Positions 1-63,417 of a DNA stretch of 63,417 bases are shown here, piece by piece; the first letter of the stretch is position 1; each line of letters starts with the position of its first letter. The notes beneath the pieces were generated by a model. The model did not search any database and had not been told where the DNA came from. It worked only from the letters and a program-made list of their open reading frames with translations. Origin of the DNA: Selaginella moellendorffii (Eukaryota > Plantae > Lycopodiophyta); contig NW_003314303.1 in assembly GCF_000143415.4 (NCBI RefSeq), forward strand, positions 559,043-622,459. The letters run 5' to 3'. Position numbers and translations under genes: made by a program.

Positions 1-78
1 AAAAAAACAAGGAAGAGGCGAAACTAGCTGGTACCACGCTTTGGGCTTCACCTTGACCCGTATTAGTATGTGTATTAG

Positions 79-346
79 TACTCGGACTCGGTCTCGGACT
101 CGGTCTCGGACTCGGTCTCGGACTCGATCTCGGACCCGACTTCGGACTTGACCTCGGACTCGGTCTCGGACCTGATTTGGATCTCGAACTCTATCTCGAA
201 CTCGGTCTCAAACTCGGTCTCTGATTAGGCCTCTATCTTGAACTCGGTCTCAAACTCGGTCTCCGATTAGGCCTCGGACTCGATCCCGGACACTATCTCA
301 AACTCGGTCTCAGAGTTAGTCTTGGACTCGATCTTTGACTCGGTCC
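79..346. repeat. 6/12-bp tandem array (CTCGGA/CTCGGT) inside LTR A
   Basis: Direct reading; the same array lies on the opposite strand at 34030-34320. Confidence 0.9.
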
Positions 347-892
347 TATCCGATGAACTCTTTGTCATTTTAGTCATGCTTTCGGGGATCCTTTAGCCTA
401 CGACACCTTGGCGAGTTGGTTCCTTACAACTCCACCACCCATAGAAGAAATTCGATGCCCACATCGAACGTCTCTTTTTCTTTTTTATCCTACGACTTTT
501 TGACCATGTCTCCGGGGGCATCCCCCCACTTAGTGGTATGCCTAAGTTAGCCTCCCTAGCCAAGAGCCCATACGGACTATAGGTGTCCCTATACTCCTCA
601 CCTCACCACGCCCTAGTATGGGGTCGGGACTTGAACCTAGCCTTGCTTTACTAGGGGGTTGGGACTCGAACCCTACCTCCATAGAATATGTCTACAGATT
701 CAACATCCCCGCAGGGAGTCGGGTGTAGTTCCCTACGCCTGGTCGACCTAGCTAACCCATGCTAATTAGCTTACCTTCGGCGCGCCTTCAGATCCCAACA
801 TATGCCATTTCTCAACTTCACAAATTCATACTTTAATTGAACTTTGCATAAGTACATAGAGTTCTGCCTTGCAGAAATTCCTCCACTAGATC

Positions 893-3800
893 TTACACGT
901 TTGCTAGATTCTCCTCTGGTTCCCATGTTGCTTCGCAGTGTGGAAATCCTTTCCACTTCACATGGAACTCTCTCACCTCGCGTCCTTGTCGCTTGCTTTT
1001 GTGCGCATTGAGAATGGCCTCGACTTTGTATTCCTCTTCCCCTTGGATAACCTTAGGTAAAAGTTTTACTTGGTCCTTGCGAAGCGGATCCTCAAAATAC
1101 ACCTTGAGTAAGTTCACGTGGAACACGGGGTGCATCTTCCCCATCTCTCGAGGAAGTTGGAGACGGTAAGCCACTTTACTGATTCGAGCCTCAAACTTAT
1201 AAGGCCCCGCAAACTTGCTTAAGGAACTCAAGATCAATTCATTTACAGGAATACATGCATTTTTACCTTTGGGTCAACTTCTGGCTGATCCCACTTGGTA
1301 GCCTGAGGTTCTTGGTGTTCAGCCACACCTTCTCCCCAGCTTGGAACTCTACATCCCGATGCTTCTGGTTCGCGTACTTGGTTTGCCTTTGTTGAGCCTG
1401 TTCCAAGGAATCCCTCACTATATTCCAATGTTGAGTCTTTCCGCCGTGAATACCTCCACTGCGGGTAACTCTCCATGATACTCGGCCACGCCGAGTTCCA
1501 CAAGACCTCAATAGCTCGCCCATCGATGACTTCCCATGGACTCACCCCGATGCTCGAATGTATTGAGTTGTTATAACACATTTTCGCAAGTCCCAAATGA
1601 CTTACCCAATCGGTCTGGTCTCCCGAGACATAGCATCGCAAATACTTCTCCAGCTGCCTATTCACCCTTTCCGTTTATCCGTCTGTCAAGAAGTGTTAGT
1701 GCCATCAAACTTGACTTAATACCCATTACCTGTCTGTGGGTGATAGGCTGTGCTGAATTTCAACTTGGTGCGATACTATTCCAGGAGTGTTCTCCAGAAC
1801 CTACTAGTGAAGATCTTATCTCGATCCGAGATAATCTCTTTAGACCTTCCCCGCACTCAAACCACTTGTTCGAAGAACAACTTCGCCACACCTTCTGCAT
1901 CCACTTCCGTTGTGGTGGGTATGAAATGTGCCATCTTCGAAAATCGGTCCAGCACCACCAATATCGCATCGAACCCCTCGCTTGGGGGGAGTCCTGTGAT
2001 GAAGTCTATCGTAAGACATTTCCACGGATGATCTGGAATTGGGATGCTTTGTAACAAGCCCCCACTAGCCTTAGTCACAGCTTTGACCTGCTGACATGTG
2101 GAACATGTCTTTACATAGTCTTGGATGTCCTTAGCCATATCTAGCCAGTGGTACTTCCTCTTGAGTAAGCCCATTGTCTTGTGCACTCTGCTGTGTCCCG
2201 CAAGAGGTCTGTCATAACACTCTTCTAAGGCTAACTTCCTTAGTTCCCCTTCTGGAACATTTGCTTGTAATATATGAGTCCGTTACATTCCGAATAACCT
2301 GTTTTCTCTTCCATTGGCAGCTCACCTCTCTAGTGGGCTTCCCGTGCCTCTAGATTCCTCAGCAACACTTCTTGTGCTAGACCATCGTTCTCGTATGCGG
2401 TCTGCACATCATCCCAAAAGGTTGCTGTCGCGCTGGATATCGCCAACTTTAAACTCGCTTTTCGACTTAGCGCATCTGCCACGATGTTGCTCTTCCCAGG
2501 TTTGTACAGAATCTCGCAATCAAACTCGGCCAAAGCATTAGCCCACCAACCTTGTTTTCCCCTCAGGTCGGGCTGTGACAAGAAGTGTTTCGTTGCCACA
2601 TTGTCCATCTAAACTTTGAAGTGTCTCCCAAGGTAGTGTCGCCACTCCTTGAGCGCCTTGACCACTGCAAACAATTCCTTCTCATGGGCAGGCCACTTCT
2701 GTTGAGCTTTGTCCAACTTCTTCGAGAAGAACACTACTAGATGGTTGTCTTGCTTCAAAACTGCGCCCAATGCAAAGTCTGAAGCATCCATTTCTACCTC
2801 AAAGTCCTTACCAAAGTTTTGTAAGGCCAACACAGGAGCCTTCCTCAACTTCCCCTTGAGATGGACGAATGCCACCTTGCATTCTACTGTCAATACCATC
2901 TTCTCTTTTCCCGTTTGGTCCGTTAAGGGCAAGGCTACTCTCGAATAGTGTCTGATAAACTTTTGATAGTAGTTGCATAGCCCCTTAACTCGTGTACATT
3001 CAATGGTCGCTCCCAATCCTAGATCGCTTGGACCTTCTCAGGGTCCACCTTGAGCCTGTCCTTGCCCACCACATGCCCCAGAAACTTTACCTCTTGTTGA
3101 GCAAAGTCACATTTGCTGTCTTTAGCATAGAGCTTGTGTTCCCTTAGTTTCTCAAACACCTTCATCAAGTGTTTGGCATGCTCCTCTAGCGTTTCGCTAT
3201 AGATTAAGATATTGTCAATATAGACGACCACAAAGTGATCCAGATAGGGTACAAAGATATGGTTCATCAACGCCGAAAATGTTGCCGGCGCATTGCATAG
3301 CCCGAAGGGCATCACCAGAAACTCAAAGCTCCCATACCTTGTTCGACAGGTTGTCTTCTCGACATCTTCCTCTGCTACCCTGATCTGGTAGTATCCTGAC
3401 CTTAGGTCAATCCTCGAGAAGTATTTTGCCTTTCCCAACCTATCGAACATGTCCTCAATCCTTGGCAAAGGGTACTTGTTCTTCTTTGTATATTTGTTAA
3501 GCAACTGGTAGTCTATGCACATGGGCATAGATCCATCTTTCTTTTTCACAAATAACACTAGCGCCCCATACGGCGACTTGCTCAACCTAACATACCCTTT
3601 GTCCACCAACTCCTTTAGTTGGCACTTAAGCTCCGCAAGTTCCTTTTCGTTCAAGCGATAGGGGGGACAAACCACCGCCTCAGCACCCTCAATCAGCTCA
3701 ATCTTATGTTCTATCGGTCGTGCGGGGGCAACCCCACCGGTAGCTCCTCTGGCATGGTATCTTGGAATTGATCCAACACCTGCTGGATCACTAAAGGTAC

Positions 3801-5581
3801 TTCTTCCGTTCCTGTCTTTTTCTCACTACTCACCGAGAGTAAGCACAAAAATGCAGCCTTGGTCCCTTTAGTGAGTTGTCCTCTCGTGGACACCAGGTTT
3901 CGGCATGAATCTTTGGCCTTGCATTGCCCTACCTTTAGATCCTGGGCCTCCGTAGATCTTCTTCCTTGGGCATTTGCTAATACCACAAGGTTCCTACTTT
4001 ATTCATGTAGGGCTACCACAAACCGATTGAACCAATCCATCCCAAAGATCACGTCAAATCCCGCCATATCCAACACGGTGAAATCTATGTCTCCTTTCCA
4101 AGTCCTTACTTCGACTCTCGCTTGTCGAAGTACCTCATCAGTGCTTTGGTTACCTTGAACAAACTCTATAGTCCTTGGTTCGCCTAGCCGTTGCACCGTT
4201 AGTCCGGCTTGCCGGACTATGTCTGCAGCCACAAAATTATTCGAAGCACCCGTGTCAATAAGGATCTTAACAAAGCTACCTCCGAGCTTCCCTCGGAGGA
4301 CTAGTAGATGTCGCGAACGACTCTCTACCAAAGTTGCTCGTGTAATGAGTAACTTTGAGCTAGGGACTGGATCACATACCTCAGTTTGGACTTCACCCGA
4401 CTTAATGGCCATATTGGCTCTGGCCTTCTTCGGGTAGGGACATTCCCTTGAAAAGTGTCTCGCTTCACCACAGTTGTAGCATACATTGTTTTCCACGCTG
4501 CTAAATGACTTGACCTTCTTATCCATGGGTTTATCTCTTTTTGCTTGACTCCCCCACGTACTTGCTCGCTGGCCACCGGATTTGCCTTTCCGGAACCTCG
4601 AGGACTCATTCTTAGAGAAACTCTTCTTGAATTTCCCTTTGCTATATGTTCCCCATGGTTTGGCCCCTTTGCTAAACGTGGACCCCGACCCCGTCGTGTT
4701 CCCCTTTCGCAAGTTATTGTTGAAATGCACCTTGATAGCCGCATCCAACGCTTCTTTGTAATTGGTCAGGTTCCAACGCATCACCTCGCCACGAGCCTAG
4801 GTTTGCAAGCCCGATATGAAGGCATGGAACGCATCCATATCCCCCATATCCGTGACAAGTATCCTCTTTGCCATAAACATTCATACTCCTGAATGGTTCC
4901 GGTCTACTTCAGCCTACTCAGCTTGTCTCTTAGATGCAGAGTAGCATTCGGAGGAATGCAAGTCACGCGGATCCTCGCCTTCATTATGTCCCACGTGGCC
5001 ACCGGTCCTTCGTTAGCCTCCGTCATTCTCCACCAAGACTTGGCATTATCTGCCAAGTATGGTTTTGCACATGGGACCTTCTCCGAGCTCGGTAATCGCA
5101 ACACTCGGAAGTAGTCCTCCATATCATAAAACTAATCCTCCACCACCTTATAGTCGTTCACTCCCTTAAAGACCGGTGGGGGCTTTTGTTTGTACTTGGG
5201 AATTGCTTGAGGGACTGATTCCACTTCGGTCTGTTTGACCTTGTTTGGTTCTACCTCAGTCCTTACCGAAAGGTCCGCACCTTCTACGCTACCAGCATCC
5301 GCAGTCTTTCGCTTTTTCTTCCACTTCTCGTCACGCTTTAGCTTGCGTACAAGAGTCTCCAGCAGGGCATTGGTTTGTGCCAATTGTCCTTCTAGAACGT
5401 CCAATCGAGCCTTGGATGACCGCACTTCGCCATTGAACTCCTGTTCAGAAGTTTCCTCACTGGAGTCCTCCTCACGCAAGGATTTCTCATCCATAGCCTC
5501 TTGTTCGACTGGAGGCTCCAGCTCTGGAGGAGGTTCTATCTCTGCCTTGGTTCGTTTTCGCCCTGCCTTTGCCATTTCCAA
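893..5581 (-). pseudogene. gag-pol polyprotein broken by stops and frameshifts: Gag, CCHC knuckle, protease, RT, RNase H, integrase, chromodomain
   Basis: CYNCGEARHFSREC knuckle; ILIDTGAS protease; [22 protein letters not shown] and YIDN (RT); DASDFALGAVL (RNase H); CSTCQQ, IDFITGLP, GPY (integrase); YKVEAIL...FHVKWKGFPHCEATWEPEENL (chromodomain). Confidence 0.95.
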
Positions 5582-6393
5582 GCAATCCGCCTCTATCCTT
5601 CGCTAGAACTGAGGAAAAGGCTCCAATACCAAATTGTAAGCCACAAATTTTTCCTTTCCAATTTGCCAGCTTACCTCGTCTATCCATCCAACATTGCCTT
5701 GACTTTTGCTAAGTTCCCTCGCCAAGGTTCCCGCCTATGGTACCAGCTGCTACTTGGTCCTACTTGGTTTCAACTACTCACTGCACGAACAACGGAGTGT
5801 TAGCCATCCATCCACAGATCCCCAAATCTCTCCCAATCCCCCTCCTTGGGTTAGATTGGACTTAAGGTTTAGCTACACTCCCTGCAGGCACAAGCAGCCA
5901 AGCACACCAAGCCTTCAGGTTTCTAACACCCCTTGGTACCACAAGAATTGATCATGGGACCCTCTAAATCCCAAATCTTGGGTGCAACACTTGCTTCGGG
6001 AATCCGGGGCAAAACACCGTGGCCTAATGGTCCGGTATAGGTACCTCTACCCCCCCACTTCCATCCCGAAGGAAGGCCCAAGCCCCTAGGAAGGGCGAGG
6101 ACCAATGAGCCGCATGGTACTCAAGTGGGGCACCACTCCACATGAGCAGGGAGCACCACAGTCGGTTTCCTTTTCGGGAGTGAGAGTTACTCTTAAGCAC
6201 TTCCTGGGCTGGCCCCTCCGGCACCACCCAAGTCCCTGCTCACTCCCACCCAAGGCCCCTTGGCCCTAGTCTCAACCTCAAGTCAGTTTGGAAGCACCAC
6301 TGGAGAGTTCCTTCAAGATTGGTTCCTGGACCTCACTATCCCTACTACACTTTTGGAACCCCTTGCAGCCCCCCCCCCCCCCCCCGGACCCAC

Positions 6394-6746
6394 NNNNNNN
6401 NNNNNNNNNNNNNNNNNNNNNNNNNNNNNNNNNNNNNNNNNNNNNNNNNNNNNNNNNNNNNNNNNNNNNNNNNNNNNNNNNNNNNNNNNNNNNNNNNNNN
6501 NNNNNNNNNNNNNNNNNNNNNNNNNNNNNNNNNNNNNNNNNNNNNNNNNNNNNNNNNNNNNNNNNNNNNNNNNNNNNNNNNNNNNNNNNNNNNNNNNNNN
6601 NNNNNNNNNNNNNNNNNNNNNNNNNNNNNNNNNNNNNNNNNNNNNNNNNNNNNNNNNNNNNNNNNNNNNNNNNNNNNNNNNNNNNNNNNNNNNNNNNNNN
6701 NNNNNNNNNNNNNNNNNNNNNNNNNNNNNNNNNNNNNNNNNNNNNN
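6394..6746. other. Assembly gap (N run)
   Basis: 353 Ns. Confidence 1.
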
Positions 6747-7292
6747 CTTTGGGCTTTCACCCCCAAACCTCCCTTAGTACCAGGAGTTAGTCTCTGGGAC
6801 AAGCTCGAAACTTATTAAATATAGAATGTCCCTAGATTACACTATTGTGTTTAGAACAATCTTTATATTTCGTAGATATGCCAAATGAGCGAATCTAGAC
6901 ACTTTCTATAAATAGCATTTGGGACTAAAATGAGACGAACACAAAGAGCATGATAGCGAGGGTATTTAACAAACATAGTAAGCTATCATATAGTGATATT
7001 GAGGGACTGGACTCAATACGCGAGGGTTGTTGCCAAGCCAATACAAAACAGAGCAAAAGAAAACTAACAAGCCGGGCCAAATATGCTTGGCTAAATAGAC
7101 ACTTAAGAATTCCATCCTTATGCTCATCCGGCCAAGTATAGATGCTAAGTCTAGTTTACTAACACTTGGACAAAAGGGGCTAATAAAGAGAATTAACAGT
7201 ACCGACCTCCTGCCGTCATGGCAATAAGGAAAGAGTGTCTGTAAGGGCTAGCTGACAAGTATCTTTCGATACCCGAAGTCACATTCGCGACA
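6747..7292 (-). mobile_element. Partial LTR of family C, diverged, with a ~40-bp deletion
   Basis: Reverse complement of the first half of the LTRs at 19101, 37062 and 42955; ends ...ACATTCGCGACA. Confidence 0.9.
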
Positions 7293-7696
7293 TCATCACT
7301 TCCACTATAATAGAGTAAAGTCGTGTCCTTAACATTTTTTTCTCTACCAAGTTATAGTGGGGAGGAATGGTGTTTGTAGAGAAATAAATTTGCATATCTT
7401 TCAATCAAGTGGTAGGCATAGAGATTGCAAATAAGTATAGGAGGTTTTACAAAGACAGAACATTCTCTAGATTAAGAGAAATGCTATATTCTCTATATTT
7501 TTGGAAACATTTTTGCAAAAAAATTAAATGTTCCCTTTTAGAGCTGAAAACACTAAAATCATCTATGAAAACTCTCATGAAATCAATAAAAGATTCTTTG
7601 AAAGTATCTATAACAACTTTTTAAAACGTAAAAGGAGTATTACATAAGCCAAAAGGCATTTTGCAATAAGTATAAACTCCCTATAAGCTTATAAAT

Positions 7697-7765
7697 TTAG
7701 ATGGATTCTCTGGCTATAATCAGATGGAAGTAGCACCTGAAGATCAATATAAAATGGCTCATCTC
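7697..7765 (+). pseudogene. Short old Gypsy RT fragment
   Basis: Translates to DGFSGYNQMEVAPEDQYKM, matching the Gypsy RT motif LDGFSGYNQIxIAPEDQxKT. Confidence 0.65.
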
Positions 7766-8834
7766 ATGACTTGCTATTGAATTTAAAATTTCGTTTGTAA
7801 AAGGAATCAGAAACATATCCTTTTTTCTTGCATCATTTAACTTTTTGTAATTCACACAAACTCATAATTTGCCATTTTTTTTAGGCACAATTACATGTGG
7901 TGAAAACCATTGAGCATTTTAGATTGAATAGATGAATCCTGCTTAGAAAAGTTTATTTGATTTCTTTCCTAAATTTACCTTGGTAATTAAGATTCATTTT
8001 ATAGGGCATCTGCCTTTTAGGCATATTTCCCAAGAATATCTCACTATGGTGTGTATAAAGTTCTAGTGGGATGCTTTTAAATCTATGTAAGACTAGGCAA
8101 AAATGTTTTTGTAATCTTTTAGTAGATTTATGGTTTGATTGTGAAAAGCTCTATTTCGTTAAAGTGGGATTTATTCAGTAAAATGGGACTAGGTACAAAT
8201 TTTCAAGTATTTGAAAATGACGTGAAATTATATGTTTTTTGTCTAGGGGCTAGACATATCTGGGGCATGGTGACTAGCGCGGTGACTTTGTGTCCAGACT
8301 GAGTCCATCTGGTTGTATAATAAATCTCATTGTCAAGGTGAACAAGCCGAATCTGAAGCTAAAGAAGAGCGATGGCATGCGCGCACACACTATTTGTTTG
8401 TTCATTGAGCGTGTGGTGAGCTTTCCAAGATGAACGTCATTCCTATTAGCCAGACATATAACTTAATGGTGAGAACATTTAGATATTATTCAATGTTATC
8501 TTTTTCTAACGAATCTAATTGTGAAGGTGTAGCAAGAGGCATTGCTAGTCTGGAGAAGTCATTTAACTCATTTGACCCTTAGTGTATTTTCATGAAACTA
8601 AATAACATTCATATTATTAAGGAATTTCTCTAGTACCTTTTTTTTACGACATAGAGGCTTGCATTTCTTTCAAAGGTGATTTAGTAAAAGGCCTGAGGGC
8701 ACATGCCATTCTATTTCTCAGACCGGTATTAAGATATACTAGTGCAAAGGGCCACATGCCATCACGCCTCCTCTGATTCAGATTCGGATTGTTCACCTTG
8801 AAATAAAATACATTAGAAACTTAGTAAAGGAATA

Positions 8835-9720
8835 TTAATGAATCTCACCTTGAACCCGGGTTATGAATGCTCTTGCTACATCTCTTGCATGGTCTGGCAA
8901 GGTGATGGTGGCACTCTGCTTCCGCATCCAACCATGCACAACATTATCCACCAATATGCTCATGCTGGGATCCCTTGGATTCAGCACCCATCTCTTTTCT
9001 AGGCAATCCTTCGTATATCCGGAACTTGGCTTGAACCACTCCACAGTTACATTGAAGGAGTTAGTTTCCGCGTCCTCCTCCGCATCAATGATGTAGCGCC
9101 CCACCCATATCATTTGTTTTTTATTACTGGGTCTGACAAGCACGACCATTCCTTTGCAGACCTGTACTGGATTGAATGCTGAATCCAGCTTCTTGTTCCT
9201 CGGCCCACAATAGTGATCCTCAACATCGTTATCTGTCACTGCATTTCCAGAGGACATTGTTCCGCTACTATCTGGTGCTCTGGGTTCTGGCCAAAAGGAC
9301 TCTTCCAATTCTTCATATACAACCGGCCCATTTTGGATAGCAGATATAATCTTCTCCCAGTATTCGAGCAAAGGCTTGCACCTCTTAAAATAGGATTCTC
9401 CACCAAACACCAACCCCCTCTTCCAGAAGGCAATATGCTGTCTAATCCCGACCACTATACTTTCCTGGTCTTTGAGTCCATCCGGGTGCATCGGCCGTGG
9501 GGAACCCTGAGGAATCATAGGTTCCCCAGTTATGGGATCTCTCTTGAAGAGTTCAATGCCATCCACTGGCAGCCACACTGTGTCCCATTCTCTCATCTTG
9601 TACCTCATCACTCTACCTCTATCTTCCACAATACGCTAGCCATGAAATTGCAAGGGCCCAAGATGGCATGTGCCCTCATGCCATTTCTAAATGTGGTCCT
9701 AAACCATTCCATGGTGAACA
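8835..9720 (-). pseudogene. Probable C-terminal remnant of a Sola1/DUF7869-like transposase with an SH3/Tudor-like tail; catalytic core not seen
   Basis: GPLQFH*..DRGRVMRYKMREWDTVWLP resembles the PHxFxF...GxVxMxYK...WxP segment that follows the DDE core in this family; KGMVVLVRP...IWVGR...VTVEWF is beta-barrel-like. By-eye match only. Confidence 0.5.
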
Positions 9721-12700
9721 TACCAGGAAGCACAAGTGCCGAATATCAAGAGGAAGCGGTAGCCACACCAAAGACAGTGCCGCTCGCAATGGCGCTTGCA
9801 ATGCCGCAACCGCTTGTAGACGCATAAACCACAGCTCACAACGCCGCTTACACAAGCAGCGCTCACTGCGCTCAGCGGAACCAAGAACACGGCGCACAAA
9901 AATGATAGACCTAGGAATGAGTTCGAGAATTCAAAAATAACACACGCTTGAACGTCACATCAAATCCTCTGACAAACCAGATCTTATGATTCCTCTGACA
10001 AATTTCAAACTGAGTAGCTTCTAGACTTTGCTGTCGGAGGTTGAACTTTGTCACATCATGTCCTTACCTCGATCCAGCTGTGCCATGTCAGTGATTCGAA
10101 CTTTGCCATGCCATGTCAGCGATCCGCGCCAAGATTATTCGCCGTGTAAAGGAATAATTATGCTGTGTGTGTACGTCCATTTATGGCAATATAAGGCCAC
10201 ACGCCATTCAAAGAATAATGCTAGTCGAGCATTTTTTGGTGCATTTTTGGGTTCAAAATTGCATGAGCCCACACGCTATAAAGTTTACCTGTACCAAAAA
10301 TAGAAACAGCTTTATTTACTTAGGAATTTAAGTGGTTGAGGCATTTTTAAACTTACAAACACATGCCCTACTTACATTCCTTTGGTTGCTTAAAATTCAA
10401 AAATATTATAAACCTTTCTTTTTGCATTTTCAATGTTTTCAATTATATTTGCATCCCGTCATGTTTATAGCTAGCTTTCGTTTGTCCCCTTCGCTAGCCT
10501 GAGATACATCTGCTCGGCATCTGCCTCTTATAGCATTTGCCCAGAAAGGGCATCTTTCTTCACGCAGCATTTGCCACATGTTTAGGGTTAGGGTTTAGGG
10601 TTTAGCAATTCAGTAGCTTGATAAACATGCAAATACAGAACTTGATGCAAAATCCTTTGATATGTCACAATGCCCCTAGGACCATAAACACATTTCAATA
10701 GAGAGGGTCCTTTCATTTTATAACTCCTTACGTAGATCTTGGTGAAACCAGAGTTAGTGAAGTTGGTTTCTTGTGATCCCACATCTGATTGTGATGTCCC
10801 TTTGCAGTGTCAATGGAAAGGTCAATGCACACCAAACTGTAGAATCTTGGAGGAAAATAACGGTCAGATCTATGGCAAATGCCCCTGAAACATTGTAAGG
10901 CTCGTGTGGTCTCATGTGGTGTCCGATCGAGATACTTCTTTGCAGGGTCATCAAGAAGGACATTGTATACCATTCTGTAAAATCTAGTTGCGATCTAACG
11001 GTTGGATCTCCAGGAAACTCAAAACAATCTCACGCGTGTTAGAATATTCTAGGAATATACTCCTATGTGCTCCTGAAAATGGCATGCGGCCCCACGCCAT
11101 TCAAGAGATAACGCCAGATGACGCCGAGCATTTTTTGGTGCATTTTTTGGGATCAAAATTGCATGAGCCCACACGCTTGAACGTCACATCAAATCCTCTG
11201 ACAATTTATTTAGCTGAACATCTGGCATTTTTGGAAATACAAGATGCTTTTGAATATCCAATCATGCATGGTATAAATATAGCGAGGGTATTAAATGATA
11301 TCCCAATCATGATCTTTCTTTTGGATTTCGCGTGCATGCAGTCCGAGGAATGATGACGTTGCGGATTTCTTTTGGATTTCACGCATGCGCACGGCGATCC
11401 AGAAATTAATGGTAGCGCCCAAGTCCGAGGAATGATGACGTGGCGGGATTACCAACCGTCGTGACATTTCGCGCGTGTGAGGTTAGGCTTTGCATTTTGC
11501 TTCGTACTCGCGCTCGCACACTCGCGCTCGCATCGCGCTCCCACTTCTCTACAGGTTTCTCGTGTGCATCGGCGTCCACTTGCGCTTGCATCACACTCGC
11601 GCTCGCATCGCGCTCGTGTGCATCGGCGTCCACTTCAAGACACACCCAGTTTGTAACTTTGCCGCCAACTCCGCCGCCCACTCCGCCACCCACACGCAGC
11701 CCACTTGGCGTCCTGGGAGATTTCAACACCACTCTCCAACTGTAAGTGGTAGAGTAGCCTTGCTGCTACGATCCGCTGCACACACAATGCACATTCGCCA
11801 GCGAGTCCGGTTGTCACGCCTCCATTCGGCTTCAAATGGTAAGTTTTTTAGGCCAAGTAGAAAATGGCATGAGGCCACATGCCATTCAGTAGCAACATTG
11901 GCATGCACCGATTGGGCTCTCGAGTGCAGTCCAGTTACAGATGGTGTGTAGCCTCACGCCATCTTAGGATGCAGCCTCAAGACATCTGATGCAGTGGTGA
12001 ATGGCGTGTGGCCTCACGTTATTTCCAGCTGCTAGCTTTTCATCTGTCAGCTCTAATTGTTGTGCATTTCTGAACAGGCGAGGAATTGCGTTCTTCTTCC
12101 AGCCACTGTCAATGTGGATGCAGAGAAGGGGGAGGAGCTCACCAGGTGGACTTTCGGGATGGAAGGCGAGGATTTGAGGCTGTACAACACAGATGGTGGG
12201 AGAAAAGAATGCATGGGGATCCTCATCCAAGTGACAGACACTCCATGCAGTTCCATGCAAGAATATGGACTGGCACTTGTGGTAGAGACAGCATCTGCCT
12301 TCAAGATCCACTTTGCACATCCTAGCAGCTTCCCGGAGGGGGGTAGCGGCTATGAGGAATTCCTAGAGCGAGCTAGGGAGAGGTTGTCCAGGAGGCCCAC
12401 AATTTCAAAGACGCTGCGGGTCTATGAAGATCACATGGAATCCACGGACCTTACCTACGGCGATGTTCAAAAATTATATTCCAACATTGAGCTGTTGAGA
12501 GTGCCTCCAGTTCGCAAAGTGAAGGGGAAGGGGGTTGATCTGGAAACTACCCCAAAGTAGAAAAGGGTGGTCAAGCTCAAGCCGATGTCCGACTCTCCTC
12601 CAAAAAAGAAGCTACTCGGTGATGCCATTGCCTCGGGTTCGAACACTACACCCACCAAAAGAGAAGAGCCGCAAAGAGCAGAAAGAGCAAGAAGAGGCAG

Positions 12701-12744
12701 CAAAAATCGTCGCAGATAATAGTACTTGTTACTATTCCAACAAA

Positions 12745-13140
12745 GTATATACAATCAACGTGAGCCGTATCGACATCCAAAGCAAATACAACCACAGGCT
12801 AGTATCTAATGAGTGGGTGGAGAAACTGAAGCAGAAGATGCTGGCAAGTCCAGTAACACCCGACATCGCAGACGTGATCCCCTACTACCGAACAATGAAG
12901 GGCGAGACGAGGTTTCCAGACTTGATCAATAGGAAGGTGTTGGACGATCAGAACATCCGGTTCTATGCCGTCTCCGGGCAGCATTCTAGCTTGGCGATGC
13001 AAGAGATAGTTGTGGATATTATGGTGGGCGAGGAGGTGAAGAAAGTCTTCAAGACAAGAGTTGTCCGCCTGATAAAAGGCAACTCGCCCCTCCGATCTAT
13101 CATATACATCTCCCACGCGCAGAATGTCAAGCAAGAAATG
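12745..13140 (+). other. ParB/sulfiredoxin-like domain
   Basis: YTINVSRI...NHRLVSNEWVEKLKQKM...IADVI...FYAVSGQHSSLAMQEI follows the ParB-N pattern R..V..L...hhhhGxHxxxA. Confidence 0.55.
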
Positions 13141-16100
13141 TGCTACAAATCGGGTCTGCACGAGACATTGGCACGAACACGGAAGCTCTGGGTTCAACTG
13201 AAGAAGCCACAAAAACCAGGACAAGGACGTGCACTAGCAACTAGCACCTGGCAGGTAAGCCTCGTTGCATGTGGCATAGCATGTGGCCTCACGCCATTTC
13301 CATTGCAGGTATTCTCGAGTTTTCTCTCGAAAACACTGGGGGTCAATGACACACTCAGCATCCATAACATTCTACTCGCGACAAAAGTTGTTTTTGACAA
13401 ATGGGTAGATGTGCTGAGGAGGTACCATGACGGGGAGTTGCCAAACTCAATGGGTGTGGAGGACGGCCGGAAGCCCAATGATTTGAAGCTCAACGCCTTG
13501 CGTTTCTCGCGGTCTCTAGACGACGACGACCTTCTGACAGTGGCTAATGCTCTTCTACGTGGTGAGGTAGTCTTCAACAAGACCAAAATGACTCCTAGCC
13601 ATATTGTGACATACGAGGACTTGTGCACGACTCTGAGAGCTCGTGCGCTATTGAAGGATTGGATCTTCGAGCAAGTGGCCGTGGAGAGGGTGAGCATCGA
13701 CACCACGCAAGAGATGATGGAAGCGCTGGATCTGTCAAATGAAGACATCGACGAGTACGTGAAGGGGGCCCCCAAGTTCATCGATCTGCTGCGGGATGCC
13801 ACGAAAAGTAAAGCTGAGAAGTTGGATCAGTATCCAAATTTCATTAAGATTGATGTCGACCGCCGGCTTCAGAAACAGCTCGACCCCGCAGCAGAGGCCT
13901 ATCGAGAACCTTACCGGGTATACTTGAATTTGGATGAGGATCAAAGGTGGAGGAGCATCGTTTCCTACGGAGATGAGCAGGTCAAGAACATCTTTTGTGT
14001 GATGGACTTCACAAACGAGGAGATCACTCATGCAGACGAAGTCAGCTCCATCATTGACTTAATGGTGGGACTTGCGGAGGTGGAATCTTCAGTCCACTAT
14101 ATGATCTACGACTCCGAATCCTATCACAAGTTCTAGAAGGCCTTCAACGAGGTGAAAGCTCGGTTGAAAGGCAAGGAGATGCGGGAGATCCATGGGATAA
14201 TGGCTAAGAAGAAGATACCGACGAATGTCCGCATCTTCACACTCGCTCTTGTTATTGGTCCTGCAGCAGAGTGGGACTGGAGTGACTTCCCAGCTTCGTT
14301 CGACAAGGCCAATCGAATTGATCTGAGGGAGGTCAATTTACCCGTGCCTGAGGAACTGAAGACGGCTATGGAGCTTTCGAATCCAAAGAAAGCTCCAGGT
14401 GCAGCATGGGAAATGCTCAGCTGGGTCTTCAACGCAATAGCGGGTGGGTCACCTGCTTCCGACTCCAAGGGCAAATGCGTTGTCGAGTACAACTGCGGCG
14501 GACTATTCTTTCGAGCCGCACTACTCAAGGGTGTCCCGTGTGTTGCAGTGACAAACTCCATTGAAGAGGTGACTTCAATGGAGCATATAATTACAGTTGC
14601 CAAAGAAAAACAGTATCTTCTCTGCAAACCTGGTGAGTACACACTTTAAGTTTAAATGTTATCTCACAAGCTCTGTATGCAGGAGCGTGGCCACCCCCAG
14701 ATGTTGAAACGGCGTTAACAGCTACTGTTGAAGATACCCATGTTGGGCCGAGCTCACAACCTGCACAAGGTAAGGTCACGTGAGGCCTCACGCCATTTTG
14801 ATTATAGATCGTTGTGAATATTCAGACACGAGGACTGAAAAGCGCACTGGTGGCGCATCGAAGAAGGACAAACAGACAAGCAATAGGAAAAAAGGAGGTA
14901 CAAATTATATTTGCAATGGCGTGTGGTCTCATGCCATTCCTTGCAGGAGACACTTCTTCAAAGGCAAAACAGGCAAGCACCAGCCAAGCTCAAACTGACA
15001 GTGGTCATAAAAAGCGAAAGCACGTTGGACAGTCGTCGAGATCAGAGGCGTTTGATTCGAAAAGGAAGAAGGGCAACGAAAAGATGATAGGTAATGCCTC
15101 GCGATTATGGCGTGTGTGCTCACGCCATTCATTGCAGATCAAGGGCTGAGTGAAAGCAGGCAGTCACCACCTCCTGACTCAGATTCCTATGGCGGACTCC
15201 CCTTCCCCAATCTCAATGGAGAGGTACAATGGATGAGGGATGCTTTTCAAGTCAGGGCCACATTTTTCTCATCTTGTCGTCTTCGAAGGGTGCAAGAACG
15301 TGCAGGAACCATGTTAAGACAGTCGGGTGAGGATACAGTCCTAGGTCACGCACTAAAACATGCTATGGATGTCTTGTATTTTGAGATGGAGACTTAGCCA
15401 GATGATTTTCCCAAGATGGTCCTGGAAGAACAAGCCATCCAGCCTGAGCAGCCTATGGAAGAAATGCAGGAGGGGGATGAGGAGCCAGAGAAAGATAATG
15501 AGCAGGAAGAGCAGAAGGACGAAGAGGAGGACAAAGAAGAGGAGGACGAAGAAGAGGAGGACGAAGAGGACTTGGATGGTCCTCACAAAGGTGACGATCA
15601 CAATAACGACGACGATGATGATGACGACGATGGCCAGCCTGAGGTGGCCAAAGAGCAGCAGAGGAAGGTCATACAAGACAAACCATCAGGTAAATAATAG
15701 TACATCCATTCCTAACCTTTTACCATTTCTAACATTGTCCATGTAGGTCGCAGAGCAAATGGTAAGTAGAGATTATTCAGTTGAATTTACAAACTCTAGC
15801 CTTTAGTGTCGAGGAAGGATAGTGCCAAGCAAGGGTCGAAACGTATGTCCAATCCTTCAGAATCAGCAGTGCGCCCAAGTGATATCGGTCCTAGTTCCTC
15901 AATAGCAGTTGATGGTAAATACAGTATAGTCGATTCAATGTGCTAATGAGTTTGTTTTTAGTAGCACGGGAGGATACCATCTCAATCGAAGGGAGATATT
16001 TGGACATGCATATGGATCCGCCAGTGGACTCTACTTGCCTACAAGAGTCATCAGAGCTGGTGGAGGCTACTATCCATATCAACGCCAAGCAAGCTGACCA

Positions 16101-16571
16101 TGCTCCACTTGATGCTACCCATACCACTGAGTCAATCTTGTCCACGTATCCAACTGACGGTGACCAGGCGCCATTGGACCCGCATGAGGCCGCCCCAGCC
16201 CCCGAGCCGGTCGTATCCTCATTTCCAACGGACTCAACGTGTGCCCAATCGTCTGACTACACGCCGTTGGAACCTCCCTACACTGCCCCTGCTGCCTGTT
16301 CGATCATGTCCACTTTGCCAACGGAGGCACCAGCTGAAATGGCGTGTGATCACACGCCATCGGAACCACCCCATGCCACTGTTGAGCCAGTTGTACCAGA
16401 GTCTACAGCTGAAATGGCATGTGCCCACACGCCATCGGATGCGATTGACCCCACATTGCAGAGGAGAGTATTTCCGCCCTTCACGTTTCCTCGACCAAAA
16501 CCCTCTCAACGACCATCGGGAGCACCATTCGCTAATATTGTAGATGGTAAAATTGACTTGTACCATTTTTT

Positions 16572-17456
16572 ATGCTGACGCATTTTATTTCAGAGTCACG
16601 GCGAAGGTACTGTATCATTTTTGATCTGAACGGTGTCCTTTTCTCCCATGAGCGTGGCTCGTCCTCGAATGTCATTGCACCCTCCAAAGCCTGCAGTCGC
16701 AAGTTGGTCAAAAGAGACAGATTCACATTAATCACATGGGAGAAACTACGGGATCTAATAATGACCATGCGACACTTAAAACAGAGGGCCGGGTTCAATT
16801 TGCAATTGGGAGTTTGGACATCCATGATGCGCCACAATGCATTAACGTTGCTACAGATGATGCACGATCAGACGCGAGTAATATTACCATTTGACTTTCT
16901 CCTAACGCAGGAGGATTGCTTGACTATGGTCCATGTGAGGGGTAGCAAGCCCATCTTCGTCAAGCCAGAGGCTGTAGTGATGAACCGGACTGCTAGCTCA
17001 AGTGAAATCCTCATCATCGATGACTCGCCGATTAAAACTGCAGCGAACACGCACACATATGCAGTGCACCCCATCTCTTGCAGTATGGAAACTAGGGAGA
17101 AGAAACCGTATGTTCTGGGAGACCTTGCAAAACGGCTTGGAGCAATGGTGATAGAGAACCGGCTAGTCCAGGAGGTGGCTGCAGAAATCAACCAAATGGC
17201 AGATGGAACGGTATATCAGAAGCCATTTGATCGGACAGACACCAGTCATCATTTATGGCATGTATATTGTCTAGCCAAGCACTATCCGCATCTCCATAAT
17301 CTGCTCAACCGGATGGGTTCTTTGACCACTGAACATGAGCGTGGACGTATTAGAGAAGAGATGGCATTACTATTGGGTTTAAATCCTAATAGTGTGGAGA
17401 GTGATGAAATTCCAAGATTATTGTATAGGCGTTGGAGGCAAAAAATAACAGTTTGA
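16572..17456 (+). CDS. HAD-superfamily FCP1/NIF-like phosphatase domain (DLNG variant); last exon of the cargo gene or a separate ORF
   Basis: CIIFDLNGVL (motif I), LGVWTSMMRHNA (II), TQEDC...KPIFVKP (III), LIIDDSPIK (IV). Confidence 0.8.
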   Translation: MLTHFISESRRRYCIIFDLNGVLFSHERGSSSNVIAPSKACSRKLVKRDRFTLITWEKLRDLIMTMRHLKQRAGFNLQLGVWTSMMRHNALTLLQMMHDQTRVILPFDFLLTQEDCLTMVHVRGSKPIFVKPEAVVMNRTASSSEILIIDDSPIKTAANTHTYAVHPISCSMETREKKPYVLGDLAKRLGAMVIENRLVQEVAAEINQMADGTVYQKPFDRTDTSHHLWHVYCLAKHYPHLHNLLNRMGSLTTEHERGRIREEMALLLGLNPNSVESDEIPRLLYRRWRQKITV

Positions 17457-18309
17457 GATGGCATGTATTTATTTAAAAATGTAACTTATTATGGCATGGG
17501 GTTCCATGCCATTGTATTAATATTAAAAGACAATTCTTTGAGAGGATTTGCATTATACTAGAAGTGTTACAGCATGTTATTGGAAGTCTACGAAGTTGTT
17601 TTATTAATAAGGGGAAAGTAAAGATTGAATGGGGACTTGGGCTCCACCTAGACTCGGAGCAACTGAGCCAATATTAAAAGGATGGAAAGAAATTGGACGA
17701 CGATAACAAGGAGAAGAAAGAGGTGAAGCAGTGGCAGGGGGAGGAGAAGTGATTGAGTAGACATTTCCTTGTTTAAAATAAAATGGCATGTGCCTCAATG
17801 CAGTTGAATTTTGTTATATTTATATACTATATAAAGGTTTGGAAACCTTATTTTACAAGTGGGATAATGACAATTCCCACTTTAACGAAATAGAGCTTTG
17901 AAATTCACTTTGCAATCCTTGAGCAATTGTGACAGTATAAAAATTATTCTCATTTGCTAAATTAATTTGCTCAAGTGGTTGATCACAAAAAACATATAAA
18001 ACATAGTTTCTTTATTAATCATTTTTATAAACAAGATCCTCCTTTAGGGAGAAATCTCTTATAACTATACTAATTTCTAGTCTAAAAGCTTCTTACCTAG
18101 GTGTTTCTTTGAGTATTGAATTTTTATTTTTCAACTGCAAATCTTATTTTTGAACTCCAATCAAATCATAATATTTTATATAAAAGTCATACAAAGCATT
18201 AGAGCAATCTAACACAACTCTTAGCTTATAGTTTTAATAACATTTTTAACATCAACAATGGCTTCTTAATTTTGAGCTAAATATTGGTATGCCAACAAAG
18301 TTTGATAGC

Positions 18310-18596
18310 ATGCTTTATTTCGTTAAAGTGGGACTTTTCATTATCCCACTTATGGTGTGTGGCCACATGCCATTTTTATAACAACAATAAAAAATTGAAG
18401 TTTTAACTTTATAATTTATAAATTAAAAACTTTTCATATGATTTTGTGTTATAATATTGTGAAATATAAAAAATAAATTAAAAAACTGATAGAAATATTA
18501 ATAAATATTAATTAAGTACTAGGAAATGGCATGTGGACACATGCTAATTAATGTCCCACTTTACTGAATAAGTCCCACTTTAACGAAATAAAGCAT
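18310..18596. mobile_element. 287-bp MITE of the same TIR family as 8146-17898
   Basis: TIR ATGCTTTATTTCGTTAAAGTGGGACTT ... AAGTCCCACTTTAACGAAATAAAGCAT; 4-bp TSD TAGC at 18306-18309 and 18597-18600; two subterminal palindromes. Confidence 0.88.
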
Positions 18597-19100
18597 TAGC
18601 ATGCAATCCAAATTCAATAAATTAGTTATGCTTTGGATTGTCATGTAATTTAATCAATATTCCACTTCAACTTCTTGTGTGGAATTGGTTAGATATCTTC
18701 TTAGTATGACACCTCTTTCTTGGTTTTCTACCATTTTTGAAAAGAGTGATAATATTTTTTCAGGATTTTAATTTTTTTTATTTAGTGTTTCACCTGTATA
18801 TAAAGTGATACTAACTGGGAGCACATCTCTATTAACAAGTTGTAGCAACTATACCAAAACTTCAAGGCAAGAACACAAACTAGAATGTGAGACAAGAGAA
18901 AGCTAGTGAGAAATCAAAGGATATCAACCCAAGACTAATATTGGTAGAAAATCATGTATCTTATTTCATGATTAATTTAGTTTCTAGCTGATACATGTTG
19001 AATCCTATTAACTAAAAAGTAACAAATAAATCAAGGATATTGTCATGCATTGTTCTTATAAATCCCACAAGATGGAAGTCCAAAACCTTTGAAAAGAACT

Positions 19101-20245
19101 TGTCGCGAATGTGACTTCAGGTATCGAAAGTTACCTGTCGGCTAGTCCTTACGGACACTCTTACCTTACTGCCACGATGGCAGGAGGTCGGTATTGTTGG
19201 TTCCCTTTATTAGCCCCTCTTGTTCAAGTGTTAGTTTACTGGGCTTAGCACCTGTACTTAGCCAGATGGACATAAGGTAGGAACTCCTATGTGTTTCTAG
19301 CTGAGCATACTCGGCCTGGCTTTTAGTTCTCTTTTGCTTTGTCTTGCACTGGCTTGACAAGAACCCTCGCATATTGAGATTGGTCCCTCAATATCGCTGG
19401 ATGATAGCTTACCGTGTCTGCCAAACACCCTCGCTATCATGCCCTTTGTGTTAGTCTCATTTCGGTCCCAAATGCTATTTATGGAAAGTGTCCAAATTTG
19501 CTCATTTGGCATATCTACGGAATGTAGAGATCGGCCTGAACACAATGGTATTCGTCCCATGTCCAAATTCACAATTTAAGGACATTCCATATTTAGTAAG
19601 TTTCGAGTTTGTCCCAGAGACTAACTCCTGATACTAAGGGAGGCTTGGGGTGAAAGCCCAAAGCGTGTGTTCCTCAAGGGGGGGGGGGCTATGGGGGGTT
19701 CCAAATGTATAGTAGGGATAGTGGGTAGGTCGGGCATGGCCAACCAACCTGAGGCATAGTCTAGCTCCCGCTTGCGTGCCTATCCTTGTTCTGCGTCCGG
19801 CTTGGGTCTAAGCCCAAGTTCCATTCCATGCTAGCTGGTGGAGTACCCATATCCTCACGTTAAGCCACCGGTATGCCGAAATAGCGCCAGACTCCGTTTG
19901 GCTCCGTTTTGCGTGCTGGTCCTGGCATTGGGATGCTAGTTGCTTCAGGACTGTTCCAAGTCGCTCCGGGCCTCTATCCCTTCGCTCCTTGGGCTGTATG
20001 CTCGGGAGTTGCTCTGTGGTTCGGTTCCATCACTCCTTGGCTCCATGCTTGGGAGTTTGGCACCGTTCGTGCGTTCAGTGGCCCAAGGCCCTGAACCTCG
20101 GGTTCCTATGGATACGTGGCATGGACACGTGGCATGTGACACGTGGCATCTGTCACGTGGCACAAAGAGGGTTTAGGTTCCACTTCGTGGTGTTATCCTA
20201 TGGTAAATCACCATAGGATAAAGGGTCAAAACCACATGCGCTACA
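19101..20245 (+). mobile_element. Solo LTR, family C
   Basis: TGTCGCG...CGCTACA; TSD GAACT at 19096-19100 and 20246-20250; matches the LTRs at 37062 and 42955. Confidence 0.95.
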
Positions 20246-20657
20246 GAACTTTTGCAAACCACATCAAACATCATGGAAAAGAACCATGTCAACTAATATG
20301 GAGAAAGTTCTTTAAATTGGAAGTATCATTCTTTCAACCACCAACAAATTTAATAGTAAAATAAAGTAATAATACACATCTTAATTTTGTGCCACATGAA
20401 TGATTTTTTTAGCTGATACAATGCTAATTGGAAATTAAAACTCATACATGCAAAAAAAGTTCACTTTTGAGGTACTGCAAGGTTTCATTCATTCATTTAT
20501 TAATTGTTTATACATGTCTCACAGTGGAAGCATTAGACATGTCCTCCACACAACCCCCTCCCAATACATATAATAATACGATTTGAAGGACATCGTGCAT
20601 CAAAACATCTTAGGAATTTGAATTTTGAGAAAGTTTCATATAAAAGTCTGTTACAAT

Positions 20658-21640
20658 TCACTTGCAACACATTGTCATAAACCCAAATAAGTCAACGAAG
20701 AACCGATCCAACGCCGAAGATGGAGGCCCCAAGTAGAACGCATGGGCGGCATCATCGTATTCCACGAGCTGGACGTGCTTGTTTGCCCCCTGTAGACGTC
20801 GTGCGACCTCTACTTGCCTCGCGTACAAACAATCTTTGCGCCCAATCGCCATGAAAATTGGAGCCATCTCTCGCGGAACTCGATTTTCCTCCAGGAACTT
20901 GGGCTGGTTGCAATAGGGATGATCGCGATCGGCCCCAATTGGGAGTGCAAGCTTCCAGAAGAGATCCGAGCTCTCCATGGTGAGGATCTCGCCATTGGCA
21001 AACTCCACCTCCGAGTCCTTGCGATCCATGCCGCCGTAGAAAGGCTGGACGAGGACGACCCCACGACTTTGATCGTGGGATTTTTCGTTTCCGACCTTCT
21101 TGAGCTCCTGGAGAAAAAACAATCCCTTGCCGAATGTTGGGCGATGTTACCCCCTGGAGCTATCGCCCGAGATGAAAACACGGGATAAATCGCCATGGGA
21201 ACGAATCCAATCCTCGCCCGAAAAGTGTGGTTCTTGGAGCCATTGCAGAGTTCTAGCGGCGTCTTGGTACGCTGCCGGCACCCGCTGCTCGGGAGCGAGC
21301 CTGTAATCCACAGAGACCACCAGGGCTTTGAGATTTCTAGCCATGGATTCGCAGAAATAGTGGAAAAATTGGAACTTTGGGGTGAAAACCAGGAATCCAC
21401 CACCGTGCAAGTAGACGAACTCTGGCAGCTTCGAACCGTGCTCGCATTCCGGGAGGAAAATCCGTGCCGAGAGGCCTGAAATCTCGTCAATCACAATGTC
21501 CTTGGACGAGACACCTTGTACAAAGTGCGGATGGATTCCAAAGGCTGCCTGGTGGCAGCAAAGTCGTCGTAGTTTGCATCATCTTTGTTGTCAATGGGAA
21601 GCCCCGGGAGAGACGCCTTAATCCAGTGGAGTAGCGCCAT
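20658..21640 (-). pseudogene. Carboxylesterase (CXE/GID1-like alpha/beta hydrolase), frameshifted
   Basis: YLHGGGF, SVDYRLAPE, GDSS(G)GNIA broken by a frameshift near 21150, LVQPFYGG, GRKDCL, AHAF; a second frameshift near the 5' end. Confidence 0.88.
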
Positions 21641-24079
21641 AGCTCTCTTCCTTTCTTCGACACAACAGCTTAAAATGATCTATCCCTTTACACACACCCC
21701 AGCTCTGAATGTCAAAGACCTTTACACCGTTGCACGAAATTCACGCTCTAATCTAAAACAAAAATTTCAAAGCTTAATGCTGGGTGTTTAAGTTTATTTT
21801 TGCTGTTAATTATGACAAAATTTTAATTTTAAATCATTTTTTATTAGAAAAAAAAAGAATGTTTTCAATTCATTTACATCTAGCAACGAAATGCAGTTCA
21901 ATGTATTGTATGCTATGCAAAAAGTTTTAAGAAAATACATGAACATATTGTGTAAAGACTTCATCATGATAATCCTTGAACTATGTGTTATGGTGAAATG
22001 AGCATTTCTTTGTTGAGTTGTAGCTAACGTAAATCACATTGCTGGTAGCAAATTATAAGACCCCCATGAAAAGAAGAAAGAATTGAAAATGATGATTGAA
22101 GAGATACCACGGTGATGTGTGATGATATGGAGAGGCCGAGCAAGCATTTCTGGATTGCCAGCTTTCCCAACTCTGAGAATTTAAAAGATGATGTCTTAAA
22201 GGTGTGTTTACTGACCCAATTAAACATTAGCCTAGTAATCCCTTTTCACTTTTTTGGTTCAGCTCCATGTGAGTTCTTTTCCATTTTGCTTCTCAAAAAT
22301 TACCCCCAACAGTGACCATCATGATGAGAAGTAATCTCTTCTTAGTCTGCTGGTGCACTTCTTGATCTGAGAAATCATCAGATCATTTCTGCCACTGATG
22401 ATCCAGAAATCATCAAATCACCCAGCCACATTTGATGATTTCTCCAAGCTCTTGGGAAGGTGGTATTGATCATGTTCTGGATGCATCCCTACCCGACTCA
22501 TCCTACGCTGTGCACGCTCTTGACTAGACATGTTTTTTTGGGTTTGTTAGTGCCCATCTGGAGGCATAAAACCAAAGGGACCAAGTACCTGAGCAGGAGG
22601 TATGAAGGCTGGAGCTTATTGGGAGTATGTGACCGTCAGGAAGAACTTGTTCATGACCAGTTCACTCTCGTGTACCAACACCCCCAGCACAAGACGAAGA
22701 ACACCCCATGCATCATTATAAACCTTTGTTAGCCATTGATTACGTTATAAAATTTAATTTCAACCATTAAAAAATTATATATTGAGAATATTCTCAAGCA
22801 GCTAAAATAATTACTGATAATTAGGTTTTCTCAAGAAAATTGAATCTAGCACAATTTCATGCTAATAGTGAACTTTATATATGTTTATAAACAAAAGGTA
22901 ATTATAGTAGTTTAGTGATAATTGTTTGGATTTTTTGGTATTAATATTATTAATTCCTTATTCTATTATTTTTTCTTTTTTTTATAGTGTTTTAAATATT
23001 AAAGATGCCAGAAATCAATTTATGACTGTCAATTAAAAAATGATACTATGTTTCCATGTTAGGAATTTCCTACAAAAATCTCTTGACCTATACATCTATC
23101 AAGATCCCATTGAATCCCATTCTCTTGAGTAGGTTTTTTCATATTTTATGTTTGTTGGATCTAGAGTGATAAAGATAGATTCTACTTTGCTTGTTTGTCA
23201 TCACCTCCATTCCCATTCATGGTTTACATCTTTGCATGGTTATTTCATACTTGTTATCTCATACAAAATGTTTGATTGCAGGAAATATTACAATAATGCA
23301 CAAGTGATCTCTATACAATGAGATCTAGAATGATGTGTTTGGGACACCTTTAGGTGTGAGCTGTTTGACCATACAGAAGTGGCAATAGAAACACAATAAT
23401 GTTATGCCATTCTTTTGAACAAGCTCTCACTTATAGATGAGATATATGATATGAGGATGGCTATGAGGGTGGATGCACTTACACTAGAGGAACTAACACT
23501 AATGGATAATGATTTGTGTTAGATTAGATGGAAAGGGTGTAGATTGACAAGATGATGGACTTTCTACATGAATGCAAAGACAACTTCATTGACTTATTCT
23601 AGATGGTTAATGACTTAAGCACACACCACACATGGGTAGCCTCTCTTGGGGGAATAAGGGGTGCTCCCCCCAACACTCACTCAAACATGAAAAAATGCTT
23701 TAATGCTCTCCACAAATGCCCCTTTTTTACCCTTATGGGGCAAAAGTTTTATATAAAGAGGATGGGAAATATTCCAGAAATTAAAATACTCTCCCTCTCT
23801 CTTATACACTCTTTAAGAGGTTGAGTGTGGCTGGTGGATTGCACTAGATCTAAACACACAAAAACCCTCTAAAGAGTATAAAGTGTACTCTATTGCTAAT
23901 ACCAAGTGTTGGTAACTATGTTAACTACTAGAAACTCTGGAAAAGAAAGTGGAAAAAGAAAGAAAAGAGGTAAGTGTGAAGTGTGAAAATAGAGGGGAAA
24001 ACTTAATGGGAAGTGTGAAGAAGTTAAATTAAACTTTAATGTGAAAGAAGAAGTGAAAAAGAGAAAAACAAAAGTGGAA

Positions 24080-24375
24080 GAAAGCCCAAATCATGTGTTC
24101 TTCAGGGGGGGGGGGGGGATAATGGGGGGTTTCAAATGTATAATAGAGATAGTGGTTGGAATATATGTCTGACTAAGACATTAATTTGGCTTTTGTTGGG
24201 TTATGTCGCTTTTTATTCTACATTCAACTTAGGTCTAAGCCCAAGCTCCACACTGCATAATCGGTGGGGTACCTTTTTCTTCACATTAAGCCACCAGTAT
24301 GCCGAAATCATGCTAGACACCGTCTGACACTATTTTGCATGTAAGTGCTAGATACAAGGAGCTGGTGCTTATAGG
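24080..24375 (+). repeat. Highly degenerate LTR remnant related to family C
   Basis: GAAAGCCCAAA...poly-G...CAAATGTATAATAGAGATAGTGG...GGTCTAAGCCCAAG...AAGCCACCAGTATGCCGAAAT align with 19650-19950. Confidence 0.7.
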
Positions 24376-25454
24376 ATTGAGAGTTTACCAGACTCTTATT
24401 TCATAGTGCAAAGGCTTTGGAGTTCAGCTCCAAATTCAAGTGCACTATAATGATTTATAAAATAGAATTAAATATATATTGAAATCTTAATAAGCATAAT
24501 TTACTTCCTTGAGGTTAGAGGCAACTCACAAAATCCTCTGAGCTGGCATTTGAAGAAATGATGTTCTTCAATAGCAAACATCAACCTACTAAAGTCACAT
24601 ACTGCTTTTATCATGGAACTGTTACATGTTGTACAATCAATCCCAATACCATCTAGTGAGTAGGTCTTTTATATTTTTATCTAATTTTTAAACTTTCTTA
24701 TTTTTCAAATTATGATGTGGAACTATTATGCCTTTTGTAGAAACACATGAAATGAGTTTTGTGATAATGAGTGTATAACATACATTTTTCCTAGGTACAA
24801 TAGTTCCATTGACATTATACCTAGCTTTGTAGATAAGCAAATCCATAACATGTTTCCTAGATACAAATATTAAACTCTATTAGTGATGCAAATTTTGTTT
24901 AAACTCTATTATGAAATATATACTCACCTTTTCAGGCTTGCCTTGAACACCTCTAATATTGACCATAATAGGATCCATGATACACTTAGAAGAGAATAAC
25001 TTAAAATAAACTTCTATTACTCACATTAGAAGCATATATATCATTTAATAGGATGAAGATAATATGGCTAACTTTGAGCATAAGTGCTTCTGAGAAGAGG
25101 AACACATCATGCACATGGTCATTGATGAGAAAATTCCAATCCTTGACTTTCCCATTAATATTTGAAAGATCGTCTAGAAAGTCAAAGAGAATGAAGTTTA
25201 CAACTAGGAGCAAGGTGTAAAACATAAATCCTTAAATCCCAAAGTGGAGCCAAAAGTGATTTGGGTGGCAGTGGCTAAAATAGAAGTCTAACAAGGATAA
25301 TATATTTGGATAAAAATCTCTGATTTAGAAAGTCAAGAGTAAGAGTGGAAATCCTAAAAAAGTGCTTGAGAAACAAGTATGAAACAATTAATAAGTGAAA
25401 AAAGACAAAAAAATGATTGATATGTGGCAAATGTTATGACACATAAAAGTGTCA

Positions 25455-25660
25455 AAATTAGACCCAATATGGAGTTTGAGACCAAATCTGAGATGAAGAC
25501 TGAAATGGGGTCCAAGATGGACCTTGAGATCTGATTCGAGATGGAGTCCAAAACCTAGTCTAAGATGGAGTTTGAAATTGGGTCTAAAATAGAATCCAAA
25601 ATGAAGTCCCAAATCAAATCCAAAATCGAGTTCAAGATTGAAACTAAGACCGAAACCAAT
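25455..25660 (+). repeat. Decayed GAGTCC/GAGACC hexamer array, remnant of an A/B-type LTR
   Basis: CpG-eroded version of the array at 34750-35200, also preceded by ATGACACA..AAGTGTC. Confidence 0.6.
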
Positions 25661-26083
25661 TGGAGTTGGTACTATTTCATTAGGAATATCCTAGGAGCAA
25701 GCTTCCTCAAGAAACTAAAACAAGACTTGGAGAAAATGGAATGTTAAGAGAACTTGTGATGGTGGTCCAAAGCAAAACATGCAAGGATGCTAGACCAAGG
25801 CACAAAGTTTTATTGGTGCCACAACTTTGTCTAAGGAGAGGTGCACCCTCCTATCAAAGCGATGCTGCTAGGGAATCACAGCAAAGAAACTGCAATGTTG
25901 GAAAACTAACTATCCAACCAAGTAACTAGGAAAATTCTCCAATCATGAATTTATGTGACCAAAGTTAAAATCAGTTGCTCTGTCTACTGCTGTAAATGAG
26001 TAGGGCTTGACTTACAATAACGCCGTTAGTAACCCTAAAAAGATTCGTTTTCAATATTCTTAAAGTTCGTGAATGCTAGGGCT

Positions 26084-27691
26084 ATGGATGAAGTCGCTCG
26101 CGTGGAAGCAACTCCTGCCGCTCTCCAGAGGGTAAGAAGTGGGGTTTCAGGCAGTCCTTTCCTCAGGTCGATCGTGCGCAAGATGGAAGTCGCAACAGCG
26201 AGCAGGGCGTCTCCGAGAGTCGTCCTCCCGCAGCACTGGCAAGAGGAGATGGTTCGCGTGGAGCCGACTCGTATCAATCCCGTCCAGGCCGACCCAGAGA
26301 AAGCATGGCGGGCATCCGCGGACGTGTTTGAGGAGTGGATCGTCGACGTCGAGGACGCGAGCTGGAAGGAGTTCGTCCAGACCCCGCTGCCCGAGCTCCC
26401 TGAGCTAGTGATCCGCACGTACTCCAACGTTTCGCCACCGCCGCTCGCCGAGCTCTGCCCGCTCGACTTTGAGATGCGCTGCTGGTGGTCGTTTCATGGA
26501 GAGATGGACGAGTGGATCCAGCAGCAGCCGGACGATTTGCCAGCTCCAGATGCTTGTCCGCTGGGACATTTTCGGTGGATCGCACTGAATTGCGGGCATA
26601 GGTCCGGGCAAATCCAGACCACTTCACTAGCGGCCTTGTGCTGCTACCCCGATGCGATGGTCAGAGCAGATCCTGGGATTCCCTCTCTGCCGGATTGCAG
26701 GAAGATGTGTCTCGTTGGTGTCATGGCGATGAATCTCGATGAGAAGAACAGCAGCCTGGAGATTCAAGCTGCGAGGCTCTACTCGTACATGTTGCTCACC
26801 GGCTCGTACTTCGGGATTCTGTCCTCCTACTTCAAAACTTTTGCTTGCAAGAGGCTGCCGGGGTTGGATGGGTGCTTGTGGATCTCACCTCCGCTGCTCT
26901 ACAACAGCGGCGACACGCTCAAAGCTTGCGGATTTGTGGCATGGCAGGCACAGAACTTCTGCGAAGCTAGAGCAGTGCCAGTTCCTCCCGATCTCCAGGT
27001 TCCTTTCACAAGGACGGGGCCTCGAGCGTTTGATCGTGTGCCGATTCTTGCGAGGCTTCGAAAGCTGGCCAAGGAGCAGGGTGTTGCAAACATGGACGAG
27101 CTTGTGGAGAAGCTTTCGTGGTGGGACGATCTACAAGCCCTGAGCGAGCCTGGTATCTTCTCACACAACGCAGAAAAGGGGCGGATCCTGGTGTCTGCCG
27201 AGTACCATGGGAGGCTTGTGCTTGTCAAGTTCAGGGACTTGACGCAAAGCGAGTGTTTGGATACAGACTTTTACCTTAGGAGGTTCCTTCGTGAGGTGGA
27301 TGTTTACATGCGGCTTCGGGATTTGCAGGGCGATGCCATTGCTGAGATGTTCGAGTATGGTTTCGTGCGTGGCGCCGCCATTTGCTTCGTTGTCCTCACA
27401 TACTGTGGCAGCTTCTCGAAAATGGTTCCTTTGTATGGCAAGCGCTTCAAATCGTTAAACGACGATGGTGGCACCTTCGATGCGGGAGCTGAGTATGATG
27501 TGATCATGTCCCTCCTGCAAAAGGTTCATGCTCAGGGCGTCCACTTTGCTGGTAAGCCGGACTGGACGCGCATGTATGGCCAAGCTAGCCGATTTTTCTT
27601 GGTTGGAATGGCAGGGGGCCATCTGGGAGTCAGCGATGCTGCCAAGGCTAAGGATGTTGAGTTTTTGCGTGCTTCTTTGTTACCAGTATAG
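26084..27691 (+). CDS. Intronless Crinkler-like protein: degenerate REase-fold domain plus divergent kinase-like domain
   Basis: 535-aa ORF. QAARLYSYMLLTGSYFGILSSYFKTFACKR...LWISPPL is the CR-REase-type pattern; VLVKFRD...FLREVDVYMRLRDLQGDAIAEMFEYG...LQKVHAQGVHF is kinase-like, with no HGD or DFG motif. Confidence 0.65.
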   Translation: MDEVARVEATPAALQRVRSGVSGSPFLRSIVRKMEVATASRASPRVVLPQHWQEEMVRVEPTRINPVQADPEKAWRASADVFEEWIVDVEDASWKEFVQTPLPELPELVIRTYSNVSPPPLAELCPLDFEMRCWWSFHGEMDEWIQQQPDDLPAPDACPLGHFRWIALNCGHRSGQIQTTSLAALCCYPDAMVRADPGIPSLPDCRKMCLVGVMAMNLDEKNSSLEIQAARLYSYMLLTGSYFGILSSYFKTFACKRLPGLDGCLWISPPLLYNSGDTLKACGFVAWQAQNFCEARAVPVPPDLQVPFTRTGPRAFDRVPILARLRKLAKEQGVANMDELVEKLSWWDDLQALSEPGIFSHNAEKGRILVSAEYHGRLVLVKFRDLTQSECLDTDFYLRRFLREVDVYMRLRDLQGDAIAEMFEYGFVRGAAICFVVLTYCGSFSKMVPLYGKRFKSLNDDGGTFDAGAEYDVIMSLLQKVHAQGVHFAGKPDWTRMYGQASRFFLVGMAGGHLGVSDAAKAKDVEFLRASLLPV

Positions 27692-27964
27692 AAGAAATCC
27701 GGGATACAAATTTTTATCGAGCTTAGATAGGAGATAGTTTATGGTTTTCACTGAATTTCTGGGTTGGAGAACAGGTTGACGTCTGTTGGAATTCCTTATG
27801 ATGCATTTTAGAGACTGTAATTTAAGAAGAATAGAATTGTATTTAAGAGTTTCTAATCAATTGCTTTCATAGAAAAAAAATGGTAGAACGACATAGCATA
27901 GCTGTGAGAAACTTGATTTTATATTCCAGAAAGAATTATAGAGGAGTGCCAAAATTTTATGATC

Positions 27965-28630
27965 TCAAAAGATTTTACAGATCTTCCTGTATCTCTTTGT
28001 TTTGGCGATGTCAAGGGCCCGTGTCAAATCCTCCGCCTTAGCAAATGTCTCCAGGAAAAACCCAATATCCTTGAGATGTGAATACTTCCGCCCCTTCCTG
28101 TTCTTGAAAGCCGGGATGGGGATTCCATTCCTGGGCTGCAAGGAAAAGGAGTGGGGATTGTCGTCCACGATCACCACACGCTTCAAGTCGCGACCCAAGC
28201 GCGACAAGTCTTTGATCATTGTTTCCCCTCCGTCGCAAGAAACACACGAATCCCGGTACAGGCGGTGAGTGATCAATCCCTCTGGGTCGAGCTTGTCCAG
28301 AATCTTGTCTGCATAGTATTGCATCGCTGCGGTAAACACAACTATCTCGTAGAGCTTCGCCATGTCTCGCAGGAACTCGTCCACGCCGGGCCGCTTAGCC
28401 ACCATGTAGCGCTCCAGTGGCACAACTTTCCCGCTGAAGAGCCTGAGCGTTGCTTTCCCCTCTCGGGCATGGATGAGGGTGTTGTCCATGTCCAAAACCA
28501 ACGTTGGCTTGTTTGGATCCAGAGGTGGCGGTAGAATACATGTAGTAAACTCACCCTTCGTTTTCACCTTCTTGGGCTCTGGCATAAGATCTAGTGTCTG
28601 AAAATCCCAATCTCCATGCTCGCGCTTCAT
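27965..28630 (-). CDS. SCP/CTDSP-like small CTD phosphatase (NIF/FCP1 domain), intronless
   Basis: TLVLDMDNTLIH (DxDxT), KRPGVDEFL, VVFTAA, RLYRDSC, KDLSRLGRDLKRVVIVDDNP. Confidence 0.92.
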   Translation of the reverse strand: MKREHGDWDFQTLDLMPEPKKVKTKGEFTTCILPPPLDPNKPTLVLDMDNTLIHAREGKATLRLFSGKVVPLERYMVAKRPGVDEFLRDMAKLYEIVVFTAAMQYYADKILDKLDPEGLITHRLYRDSCVSCDGGETMIKDLSRLGRDLKRVVIVDDNPHSFSLQPRNGIPIPAFKNRKGRKYSHLKDIGFFLETFAKAEDLTRALDIAKTKRYRKICKIF

Positions 28631-28723
28631 TTTCGACAGAACGAAAGAGATAGCCCTAGAGGTGGCCTTTTAGTGAACGAACTAATACATTGAAAACCTT
28701 AAACTCGCTATCGATTTGATCGC

Positions 28724-29690
<967 letters not shown>

Positions 29691-30577
29691 TCAAAATATC
29701 TTCAAAGAACAGAACCTCTAGTAATCCCATGCCTCAGGCTGGCGCCGGTGGGCTAGTAGCCGGAGGAAGCAGTGCGATCTCGACCCGATGAGAATAGTGG
29801 CTGATGCGGGAGCTGAATAGCTTCAGGCCTTCCATGGATCCGGAAAAGAAGATCTCTTAGAACGTGATCGATCCAATGAGTGGGTAGTGTGATTGTTTCT
29901 AGCAGAAAAAATAAGAAACTCCTTTTAGCACGTATCCTCTTCGTCATCCTCGTCTATCTCCATCAAACATGAACTCCTGTTAGGCTCGGATGGATCTTTG
30001 GACACTAACACCTAGTTTGCGTACAGTTCATGAAATCACTATAATTCTCTTTCTCTTGCTGGAGAGGTTTGCCCCGAGTGTCAAGGGCAGAGCTGAGAAT
30101 CTGGGATGGCAGATTTATTGACACGCCTCCGTTGAGTAGGATCTAAGGAATGCGTTTAATTCTTTCAGGCTTCTCTCCAACACGCAATTCATTGAGAATG
30201 TGAGTCATTTCTTTCCCTTTCCTGCTGTGACGTGTTTGAAAGGTGCAGGAAGATGAAACCTTGACTCCCCAGAAAGAAAAGGACGGAGAATCGCCTTGTG
30301 TGGAGAGCTACAAGGGTGGTATTGTTCCTCGTTACAAGGAGGCTGTCACTACTGCATGGAATGGCATCTAAAGCTTTCTCGAAGTCAAGTAAGATCTCTT
30401 AAAAATCTTTGAAGTTACCTGTTAGTAGAGAGAACTTTCTCTTATCAGGAAGCGAGGCCCAGTTTGCCTTATAAGAGTGAGGAGTTCATGCGTGATCTTG
30501 CCAGGTTTCGTTCATTCTCATTAACTTTAGTTTCTCGGAAATCATCAAACTTAATTCATCAAAATTGCATCCATGAT

Positions 30578-30718
30578 CATGGGCCAGCCTCTTTTTCCTT
30601 GCACTGTTGCTCAAAGGTCGCAGGATCTGGGCAAGATCCTCCTCGACTCCAATCTCGGTTCTTATCCACAAGGGCAAAAATCATCGTCATCGACTAGGTC
30701 TGGCCCGGAGAATCTCTA
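30578..30718 (+). pseudogene. Inverted tau-GST exon-1 relic with many small deletions
   Basis: The blocks TGGGCCAGCC, CTTGCACTGTTGCTCAAAGG, CAGGATCTGGG, CTCCTCGACTCCAATC, CGGTTCTTATCCACAAGGGCAA and GGTCTGGCCCGGAGAATCT are collinear with GST exon 1. Confidence 0.75.
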
Positions 30719-31076
30719 TTCTTGCAATCGATTAAGGACATAGATTTCGGATATTCTTGTACGAAAATGACTTTCTTACCAAAGTTGTTTAGTACTTGTC
30801 CACTAGATTTTGTTGGCGATGATCTTTGGAAGGAAAACATTTAGATTATATGACATTCTATATCTCGATGAGCTCCTTTCGTGGATGATGGTCAAGTTAT
30901 GCGCACTGGGTGACACAGGAAGAGCCGTGTGGGAAGCAGAAAAGCTAGCTTCAAATCTTTTTGTTATCTCGAGCTAGCGATATGACCGTTTCTCGAGGAA
31001 GGCAAAGCAAGCAACGCTAATGTAAGATTATCATAGACAACTTGGAACGGTCAATAACAAGAGAGCTTTTCATCGC

Positions 31077-31813
31077 TCACTTGCTCCCATAGCGAGCCTG
31101 GATATACTCCTTGAGCTTGTCGATCGGCGGCAGCGCCACTTTGGCCGAGGGATGCTCGGCCACGGCCCCGAAGAGTTTGTGGAGACGCGGGCATTGCTCC
31201 CGGCTCGCGGGCTTCAAGCCCATCACTTGCTCAACCCCTGGGATCAACACCGCATAGGGAGCCAGCATCACATCCAAGAACGACATGCTCCCGCCGCCAA
31301 AGAAGGGGCCCTCTTCCTCATCGCCCAGCTCCGCCAGAGCTCCCTCGAGAAGCAAACAGTTTTGGATGAACTCCTCGTTCACGGCAGCGCCACCGTCGCT
31401 GCTGCGCACGAATCGTCCCAAGGAGTCGAGAATCTGTGTGATCGATGAAGTAAGAAATAGCAGCAGATTTATCGAAGAAAAACCCATACCTTCTTGTCAA
31501 TGAAATCGGTCCAGAAGCGGTGCTTTGCGCGGAGGAATGCGTCCTGAGGCAAGAGTGGGCTTGTTTCGGGCCAGACCTCGTCGATGTAGTGGACGATGAT
31601 CGCCGATTCGGAGACGGGCTTGCCCTTGTGGATGAGAACCGGGGTCTTCTTGTGAACTGGATTGGACTCGAGCAGGAGCTTACTCTTGTTATCCAAATCC
31701 TGGGGGAGATCTTCGTGCTCGATGCCCTTGAGCAACAGTGCAAACTTGGCTCGCATGGAAAAGGGGCTGGCCCAAACTGTGAGCAGTGTTACATCTTGAC
31801 CGTGAGAAGCCAT
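31077..31813 (-). CDS. GSTU: Tau-class glutathione S-transferase (2 exons)
   Basis: Same motifs; close paralog of 28724-29447. Confidence 0.95.
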
Positions 31814-32589
31814 GACTGGATGGAAAATTGAGAAGAAAAGTTAGAAATGCGAATGGACTGAGGTTTAATTGAAGGAAGGGTCGCCTTTTATAACATGGAG
31901 TGCCTCCCACGCGGCTCCCCGACCAATTGCCAAGAAGGCAGACGAGAAGGCATTTGGTATTTTCCAAATAAGAATTAAACTTCCAGCAATGGAAATAATA
32001 CTGTTTTTAATTTTTTTTGGAAAAGCATGACGTTATATTTATGAAACGACTTATGGTGTATGTGCCACAACGTTTGACCTTTCTGCTGGAGCATTCTTAC
32101 GTCTGTGAATTTTATCTGATGATGATCTGACCCAAAAGATTGATATCCCAATCAACTGTCACCCAATGTCTCGCTTCACCTGAGTGCTTTATCTGCGAAA
32201 CAACAATGTTTCTACTATTAGTCTCTTTTTTTCTGGCAAACCAGAGTATGTTCCACAAACCATGAACATTGGAAGCGATTGCAATACTTGTCCTATTGCT
32301 CTCATTTGTGTGTTCATTTGGAGGTCTGCCATTTTGTGCTCTTTAGAACATCTCTAGAGAGATCACAGGTTGGGCAATGACCATTTGCCAAGTTTCAAAT
32401 CACAGAAAAACACTAAATAAAAAGTGCACCAAATCTAAGATGTTTGCTTCAAGAGATGGCTAACCTCTCCTAGCTCCCACACCAAGCCCCCATGCAACTT
32501 AGCTCACCCAAGTTCAAGACAAGGGAATTGCTTGTTTGAATCCAAAAGCTCAGAAACGAGAAAAGAAAATGGAACTTCAAACTCTATTG

Positions 32590-32827
32590 AAAAATCCAAA
32601 TCCAACCAGGTGCAAAAGAACAACAGCTGCAAAAGAACGGGCCTTTGTCCACATTGCCCAGCTTCACTAGTGCTCCCTCTAGAACCTCGTAGTTCTCAAT
32701 AAACTTATCATTCTTGGTTGTCTTCACACATGAATCACCAAAAGCTGTAGGATAGATTATATGAAGGATTTGGCACTTTGGAGAGAAAGCCTTCTTGTTG
32801 ATGAAATCAGTCCAAAATGGTGCCATG
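32590..32827 (-). pseudogene. Tau-GST pseudogene, 3' part; it continues at 56096-~56135 beyond the nested insertion
   Basis: FWTDFINKK...KFIENYEVLEGALVKLGNVDKGPFF; 56096-56130 matches the preceding GST segment (CGGAGGAATGC...CAAGAGTGGGCTT). Confidence 0.82.
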
Positions 32828-34516
32828 TATGGTGTGCAATTTGTAAAAGGGTGTGTGTTATTGTGGTATATTTCACTCACAATACAATGTCCATGTGGCA
32901 ATTTTCTATTGGTTCCGCATTAAATGTCATTTGGATGCCTCATGGATGCTGGCTGATGGGTCAATGATATCCCCATAATATGAACAATGTGTTATACATA
33001 GATGCCACATATCATCAAGTTTGACCCCATGACATGGGGATTCATCAGGTCATAGGGTTTAGGAGACACTTCCTTGCCTTAGCACTTTGCTTTAGTGCTT
33101 TATTATTCAACATATTTCTTGGTAGCAGATGTGGAAAGTAACTTGGTTTGCTAATGATTGGTTTCAAATGTTTTTGTGAGCAATGTTGGAAGTGGCTTTG
33201 ATTTACTACTCAATTGCTTTCTATGACTTTCAAGTTCTTACCATGAGTATAGTTCCCTCCCTAGTTTACTTCAATTTTGTGTCACTGAAACTTTTTCTTC
33301 TTCTTTCTTGGAAGACGTGGAGGAAGACGAGGTGGATGGCCTTTCATCCAATTTTAGTGATTCGGACTGTGGTTCTAGTATAGATAGTGACAATGATGCT
33401 CTCTTAGAGGTTTGCTTAGTTTCTAACCTTCTAGATTCATGATTTGCATGTTTCTAAGCCTTCTATAATTTTTTGCAATTGAGGGGATTTAGTAGTCCAG
33501 CTGCATTTGGCACTTGGATGCACTTGAAGCTCCTCGAGACTAAGACTACTGCTTACCTCGCATGCTATCTTAGAATTTCCAAGCTAACACTGTACAAATA
33601 TATGCGGCTTGTCGATCCAAATTGGAGAGGTGTATATTACAGAGTACCACCCAAAGAGGTACTTCATCATGTTTGAACTAACAATGCCATGAATCGAGGT
33701 GGCACAAATTGGGGGATTATTAATTCCTGATCTAGTTATAGAACTGGAGGATACCAGTTTAGCCGACGCTAAATTCGTCAGGCCTTAGCCACTCACAATC
33801 CAAGTAGGCTAGAACAGAGGTACATAACAAGGATTTGATGACGGATTTACAGGAACGAGGAGGCTTATGCACTTTGCCATATGGATTGTGAGTATTCTTT
33901 CATTTCTACTTTTTTGTCAGAACATGTGGTAACATGTTTATTATATGTAAGGAACCAACTCCCCGAGTTGTTGTAAGCTAAAGGATCCCTGAAAGCATGA
34001 CCGAAATAATAAAGAGTTCATCGAATGGGACCGAGTCTGAGATCAAGTCTGAGACTGACTCTAAGACCGAGTTCGAGATAGAGTCTAAGATTGAGTCCGA
34101 GGCCGACTCCAAGACCGAGTTTGAGGCCGAGCTCGAGACCGAGTTCGAGACAGAGTCTAAGATCCGAGATCGGGTCCGAGACCGAGTCTGAGGTCGAGTC
34201 CAAGGTTGAGTCCGAGATCAGGTCCGAGGTCAAGTCCGAGATTGAGTCCGAGTCCGAGATTGGGTCCAAGATCGAGTCTGAGATCAAGTCTGAGATCAAG
34301 TCCGAGACCGAGTCCGAGTACTAATACAGGTCGAGGGGTGAAAGCCCAAAGCGTGAGTCTTCCAAGGGGGAGGGGCTGTGGGGGGTTCCAAAAGTATAGT
34401 AGGGATAGTGAGGTCTAGGAACCAATCTTGAAGGAACTTTCCAGTGATGCTTCCAAACTGACTTGAGGTTGAGACTGGGGCCAAGGGGCTTTGGGTGGGA
34501 GTGAGCATGGACTTGG

Positions 34517-35037
34517 TGTGAGACACAAAATCCCTAGGCCCCAAAGTGGAGCCGGAAAGGGTGCCACATGGTAGTGGCCGAAACGAAAGCCCAAACGAGT
34601 GTAACACATTTGGACTAAAAGCTCTGACTTGGAAGGTCGAGAGCGGGAGTGGAACTCCCAACAAAGTGCTCAAGGAGCGAGCACGAAGCGAGCAATAAGC
34701 AACGCTCTAAAAAGGGACCCAAAAAGGACCAACACATGACACGTGGAAGTGTCCGAGATGGAGTCCGAGATGGACCCGAGATGGAGTCCGAGATGGAGTC
34801 TGAGGTGGACCAAGACGGAGTCTGAGATGGACCCGAGATGGAGTCCGAGATGGACCCGAGATGGAGTCCGAGATGGAGTCTGAGGTGGACCGAGACGGAG
34901 TCCGTGATGGACCCGAGATGGAGTCCGAGATGGACCGAGATGGAGTCCGAGATGGACCGAGACAGAGCCCGAGATGGAGTCCGAGATGGAGTCCGAGAAG
35001 GACCCGAGATGGAGTCCGAGGTCGAGACCGAGACTGG

Positions 35038-35072
<35 letters not shown>

Positions 35073-38000
35073 GGACCGAGACCGGGACCGAGACCGGGAC
35101 CGAGGCCAAGGCTGAGACCGAGCCCGAGCCCGAGTCCGAGTCCGAGTCCGAGTCCGAGTTCGAGTCCGAGTCCGCATTCGAGTCTGAGCCCGAGTTCGAG
35201 TCTGAGAGGGTGAAAGCCCAAAGCGTTCGTCTCCCAGACCCTAGGGGGTTTGGTGAGCTCCAAAAGTATAGTGAGGGGGAGGACTGCAGTGGAGCCAGTT
35301 TGGCTAGAAAAGGCCAGTTTGGCCCAGGAAGGCCAGACCCAGTGTTGGGTGATGAGCTGACCACTGGGAAGTCCAAGACTAGAGTGAACATGAACCGACA
35401 AGCGGGATAGCTTGGTGAAGTGTTCAAGAGCCGGCTTTAGTTCCCCCGGGAGATCGACTGGCCGATGCTCCCAGTCCAAGTGTGGGTGGCACTACCTACT
35501 TGGATACCAGGTGTGGCTCAACGGAACCTCGCTCTAAGCCCATGCCTAGAGCACCTAAAGGCGAAAGGTGGGGAGAGTACCCAGGTGGCTTGCGTAAGGC
35601 CACAGTGTTCCGAAATGTTGTCCCAAAGGCCCAGACTGTGGAAAGGAAGAGGAGCAGTCCTCTGGGGTAGTGACCAAGGACACAGTCGTGTGGTGAGGAA
35701 GTCCCAGAGGACCATGGGACCTAATGGTCGGGCCGGTGGGCCTCGATTCAGTGGTAGTGTTGGTGAACACGGCCGTGGGCAGAAAGGGACTTGGTGGGGA
35801 CCAGAAAAGAAATATTGGGGAAGGCTATTCCCCTTGTCGGTGGGCATCCTAAGGATGCTAAGGAGTGGATCTGGGATGACCACTCATGGATGGTTGGCCC
35901 AGTCTTGGAGAGACAAGATTGTGTTGCAAGTGGTATTGGACTACCAATGCAGCAAAGGTGATTGGGAATAGCCTTAGCGTAACAGGCTGCTATGTCAGTG
36001 GTACCTTTGAGTGTCGGTCATGGGATCGGACACGTGGAGCACTTGGACTAGGTGCAAGGGTTGAGTGGCATGGATGCCATTCTTGGGGCTAGCAAGTCCC
36101 AAGTCCTGAATTGGACTTATGGAGGTTGTGAATGAGACTCCTCCAAGTGGTTAGAGGTGTGGTTAAGTGACTAAAATAGAATGGAAAAATTAGTCGCTTA
36201 CAACTTGGTATCGGAGTTGTTCCTTAGTCCGACTTTTATTGGTGCTCAAGTATATCACCATTGATGTTGGCATTGGAAGGTCCTAGGAGGGGGCCTATCC
36301 TTGAGGAGTAGCATGTCGAGAGGACATGGCTCTCCACTCAAGTTCATGCGTGAACTTGGGCACGATGTGGTGGATAGAAAAGGGCCAATAATAGAACGAC
36401 TTTGGGATCTTGGGAACAGTATAAGGTTTCCTCAGAGAGCTGAGGATGTGATCCAGATGAGCGTTTGACGCAGCAAATGGGCTAACATAGTTGTGGTAAA
36501 CAACTATAATTGGGATCACGGGAAAGATGTAGACTCCAAAATAATAAAGGAGTCACAAGATTACCCTCATATAGTTGAGGCCGGTGCTCATAACTTTGAG
36601 ATTGGAATTGATGACCATGGGAGGTCAAATATATGAGAGGACACAAGTCCTCAAAATGGTAGCTGAGGTTATCCTTGATAAATGTTGGAACAACCCAAGG
36701 AGTTGGGGATGTAATTAAAGGATGAGTTGGTATTCTTATCACATGGACAAGTGGTCCTAAGAGGTAAAAGGTTGCCCCAAGAGAACAAATCAAGTATCGG
36801 AGTAACACTTGCAAATATGGTCCTTGTGAATAAGACCTGAATACAAGAAGTTGTATTCCAGTGAGCTGGCACCTCAAAGGTAGGACCTCATGGGTCGTCA
36901 GATGACAAAGTCCAAAAAGCTGGATGACTCTAGTAGAGTCAAGGAATGATCTTAAAGGATTGATGGAAGCATTTGGACTGAGGTGTGTGGTACCCCACGA
37001 AGGATGGGGGGGATCATAGGATCCAAGGATGAGAACAGAGGGTATCTCATCGATGGCAAAATATCGCACATGTGACTTCGGGTATCGAAAGATACTTGTC
37101 GACCGGTCCTTACGGACACTCTTTCCTTACTGCCATGACGGCAAGAGGTCGGTACTGCTGGTTCCCATCATTGGCCCCTCTTGTCCAAGTGTTAGTAAAC
37201 TGGGCTTAGCATCTGTACTTAGCCAGATGGACATAAGGTAGGAACTCCTATGTGTTTCTAGCTGAGCATTCTCGGCCTGGCTTTTAGTTCTCTTTTGCTC
37301 TGTCTTGCACTGGCTTGGCTAGAACCCTCGCGTATTGAGATTGGTCCCTCAATATCGCTGGATGATAGCTTACCGTGTCTGCCAAACACCCTCGCTATCA
37401 TGCCCTTTGTGTTAGTCTCATTTCGGTCCCAAATGCTATTTATGGAAAGTGTCCAGATTTGCTTATTTGGCATATCTACGGAATGTAGAGATCGGCCTGA
37501 ACACAATGGTGTTCGTCCCGTGTCCAAATTCGCAATCTAAAGACATTCCATATTTAGTAAGTTTTGAGCTTGTCCCAGAGACTAACTCCTGGTACTAAAG
37601 GAGGCTTGGGGTGAAAGCCCAAAGCATGTGTTCCTAAGGGGGGGGGGGGGGCTATGGGGGGTTCCAAATGTATAGTAGGGATAGTGGGTAGGTTGGGTAT
37701 GGCCGACCAACCTGAGGCATAGTCTAGCTCCCGCTTGCGTGCCTGTCCTTGTTCTGCGTCTAGCTTGGGTCTAAGCCCAAGTTCCATTCCATGCTAGTTG
37801 GTGGAGTACCTATATCCTCGCGTTAGGCCACCGGTATGCCAAAATAGCCACAGACTTCGTTTGGCTCCGTTTTGCTTGTTAGTCCTGGCATTGGGATGCT
37901 GGTTGCTCCAGGACTGTTCCAAGTCACTCCGGGCCCCTGTCCCTTTGCTCCTTGGGCTATATGCTCGAGAGTTGCTCCGTGGTTCGGTTCCATCACTCCT

Positions 38001-41000
38001 TGGCTGTATGCTTGGGAGTTTGGCACCGTTCGTTCGTTCAGTGGCCCAAGGCCCTGAACCTCAGGTTCCTATGGACACATGGCAGGTGACACGTGGCATC
38101 TGTCACGTGGCACAAAGAGGGTTTAGGTTCCGCTTTGTGGTGTTATCCTATGGTAGATCACCATAGGATAAAGGGTCAAAACCACGTGCGCGACATTTGG
38201 TATCAGAGGATGAGTATCAGCGAGTACTATCCAATGAGATTGGGCAACTAGTCTCATTGCATACGCAGAGATGAAAATGATGATCCGAGTGGGTACATGT
38301 TTTGGTGGAAAGACTTCACATTGGTTCCTTGGGATAGGTTTTGGGTTACCTTGTTGTACCTTATGATGTGAGCTTGCGCTTGGGCTCATAGGATGGTTTG
38401 GAGATGTTCCGTTTGCACGAGTTTGAGCTTGGGCTCGTGAGTGAGGCGCATTAGCAACTCGAGGTTACACTTTGAGTTGGCAGGATTAATGTAAGCCTAT
38501 CGATGGTTCCAGTGGTTCCGTAAGTTGTTCCATGTACCATGGGTGAAAGCAAACCTCCCTAGATTTGCTATGAGTGGCAAATAGACTGGTCCGTAGCTGT
38601 TTAGCACGGCACTAGTGGATCCTTCCTAGGCATGATTATAAGTGGATCAATCAAGACTGTAGGGAATAGTCTATTGGTTCAAGTAATCATTGCCGTGCTC
38701 TCTCATAAACTTTTCTTCGATTGAACTGAAAGTAGTGCGAAAGCAAGCTTGAGGTTTAGTCAAAGATGAGACCGAAAAGAGAGTCATCGGGGACGGAGGA
38801 TCAAATACGTAAATCATTTTCTCTTCTTGGAGAAATGATTTGCAACGAGGTGTTAACTCATTACTTGTGTTCACATTATGCAATCAAGAGTCCCTACCTT
38901 GATGCATGTTGGAAGTGATGGTCTTACAAGTGGTGAGTTATGGGATGGATAGTGGTGAAACACTAAACCATTTTGTCTAGGCTCGCTATTGGAAGACTTG
39001 GGTTGCAATGCTCAATTCTTTTCCGGGGAACCTTGCTATTGCTCCTTGAGTAGCTTGGTGTTGGATTAGTGTTGAGTTTGGTTAGAAAAAGAGTGGCATG
39101 AGCTTGTCCGTGTTGTGAACAAAAGTTAGTGGTGTTGGGTGTCGTAAACCTCTATTGGTGGAGTGTGGCATTTATGTTGCATTTTGTCAAATCGAATTGG
39201 CATTTGATATTCACATAAACCTTTAAAATAATGACATGGGCATTGCTTATAGTGTTGCTTGATTGACGATCAAGTCATTGTGATTTATATCATATCCATG
39301 TGATAATGAGTAATGTGTTTACAAAGTTGCTTGGATAAACGATGATCAACCCCCAAAGTGGTTGAGGGAGAAGCTAGTCTACTTGCACGAAGTAGCATTG
39401 TAGTAGCTTTGACTAGATTCTCAATGGTGGTCTATTATGCTAAGCTTAAGTTGGTACCTCGTTTCCTTAAGTTTGCCCACTAAGGTGTTGGAAAAGGGTT
39501 ATAGCATTCATTTGCTATAGCTTGTCAGTTGATCCGTTAGCACTTGGAATAGATTGTTGGATGGAGAAGATGTGAAGTTGGGGCATTGACGTCACTAGCA
39601 CTTGTGTTAGTGGAAGTGGCATTGTTATTTCAAGTGATGAGGAATTTTCCTTGGACCTTGATTTTTTTCCATGTCATTTTTCTTGTTAGTGTTTTGGCTT
39701 CACATTGGATCTTGAAGGTGATTGAAGAAGAGTGTTAGTGCAATATGGATATCCGAAGATGTGGTCTCCTTCTCCAATGGCTGATCTGTTGGTCACTTTG
39801 CTGAAAACCATTCCATTTTCGTAAGCCAGTACAAACTAGTGAAGGGGTTGGAGTTGACTTCAGTTAGCTTAGACCCTGATAGGTAGTTTATATGATACGG
39901 CCCGAAAGGGATGCTGACTTTTGGGGCTAAAACAATTGAGTTGGATAGAGTTTAGAGTTGATATAGAAAAGTGGCCGTTGCACTTTTCTCAGAAAGGTGA
40001 CCCTTGTACCTTTCTTTTGTAGCGTTGTCCTTGGTGGCAGGTTGCACCTTGCATTACGTTAGACTCTATGAGAGTAGTGAGCTCTCACTGATCTTGACTT
40101 GGTCTTGGTGGCCCTACGCCTTGGCTGAGGATGGTGATGTCCAATTTAGTTGTTTGAGGTTGCGATGTTGGTACCCGTACTGTAGCTTTGTCTATAAGGA
40201 GGTTGTGTACTAATATGAGTCCATCTCATGGTCTTCACTTTAGTTTCGACTGAGTGTTGATCATGCATAGCTAGCCTCTTCAAGGCATGCTCAGAGCTAA
40301 GTGGCTAAATGTTTTAGTGAGTTTATTGCGGTTGAGTTAGATTCGAGTGGTCATCTAGTTCGTGCTTGTCCATGAACCTTTATCTTGTATTTGAGGTATT
40401 ACGTTCATATTGGATGAGTATATGAGTCGATGATATGAGTTTAGTGTTTGGGTCTTGTGAAGGCAAGTTGAAAAGTGATTGTTAGTTGCTTGGCAATTAG
40501 TGATTGCTTGTAGACTTTGTCAAGGACTTTTGACACTTGCTTTGCTCGATGATGATTTAGCGGTGATGGGCTTGCTTTACCAGATGGTGTTGCGGAGGAT
40601 CGTGTCATTAAGCTGGCATGGTTTTTTTTCCATGTTGGCATATCAATTCCTTTGTCGATATCATTTGGTTACGTTTGGTCTATAGTGTTGGATTTCATTG
40701 AGTCTTGGATGTGGTGATTCACTCCTTGATGATGTGTTATCTGAGTTTTGCTGAAGGATTGGTCTCAGATACTAAGTATAGTATTTTTGACTTTAGTTAG
40801 CTTGGTTGTTGGAAAGCTCCAAGTGGTGATTCACTCTTGCTTTCTTCTAGCTTTGTCCTGGTGTTGATGGCATTGAAGTGATGCCTTGTCGTTGACATTA
40901 TTGAGGTTGAGATTCAAAGTGAAATGAGATGTCTCTCCTTAAGATTGATATTGAGTTTCATTAATCTTAATGAAGATAGTGTTGATGATTTGGCTATGGC

Positions 41001-44000
41001 TTTATGTTATTGGCATTCGAACATTTGCTAGTTAGCAACTATGTTGACGTTCAAATGAACTGAGTGGCAAGTTTGAGTTAGTTGTGTTCTAAACGAGATT
41101 ATTTAGTAGGGGTTGAGCTTTGAGCTTTTCTTTGAAAAGTGATTTAGTCATGGACTATGCTAACTCTACAAGTGGGAGAGTTAGTGATCGATGTTGGAAT
41201 ATTTTGAATCCTTATGGGATTATAAGGACATATATCAATCATTGATGATTCTTCTTGTGCTTGTTATGATGTGAGTTACGTCTTGCTATAGATGGATTCA
41301 TGGAGGATCGTTTGGTGATCACTTGTTGAGCATAACTTTGCTATGCTTAGCTTTTGGATTGATGCAAAAATGCTTTTCATTAGCTTTGGCATTATGGAGT
41401 TTAGCTTATGGATGTGTTGAGGAAGATGTTGTGGGTTGCATCACGATTTCTTCTTTAGCATTGAAGTTAGCTTCTGTGAGACTTGTGATCATTAATAGGC
41501 AAGACTTGGCTATAGGCTTCTTCAAGCTTTTGGTTCTTTGAGTTTTATGCTCATTGTTCCATTTGTTAGAAGTTGTTGGGGAAGGCATTTTGGCTTCTAA
41601 CTTCGATGTTGAAGTTAGTATTTGCATCTAGCCATCATTGGTGATGATTGACTATCATCTAGGATAATTGATTATCCTTGTCAAAAAGTTTTGCTTGATT
41701 ATTGTTAGTATAGAATGGTTTGCCGTTCTTTGGGATGGTGGATTCCTTCTTAGACGATGATTATGCATCTCTTTATTGATGGGATGATTGATGATTTTTT
41801 ATGATGGTTAGTTGTTCTCTTTGATGGCTTATGGCTTTTCGCAATACCACATGTTCTTTGTGGTTTGCTTTGGATTGGTCTCTTGGGTTTGAGACATCAG
41901 TAGGATGTTGCTAACACTTACTTGAGCAACTCTGGTTTCTTGGTATTGTTGATTGAGATCTATTCAGATTTGCTAGTGCAATAGTTGATATGAACAAGTG
42001 TTTGTTTGCTTTGCAAAATTCATTTTGATCTGTTGATTATTGCTTGAGTTAGTTCTAATAGATTCGGATGTTATGGCCTTCGGGTGCAACATTCACGAGC
42101 ATTGTGCTTGTTACTTAATAATACTTTATGTTCTTTGGGTTGTGTTTTGTGAGTTGTTTGGCATACTATCTGCCATTTTCGATAGTTAAGTTTCATCATT
42201 GAGTTTCCTTGATGATCTACTTGCTATTGAATTTTGTTGGATGGTGATTCCTATGTTTACCAATTATGATGATCTTGGTGGTTCCTATCTACAATACTAC
42301 TAGTTTATCGGATGATAACTTGCTTAGAATACTTTTGTGTTCTACTCTAAGATATAATCACTAGTAATTAAGCTTCTTAGATATCATTGTCTCTGACTTT
42401 GATATTGTCCATCCATTAATCTTTGAGTTTGGGCCAGTATAGGCAGACTGGCTTCGGCACTTTGTGTGCATGTTGAAATCTCTAGTCATGGGGTAGCTAC
42501 TGTCGACTGGTCACATAACCCACCTCTTTGTCGATGTTCCTTATTCCGTTGAAAGGGTGTGACCGTGTAAACAACTCTAACTGCCTGTTTACAGTAGTCT
42601 ATCTAAACCTTACCGACGAGTTTGGTTTCTTTGTTTAGGAGGGTTGGGGCCTTTGGCTTCTCTCTCTATGTTCCTGCGGGCAGGGGCATATCACACTTTT
42701 GTAGCTGGGTGACCCCCAGAGCAGCAAGGGTGGCTAACTTCGTTGGTCATTTCCTTGTCGGCGACGGCCGGAAGGTGTCTGAGCTGGTAGCGCATCCTCG
42801 TTAGACAAAGAGGTTGCTCCCTAACTCATTTAAGTTGGTGCATTTCTCACATAGTGTGAGTACCGTGAACTTTTTCTGGAGTTGTTTCCTTGGCGGTATT
42901 CTAGACTGGAGTATGCATCGACGAGGACGTTGATCTTCCCCAAGGGGGGGAGAGTGTCGCGCATGTGACTTCGGGTATCGAAAGATACTTGTCGACCGGT
43001 CCTTACGGACACTCTTTCCTTACTGCCATGACGGCAAGAGGTCGGTACTGCTGGTTCCCATCATTGGCCCCTCTTGTCCAAGTGTTAGTAAACTGGGCTT
43101 AGCATCTGTACTTAGCCAGATGGACATAAGGTAGGAACTCCTATGTGTTTCTAGCTGAGCATTCTCGGCCTGGCTTTTAGTTCTCTTTTGCTCTGTCTTG
43201 CACTGGCTTGGCTAGAACCCTCGCGTATTGAGATTGGTCCCTCAATATTGCTGGATGATAGCTTACCGTGTTTGCCAAACACCCTCGCTATCATGCCCTT
43301 TGTGTTAGTCTCATTTCAGTCCCAAATGCTATTTATGGAAAGTATCCAGATTTACTCATTTGGCATATCTACGGAATGCAGAGATCGGTCTGAACACAAT
43401 GGTGTTCGTCCCATGTCCAAATTCGCAATCTAAGGACATTCCATATTTAGCAAGTTTTGAGTTTGTCCTAGAGACTAACTCCTAATACTAAGGGAGGCTT
43501 GGGGTGAAAGCCCAAAGCATGTGTTCCTCAAGGGGGGGGGGCTATAGGGGGTTCCAAATGTATAGTAGGGATAGTGGGTAGGTCGGGCATGGCCGACCAA
43601 CCTGAGGCATAGTCTAGCTGTCTTTGTTCTGCGTCCAGCTTGGGTCTAAGCCCAAGTTCCATTCCATGCTAGTTGGTGGAGTACCTATATCCTCGCGTTA
43701 GGCCACCGGTATGCCGAAATAGCACCAGACTTCATTTGGCTCCGTTTTGCGTGCTAGTCCTGGCATTGGGATGCTGGTTGCTCCAGGACTGTTCCAAGTC
43801 ACTCCGGGCCCCTGTCCCTTTGCTCCTTGAGGTATATGCTCGAGAGTTGCTCCATGGTTCGGTTCCATCACTCCTTGGCTGTATGCTTGGGAGTTTGGCA
43901 CCGTTCGTTCATTCAGTGGCCCAAGGCCCTGAACCTCAGGTTCCTATGGACACGTGGCATGGACACGTGGCAGGACACGTGGCATCTGTCACGTGGCACA

Positions 44001-47000
44001 AAGAGGGTTTAGGTTCCGCTTTGTGGTGTTATCCTATGGTAGATCACCATAGGATAAAGGGTCAAAACCACGTGCGCGACACAAAATGTGCCATGCTAAA
44101 GTCGTGGGAAGGGTGTTCCCAAAAGAAAACAACTTTGAAACAAAGTTGTGTGTGACCTCTATGGTGCAGTGCTAACGGATGGTTGGCATGAGAAAGAGTG
44201 GTATTGGTCTTGGCAAAGACCTAGACACAAAAAAGAAGTGTCATAGAGGTAGGCTTGTGGAGTCGATGGTGTGGAGACACCAAATGTGCCAAGGTGTGAT
44301 ACCTTGAGGCTATGTTGGTGGGTTCATGAGAACCCCTTGCCAAAGGAATCCCAACGGAAATGGGAATGGCATAGCCTAAGTTGCAGAGCATGCAGTTGCA
44401 GTGTGGTGACCTAGATAATGATGGAGGTGTGGAAGCACCAGCAATGAGTTGTAGGACTTGACAACTATGAGGGAACTAAGCAAGGGGTGCAAAATAATTG
44501 GTTAAACGGGTAGAAGGTAGCTACCCAAGCCTTCTTAATGGCATAAGGAAATTGGATATACCCTTACGGGGGATAAGTTGCTTATGTTGCGACATAATAA
44601 GTCAATGTTATGAAAGGAAATACTCATTGTCAAGGAAGTTGTCATTGGGACACCCGAACACTCTAGAACACCAGGAGGTGGTGTTGGATGTCGCGAGGGC
44701 AATAGATAAGGCCCAAGGGACTAAGTCCCTAGTGAATGATGGATAGAAGGTGCTATCCAAATGTCCAAGGTGGTGGAGACAGGAGAAGACTGTCTACTCA
44801 AATTGAACAAAGCCAAAAATGGAATTTTGGCAAAGCTAGCGATGGGCATGTAAGGGCCCATAACCAACAACGTAATCCCGGTGTGTGGGATTATAGGGTG
44901 AGCATACCTGAATTGAGGAACCACTCCCTAGGCTATCGGGTAGGTTCGTTCCTAAGAATACTTGCTAAGGCATGATAGAAAGTGCAAAGCTATCCTCCTA
45001 GTCGGGAGGAGAATGACCGAAGGAAAGGTGTGAAGCCAAAAGCAAGTAGTAAGGGGATAGAACCAAACCATAGGAATCAAAGGGCATAACCAAGGGTAGT
45101 TATGCCAGCTGGGAGTGGAGAATCAAGTGGGGGCTCGAGGGTGTTGCCGCTAGCAACCGTGATGCCATGGAGAGTCTAAAATATGGAATTGTCCATGTTA
45201 GACTATATGGTAATTGGAAAGCTTGCAAAAAGGGAGGCCTTAGCAAGCTAAGGGACAGGGTTCTTTCAAGGTTCCCAAAGATGATTCTAGGTAGCTTAGT
45301 ACCTAGAAAGGCCAAGTGTAAATGGTTCAAAGCACGCGCGAAATCAGAGTGGCGTAGCAGAAGTGTGGTCTTGAAGCTTGCCATGAGGCAAGGCTATCAA
45401 GGTTAGGGAAGTAGTTCCCGAGTGTTCAAAGAGAGGGCTTTGAACGAAAGTCGATGATCAAGGGCTTTCACGCTTGTGCGGGAATCATATTACAGTGGTC
45501 GGAGGACTTGCCAAAGCGAGATTGGCAAGTCAGGGGAACAAATACCCTAGTTGAAGGTGATAACTTCAAAAAGGGTGGGCCATGGGGCCAAGCATGGAGG
45601 AGTCCATGCATGATCACAGACTTGTCAAGTGAGAGGACTTGGCAATGTGGAGGAATTAGGTTCCTAAGCTGTGATCTATAGCGCGCTTTGAGTATAAGTT
45701 GGTGCACCGGCGTGGGGAGTCACGCCAGGCATCCTGGGTGATGCCGTCTGTAGATGCATATACGAAGGTTGGGTTCGAGGCCCGACCCTCTAGTGCTTAA
45801 GTTCGAGTCCCAACTCACTAGGGCGTGGTGATGGTTTGGAATATGAGGACACTCATTTTTTGGTGGTCATGGACTCTCAGTGTGGAGATTGGTTTGGGCA
45901 CACCGCTGAGCGAGGGATGCCTCGGAGTCATGATGCACGGTTAGATTGCTTAGAGTGAAAGCTCAGCATATCTAACTTGAACACTTTGGTGCAAAAGGCA
46001 CCAAGGACGTGGTGAATGAGATGGGGACACCCAGTCTCAGTTGCTATGGATCCTTGGCCAGAAGGGCTAGCTTGGGTGCACCGCCAAGTGTGGGGGATGC
46101 CCCCGGGGTCATAGTCAACAACTTAGTAAAGTCTGGAAGACTTAATTCCTATTGGTAGACCTATTAAAGGCTCAAGATGAGATCACTAGGTGATCTTATA
46201 GCTAAACAAGGACAAGGTCTTTGTTTGGGTTAAGGAATATGATTCCTAATTCAAAATGTTGATTTGAACTATTGATAAAGGTGTGGCTTGGTCAAGGTGA
46301 CTAAGTGGGAAGGACACCTAAGGGAAATGAACTACTACAATACAATGGTATTATGAGTTCAAGAAAATAGTCTCCAGAGACAGGCCCATGGGTGGGTCAC
46401 AAGGTTGGGCTAGGAAGAGAGCCTAGAACAGTTGGGGAGACTTACTAGGGGTGAACACCCTAGTCTGGGCAAAGCAGATCCTTTGCTATGGAACCAAAAG
46501 AATACCTCAAGGAGAGAGGTAATGATCCTATGTTGCTTGGTGCAACAATCCAAGGATAGGAGCAAAAGACGAGTGCCCATGATAGGGCCGTGAAATCCAT
46601 TGGAAAGAATCCAAGTGGCAAAGTTAGCCAAGGGACACTCATGTGTTTGATGCTAACGGATTGCGGAAAAAGAAGTAGATTTCCAAGGATGGATTCCCAA
46701 GTGCTCCAATTTGGCAAAGGAAAGGCTCCAAGTGAGGGAGCAATTAAGTAGCCAAAAGATAGGGCTATGGACAGCCCTAGCACTAATAATGATAAATGGA
46801 ACGTAATGCCAATGGTGGCACAAAAATAGAAAACAGGATGAGGGTGCCCTCGAGTAGAGAACTTCCTAGGAGGGGAAGTGGAGTTGCACAAAATGTGCAA
46901 GGCAAGGTGTTGGAGACACCTAGGAAATTGACTTCAAGAAGTCAAAAGTAAACGTCCCAAAATGCAAAAGTAGATCGATGGAATCTGTGACTACTCAAGA

Positions 47001-48900
47001 ATGAGTAGTGGAATTAAGTTAGAGAGGGTGTCTCTAACGGGTTTAGCGAGAACTGAACCAATAAAAAGGAGCAAACCACCCCAGGTGGTCAAGTGAGTCT
47101 CTAAGTTGGAGAGACTATCCTCCTTAGAGGATGGGCAAGGCATGGTGAGCCTTTGGTGTCAAACCATTGACGAACATGGAGAAGGCATGGTGAGCCTTCA
47201 ATGTCAAACCATTGACAAATATTGGCTAGGTGCCAAGGATGGAAATGGTAACACATGCTGGTGTTACTTTATAAAATGGTTTACCGTTCGATGAGGACAT
47301 CGAACTTCGTCTATGGGTGGTGGAGTTGTGAGACACAAAATCCCTAGGCCCCAAAGTGGAGCCGGAAAGGGTGCCACATGGTAGTGGCCGAAACGAAAGC
47401 CCAAACGAGTGTAACACGTTTGGACTAAAAGCTCTGACTTGGAAGGTCGAGAGCGGGAGTGGAACTCCCAACAAAGTGCTCAAGGAGCGAGCACGAAGCG
47501 AGCAATAAGCAACGCTCCAAAAAGGGACCCAAAAAGGACCAACACATGACACGTGGAAGTGTCTGAGATGGAGTCTGAGATGGAGTCCGAGGTGGACCGA
47601 GATGGAGTCCGAGATGGACCGAGATGGAGTCCGAGATGGAGTCCGAGATGGACCGAGACGGAGCCCGAGATGGAGTCCGAGATGGAGTCCGAGAAGGACC
47701 CAAGATGGAGTCCAAGGTCGAGACAGAGACCGGGACCAAGACCGAGACCGAGACCGAGACCGGGACCGGGACCGAGACCGAGACCGGGACCGAGACCGAG
47801 ACCGAGACCGGGACCGAGGCCAAGGCTGAGACCGAGCCCGAGCCCGAGTCCGAGTCCGAGTCCGAGTCCGAGTCCTAGTTCGAGTCCGAGTTTGAGTCTG
47901 AGAGGGTGAAAGCCCAAAGCGTTCGTCTCCCAGACCCTGGGGGGTTTGGTGAGCTCCAAAAGTATAGTGAGGGGGAGGACTGTAGTGGAGCCAGTTTGGC
48001 CAGAAAAGGCCAGTTTGGCCCAGGAAGGCCAGACCCAGTGTTGGGTGATGAGCTGACCACTGGGAAGTCCAAGACTAGAGTGAACATAGACTGACAAGCG
48101 GGGTAGCTTGGTGAAGTGTTCAAGAGCCGGCTCTAGTTCCCCCGGGAGATCGACTGGCCGATGCTCCCAGTCCAAGTGTGGGTGGCACTACCTACTTGGA
48201 TACCAGGTGTGGCTCAACGGAACCTCGCTCTAAGCCCATGGCTAGAGCACATAAAGGCGAAAGGCGGGGAGAGTACCCAGGTGGCTCGCATAAGGCCACG
48301 GTGTTCCGAAATGTTGTCCCAAAGGCCCAGACTGTGAAAAGGAAGAGGAGCAGTCCTCTGGGGTAGTGACCAAGGACACAGTCGTGTGGTGAGGAAGTCC
48401 CAGAGGACCGTGAGACCTAATGGTCGGGCCGGTGGGCAACTCGATTCAGTGGTAGTGTTGGTGAACACAGCCGTGGGCAGAAAGGGACTTGGTGGGGATC
48501 AGAAAAGGGATATTGGGGAAGGCTATTCCCCTTGTCGGTGGGCATCCTAAGGATGCTAAGGAGTGGATCTGGGACGACCACTCATGGATGGTTGGCCCAG
48601 TCTTGGAGAGACAAGACTATGTTGCAAGTGGTATTGGACTACCAATGCAGCAAAGGTGATTGGGCATGGCCTTAGCGTAACAGGCTGCTATGTCAGTGGT
48701 ACCTTTGAGTGTCGGTCATGGGATTGGACACGTGGAGCACTTGGACCAGGTGCAAGGGTTGAGTGGCATGGATGCCATTCTTGGGGCTAGCAAGTCCCAA
48801 GTCCTGAATTGGACTTATGGAGGTTGTGAATGAGACTCCTCCAAGTGGTCGGAGGTGTGGTTAAGTGACTAAAATAGAATAGAAAAATTAGTCGCTTACA
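34517..48900 (+). mobile_element. Non-autonomous LTR retrotransposon B (LTRs 34517-36202 and 47327-48900)
   Basis: TGTGAGAC...CGCTTACA; TSD CTTGG; PBS TGGTATCGGAG at 36206; PPT CTATGGGTGGTGGAGT identical to family A; ~4.1 kb internal region without an intact ORF. Confidence 0.95.
37062..44081 (+). mobile_element. Non-autonomous LTR retrotransposon C (LTRs 37062-38195 and 42955-44081)
   Basis: TSD CAAAA at 37057-37061 and 44082-44086; PBS TGGTATCAGAG at 38198; PPT AAGGGGGGGAGAG at 42942-42954; ~4.76 kb G/T-rich internal region with no long ORF. Confidence 0.95.
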
Positions 48901-50699
48901 CTTGGGTGATGCCGAAGGGGCCACCCCAAGAAGTGCTCAAGAGCAACTCCTGCTCCCAGAAGGGAAATCGACTACGGTGCTCCTAGCTCTTGTGGAGTGG
49001 TGCCCCACTTGAGTACCTTATGGCTCATTAGTCCTTGCCCTTCCTAGGGGCTTGGGCCTTCCCTTTGGGATGGAAGTGGGGGAGTAGGAGTACCTACACC
49101 AGGCCGTTAGGCCATGGTGTTTGCCCCTGGTATCCCGAAGCACGTGCTTCACCCAAGGCTTGGGATTTAGAGGGTCCCATGAACAAGTCTTGTTGTACCA
49201 AGGGATGCAAGGAACTTAGAGGCTTGGTGTGCTTGGTTGCTTATGTCTGTGAAGAGTGTAGCCGAACCTTAAGTCCAATCTAACTCAGGGAGGGGGATTG
49301 GGAGAGATTGGGAATTTGTGGATGGATGGCTAACGCTCCGTTGCTTGTGCAGTGAATAGCTAAAGCCAAGTAGGACCAAGTAGGAATTGGTACAATAGGC
49401 GGCAACCTTGGCGAGGGAACTTAGCTAAGCCCAAAGCAGTGTCGGTTGGTTAGACGAGGTAAGTTGGCAAATTGGAAAAGAAAAATTTATGGCTTACATT
49501 ATACCATATTGCAAGCTTGTAAGCTATGGTTTCTATGTACATACCATTATTTGCGGGGCAACTCATTATATTGTAGCTTGCGAGCTAGCTACCTCCAAAG
49601 AATCCCATGCAATATTCAACACATATGCACAGGCTATTCATCAATTTGGAAGGCCTAAGCGCATCCAGAGCAACAATGCTCCAGAGCATAATGAGGTTGA
49701 GAGGGATATGATCTGCTGTTGGGGTCCTGCAGCTAGGAGCTTCATACGTGGGACATCAATACATAACCAGGTACTCACAACGTTAGAGTTTTTCCAAATA
49801 AGGACTCATAGGACTAAATCAAATTTGTTTTGCAGTGCATAGAGCATTTGTGGAGAGAGCTCTTTGAGTGCGTGGTGTGGTTTTATAAGCACCTTTTTGA
49901 GTCCATGGAAGATATAGGAATTCTCGATGCATCTAATCCATGGCACAACCAAAGTCTATGTTGTGTCTTTGCTCCATACCTCAAGAAGGATATTTCAGAC
50001 TGGTTGCAACCTGAAACCTCCATGAGGTCCATCAGTATCGATGTGGTGATTACTTCAAACCATCTCATGTTCCTACAAACTTATTTCAACTAATGGAACA
50101 AGAGCTTGGGTAAGAATTTTGGTAATGTTACAGAATTCTTGATAAATTGTGCTTTTGTAGGATTATACCAGCTGTTGGTGGAAAAGATATTGAAGACTTT
50201 CCTGGACCATTTCTCTCCAATGTCGAAGGTGCAACTTTATCAGAGGTAATCTTTAGAGCAAGAATAGAATAATTTCTTTAAATCTATTTTGTTATGCTTG
50301 GCTACCTTACAGACTCTTAGCACTATTCGAAACTAGGCATTTTTTATGCATCGGGAGGGACTCAACTTAGATGAGCAATATCTACTTCATTTGGATCTAA
50401 TAATGGAATGTGCAATGGTTGATGTTGTGGTTGTAGATCTACCACTTTACATCGAGAGTGCCTTGCCTACAGCAACACCAATGAAGCGACGAGCTTTGAA
50501 AAAATTATACTTGGCCATACTCAAAGAAAATTGAGTGTTCTTTAGTGTACATTTCAAATTTAAATTCAATTCTTGATTTGTTCAATTTTAGGGTTCCTAT
50601 GTTCGGGATTAGGGTTTACACCAAGTCCCACCAATATTAATTGTGCCTTGGATACAGGGCAATTTCATTTTATGACATGATTTTGTCGATGGTTCGTTT

Positions 50700-53600
50700 G
50701 TTCTTTCAATCAATTCGCGTCATCTAACTGGAGGCAAGGCTTTTAGTGCACACTCCCCCGATCGCAGGACCACCGCCAAGCAAGAGCACCACAGCTGTGA
50801 TGGTGGGTAGCTTCTCCTCAATCAGGTTTGCATAACCAATCCCTTGTGGTTTCTAGGCTTGAAGAAAGAATGCTGCACACCTCAACAGCAGTAAACACTA
50901 TGTAGGAAACACCTCGCGAGCATGCAGCCAAGCACTTGATGTTCCACAATCGGTACAGCCAACAATCCCGTGAGACACACGCCAGCCACTTGATTTTCCA
51001 AGCTCCGCAGCAGGGACATCAACTCCAACAACATCCCATCCACAGCTCCCAACTGCATTTGAGCAAGCAGAGCACCGCCTAATATTGCATACATTGCAAC
51101 ATATGCAGAACCTCCAACATGTTTCGTTCTCCTCGCCTTCCTTGGAAAGTAGCAGCCCGAGCGTTTGAAATGAGCAAGTCCAGACACCTTATGCCCATGG
51201 TGTTGTCCTATCTGAAATGCTGCCACCAACACCAACTACAGGATGTGCTCACAGAACCCCATATAGTGCCACTGCTACCAGCCCTGCAACTCCACCAGCT
51301 GTTACAACTCTCGCAACTCCATCTATCGGTACAAGTGCTAGTACTTGGCCATCTACCTCCCGAAGTAACAAGCAGTCTAGCTCAGTAAGTTTTTCATTTG
51401 TACCCATTTTTTTTTTCCATGTGTTTTTTTGCGTAGGGTGAGTTGACAATGCTGCCACACCAACGAGCTTATAGTTCCCTATCAGTATTCCACAACTACT
51501 CCCAAGGATTGATATTATCATCTAGTGGAGCTTCGACATCCATATATGTTCAAGCTAACCCTCAAGGCAGACTGCCATGTGAGCCACAGGTATAACATAA
51601 CCCCATGCACTCTTCATTTTTTTCTTCTTTGGATTTGTTTAACTCATTTTTGTTTCATTGTGCTAGATTCTCTCACCTCTTGTGGCTGCAGTGCACACCT
51701 ATGCCAATAACAATCGGCAATCTTATCTTGTTGTCGTGGCAGTCGATCCAATGTCATTGGTGGGATGTCATCTACAACACCCTTGGAGCACTTGAGGAAA
51801 AAGATGTTCGTGAATGTAAGTCAATTTTTTTTTTAAGTTCCCTCCTCACAAATATATTTTGTGGTCTTTGCAGTTGTAGTTGTTACAAATACCTTAATTG
51901 CAAATGATGATCCCTTGGTGATAGAGCCATTTCTCCCAAAGCTAGCCACGCAGGAACCAAACCAAAACAAGAATAATGAAGATGAAGACTCTACGGATGA
52001 AGAGGACATTCTTCCATTACTGGAAGAAACTCTCCCCACACAAGACAACATGGACATTACCAAAGTCGAAGAATAAAGTGATGGTGGGGATGAATTGCAC
52101 CAAGGATCTCCAAAGACATCTTTATTACCAAAGATAGTGGCTCCAGGCCATGCGGCCGGTAAGAAGCATTAATATAAATAAATATTTTCTTTATTTTCTA
52201 ATTTCTGAGTGTAGATAGGCCAATGGTAGTGTATGATAGTGATGGCGGAGGCCTTGAGACCATGGTGTGCCTCCACCCCCCTTTCTAGAGGGAAGTAGCT
52301 CTACTCCTCTTACTCTTATGGAGTTGCTTGACAACTTTTCTACAGTAGAGTAAGATAATTGAAAATTGTGCCATTCAAAATTGAACTAACGTTTGCATGT
52401 AGATTGTTGGAGCGTCAATAAAGATGGATTGATACCACCAATGCATTTAATGAAGTTGTTCAGTTAACCACTCAGGATAGTGCCAACTTTATCATGCTGC
52501 AACATGAGGAGGTTTCTACCTTATAGGATGCCACCACAGCCCTTGAGGTGAGGGCACAGGGGGATGCTGAAGTTCTCTCACAGATGCAGTGGCTGAAACA
52601 CAAGCTTCTTAGTTGCTTTGGCGTGGAAGCACAAGTGACGAGGAGATACTAGACATTGTTGTTAGACACCCTGAGTTCCATTGGGCTGGCGGTGAAATAT
52701 TTCTTCGGCACGTGTTTTTCAGCCAAGCCATGCCTCATTGGCAAGATTGGGAGAGTATTTTCCTTAAGCTTGGCCTTTCAAAAGCACAGTGACAACACAA
52801 TCTAACAACTCCTTACTGAAGTAAGTATCAATGTGCCTCCTTCAATTGTTGAGTCCACAATAGCATGGTTCATTGAGAAGAGGTACATATATCTATTTCT
52901 TAGCACTTAGTACCATCTTATGGTTTTGTGCAGGGACCTACGTAGGAATTGGGCCTGCACAAATTCATGCTGAAGAATAAAAATGGGCCTTATTTTTGCA
53001 TCGAGAAGGCCATGCTTTGGCCATACAGACTTGCTCGTACACGTTTGAGGCCGTCTTGCATTCTGGTAAGCAATGGATTGCTTATGAATTGGAGTTCCCT
53101 TACTTGTCCTTCTAGATTGCACCAAACAATGAATTCAGTTGTTTCCAATTCCTTCAACACTAATCTCCGCACAGGAATTACAAATTGGTTTATGCGTCTG
53201 AGATTGGAGGAGCTTTGGTGTGGGAGGAATCCACAATAGATGCAGGTGGGCCACATGCAAAAGCCATTAGGGAGGCTGTTCGCCAGATTCCAAGATCGGT
53301 AAGTCTAATTTTCATTTGGCTCACTAGAGTAACTTTGTGTTACAGATGCGTGGACTGTTTGTGCTTAGGGAAGGAGCTACATATTGGCATCCCAGGATGC
53401 CAATGCATTCTAGGACGTTGCAACAAGAAGAGCGGGATGTGGTAAGTTAAGTTTAAATCACAAGTTTTATATGCTCCTCATTTCTATATGCACAGGCTAT
53501 CTTTGTGGGATGGTTGCTATTCCAAGCATTCAAATGTAATGCATAGGTATCTTGTGGGTGTACAATTGCAACATTGGCAATTGCAACTAGAGAGGTTCCA

Positions 53601-54416
53601 AATGAGAATGACCGACGACTTGCCCGAGGAGGACTATATGAGATGGGCCTCAAGGCATATGCGCTGCATATTTGGAATGCACTCAACCAATTGCGAGGTG
53701 CATCAAGCCTAAAAGAGGAGGGCGATCAGCACAAGTCTGTGGATTCCATCCTAAAGAACTTGCAATTACCAACTACAACGCAGTGCTTGAGTCTAGACTC
53801 ACCGAATTTGGTGAAGGTTATGAGCAGGCTGTGGAGGTATGCGTGGCTGCAGTGGTTTGGCATTAACTATTCATCGAGCCAAATGTAGTGGGAGACTTAC
53901 TCCGAGATGGCTTCCAACACTCAATACGCATGGAAGCTCACCAGAGGCCTTACAAGAGTCTACATTGCTAAGTGGGCTTTCACTCATTGGAACAGATGCT
54001 TTGTTACAGGTCTTCCAGGTAAGGATGATCATTCCTCCCGCGGAGTTCATCAACTGCCTGATCTTTGATCAGGACTTTGGAGAGAACTTTCGCAGCTGGA
54101 TTGTGGACATCATTCGAGGTAACTATTTACTTTCACAAACGACTAAAATTCTTGTATGTTTGAACATTTTATAGATATGAGCTCGAAAGAGTTATCCAAG
54201 TTCCATCACTTTGCAGTTGATTCTCCAGAGTTCCGACCAAGAGAGCCTATTTGGATCCAAGTTGAGAGATAGAGTACATCATCTACTCGATTTCCCAGGT
54301 TCTCCACATACACACAAGAAGTTTTCTTCCCTTTAATATACCCGTCAATGGAGTGGACTAAACACAAGATCCATTGGGCACTCCAAAATCCAGAGAGCTT
54401 GTATGGATTGGGCTGA
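50700..54416 (+). pseudogene. Second transposon gene, multi-exon, ending in a HECT-like ubiquitin-ligase domain
   Basis: EESTIDAGGPHAKAI (~53225) resembles the HECT motif GExxxDxGGPxRE. The C-terminus RFPRFSTYTQEVFFPLIYPSMEWTKHKIHWALQNPESLYGLG* resembles LPxAxTCxNxLxLPxYxS...KLxxAI...FG. Many short GT-AG introns and stops. 5' limit approximate. Confidence 0.68.
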
Positions 54417-56221
54417 TGTTGTGGAAGTAATCTAGAGACTTTCACAATAAAAATAGATAATTGTCTTGAAATATGTTTCAACTTTGAAAGAGACTCTTTC
54501 CAGTTAATTGGCAAAGTTAAAAGTAAGAATATTCAAAATATTCCACAAATGCCCATTATAGGCACTTGCGGCCCTTGTACTCTTTTGGCTTATGCTTGGC
54601 TCACCAAGGGTAATCACTATAACTTCCAAAGAAGCTCCCAATTTAGATTCTTGGTCAAAACTATCAAGCTTGGGTGCTACATGATGCCCATCCTCGCTTG
54701 AGGAACTCTCAACCTGTTTCATGGTAGAACCAAAATCACCCTCTAGGTCTGTGAACTCGTCCTTGCTTGCATCTCAAGCAGTAACATATCCCTCGCTATC
54801 ACTTTCTTCAGCAAGACCTTTCCCCTCGGTGATTGGCACAACATTAGAAGTAGTCTTAGGCTACTTTGTCAGAGGGATTGTTGAGCCTTGAGAGGAGGAG
54901 GCATCATATAGAATCCTCGGTCCTGTCCCCTGTTGGATCTATTGTTGTGCCTCAAAGAAGTCATAGAATCCTCTCTAGTTTGCCATGCCAGGAGGAAACC
55001 CAGAAACTTCAAACATTGCAAAAGGGTTAGACTATATAAGAAACTATCACAAATCTACTCTTATTAAAGTGAGCATGAGCTTCCAATCCTTGAAAACTCC
55101 AGTTCTTCGGCCGCAGCGCACAGCATACATTGGATAGTTTTGCCCCATGCTTGGAAACCCTTTTTACAAATTTCAAAATTTGAAACTATTGTGATTGGAA
55201 AATATTGTAAGTGTCCATTGTCATTGCTCTTCTCACCTAAATGTTATTACATGCAATTACAACTTCTATATTCTCAAATCTCCTTCAGCATGCTCTTCTT
55301 GAGAGAACTCCAGGTCCAATTTGAAATAATTATAATTGGAAAATGTTGAAAGTGTCTATTGTTACCTTGAATGTTACTACATGCAATTGCAACTTCAACA
55401 TTCTCAAATCTCCTTCAATATGCTCATGTTGAGAGAACTCCAAGTCCAAACATCAACACTATGCACCTTTGTGTAGTACACAATTGAAGTATGAGCCCCA
55501 CCAATTAATCAAATTGGTTAGACTTCAACCTACTTTTGAGTCATATGCAAATCTTCTAAGCATCATGGTACAAAACTAAAGTGTTAAGAGAGCTATATTG
55601 GAAATCAATGGCAACGAAAGATAAACTCAATGGGATGCATTAGAGACATGACTCTAGACAATATATATCCATGGCTTTGCAATGGAGCTAGAGGGAGTTC
55701 ACTTATGCTTGCTATGAACACTATGTTAAAAGAGATGTGCCAAAAAAGGATAATTCAGTTCTTTTGCCATGAGCACCAAGAGCAAGATGTGAGAACATAC
55801 TGCTCTAAATAAGCAATTTAGTCGATTGTCTATTTGATTTGCAACATTAACAACTTGGTAGAATGCATGGGATGAATGGGTCTATGGGCCATGAATGGCT
55901 CCATTCCATACATAGCATGGGTCATTTCTATGGGCATGATGCCCCATCTGGGGCATAAGGATTGGATATTCGTAAAATATTCTATGCTTGTGTTTTTTCA
56001 CACTCATAATACACGTGGCCCAATAGCAAGCATACACATGGTGTGAGTGAAATCCACCTTTATAAAATCCACCCTTTTACGAATTGCACGCCATACCATG
56101 CACGGAGGAATGCAAGAGTGGGCTTATTTCGTATGTGAATTTCCGAGAAGGCAGACGGACTTAGAGATACCACGTAAAAGAATATTCTAATAAAATTAAG
56201 CGTATGCTTTTTTCCTCTCAA

Positions 56222-56950
56222 TCACTTTCCTCTGTACACCGCGGAGCGAGCCACGAGAAACTCTTTGAGCGCCTCGACTGTGGGCAGCGCGAGCTTGGCA
56301 GCGGGATGCGCGAGCACGGCCTGGAAGAAGTTGTGAAGACGCGGGCACTGCTCCTGGCTCGCGGGCTTCAAGCCCATCACGCCCGCAATCCCTGGGATCC
56401 ACACCGCGTAGGGGGCGAGCATCACATCCAAGAACGCCATTCTCGCGCCGCCAAAGAATGGGCCTTCTTCCTCATTGCCCAGCTTCGTGAATGCCTCCTC
56501 GAGAAGCTCGTAGTTCTCGATAAACTCCTCGTTCGTGGCGTCTCCACGCATGAATCGCATCAAGCAATCCAGAAGCTGTGCCATGGATCACATCAGGGAT
56601 GTGTGGCTCTAGAGACATCTAGCTCGAGTAAAGCATACCTTCTTGTCAATGAAATCCGTCCAGAAGCGATGCTCTGCGCGGAGGAACGCGTCCGTAGGCA
56701 GCAGTGGAGATTCTCCGGACCAGACCTCGTCGATGTACTGAACGATAATGACTGATTCCACAATGGGCTTCCCATTGTGGATGAGAACCGGGACCTTCTT
56801 GTGGATTGGATTGGATTCGAGCAGGAGCTGGCCCTTGTTCCTCAGGTCCTGGGGGAGATCATCGTGCTCGATGCCTTTGAGTAGCAATGCAATCTTTACT
56901 CGCAGAGAAAAGTGGCTCACCCGGGAGCTGAGCAGCGTCACGCCATCCAT
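56222..56950 (-). CDS. GSTU: Tau-class glutathione S-transferase (2 exons)
   Basis: [40 protein letters not shown] followed by the intron, PFFGG. Confidence 0.93.
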
Positions 56951-57089
56951 GGATCCGGAATGGATTGGAAAATGAGATCTCGAGAGAACAGTAGAATTCT
57001 AGAATGCGATCAATCCAAACACTAGTGAAATTGTCATTATATTACATTAGATACCTCCAACTTTTTCTTGTTATTAATGCAAAGGCTCT

Positions 57090-58683
57090 TTACTTATTTC
57101 CCGCAAAGCGAACCTGGATAAATTCCTTGAGCTTCTCGACCGGGGGCAGTGCGCCCTTGGCAGCCGGATGCTCGGACACGGCCTCGAAGAACTTGTGAAG
57201 ACGCGGGCACTGCTCCTCGCTGGCTTGCTTCAAGCCCATCACTCCCACAATCCCGGGGATCCACACGGCGAAGGGAGCGAGCATCACATCTAAGAAGGAG
57301 AAGCTCGCGCCGCCGAAGAAGGGACCCTCTTGTTCACTCCCCAGCTTCGTCAAGGCCCCCTCGAGAAGCACGCAGTTGGCGATGAATTCCTCGTTTGCGG
57401 CATCTTTGTCGTTCCCGCGCACGAAACGCATCAAGCAGTCCAGCAGCTGTACAAGCAAAGGCGTGAGATCGAGTAGATTTCTCAAGACTTATAGAACATA
57501 CCTTCTTGTCGATGAAATCGCTCCAGAAGCGGTGCTCTGCGCGGAGGAATGCGTCTTTCGGCAAGAGTGGCGATGTTCCAGGCCAAACCTCGTCGATGTA
57601 GTGGACGATGATGGCCGACTCTGCGATGGGCTTGCCCTTGTGGATGAGAACCGGGACCTTCTTGTGAACTGGATTGGACTCGAGTAGGATCTTACTCTTG
57701 TTGCCCAAATCCTCGGGGAGATCTTCGTGCTCGGTGCCCTTGAGCAACAGTGCAAGCTTGGCTCGCATCGAGAAGGGGCTGGGCCAAAAGGTGAGCAGTG
57801 TTACTGTTGAGAGTAGATGCTAAGGTAGATGCTTAGCTAGGCAGTTAGGATGATGTGGCATTAGGCAGTTGCCACAGCCCGTGTATACATAGCTTCATAT
57901 ATACAATATGAGCAGTCGTTGCCAACAGTCGCTGCCTTTTTTATCATGGTATCAGAGCACAGATCTTGAGGACCTGTGAAGGATGAAGAAGAAGAAGAAG
58001 CTTCCAAATGCCAACGGCAGAAGCAGAGTAGCCTAGAGCGCAGCAACAAAGCAATGGCAGAGCCATACCAGCAGCGAGGAGTGGCAGATAGTGACTCAGA
58101 AGCCCTGGAGCGGCAGAAGATGTTGATATGCTCCAAGAGAGGAGCAGCAGAGCAGCCAAGAAGCCCAGGAGCAGCAGAGCAGTGACTCAGCAGGCCGAGA
58201 AGCAGAACGGCCAAGATGCTTGAAGAGACGAGCAGCAGCAGCCAAGTGAGCGGCAGCAGATAGCAGCGGCAGAGTTGGCTGAGAAGCCCAGCAGTGGCAA
58301 AAGAGCTCCAAGAGAGGAGCCAAAGGAGCGATGGCAAAAGAGCTCCAAGAGAGGAGCCAAAGGAGCGATGACAAAGCAGCCAAGAGTGGCAGAGGCAGCA
58401 AGCCCTAGAGCAACAAGATGTAGTTGCTTTGAGTGGGAGTCAGTGTCAGTTGTATGCATGCTGAGCATCTTATGTTCAGGCTTTGTCTTAGTTTGTAGAC
58501 ACGCCTGAGTGGGAGTGTTGAGAGTAGATGCTAAGGTAGATGCTTAGCTAGGCAGTTAGGATGATGTGGCATTAGGCAGTTGCCACAGCCCGTGTATACA
58601 TAGCTTCATATATACAATATGAGCAGTCGTTGCCAACAGTCGCTGCCTTTTTTATCAGTTACATCTTGATCACTAGAAGCCAT
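57090..58683 (-). pseudogene. GSTU: Tau-class GST disrupted in exon 1 by a TRIM
   Basis: MASSDQDVT (58683-58658) joins [14 protein letters not shown] once the insertion is removed; the rest is intact. Confidence 0.92.
57805..58657 (+). mobile_element. TRIM, 853 bp
   Basis: Identical 142-bp LTRs (57805-57946, 58516-58657); PBS TGGTATCAGAGC; PPT TGAGTGGGAG; TSD GTTAC. Confidence 0.96.
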
Positions 58684-58983
58684 TGGAATTGGGAAATCGA
58701 GAAGAAAGATCTGGAAATGCGAGAGGCTGGAGAAAGGTTTGTTGAAGTCGCGCTTTATATAGTCCGTGTGATCCACGGGGAGCGGAATTTCTGAGAAACA
58801 GGAGACGAAGGCTTCAAGGGAGTTCCAGAACATAATTCGTACCTTCGTTAGGCCACGATTGACTGAGAAGAGATATTCGAGAAGAGATCTTCGTGAATGT
58901 CGGTAGAACACTTAAGTTTTTAACCCGGTTATTCCCAAGCCCACCACCCGAGCGACCACAGTTTGTTAGACCGAAGCCAAAGA

Positions 58984-60443
58984 TCACGATCGAGTGTCGG
59001 TAGAACACAAGTCTGTGAACAGCATCAAGTTATTCCGAGAGCCACCACCCGATGCCGCTGCCTTTCTCGCCGCGTCCCTGAATTCCCTCGCTCTCGCCTT
59101 TCGAGCTTTCTCGTTGAAGATCCTCGCAATGGCCTCAGCAATCTCCTCCCGCTTCACAAACGCGTCGGAGCTCCTCCCGTCCGAAACTTCCACCCCGATG
59201 CGGCACCTCTCCGCCATGATCTTGCGGTTGAGCCCCTGCTCGTATATCCGAGGCCAGCAGATGATCGGCACGCCGCTGGAGACGCTCTCCAGGACCGAGT
59301 TCCATCCGCAGTGGCTCACGAATCCAGCCACTGCCCTGTGCGCCAGAACTTCTCTCTGCGGCGCCCATGAAACCACCAGGCCTCGTCCCTTGGTCCGCTC
59401 GACGAAGTTCTTGTAGAAGTCACTGTTCTTCACCAGGACTGTCGTGTCTGCTTCGTCCACGAACTGGAGCGGCCTGACTGTGAGCAAGAACGGCACCTTG
59501 CTCGCCTCCAAACCGAGCGCGAGCTCCTCGAATTCCTCCTGCGACAGCTTCGCTATGCTGCCGAATGCGACATAGAGGACTGAGTCTGGTTCCTGCGTGT
59601 CGAGCCAGTCGAGGCATTCCCTGTCCTCCTTGAGAAAGCTCAGCACGGACTTCAAGTCGCCGTGATCATCCAGCACCGGGAACAAGGGACCGATTGGCAG
59701 AAACTTGTCGTTGAAAAGCTTCTTCATCGCGTCCACCACCTCGGGCTCCAGCTCGTGGAATGTGTTACACAGGATCCAGGAGGACGCCTTGAGCCGCTCG
59801 GCTCCAGCACGAAAGTACTCAAGCACGGCTTCCGTGTAGTGCCATGGAAGATCAGAGTCTATCCCCGGAATGTAAGTGATTTCTCGGTCCTCGCCATCTG
59901 ATTTTAAACAAGACAAAGATTTAGAGCTATAAGAGTTGACAAAGACAAACCTTTTATCGGAAGATCGCCTTCGGAAATAAGCAGTGGGACGTGGTACTCA
60001 ACAGCAAACCAAGCCGCACTTCCAGGCCAGTAAACAGCGTATGGAATTCCAAATTCGCTGGTGACTGGAGCACACCATGATCCAGCATAGTGATCAGAGA
60101 TTATGACGGTAACGCGAGGTCCACTGTCATTCAGAGCTTGGATCAAATTCTTGAACTCGCCGCCGAGATCGTAAACTGCTCTTGAAAAGCGCATTAGATC
60201 AGCTTCTGCAGCAGCGAGAACTCCTTTCGACAAATCCACCGCGGGATGAAGAGCCTCCAGCCTGATATCCAACTCCGAAGGAAAATCCCATACCTTGATC
60301 TGCTCATGAATGGAAACCACGTTGGCGATGGTAACTGCGCATCCGAGTTCTGCCAGCTTCTTGCCGAGGAACACAACTGGCGAAAAGTGCCCCTGAGCAG
60401 GATACGGGACGAGTACCACATGTGGTTTGCCTGCAAACATCAT
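58984..60443 (-). CDS. UGT: Family-1 UDP-glycosyltransferase (intron ~59899-59951; possible extra 5' exon up to 60582)
   Basis: HVVLVPYPAQGH; PSPG box WAPQREVLAHRAVAGFVSHCGWNSVLESVSSGVPIICWPRIYEQ; GGGSRNNL. Confidence 0.93.
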
Positions 60444-60578
60444 ATTGTCAATGCAATTTCTCTCGAGTTCTACGAAGAAGAAAGAACGAACCTGAAGCGC
60501 TATATTTTGGTGGAGTAGGCCAGCTGACACACCGAAGCCCGTTCCTCGCCCTTCCACGTTGGCTTTTTCCGGAAAGAA

Positions 60579-63417
60579 TCATTCTTCCGTCCCGGGGAAA
60601 ACGAGAGGACACTTGTCGCAGGTTCCTGCCTTCAGTAACTCTCTGGCAACCTCATCCAGTAGAAACTTGAAAATCTCCTTCGCAATTTGCACTGCTATTC
60701 TCTGTAGCTCCTCCTCTGTGCCTGCCCAGTTTGCCTCTTTACTAACATCTCCCTGGTGAAGGCCTTCGACTGACTGCTGCTGGAGGCCTGTGTTATGGCA
60801 TATCTCACTCCAAACGTCTCGCAGAAGTCCCCGGCTCGAAGGCTTACAAGACTTCCGAGCCAAAATCTCGTTGACGACGTCGAAGAGAAACCGGCGATGA
60901 GATAAATTGTCAGGACTTCCTTGATAGTCTGCTTCCAGCGTCTGAAAAGCTTGAGAAATAGCCACAGGCCTTCGACTGTCACACTCATAAAGGGGCGGAT
61001 TCTTGGACGCCAAAAGTACCTTAGAAACGTAGACAAGATCTGCTAGACGAGTGTCAGCCACAGGTTTCCCTGTGTTTACTCCCCGATTCGGTGCTTTTAA
61101 AACTCGACGAGTTTCTGCAAGGACGCCACGTTAATTCAGATAAAAGAAACCTTGTTCATAGGTAGCATTACCTCCCGAGTGTCTTTTGCGAAGTTCCAAA
61201 ATAGATACTGGACTTGTCTGCTGCAACGTCTCGCTCGCATTTGCAAAAATTCGTCATCGAGAGAAAGACCACCTTGGAAACCATACCTCTACGATTTCAA
61301 CTTGAGGCGCCAGTCGTGTATCATAAACTTCAGAAAAGGTTCTCTGTTCTAGCGTGTCTCCAGGCCGGTCTTCGTCAACGAGAGCCTGCTTTCTCGAAAG
61401 TTTTATTGGCGTCGTTTGGTATGCTGGCGAAGAAGTCGTAAGATTCGCACTTTCCAAACTTTGGTGGCAACTGATGTTAGAGGTAGAGATGATGTGGCAG
61501 TAGTTATGCCCACGTGGCAGTAGCTTTATGTATATGTACACAATCATATACAGTTATATATATACAGTTCTTCCTCCTCGTGTGCGCGTCTCTCCGCTGC
61601 TAACATGGTATCGGAGCCTTGGGCTCCTTGATCCTGAGAATGGCGCTTGCTGGCCAGGAGGCCAGTGATGAGGAGGAGGATGAGCCTCCCAATTGCAATC
61701 CCTCTTGCAATGTTTGGGACGCTTGAGGCGTTGCACCAAGGCACCAGGCTGTGTAGAGGTGCTGAGCAACAAGCAGCAGCAAGTAGAGAACAAAGCCAGT
61801 GGGAGATTGAGAGATTTCACCAACCCACATCAAGAATTGGGTCAAGATTCAAGAACATTGCATAGCAATTCTTTGCAGGAATTTCCAGCAATTGGGAAGG
61901 ATGCTCATGGAGATTCAAGTGCCTAGTCGCAGAGAAGTGGGAGCCTGGCAGTTCACGGCCAAGACCTCATGCTAGAGGCAAGATTGAAGCCATAGCAAGA
62001 AGCAAAGAGTGTGCAAGCAAGTCCAAGACCAAGAACCAAGTTTTGGGTAGTTGATTGATGAGTTTTCATATGCTTTTCTCATCAGCTTTCCATGCTCATC
62101 ATCTCAGACTAGCTAGGCACGATTCAGGCTTAGATTCAGACTGGAATCAGCCGCCTGATCGTGAGTGGGAGTGTTAGAGGTAGAGATGATGTGGCAGTAG
62201 TTATGCCCACGTGGCAGTAGCTTTATGTATATGTACACAATCATATACAGTTATATATATACAGTTCTTCCTCCTCGTGTGCGCGTCTCTCCGCTGCTAA
62301 CATGGGCATGAAGAGCTGAAAGGTGGCAAGAGATTTATGTGGACGCTGAAATGAGCGGACACAAGACTTGTATATATTTTACATGGAGAAAATGAAAAGG
62401 CAGTAGGTTAGGGGAAACAGAGTGTGTCGTTTAACTAGAAAACTATCATGGTATCGGAGCCTAAACTGATATATCGTCTCAGCGTCGGAGTGGAAGCGTC
62501 TTGGATGTCCAGTGGCGTTCGTTCCGGCAAAGGCAAATGCGAGCTGACGTCTCTGAAAGCACTCTCCCGAGCCTTCCTGGTGATCTCTTGAGCGATTTCT
62601 TTCGCATCCTTGGAGCCATCTCTGAGGCGATGTATAACGAACTCCCTGGCAGATTGCTGCTGCGTTTTGGTTTCGGTGACAGCGTGCAGTACTTTCTCCC
62701 TGGCCGGAGAGTCGGGCTCAAACTCCTCCCTGTGAAATCGCGGTTGCGTTTCAAAGACTTTGTTGCTGGTTGTTTCCCGAAAATCTGGAGAGTGCGGCTT
62801 GTTGATCATCACCTTCTCGTGAAATTGTCTAGTTTCTCTTGTGCTAGCATATACTGGTGGAGAACAGGACCCTTGTCTTCCCTTTGCCGGACCAGGCTTC
62901 AAAACTACAATCCTCGTCGAACCATTGTCAATAGAGACTTTCTTTCGAGTTTCAGCACGTTGCCCTTCATGTCCGTTCAACAAGAGATGGAGAAGAGTTG
63001 GCGTCTTCAAAGGCTCCTCATTCACAGGCTCCACTGGACTTTCAAACTGGAGAAAGCTGTCCTTACTCGGCTCGAGAGACCGCATCGCTTCCAAAAGCTG
63101 CCGGGATCGGTGCGTAACCCTCGGAGAGTAATTCGGTGTTGTTCCCTCCCGGAAAGTCTCGCCCAGCACTGACTTTGTGGCTCTTGAAAACTGGCCAGCT
63201 TCTTGCGACTGTGTCTCAAGAGTTTGCGCGAGACAGCTTCTATCATCTTCGCCCTTTCCAACGAAGAGCCGTTCCTCTTAAGCATGTCACCCATTGTCTC
63301 CACCGGCATTGTCTCGAGACCCATAAGTCTTGCCACTACACCCGGTGGTTTTGCTTTTGCACACGTTGAAAGAACGCTATGCTTCTCAAAGCCAAACTGG
63401 AAGATCATATGGTGAGA
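60579..63417 (-). pseudogene. TRM/LONGIFOLIA-like gene (VARLMGL + DUF4378); 5' end lies outside the window; disrupted
   Basis: PPGVVARLMGLETMP, TRIVVLKPGP, HRRFLFDVVNEIL...IAVQIAKEIFKFLLDEV; frameshift near 63170 and an exonic insertion at 61475-62464. Confidence 0.88.
61475..62302 (+). mobile_element. TRIM, 828 bp (second family)
   Basis: Identical 131-bp LTRs (61475-61605, 62172-62302); PBS TGGTATCGGAGC; PPT TGAGTGGGAG. The matching TSD lies 162 bp further right. Confidence 0.93.

Follow-up and report, generated by a model that had tools for sequence, protein, structure and literature searches.

What is the 22-bp palindrome that recurs between positions 8372 and 18547 of a stretch of Selaginella moellendorffii DNA, and what might read it? 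The window, meaning the whole stretch of 63,417 nt that was analysed (GCF_000143415.4, contig NW_003314303.1, positions 559,043 to 622,459, forward strand), contains 16 matches to the palindrome with at most two mismatches, eight of which are exact. All 16 fall in 8372-18547, inside the two transposons designated elements A and B below, whereas 100 shuffles gave 0.03 on average and never more than one, and the remaining ~53 kb of the window, host genes included, contains none; the palindrome reported by the earlier note is thus real and clustered.

A palindrome confined to one transposon family

The elements and their ends are as follows.

8146..17898, no strand assigned: element A, a TIR DNA transposon with termini AAGC..GCTT, decayed and with internal deletion
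8146..8189, + strand: left TIR with subterminal repeats of a AAAGTGGGA-type word (8161, 8180)
17857..17898, - strand: right TIR, in which the AAAGTGGGA-type word occurs as an inverted pair (17857, 17875)
8835..9612, - strand: 3' remnant of an opposite-strand gene, likely encoding a transposase C-terminus
18310..18596, - strand: element B, a 287-bp non-autonomous sister derivative of A with termini ATGC..GCAT

Element A is a multi-copy TIR (cut-and-paste) DNA transposon. Its 26-bp TIRs are bordered by a 4-bp TSD, TGAA, at 8142-8145 and 17899-17902; contigs of another insertion leave the window sequence at 8146 and 17898; both ends show different flanks in two runs of one sample, which indicates multiple genomic copies; and contig depth, which is not a copy number, is far higher inside the element than outside. 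The bounded transposon nature of the stretch was missed by the earlier note. Element B, inverted relative to A, has an exact 4-bp TSD, TAGC, and its two palindromes, just inside its ends, would also fit a role of the transposase or in transposition. The palindrome is a repeated word restricted to this one plant transposon family.

Family contigs continue at least 2453 nt past 9612, so the 5' part of the opposite-strand gene has been deleted in this copy, and with it the transposase core, including any Sola1-type DDD core. Profile and homologue searches with the 8835..9612 remnant matched no family and no homologue; that it is a transposase C-terminus is likely from its position and from an apparent resemblance to moss Sola1-type proteins. 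Element A is probably Sola1-like. The 4-bp TSD typical of Sola1 is present in both elements, and by eye the TIR has TTTATTT near AAAGTGG, as in insect Sola1/Sola1_NA elements, of which the published account describes TSDs of AWWT/AWDT and termini starting with GG (PMC3845634); neither TGAA nor TAGC has the insect AWWT preference. A Spy (PHIS) transposon, with no TSD, insertion between AAA and TTT and GGANNNNG termini, is ruled out by the exact 4-bp TSDs and the AAGC/ATGC termini.

The ends have their own repeated word, of AAAGTGGGA type and distinct from the palindrome, and the palindrome is therefore a second cis element. This bears on a rather unlikely alternative, in which the palindrome is a secondary transposase site that spread through the element as an enhancer of end pairing, as subterminal motifs are in CACTA elements. 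Element B, of which only the ends and, about 42 and 49 bp inward, the palindromes at 18352 and 18526 remain, speaks for such a role, as does the preference for a DNA site over an RNA hairpin reached below, but the ends of element A are served by a separate word, its nearest palindromes lie about 226 and 94 bp inward, and most lie deep inside.

Element A contains 19 palindrome sites, one per about 510 bp, of which seven are intronic, ten lie in other non-coding DNA and two in a low-complexity linker. Those outside introns are:

8372..11179, no strand assigned: eight non-intronic palindromes at 8372, 8688, 8741, 9663, 10186 (weak), 10258, 11079 and 11158
16339..16435, + strand: two exact palindromes in a Pro/Thr-rich coding linker, where 75 nt were locally duplicated
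17491..17804, no strand assigned: two palindromes after the stop codon and before the right TIR, an exact one at 17491 and a degenerate one at 17783

The linker copies (16339, 16414) do encode EMAC(D/A)HTPS, as claimed before. Coding DNA holds two of the 19 sites although 5480 of 9727 start positions are coding (p 4.5e-5): the palindrome avoids conserved coding DNA. Introns are enriched among the non-coding sites (7/17; p 0.003-0.017).

That the word is functionless, spread by local duplication, gene conversion or tiny insertion, or a host transcription-factor site that was collected, is quite improbable. Two pairs, 10258/11158 and 16339/16414, have common flanks from local duplications, and some family contigs break or join near palindromes (9663, 11072, 11886, 14776), which may be alignment artefacts; but, these two pairs excepted, flank identity averages 28%, which is background, none of 190 pairs shares both flanks at 60% or more, conservation is position-specific and strand-symmetric, and, at up to two mismatches, the word is missing from the host genes in the window.

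Symmetry of the site: DNA or RNA

The spacer between the 8-bp arms was thought to vary freely. It does not, because the consensus, ATGGCRTG-WGSSCW-CAYGCCAT, extends through it: position 10 is G in 19/20 sites and position 13 is C in 18/20 (G in 37/40 when read as half-sites). The palindrome is conserved symmetrically without covariation. The arms pair no better than expected (459 of 500 shuffles pair equally well or better) and 384 of 500 shuffles covary as much; the compensatory arm changes proposed as a sign of RNA structure were sought and not found. The lack of covariation favours a double-stranded DNA site. An A-C mispair occurs at positions 6/17 in six of 20 sites; G10 and C13 are conserved like the arms though they would close a 2-nt loop; and the CpG position of the half-site is CA 21 times and TG three times (p 2.8e-4), a bias that implies base-specific constraint, identical on both strands. 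Together with the background flanks and the ParB-like candidate encoded in the element, the sequence fits a dimeric protein's binding site rather than tandem duplication, as the earlier note had suggested.

The same note offered an RNA hairpin controlling splicing as an alternative, and a version in which the palindrome is mainly a hairpin that hides the branch point of the accessory transcript is, in our judgement, unlikely. In its favour, introns 5 and 6 form extended stems reaching the acceptor and are more stably folded than shuffles (z -2.5 and -3.1), introns are enriched among the non-coding sites, and the only CTNAY words of introns 2, 4, 5 and 6 lie inside the palindrome, in three of them at branch-point distance. 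It is weakened by the arms without covariation and by G10 and C13, which cannot pair; no gain in folding over shuffles is seen for introns 2 and 4 (z 0.45 and -0.22), no predicted intron contains either of the sites in B or any of 12 of the 19 in A, and any palindrome yields a hairpin as a by-product. A search of Rfam gave no match above a gathering score.

Introns and predicted branch points

The intronic palindromes belong to one gene:

11836..17456, + strand: accessory gene with 10 predicted GT-AG introns and about 1640 codons
11839..12077, + strand: intron 1, 239 nt, three palindromes (11864, 11941, 12001)
13255..13308, + strand: intron 2, 54 nt, in frame, palindrome at 13276
14770..14825, + strand: intron 4, 56 nt, degenerate palindrome at 14775, CTCAC A at -36
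14898..14946, + strand: intron 5, 49 nt, exact palindrome at 14916, predicted branch A at -16
15091..15137, + strand: intron 6, 47 nt, exact palindrome at 15107, predicted branch A at -16

In this copy the gene is interrupted by three stops (12558, 14134, 15395) and, near 12661, by a frameshift of 1 nt; neither the first of these stops nor the additional base at 12661 occurs in family contigs. The copy of element A in the window is dead, and the interest therefore rests with the family. The predicted introns are supported by the reading frame, and the in-frame intron 2 by homologues: when one intron is kept, the number of stops rises from 3 to 26-56 for six of nine tested introns and from 3 to 6 for two more. 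Their size is ordinary for the host, two GST introns in the window being 55 and 56 nt.

The three copies after the first donor are present as described, and four introns of about 50 bp do hold one copy each, with boundaries corrected by one nucleotide to 13255-13308 and 15091-15137; the copy in 14770-14825 is there as well, with three mismatches and a decayed left arm. The generalization of one palindrome per tiny intron holds for these four, but five of the 10 introns have none and 10 of the 19 sites are non-coding elsewhere.

In introns 2, 4, 5 and 6 the palindrome contains the only CTNAY word of the intron, and in introns 2, 5 and 6, where A16 of the palindrome lies at -18, -16 and -16, it overlaps the predicted branch point. 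Five palindrome-free introns of 45-57 nt (14633-14682, 15690-15746, 15762-15806, 15915-15961, 16547-16593) have CTNAY at -15 to -17 in four cases (shuffle rate 6.5%). Intron 1 has a branch-point word, CTAAT, at -22, separate from its palindromes. T occupies position 14 in six of seven intronic sites and one of 14 others (p 8.5e-4, a difference found post hoc). The suspected link to splicing therefore takes the form of overlap with a predicted branch point, which differs from the hairpin envisaged earlier. Introns 2, 5 and 6 are little alike except for palindrome and acceptor. For intron 2, the position of which is common to distant homologues at 20-30% identity, an origin by seeding from the motif is unlikely; introns 4-6 sit in a linker without homologues for comparison. 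An intron of about 50 nt may have room for the 22-mer only if the CAY of the latter is also part of the branch point; this would explain both the single copy per intron and its fixed distance from the acceptor. It is new that in introns 2, 5 and 6 the palindrome coincides with the predicted branch point, so that one sequence would have two codes.

The accessory protein as candidate binder

Three regions of the accessory protein were distinguished:

12730..13896, + strand: predicted ParB/DndB/DUF3723-like N-terminal domain (GQHS motif), then a helical domain
13900..14632, + strand: methyltransferase-like domain with a SAM-binding-like motif at its C-terminal end
16594..17456, + strand: NIF/HAD phosphatase-like C-terminal domain with DLNG for DLDE (Pfam PF03031, E 1.5e-4)

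The assignment to ParB is indirect. The N-terminal region has 15 real homologues; in homologue P0016 the same domain is fused to NIF. Homologue P0010, from a liverwort, is assigned to DUF3723 by Atlas features (0.94, 179/256 features), and six of its 10 Atlas structure rows are ParB or DndB clusters, with scores below the Atlas naming bar and from a low-confidence model of this homologue. Profile alignment with 50 bacterial ParB proteins gave an in-register but weak match (hhalign E 0.05-0.09; score 19.6 versus a best of 18.9 in 30 shuffles), and one homologue matches DndB at E 0.04. The window's own ParB-like domain matched no family in Pfam, NCBIfam, PHROG or PADLOC; Pfam DUF3723 matched neither the window protein nor the 16 hits; and Foldseek with the protein model, in which the helical part is confidently modelled and most of the N-terminal domain has a pLDDT under 50, returned nothing at E<=0.001. 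For residues 568-645, the top six VIA-align rows are SAM methyltransferases, with Z of 4.6-5.8 over about 60 residues, which is below the level that VIA-align calls clear. A motif-I-like (SAM-binding) word is found in six of 26 aligned sequences and a DPPY-type catalytic motif, [DNS]PP[YFW], in none of the 26, many of which are fragments ending before the domain; the domain is probably not catalytic.

We give a probability of about one half to the reading that the palindrome is a docking site, in double-stranded DNA, for the ParB-like accessory protein of the element itself, a candidate binder encoded in cis. Dimers of the protein would sit on the DNA about every 500 bp, presumably held by the helical domain, and binding would label family copies as self, most likely keeping them open to expression or joining their ends for transposition, in the manner of VANC. 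Since the methyltransferase-like domain is probably not catalytic, it may read DNA or shield it instead of writing a mark. Sites would have built up wherever coding constraint permitted.

The arrangement of genes is already known. The available text on Ectocarpus Sola1-1_Ec32 describes a gene for a ParB-like plus N4C/N6A methyltransferase protein opposite the transposase, AA-starting termini, a 4-bp TSD, biased in the family merely to end in A, and a best protein match to moss Sola1; it was proposed that such accessory proteins of algal transposons bind the elements encoding them and modify these elements (PMC12477816). Element A is likewise a large TIR element with AA-starting termini and a 4-bp TSD, and its accessory gene, predicted from domain description to be ParB-like then methyltransferase-like, lies opposite the presumed transposase; it differs in its land-plant host, a TIR of 26 bp rather than 282 bp, the lack of a DPPY-type motif and the presence of an acidic linker and a NIF/HAD domain. 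In that source the stem 'palindrom' occurs nowhere in the main text and once in the supplements, for another family (PMC12477816), and no named target site for ParB-methyltransferase accessory proteins was found in the literature examined. A candidate target word is thus new, and as a sharp 22-bp sequence in about twenty copies it makes the idea of self-binding testable with one gel shift.

The Arabidopsis VANDAL/VANC system offers a parallel, as far as its published description was available: the element encodes an accessory protein, and VANC21 binds a short element-specific motif in introns and other non-coding parts, intergenic and terminal (PMC5735166). Enrichment in non-coding DNA is shared (17/19 sites in element A). 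The VANC motifs are 9-bp, non-palindromic and multiplied as tandem repeats, whereas here a 22-bp palindrome is dispersed with flanks unrelated save in two pairs; the protein family and transposon superfamily are different; and binding and demethylation have been shown for VANC only (PMC5735166). If the docking-site reading is true, plant transposons would have a second, unrelated self-recognition system beside VANDAL/VANC, from a bacterial partition-type fold.

The resemblance to ParB/DndB would lie in motifs that align in register with two parts of ParB, its N-terminal domain and the helical domain that follows. Bacterial ParB acts at parS, a palindromic site in several copies, the consensus of which the present palindrome presumably does not resemble. 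The arginine of the ParB GxxR motif is replaced, GQH[ST] or GAHS standing in the window protein and in the homologues that cover the motif; with GQHS for GERR, CTP clamp activity is doubtful, and unlike the bacterial system, no ParA was seen with element A. A tentative and less probable extension of the docking-site reading is that a widespread family of ParB/DUF3723-like accessory proteins with a dead methyltransferase domain forms a eukaryotic parS-ParB system, in which each element family would have its own palindrome, the protein would coat or loop the element for protection or movement, and branch-point copies would tie the DNA mark to how the protein's own message is spliced. DUF3723 genes, the nearest Atlas feature clusters of the liverwort homologue, are, in the available descriptions, accessory cargo of function unknown in fungal Starships (PMC9156397, PMC10104507, PMC11162782), also large mobile elements, which move by a tyrosine recombinase, unlike the TIR element A. 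Our literature search found no paper treating both DUF3723 and ParB; if the extension is true, proteins of this class would have their first target site in the palindrome, which would also provide a test for DUF3723 in Starships.

The palindrome and its placement in two elements

The palindrome ATGGCRTG-N6-CAYGCCAT and its clustering, both claimed in an earlier note, were borne out by a count of 16 matches with at most two mismatches (8 exact) in the 63.4-kb window, compared with 0.03 in shuffled sequences, and by the confinement of all 16 to 8372-18547. A looser mismatch limit added palindromes at 14775, 17783, 8741 and 11158, and a position-weight matrix, which is circular because it was trained on 20 of the sites that it scores, added a weak one at 10186 that was included in the counts of location and branch points and excluded from the analyses of covariation, flanks and half-sites. 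The same note's spacer of freely varying sequence gave way to a 2-bp centre with two tolerant positions, the consensus being ATGGCRTG-WGSSCW-CAYGCCAT, in which position 10 (G in 19 of 20 sites) and position 13 (C in 18 of 20) vary no more than the arms do. Inverted repeats delimit two elements, a decayed transposon (element A) and a 287-bp sister derivative (element B) that retains nothing but its ends and two palindromes.

Elements and genes in the region of the palindromes
8146-17898: element A, ends AAGC..GCTT, TGAA duplication on both sides
18310-18596: element B, inverted, ends ATGC..GCAT, TAGC duplication
8835-9612, minus strand: gene remnant of 258 codons, cut off
11836-17456, plus strand: accessory gene, ten GT-AG introns, about 1640 codons in one frame

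Of the 19 sites in element A, 7 are intronic, 2 are in the Pro/Thr-rich linker of the accessory gene and the other 10 fall in non-coding DNA beyond the introns. The arrangement first proposed, one palindrome in each tiny intron, is an overstatement: five of the ten introns have no site. Coding DNA is depleted of sites (p 4.5e-5), and among non-coding DNA the introns are modestly enriched (p 0.003-0.017). The sites are spaced about 510 bp apart on average, and their flanks are unrelated (28% identity) except in two duplicated pairs; neutral spread of the palindrome, or its use by a host factor, is considered improbable. A scan for the pattern found no second site with at most two mismatches in 62 viral loci and one weak second site in 2 of 58 GC-rich metagenome loci, none of these loci being homologous to the element. 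Direct duplications between the divergent genes (10188-10278/11088-11178 and 9941-9975/11170-11204) each carry or adjoin palindromes.

Contigs from a public sequencing run depart from the window sequence exactly at 8146 and 17898, into other flanks, and thus confirm the ends of element A independently. Near the junction, one of these two foreign flanks looks by eye like the other in inverted form, and a target preference may be the reason. Contig depth, which is not copy number, is far greater within the element than outside it in two runs from one sample. From the window copy to the family contigs, A>G and T>C account for 90 of 116 and for 91 of 127 of the listed differences. Such a bias would fit a methylated copy that has decayed by G-to-A and C-to-T changes. 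By eye, loose contig ends at 8751 and 9686 suggest a further palindrome just past 8751 in other copies. Plant telomere-like TTTAGGG repeats are present at 10580-10605, and some family contigs omit 10573-11072.

The exact 4-bp target site duplications, found after about 44 pairs of offset and length were tried, replaced an imperfect 8-bp duplication and ruled out a Spy-like insertion without duplication. Lanisha/CMCT, GingerRoot and KDZ were set aside for termini or duplications that do not match, the superfamilies being weighed against portions of PMC4122938, PMC4482050, PMC12730594, PMC8245031, PMC6839031 and PMC9033089; a recombinase crossover site was also dropped, no recombinase having been seen. 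The excerpted account of insect Sola1 elements in PMC3845634 gives terminal inverted repeats with AWWT targets, and to the eye those repeats look like the ones of elements A and B. Membership of element A in Sola1, with the catalytic core missing from the window copy, is plausible. The minus-strand remnant had no match in the databases searched, and the family contigs extend at least 2453 nt past 9612, beyond it; from its position and an apparent resemblance to moss Sola1-type proteins, we take it for the likely C-terminus of a transposase. The element ends bear a repeated word of their own (AAAGTGGGA-like), and it is unlikely that the palindrome is a transposase site. The window copy is a dead member of a multi-copy plant transposon of known general design, and the palindrome is real and specific to the element.

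Introns of the accessory gene and the choice between DNA site and RNA hairpin

In the window, the accessory gene is broken by three internal stops and a frameshift; other family copies have neither the first of these stops nor the extra base. In a reading-frame test, retention of any one of six introns gave a stop count of 26-56. Two introns of host glutathione S-transferase (GST) genes are 55 and 56 nt long, which makes lengths of 45-57 nt unremarkable in this sequence. In homologues of the accessory protein, the 18 residues that reading through intron 2 would add are missing, or the sequence starts or stops at that point, which indicates that intron 2 is real and old. Introns 3 to 10 (14633-16593) are all in phase 1, as growth of the linker through duplication or shuffling of exons would predict. 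Samples of two raw RNA runs (about 12% of each) yielded no splice joints and almost no exon reads, most placed reads matching a 40-nt rRNA-like stretch; contig runs X1, X12, X14 and X16, presumed to be RNA but possibly DNA, also had no joints, and some of their pieces cross predicted introns unspliced. These reads and contigs count neither for nor against splicing. The stretch matched by the abundant reads (11739-11778, just 5' of the gene) is possibly a captured rRNA fragment, the flanks of those reads being presumably large-subunit rRNA.

If the palindrome acted as a splicing hairpin, its arms would pair in RNA. Introns 5 and 6 do fold better than shuffles (z -2.5 and -3.1), with stems that extend to the acceptor, but introns 2 and 4 do not, and neither pairing of the arms (459 of 500 shuffles of letters among sites were as high) nor their covariation (384 of 500) exceeds chance; six of the 20 sites contain an A-C mispair, the letters at positions 6 and 17 being independent of each other (p 0.63). 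At the CpG of the half-sites, CA outnumbers TG by 21 to 3; this base preference holds equally for either strand and would not be expected from pairing. A splicing hairpin is quite doubtful, and the palindrome is probably a double-stranded DNA site, whether for the accessory protein or for the transposase.

The word CTNAY marks the branch point of introns. The invariant A16 of the palindrome is 18, 16 and 16 nt from the end of introns 2, 5 and 6, in each of which the palindrome reads CTCAY, the sole CTNAY word of the intron; among the small introns free of the motif, 4 of 5 have CTNAY at -15 to -17, compared with 6.5% in shuffles. A16 is the predicted branch point of these three introns. Of the intronic sites, 6 of 7 have the T that completes CTCAY, compared with 1 of 14 elsewhere (p 8.5e-4, a difference noticed post hoc). 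Dual coding is the simplest interpretation: a 22-bp DNA site would fit a 50-nt intron only if some of its letters also serve the branch point. Masking of the branch point by a hairpin is possible.

The accessory protein and a proposed role for the site

A full HMMER search with the accessory protein gave 16 matches, 15 of which count as real homologues, with identities of about 20-30%; the named sources are Selaginella moellendorffii, Calypogeia and Riccia, which would make a seed-free land plant the probable host; P0002 (2573 aa, repeat-rich) was removed as an artefact before alignment, and P0016 was excluded from alignments A5 and A7. Conserved residues include D59, G94, H96, R124, N143, S152, R162 and P171. 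Word-based homologue searches gave no matches, tblastn against phages and plasmids gave matches at E>0.7 or none, PDB sequence searches gave nothing meaningful, and no related loci emerged from protein scans. Among Atlas features, the liverwort homologue P0010 adjoins fungal DUF3723 clusters (0.94; 179/256), and 6 of its 10 Atlas structure rows are ParB or DndB clusters, all below the naming bar. DUF3723 is described in passages of PMC9156397, PMC10104507 and PMC11162782 as Starship cargo of unknown function. Comparison with a profile of 50 bacterial ParB proteins placed the motifs in register, with a weak score (E 0.05-0.09; 19.6 versus 18.9 for the best shuffle) and with the GxxR arginine missing. 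The accessory protein is probably ParB-like.

The single-sequence structure model had a pLDDT of 30, and the alignment-based model, confident solely at residues 203-400, had no Foldseek match at E<=0.001. VIA-align gave SAM methyltransferases in its top six rows, matched to residues 568-645 (Z 4.6-5.8); it gave no ParB rows, which is uninformative because the model is poor in the ParB-like part. The [DNS]PP[YFW] motif is absent from all 26 sequences aligned, of which many are fragments, and the protein probably contains a pseudo-methyltransferase. Adenine methyltransferases fused to ParB-HTH in chlorophytes and chytrids are listed in a section of PMC4738411. The last exon encodes a NIF/HAD domain, and thus the protein carries a phosphatase-like domain; the homologue P0016 likewise fuses the family's N-terminal domain to a NIF/HAD domain.

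The best explanation of the palindrome, to which we assign a probability of roughly 0.5, is that the accessory protein binds it as a dimer and that binding would mark copies of the family as self, which would serve protection from silencing or pairing of the ends. According to PMC5735166, VANC21 binds a short motif that occurs in introns and elsewhere in non-coding DNA. The literature searched, with most subscription journals outside its scope, contained no paper linking a ParB-like accessory protein to a palindromic site; two things are new here, a candidate target site and the finding that it overlaps predicted branch points.

Other features of the window

Pieces of LTR retrotransposons are present at 45-356, 3019-4796, 34013-35236, 47528-47939, 19094-20245, 37055-38195 and 42948-44081, the family having reverse transcriptase, protease and zinc knuckle, long arrays of 12-bp repeats and several LTR-like copies. 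An intronless open reading frame of 550 codons on the plus strand (26039-27691) had no Pfam match and is kinase-like by eye in its C-terminal part. Host genes at 27965-28669, 28715-31830, 56222-57790 and 58984-59997 comprise a single-exon NIF phosphatase, tandem GST copies in two clusters and a UDP-glycosyltransferase.

What the first reader, a model, noticed from the sequence alone, without database searches (positions are those of the whole stretch)
32828..56095. Hidden IS3EU-like DNA transposon carrying a HECT-like E3 ligase gene in a land plant
The element is only visible after removing 15.6 kb of nested LTRs. It has TAT...ATA termini, ~50-bp TIRs, an intron-containing IS3-type transposase and a second gene ending in a HECT-like domain. 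An aromatic residue sits at position -4, and the putative catalytic Cys codon reads TAC, one transition from TGC. To my knowledge IS3EU is described mainly from animals and fungi, with TAY..RTA ends and 6-bp TSDs. The TSD here reads as 5 bp (CCATG), so this may be a distinct plant lineage. A TE-encoded ubiquitin ligase could be a counter-defence or self-regulation factor.
Basis: partly seen in the sequence, partly recalled or inferred. Interest (0 to 1): 0.8.

Follow-up and report, generated by a model that had tools for sequence, protein, structure and literature searches.

The report
Dead GingerRoot transposon with HECT-like gene
This is a long-dead copy, split by later retrotransposon insertions, of a known kind of spikemoss jumping gene (GingerRoot/IS3EU); the family also carries a very divergent ubiquitin-ligase-like (HECT) gene and a small RNA:DNA-hybrid-binding gene, which I found in no searchable paper.

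Summary
The window is Selaginella moellendorffii scaffold GL377607.1. At 32828-56095 lies a 7.7-kb DNA transposon with about 54-bp inverted ends (TATGG..CCATA) and a 5-bp duplication (CCATG). It is split by a 15.55-kb nest of LTR elements (33946-49499) and sits in a glutathione-transferase pseudogene.

- **Transposase:** it hits Pfam rva_4. By eye, about half of its core residues match the published GingerRoot SL_GR-020. IS3EU-type elements in a land plant are therefore already known (Cerbin 2019).
- **Second gene:** it is a real family gene. One copy in the same genome (L005) keeps an open 747-codon, 10-exon version. Its C-terminus hits Pfam HECT at E=2e-4, below the curated cut-off. In the ESM Atlas, 29 of 30 nearest clusters are HECT, and its model matches HECT ligases at TM 0.53-0.61. 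The catalytic Cys is present in two other copies and reads TAC here.
- **Duplication length:** three independent insertions have perfect 5-bp duplications, not the usual 6.
- **State:** this copy is dead and function is inferred only.

The scan found this family before on other DNA of this genome (at least nine notes).

The parts
32823..32827 (.). Left copy of the 5-bp target-site duplication, CCATG
   Evidence: The GST paralogue empty-site alignment fits a 5-bp duplication.
32828..32881 (+). Left terminal inverted repeat, about 54 bp, starting TATGG
33045..33945 (+). Transposase gene remnant, 5' part. It holds an acidic N-terminus, a weak HTH-like stretch (33575-33604) and the first catalytic Asp in CHMD (33875-33886).
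   Evidence: Collinear with copies L001 and L005. Coordinates. The HTH_22 hit is only E=0.074. The start is approximate, mapped from the L005 gene model.
33946..49499 (+). Nested LTR block that is not part of the element. A solo-LTR-like shell (33946-34516 and 48907-49499, duplication TTATA) holds an LTR element at 34517-48901 (LTRs 34517-36202 and 47327-48901, duplication CTTGG). That element holds a 1.13-kb repeat pair at 37064-38195 / 42957-44081.
   Evidence: No ORF of 150 aa or more lies between the repeats.
49505..51400 (+). Transposase gene remnant, 3' part. The DDE core pieces are 49480-49839 and 49818-50090. The second catalytic Asp is mutated to Asn (IQSNN, 49663-49677). The catalytic Glu lies in IEHLWRE (49839-49859). 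A Pro/Ser/Thr-rich tail follows.
   Evidence: Pfam rva_4 at 1.5e-13 and 9.5e-11. P0001 is 67% identical. Comparison with GingerRoot SL_GR-020. Coordinates. The 3' limit is approximate.
51786..54416 (+). Second gene (ORF2) remnant. A 481-bp deletion at 51785/51786 removed its start and upstream DNA. It has 8 in-frame stops (52074, 52419, 52524, 52803, 52971, 53544, 53864, 54270) and several frameshifts. The annotated model SELMODRAFT_419359 (P0004) covers 52504-54272.
   Evidence: Exon map of the intact paralogue P0007 on L005, projected onto the window. P0004 locus.
53215..54416 (+). HECT-like domain of ORF2, equal to P0007 residues 400-747. The catalytic-Cys codon is TAC at 54309-54311 and Tyr sits at -4 (54402-54404).
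   Evidence: Pfam HECT E=2.2e-4 on P0007 and 4e-4 on the L005 last exon. ESM Atlas result. Codon states.
54564..55130 (-). Third gene remnant, converging on ORF2. It starts MYAVRCGRRTGVFKDW (55110-55130), which is the first half of an RNase H1 N-terminal (hybrid-binding, Cauli_VI) domain, followed by a Ser/acidic-rich tail.
   Evidence: Pfam PF01693 on window:55050-55163(-) at E=3.2e-5, 24.5 bits, above the cut-off of 21. A 151-aa gene model sits at the same place in L007. The 3' limit is approximate.
55177..55449 (.). Tandem duplication of about 130 bp upstream of the third gene. It is present in five of the six other copies aligned (L004 has one unit fewer).
   Evidence: (D15).
56042..56095 (-). 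Right terminal inverted repeat, ending CCATA
56096..56100 (.). Right copy of the 5-bp target-site duplication, CCATG
32584..32827 (-). Downstream part of the tau-class GST pseudogene split by the insertion. The upstream part lies at about 56101-56160 (-).
   Evidence: The neighbouring GST genes carry GST_N Pfam hits.

Best explanation
**Shown**
- Positions 32828-56095 hold one dead copy of a multi-copy GingerRoot/IS3EU-type cut-and-paste DNA transposon of Selaginella moellendorffii.
- The element is 7.7 kb without the later LTR nest. It inserted into a GST pseudogene and made a 5-bp duplication.
- The family has three genes:
  - an intron-containing DDE transposase of the GingerRoot clade (plus strand);
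  - a roughly 747-aa protein whose last ~350 residues form a very divergent HECT-like domain, with the Cys and a -4 aromatic residue in the canonical places (plus strand);
  - a small protein starting with an RNase H1 N-terminal hybrid-binding domain (minus strand).
- In this copy all three genes are ruined, mostly by C>T/G>A changes. The second catalytic Asp reads Asn, the HECT Cys reads Tyr, ORF2 has 8 stops, and its start is deleted.

**Inferred**
- In active master copies the transposase bound the TATGG...-type ends and moved the element by cut-and-paste, with cuts staggered by 5 bp.
- The HECT-like protein worked as an element-encoded ubiquitin ligase, and its unassigned N-terminal half chose the substrate.
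- My preferred reading, at about 35-40%, is that it acted with the hybrid/dsRNA-binding protein against host silencing or restriction. This is by analogy with TET/JBP genes in fungal IS3EU, VANC in VANDAL elements, polerovirus P0 and caulimovirus P6.
- A role in transposase turnover or transpososome removal comes second, at about 20-25%.
For: - **Genome:** locus L010 (GL377607.1:608546-616314) is an exact substring of the window.
- **Ends, duplication and empty site:**
- **Other copies:** eight further loci of the same genome hold copies 74-96% identical to the reference copy over the aligned stretches.
- **5-bp duplications:** perfect in the window (CCATG), L005 (GCTCA) and L007 (TTTTT). The sixth base never matches.
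- **Transposase:** Pfam rva_4 at 1.5e-13 and 9.5e-11. The core matches the printed GingerRoot SL_GR-020 sequence in about half of its positions, by eye: HMDSY.KL..YGF..H.II.GAT..IVAC...EHN...HNQ.IEH.WR.
- **Terminal motif:** the ends fit the TAYGG..CCRTA motif reported for fungal IS3EU.
- **ORF2 structure:** P0007 on L005 is an open 747-codon model with 10 exons and 36-57-nt GT..AG introns.
- **HECT sequence match:** Pfam HECT E=2.2e-4, protein 656-741 against model 213-301 of 306. The unspliced last exon alone gives E=4e-4. HECT was the one family named in advance among the 24,736 scanned.
- **HECT by other methods:** in the ESM Atlas, 29 of 30 nearest clusters are HECT (top score 0.96, 201 of 256 features). 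The Atlas model matches HECT ligases at TM 0.53-0.61 over residues 401-747.
- **Catalytic Cys:** present in L005 and L001.
- **Third gene:** Pfam Cauli_VI above its cut-off in the window and in L005.
- **Decay pattern:** copies lie 3-8% from consensus, mostly by C>T/G>A.
- **Precedent:** accessory genes in IS3EU, including one in the opposite orientation, are described in PMC12730594.
Against: - The HECT score (21.4 bits) is below Pfam's gathering score (23.9).
- No piece of this window's copy hits HECT even at E<=10.
- phmmer of a 181-aa stretch of the HECT-like region (P0007 501-668) against 1.84 billion representatives found only 13 Selaginella-type copies and no canonical HECT protein.
- PDB sequence searches found nothing.
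- My two AlphaFold models were poor (pLDDT 45) and gave no fold match.
- There is no sign of purifying selection among copies. Omega is 0.57, against 0.40 and 0.69 in shifted frames.
- All copies but one were retrieved through ORF2 itself, so 'every copy has it' is biased.
- The duplication is 5 bp, not the 6 bp typical of the superfamily.
- Any function is inference. No expression or activity data were available.
Confidence: 0.8

Rival explanations
1. ORF2 is a transposon-specific protein that is not related to HECT ligases, and the resemblance is a sub-threshold coincidence.
For: - The Pfam score is below the curated cut-off.
- No HECT protein appeared among the 13 hits of the exhaustive search.
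- PDB searches gave no hit.
- My own models were uninformative.
Against: - HECT was the single family named in advance, yet it is the only Pfam hit at E below 1e-3 on ORF2.
- The match is collinear with the extreme C-terminus of both the model and the protein.
- Cys lies 34 residues from the end and an aromatic residue sits at -4.
- An independent method (ESM Atlas features and its own model) returns HECT for 29 of 30 neighbours and for all 8 structure rows listed, over both lobes.
Confidence: 0.1
2. ORF2 is a passenger: a host gene piece picked up by the element, as GingerRoot often does, with no role for the transposon.
For: - 22 of 77 intact GingerRoot elements in S. lepidophylla carry host gene fragments (PMC6839031).
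- No purifying-selection signal was seen among copies.
Against: - It is a whole gene with its own start, 10 exons and a natural HECT C-terminus, not a fragment.
- It sits at the same place in every copy examined.
- No host parent or any other relative exists at E<=1e-3 among 1.84 billion representatives, so it is not a recent capture.
- The lack of a selection signal is expected when copies decay independently after one burst.
Confidence: 0.12
3. The HECT-like protein serves transposition itself rather than counter-defence. It could clear or degrade the transposase or strand-transfer complex, or limit transposase dosage.
For: Inference only. Integrase-type transpososomes are very stable, and other systems need dedicated factors to remove them. 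Nothing tells this apart from counter-defence.
Against: - IS3EU/GingerRoot families are described with a transposase alone or with other cargo (TET/JBP, alpha-kinase), so a ligase does not appear to be required for the mechanism (PMC6839031, PMC12730594).
- Pairing with a hybrid/dsRNA-binding domain protein fits a silencing-related role better.
Confidence: 0.22
4. The element belongs to another integrase-related superfamily such as Ginger2/TDD, which makes 4-5-bp duplications.
For: The 5-bp duplication equals the Ginger2 range quoted in PMC10045372.
Against: - The termini are TA..TA (TATGG..CCATA), not TG..CA.
- Pfam rva_4 scores higher than rve (51 against 30 bits).
- The core is about half identical to GingerRoot SL_GR-020.
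Confidence: 0.03

Closest known systems
GingerRoot elements of Selaginella lepidophylla (Cerbin et al. 2019, PMC6839031), which form one lineage with Repbase IS3EU (PMC10045372)
   Same: - Same host genus.
- Cut-and-paste element with inverted ends and TA..TA termini.
- Integrase-related DDE transposase. The core is about half identical to SL_GR-020.
- Size falls within the 3.9-12.9 kb range.
- Copies are old and inactive.
   Different: - The duplication is 5 bp instead of 6 (rarely 7-8).
- The inverted ends are about 54 bp instead of 100-150.
- That paper reports only captured gene fragments and does not mention a HECT or ubiquitin gene (0 occurrences) or a hybrid-binding gene.
Fungal IS3EU families carrying TET/JBP dioxygenase and alpha-kinase genes (Kojima 2025, PMC12730594)
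   Same: - Same terminal motif, TAYGG..CCRTA, and inverted ends over 30 bp.
- Same three-gene layout: a transposase, a cargo enzyme gene that is in the same orientation in three of those families, and a further gene in the opposite orientation.
- The cargo is interpreted there as anti-silencing.
   Different: - The cargo here is a HECT-like ligase and an RNase H1 N-terminal-domain protein.
- The duplication is 5 bp against 6.
- The host is a plant, not a fungus.
Canonical HECT E3 ubiquitin ligases (Pfam PF00632; E6AP, NEDD4, HERC and plant UPL families)
   Same: - A C-terminal domain of about 350 residues.
- Cys about 33 residues from the C-terminus and an aromatic residue at -4.
- The predicted model superposes on both lobes (TM 0.53-0.61).
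   Different: - It is extremely divergent: below the Pfam cut-off and invisible to phmmer.
- It is encoded inside a transposon.
- Its N-terminal half has no recognisable substrate-binding domain.
- Tyr replaces Phe at -4.
RNase H1 N-terminal / caulimovirus P6 hybrid-binding domain (Pfam PF01693, Cauli_VI)
   Same: The YAVxxGRxxGVFxxW start of the domain scores above the Pfam cut-off.
   Different: - Only the first half of the 44-residue model is matched. The rest lies across an intron or is too divergent.
- There is no RNase H catalytic domain.

Membership tests
IS3EU/GingerRoot superfamily | DDE transposase that groups with IS3EU/GingerRoot cores | tested here: met
   Pfam rva_4 at 1.5e-13 and 9.5e-11, scoring higher than rve. 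About half of ~105 core positions are identical, by eye, to GingerRoot SL_GR-020 as printed in Data S3 of PMC10045372. No tree was built.
IS3EU/GingerRoot superfamily | Terminal inverted repeats with TA..TA ends (TAYGG..CCRTA in fungal IS3EU) | tested here: met
   TATGG..CCATA, about 54-bp repeats, the same in all copies. Motif taken from PMC12730594.
IS3EU/GingerRoot superfamily | 6-bp target-site duplication. The papers call this 'usually' or 'mostly' 6 bp, so it is typical rather than strictly defining. | tested here: not met
   Perfect 5-bp duplications at three independent insertions (CCATG, GCTCA, TTTTT), and the sixth base never matches. The paralogue empty site fits 5 bp. For this reason I file it as a variant.
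IS3EU/GingerRoot superfamily | No HHCC zinc finger, YPYY or GPY motif around the DDE core | tested here: inconclusive
   No zinc-finger family was hit by the two N-terminal pieces scanned, and there was only a weak HTH_22 hit. The decayed, intron-split N-terminus was not examined motif by motif.
HECT ubiquitin ligase (PF00632) | Sequence match at Pfam's curated gathering score | tested here: not met
   P0007 scores 21.4 bits against a cut-off of 23.9, E=2.2e-4. The L005 last exon scores 20.5 bits. The window's and L001's pieces give no hit.
HECT ubiquitin ligase (PF00632) | Two-lobed HECT fold | tested here: inconclusive
   The ESM Atlas's own model of P0007 matches HECT ligases at TM 0.53-0.61 over 281-297 residues, and 29 of 30 feature neighbours are HECT. 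That model is of modest quality (pTM 0.48). My AlphaFold models failed, at pLDDT 45.
HECT ubiquitin ligase (PF00632) | Catalytic Cys about 32-35 residues from the C-terminus and an aromatic residue at -4 | tested here: met
   In P0007/L005, Cys713 of 747 lies 34 residues from the end and Tyr744 is at -4. L001 also has Cys. The window copy has Tyr (TAC) at the Cys position. The spacing in canonical HECTs is from my own knowledge.
HECT ubiquitin ligase (PF00632) | E2-dependent ubiquitin thioester formation | not testable with these tools
   This needs a biochemical assay.
RNase H1 N-terminal / Cauli_VI domain (PF01693) | Sequence match at Pfam's gathering score | tested here: met
   window:55050-55163(-) scores 24.5 bits and L005 25.6 bits, against a cut-off of 21. 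Only model positions 2-20 of 44 are matched. L007 scores 20.2 bits.
Ginger2/TDD | TG..CA termini with a 4-5-bp duplication | tested here: not met
   The termini are TA..TA. Only the duplication length agrees.
Pack-type capture of a host gene fragment | A recognisable host parent gene, with a fragment rather than a whole gene inside the element | tested here: not met
   All 13 hits of the exhaustive search are element copies. ORF2 is a complete 10-exon gene.

The most novel reading that the evidence does not exclude
Active ancestors of this GingerRoot family carried a two-protein counter-silencing kit. A HECT-type E3 ligase would mark a host silencing or restriction factor for degradation, and a hybrid/dsRNA-binding protein would work alongside it. 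To my knowledge and in the papers I could search, that would be the first ubiquitin ligase of the HECT class encoded by a transposon.
Probability: 0.3. Interest if true: 0.8.

Novelty: new variant of a known kind. Interest (0 to 1): 0.5.

Why it matters
Transposons are known to fight host silencing with their own proteins, such as VANC in Arabidopsis VANDAL elements and TET/JBP dioxygenases in fungal transposons. Viruses usually hijack host ubiquitin ligases rather than encode one of the HECT class. A DNA transposon with its own HECT-like ligase and a hybrid-binding protein would add a new kind of cargo. It would also give a testable handle on which host factors limited transposition in early vascular plants.

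The 5-bp duplication shows that duplication length varies within IS3EU/GingerRoot, which matters for automated classification. For genome annotation, at least 14 S. moellendorffii 'hypothetical protein' models returned here (for example SELMODRAFT_419359, 421051 and 421052) are pieces of these transposon genes.

Tried and rejected
- **Pfam on single exon pieces:** scans of the window and L001 for HECT gave nothing even at E<=10.
- **PDB sequence searches:** four searches (last-exon piece, 181-aa piece, P0007:400-747, and a profile of the C-lobe copies) gave no HECT hit.
- **Word search:** the window's 116-aa piece gave nothing.
- **Exhaustive search:** a 181-aa stretch of the HECT-like region (P0007 501-668) found only element copies, with no distant relatives and no other taxa.
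- **AlphaFold2:** P0007:360-747 and P0007:622-747, run with shallow alignments of near-identical copies, gave pLDDT 45. Foldseek against PDB and the VIA wide search then gave only noise. These results are uninformative, not negative.
- **Metagenome scan for ORF2 relatives:** The second found nothing.
- **Selection test:** a codon-position and dN/dS test among seven copies showed no signal beyond shifted-frame controls.
- **N-terminal half of ORF2:** the ESM Atlas gave no informative neighbour.
- **Third gene:** my first Pfam scans of the 3' region missed it because I used the wrong reading-frame pieces. It appeared once the frame holding MYAVRCG was scanned.
- **Literature on Pfam rva_4:** nothing found.
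- **Untested lead:** earlier notes claim that HECT genes accompany IS3EU transposases in other organisms.
- I searched no self-joined spliced model of the window's ORF2. Searches used single exons by reference or database gene models.


Full report
**What is there**

The window is Selaginella moellendorffii. Locus L010 (GCA_000143415.2, scaffold GL377607.1:608546-616314) is an exact substring of the window at 49504-57272. The annotated model SELMODRAFT_419359 (P0004) is made of this window's own ORF2 pieces.

An inverted repeat joins 32820-32881 to 56042-56103. The 26-nt end motif TATGGYRTGCAATTYRTAAAAGGGTG occurs only at those two places, against 0 expected by chance. The element reads TATGG...CCATA and is flanked on both sides by CCATG. 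The inverted ends are about 54 bp, in two conserved blocks.

**The nest**

The element is interrupted at 33945/33946 by 15,554 bp that start TG and end CA. This block is flanked by TTATA at 33941-33945 and 49500-49504.

- The outer 0.57 kb and 0.59 kb form a solo-LTR-like shell.
- Inside it sits an LTR element at 34517-48901, with 1.6-1.7-kb LTRs that are 97-98% alike and a CTTGG duplication.
- Inside that is another 1.13-kb repeat pair.
- No ORF of 150 aa or more lies between the repeats.

With the block removed the element is 7,710 bp. It aligns without a break at that junction to other copies.

**Insertion site**

The flanks belong to a tandem array of tau-class GST genes on the minus strand. 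The element sits inside a truncated GST copy. Joining the flanks and removing one CATGG gives ...AFLRAWHH-FWTDFI..., which aligns to the paralogue's ...[14 protein letters not shown]... with one unrelated 1-bp deletion. This is an independent empty-site test and it fits a 5-bp duplication.

**Family and duplication length**

The transposase piece 49480-49839 found SELMODRAFT_421051 (67% identity). Its locus L001 holds a whole copy. ORF2 searches brought in eight more loci with copies (L002-L009). Over their aligned stretches the nine loci are 74-96% identical to the reference copy used, which was the window for L001-L005 and L005 for L006-L009.

Three independent insertions have both ends and perfect 5-bp duplications: the window (CCATG), L005 (GCTCA) and L007 (TTTTT). 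In none does a sixth base match. L001 and L002 share their flanks, so they are one old insertion later copied together with a 2.9-kb spacer. That insertion has an imperfect 5-mer.

**Transposase**

Two pieces hit Pfam rva_4 (PF24764) at 1.5e-13 and 9.5e-11, covering consecutive model positions 17-105 and 103-161 in different frames. The same frame change appears in copy L005, which fits an intron.

IS3EU and GingerRoot form one lineage with 99% bootstrap support (PMC10045372). GingerRoot was described in S. lepidophylla and found in lycophytes and bryophytes (PMC6839031). The core of GingerRoot SL_GR-020, printed in Data S3 of PMC10045372, matches ours in about half of ~105 positions by eye: HMDSY.KL..YGF..H.II.GAT..IVAC ... 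EHN ... HNQ.IEH.WR. The animal IS3EU cores printed there look much less alike.

The ends fit the TAYGG..CCRTA motif reported for fungal IS3EU. In this copy the second catalytic Asp reads Asn (IQSNN against IRSDN).

**Second gene**

The exhaustive search returned P0007 (747 aa), encoded on L005. It maps to 10 exons with 36-57-nt GT..AG introns and no stop. The HECT evidence is as follows.

- P0007 hits Pfam HECT at E=2.2e-4 and 21.4 bits, with residues 656-741 against model positions 213-301 of 306.
- The unspliced last exon of L005 alone gives E=4e-4.
- The score is below the gathering score of 23.9. However, HECT was the one family named beforehand, and the E-value is quoted for all 24,736 models.
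- The ESM Atlas gives HECT for 29 of 30 nearest clusters (0.96, 201 of 256 features). Its own model of this protein superposes on HERC, HACE1, HECTD3, NEDD4-like and plant UPL5-like ligases at TM 0.53-0.61 over residues 401-747, which covers both lobes.
- Cys713 lies 34 residues from the end and Tyr744 is at -4.
- L001 also has the Cys.

In the window the Cys codon is TAC (54309-54311). There are 8 stops and several frameshifts, and a 481-bp deletion at 51785/51786 removed the start. The N-terminal half has no recognisable domain.

**Limits of the HECT claim**

- phmmer with a 181-aa stretch of the HECT-like region (P0007 501-668) against 1.84 billion representatives found only 13 proteins, all 61-98% identical, and no canonical HECT. 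Ten of them carry or map to S. moellendorffii records; the other three were not traced.
- PDB sequence searches were empty.
- My two AlphaFold models were poor and their fold searches gave noise.
- Homology therefore rests on one sub-threshold profile hit plus one language-model and predicted-structure source. I put it at about 0.9.

**Third gene**

Earlier notes of this scan mention a small RNA:DNA-hybrid-binding gene, so I tested for it here. On the minus strand, window:55050-55163 reads ...MYAVRCGRRTGVFKDW... It hits Pfam Cauli_VI (RNase H1 N-terminal domain) at E=3.2e-5 and 24.5 bits, above the cut-off of 21. L005 scores 25.6 bits. Only the first half of the domain is matched. L007 has a 151-aa gene model at this place. 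The gene converges on ORF2.

**State of the family**

Copies lie 3.1% (L005) to 8% from their consensus. In the decayed copies the changes are overwhelmingly C>T/G>A, for example 145 of 179 in L001. This is the expected mark of methylated, silenced DNA. dN/dS among copies (0.57) is no lower than in shifted frames (0.40 and 0.69), so the copies decayed independently after a burst. This neither supports nor refutes past selection.

**Novelty**

No paper in the library combines HECT with IS3EU or GingerRoot. The GingerRoot paper has no occurrence of 'HECT' or 'ubiquitin' and reports only captured gene fragments. Fungal IS3EU families with TET/JBP and alpha-kinase genes are a precedent for accessory genes and for a similar three-gene layout.

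The transposon superfamily in a land plant is therefore known. The 5-bp duplication, the HECT-like gene and the hybrid-binding gene make this a new variant. The same family was reported at least nine times before by this scan on other DNA of this genome. One of those follow-ups denied the HECT similarity, and my tests disagree with it.

**Method notes**

I did not search with a self-joined spliced model of the window's ORF2. Searches used single exons by reference or database gene models. Exons were joined only inside scripts, for codon statistics. Nothing in the window looks human.

Noticed in passing
window 28724-29627, 31077-31813, 56222-56950, 57090-57768 (minus strand): A tandem array of at least four tau-class glutathione S-transferase genes. 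The transposon sits in a fifth, truncated copy of the array.
   Followed up: partly
L001:12624-14488 and L003:7755-9505; window 34517-36202 and 47327-48901: Solo LTRs of the same family that is nested in the window's copy are inserted in two other GingerRoot copies. They lie 18 bp apart, in opposite orientations, just upstream of ORF2. This could be a local insertion hot spot or chance from an abundant family.
   Followed up: partly
L001:5979-8992 and L002:13383-16317: The right end of one copy and the left end of the next are separated by the same 2.9-kb spacer, with the same flanks. One old insertion was therefore amplified together with its surroundings as a tandem or segmental repeat.
   Followed up: partly
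window 34024-35231 and 47528-47939: Long arrays of a 12-bp unit (GAGATGGAGTCC-like) lie inside the LTRs of the nested retrotransposon.
   Followed up: no
window 27965-28630 (minus strand) and 26069-27691 (plus strand): An ORF with an FCP1/NIF-type phosphatase signature (DMDNTLIH) lies next to a 540-aa ORF of unknown kind. Earlier notes of the scan describe ParB-like/FCP1 cargo transposons elsewhere in this window.
   Followed up: no
window 58984-60557 (minus strand): Two adjacent ORFs that look like a UDP-glycosyltransferase gene (HCGWNS motif), apparently an ordinary host gene.
   Followed up: no
window 55177-55449 and the same place in the other copies: A tandem duplication of about 130 bp upstream of the third gene is shared by five of the six other copies aligned (one unit fewer in L004). 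It is probably a family feature rather than decay.
   Followed up: partly
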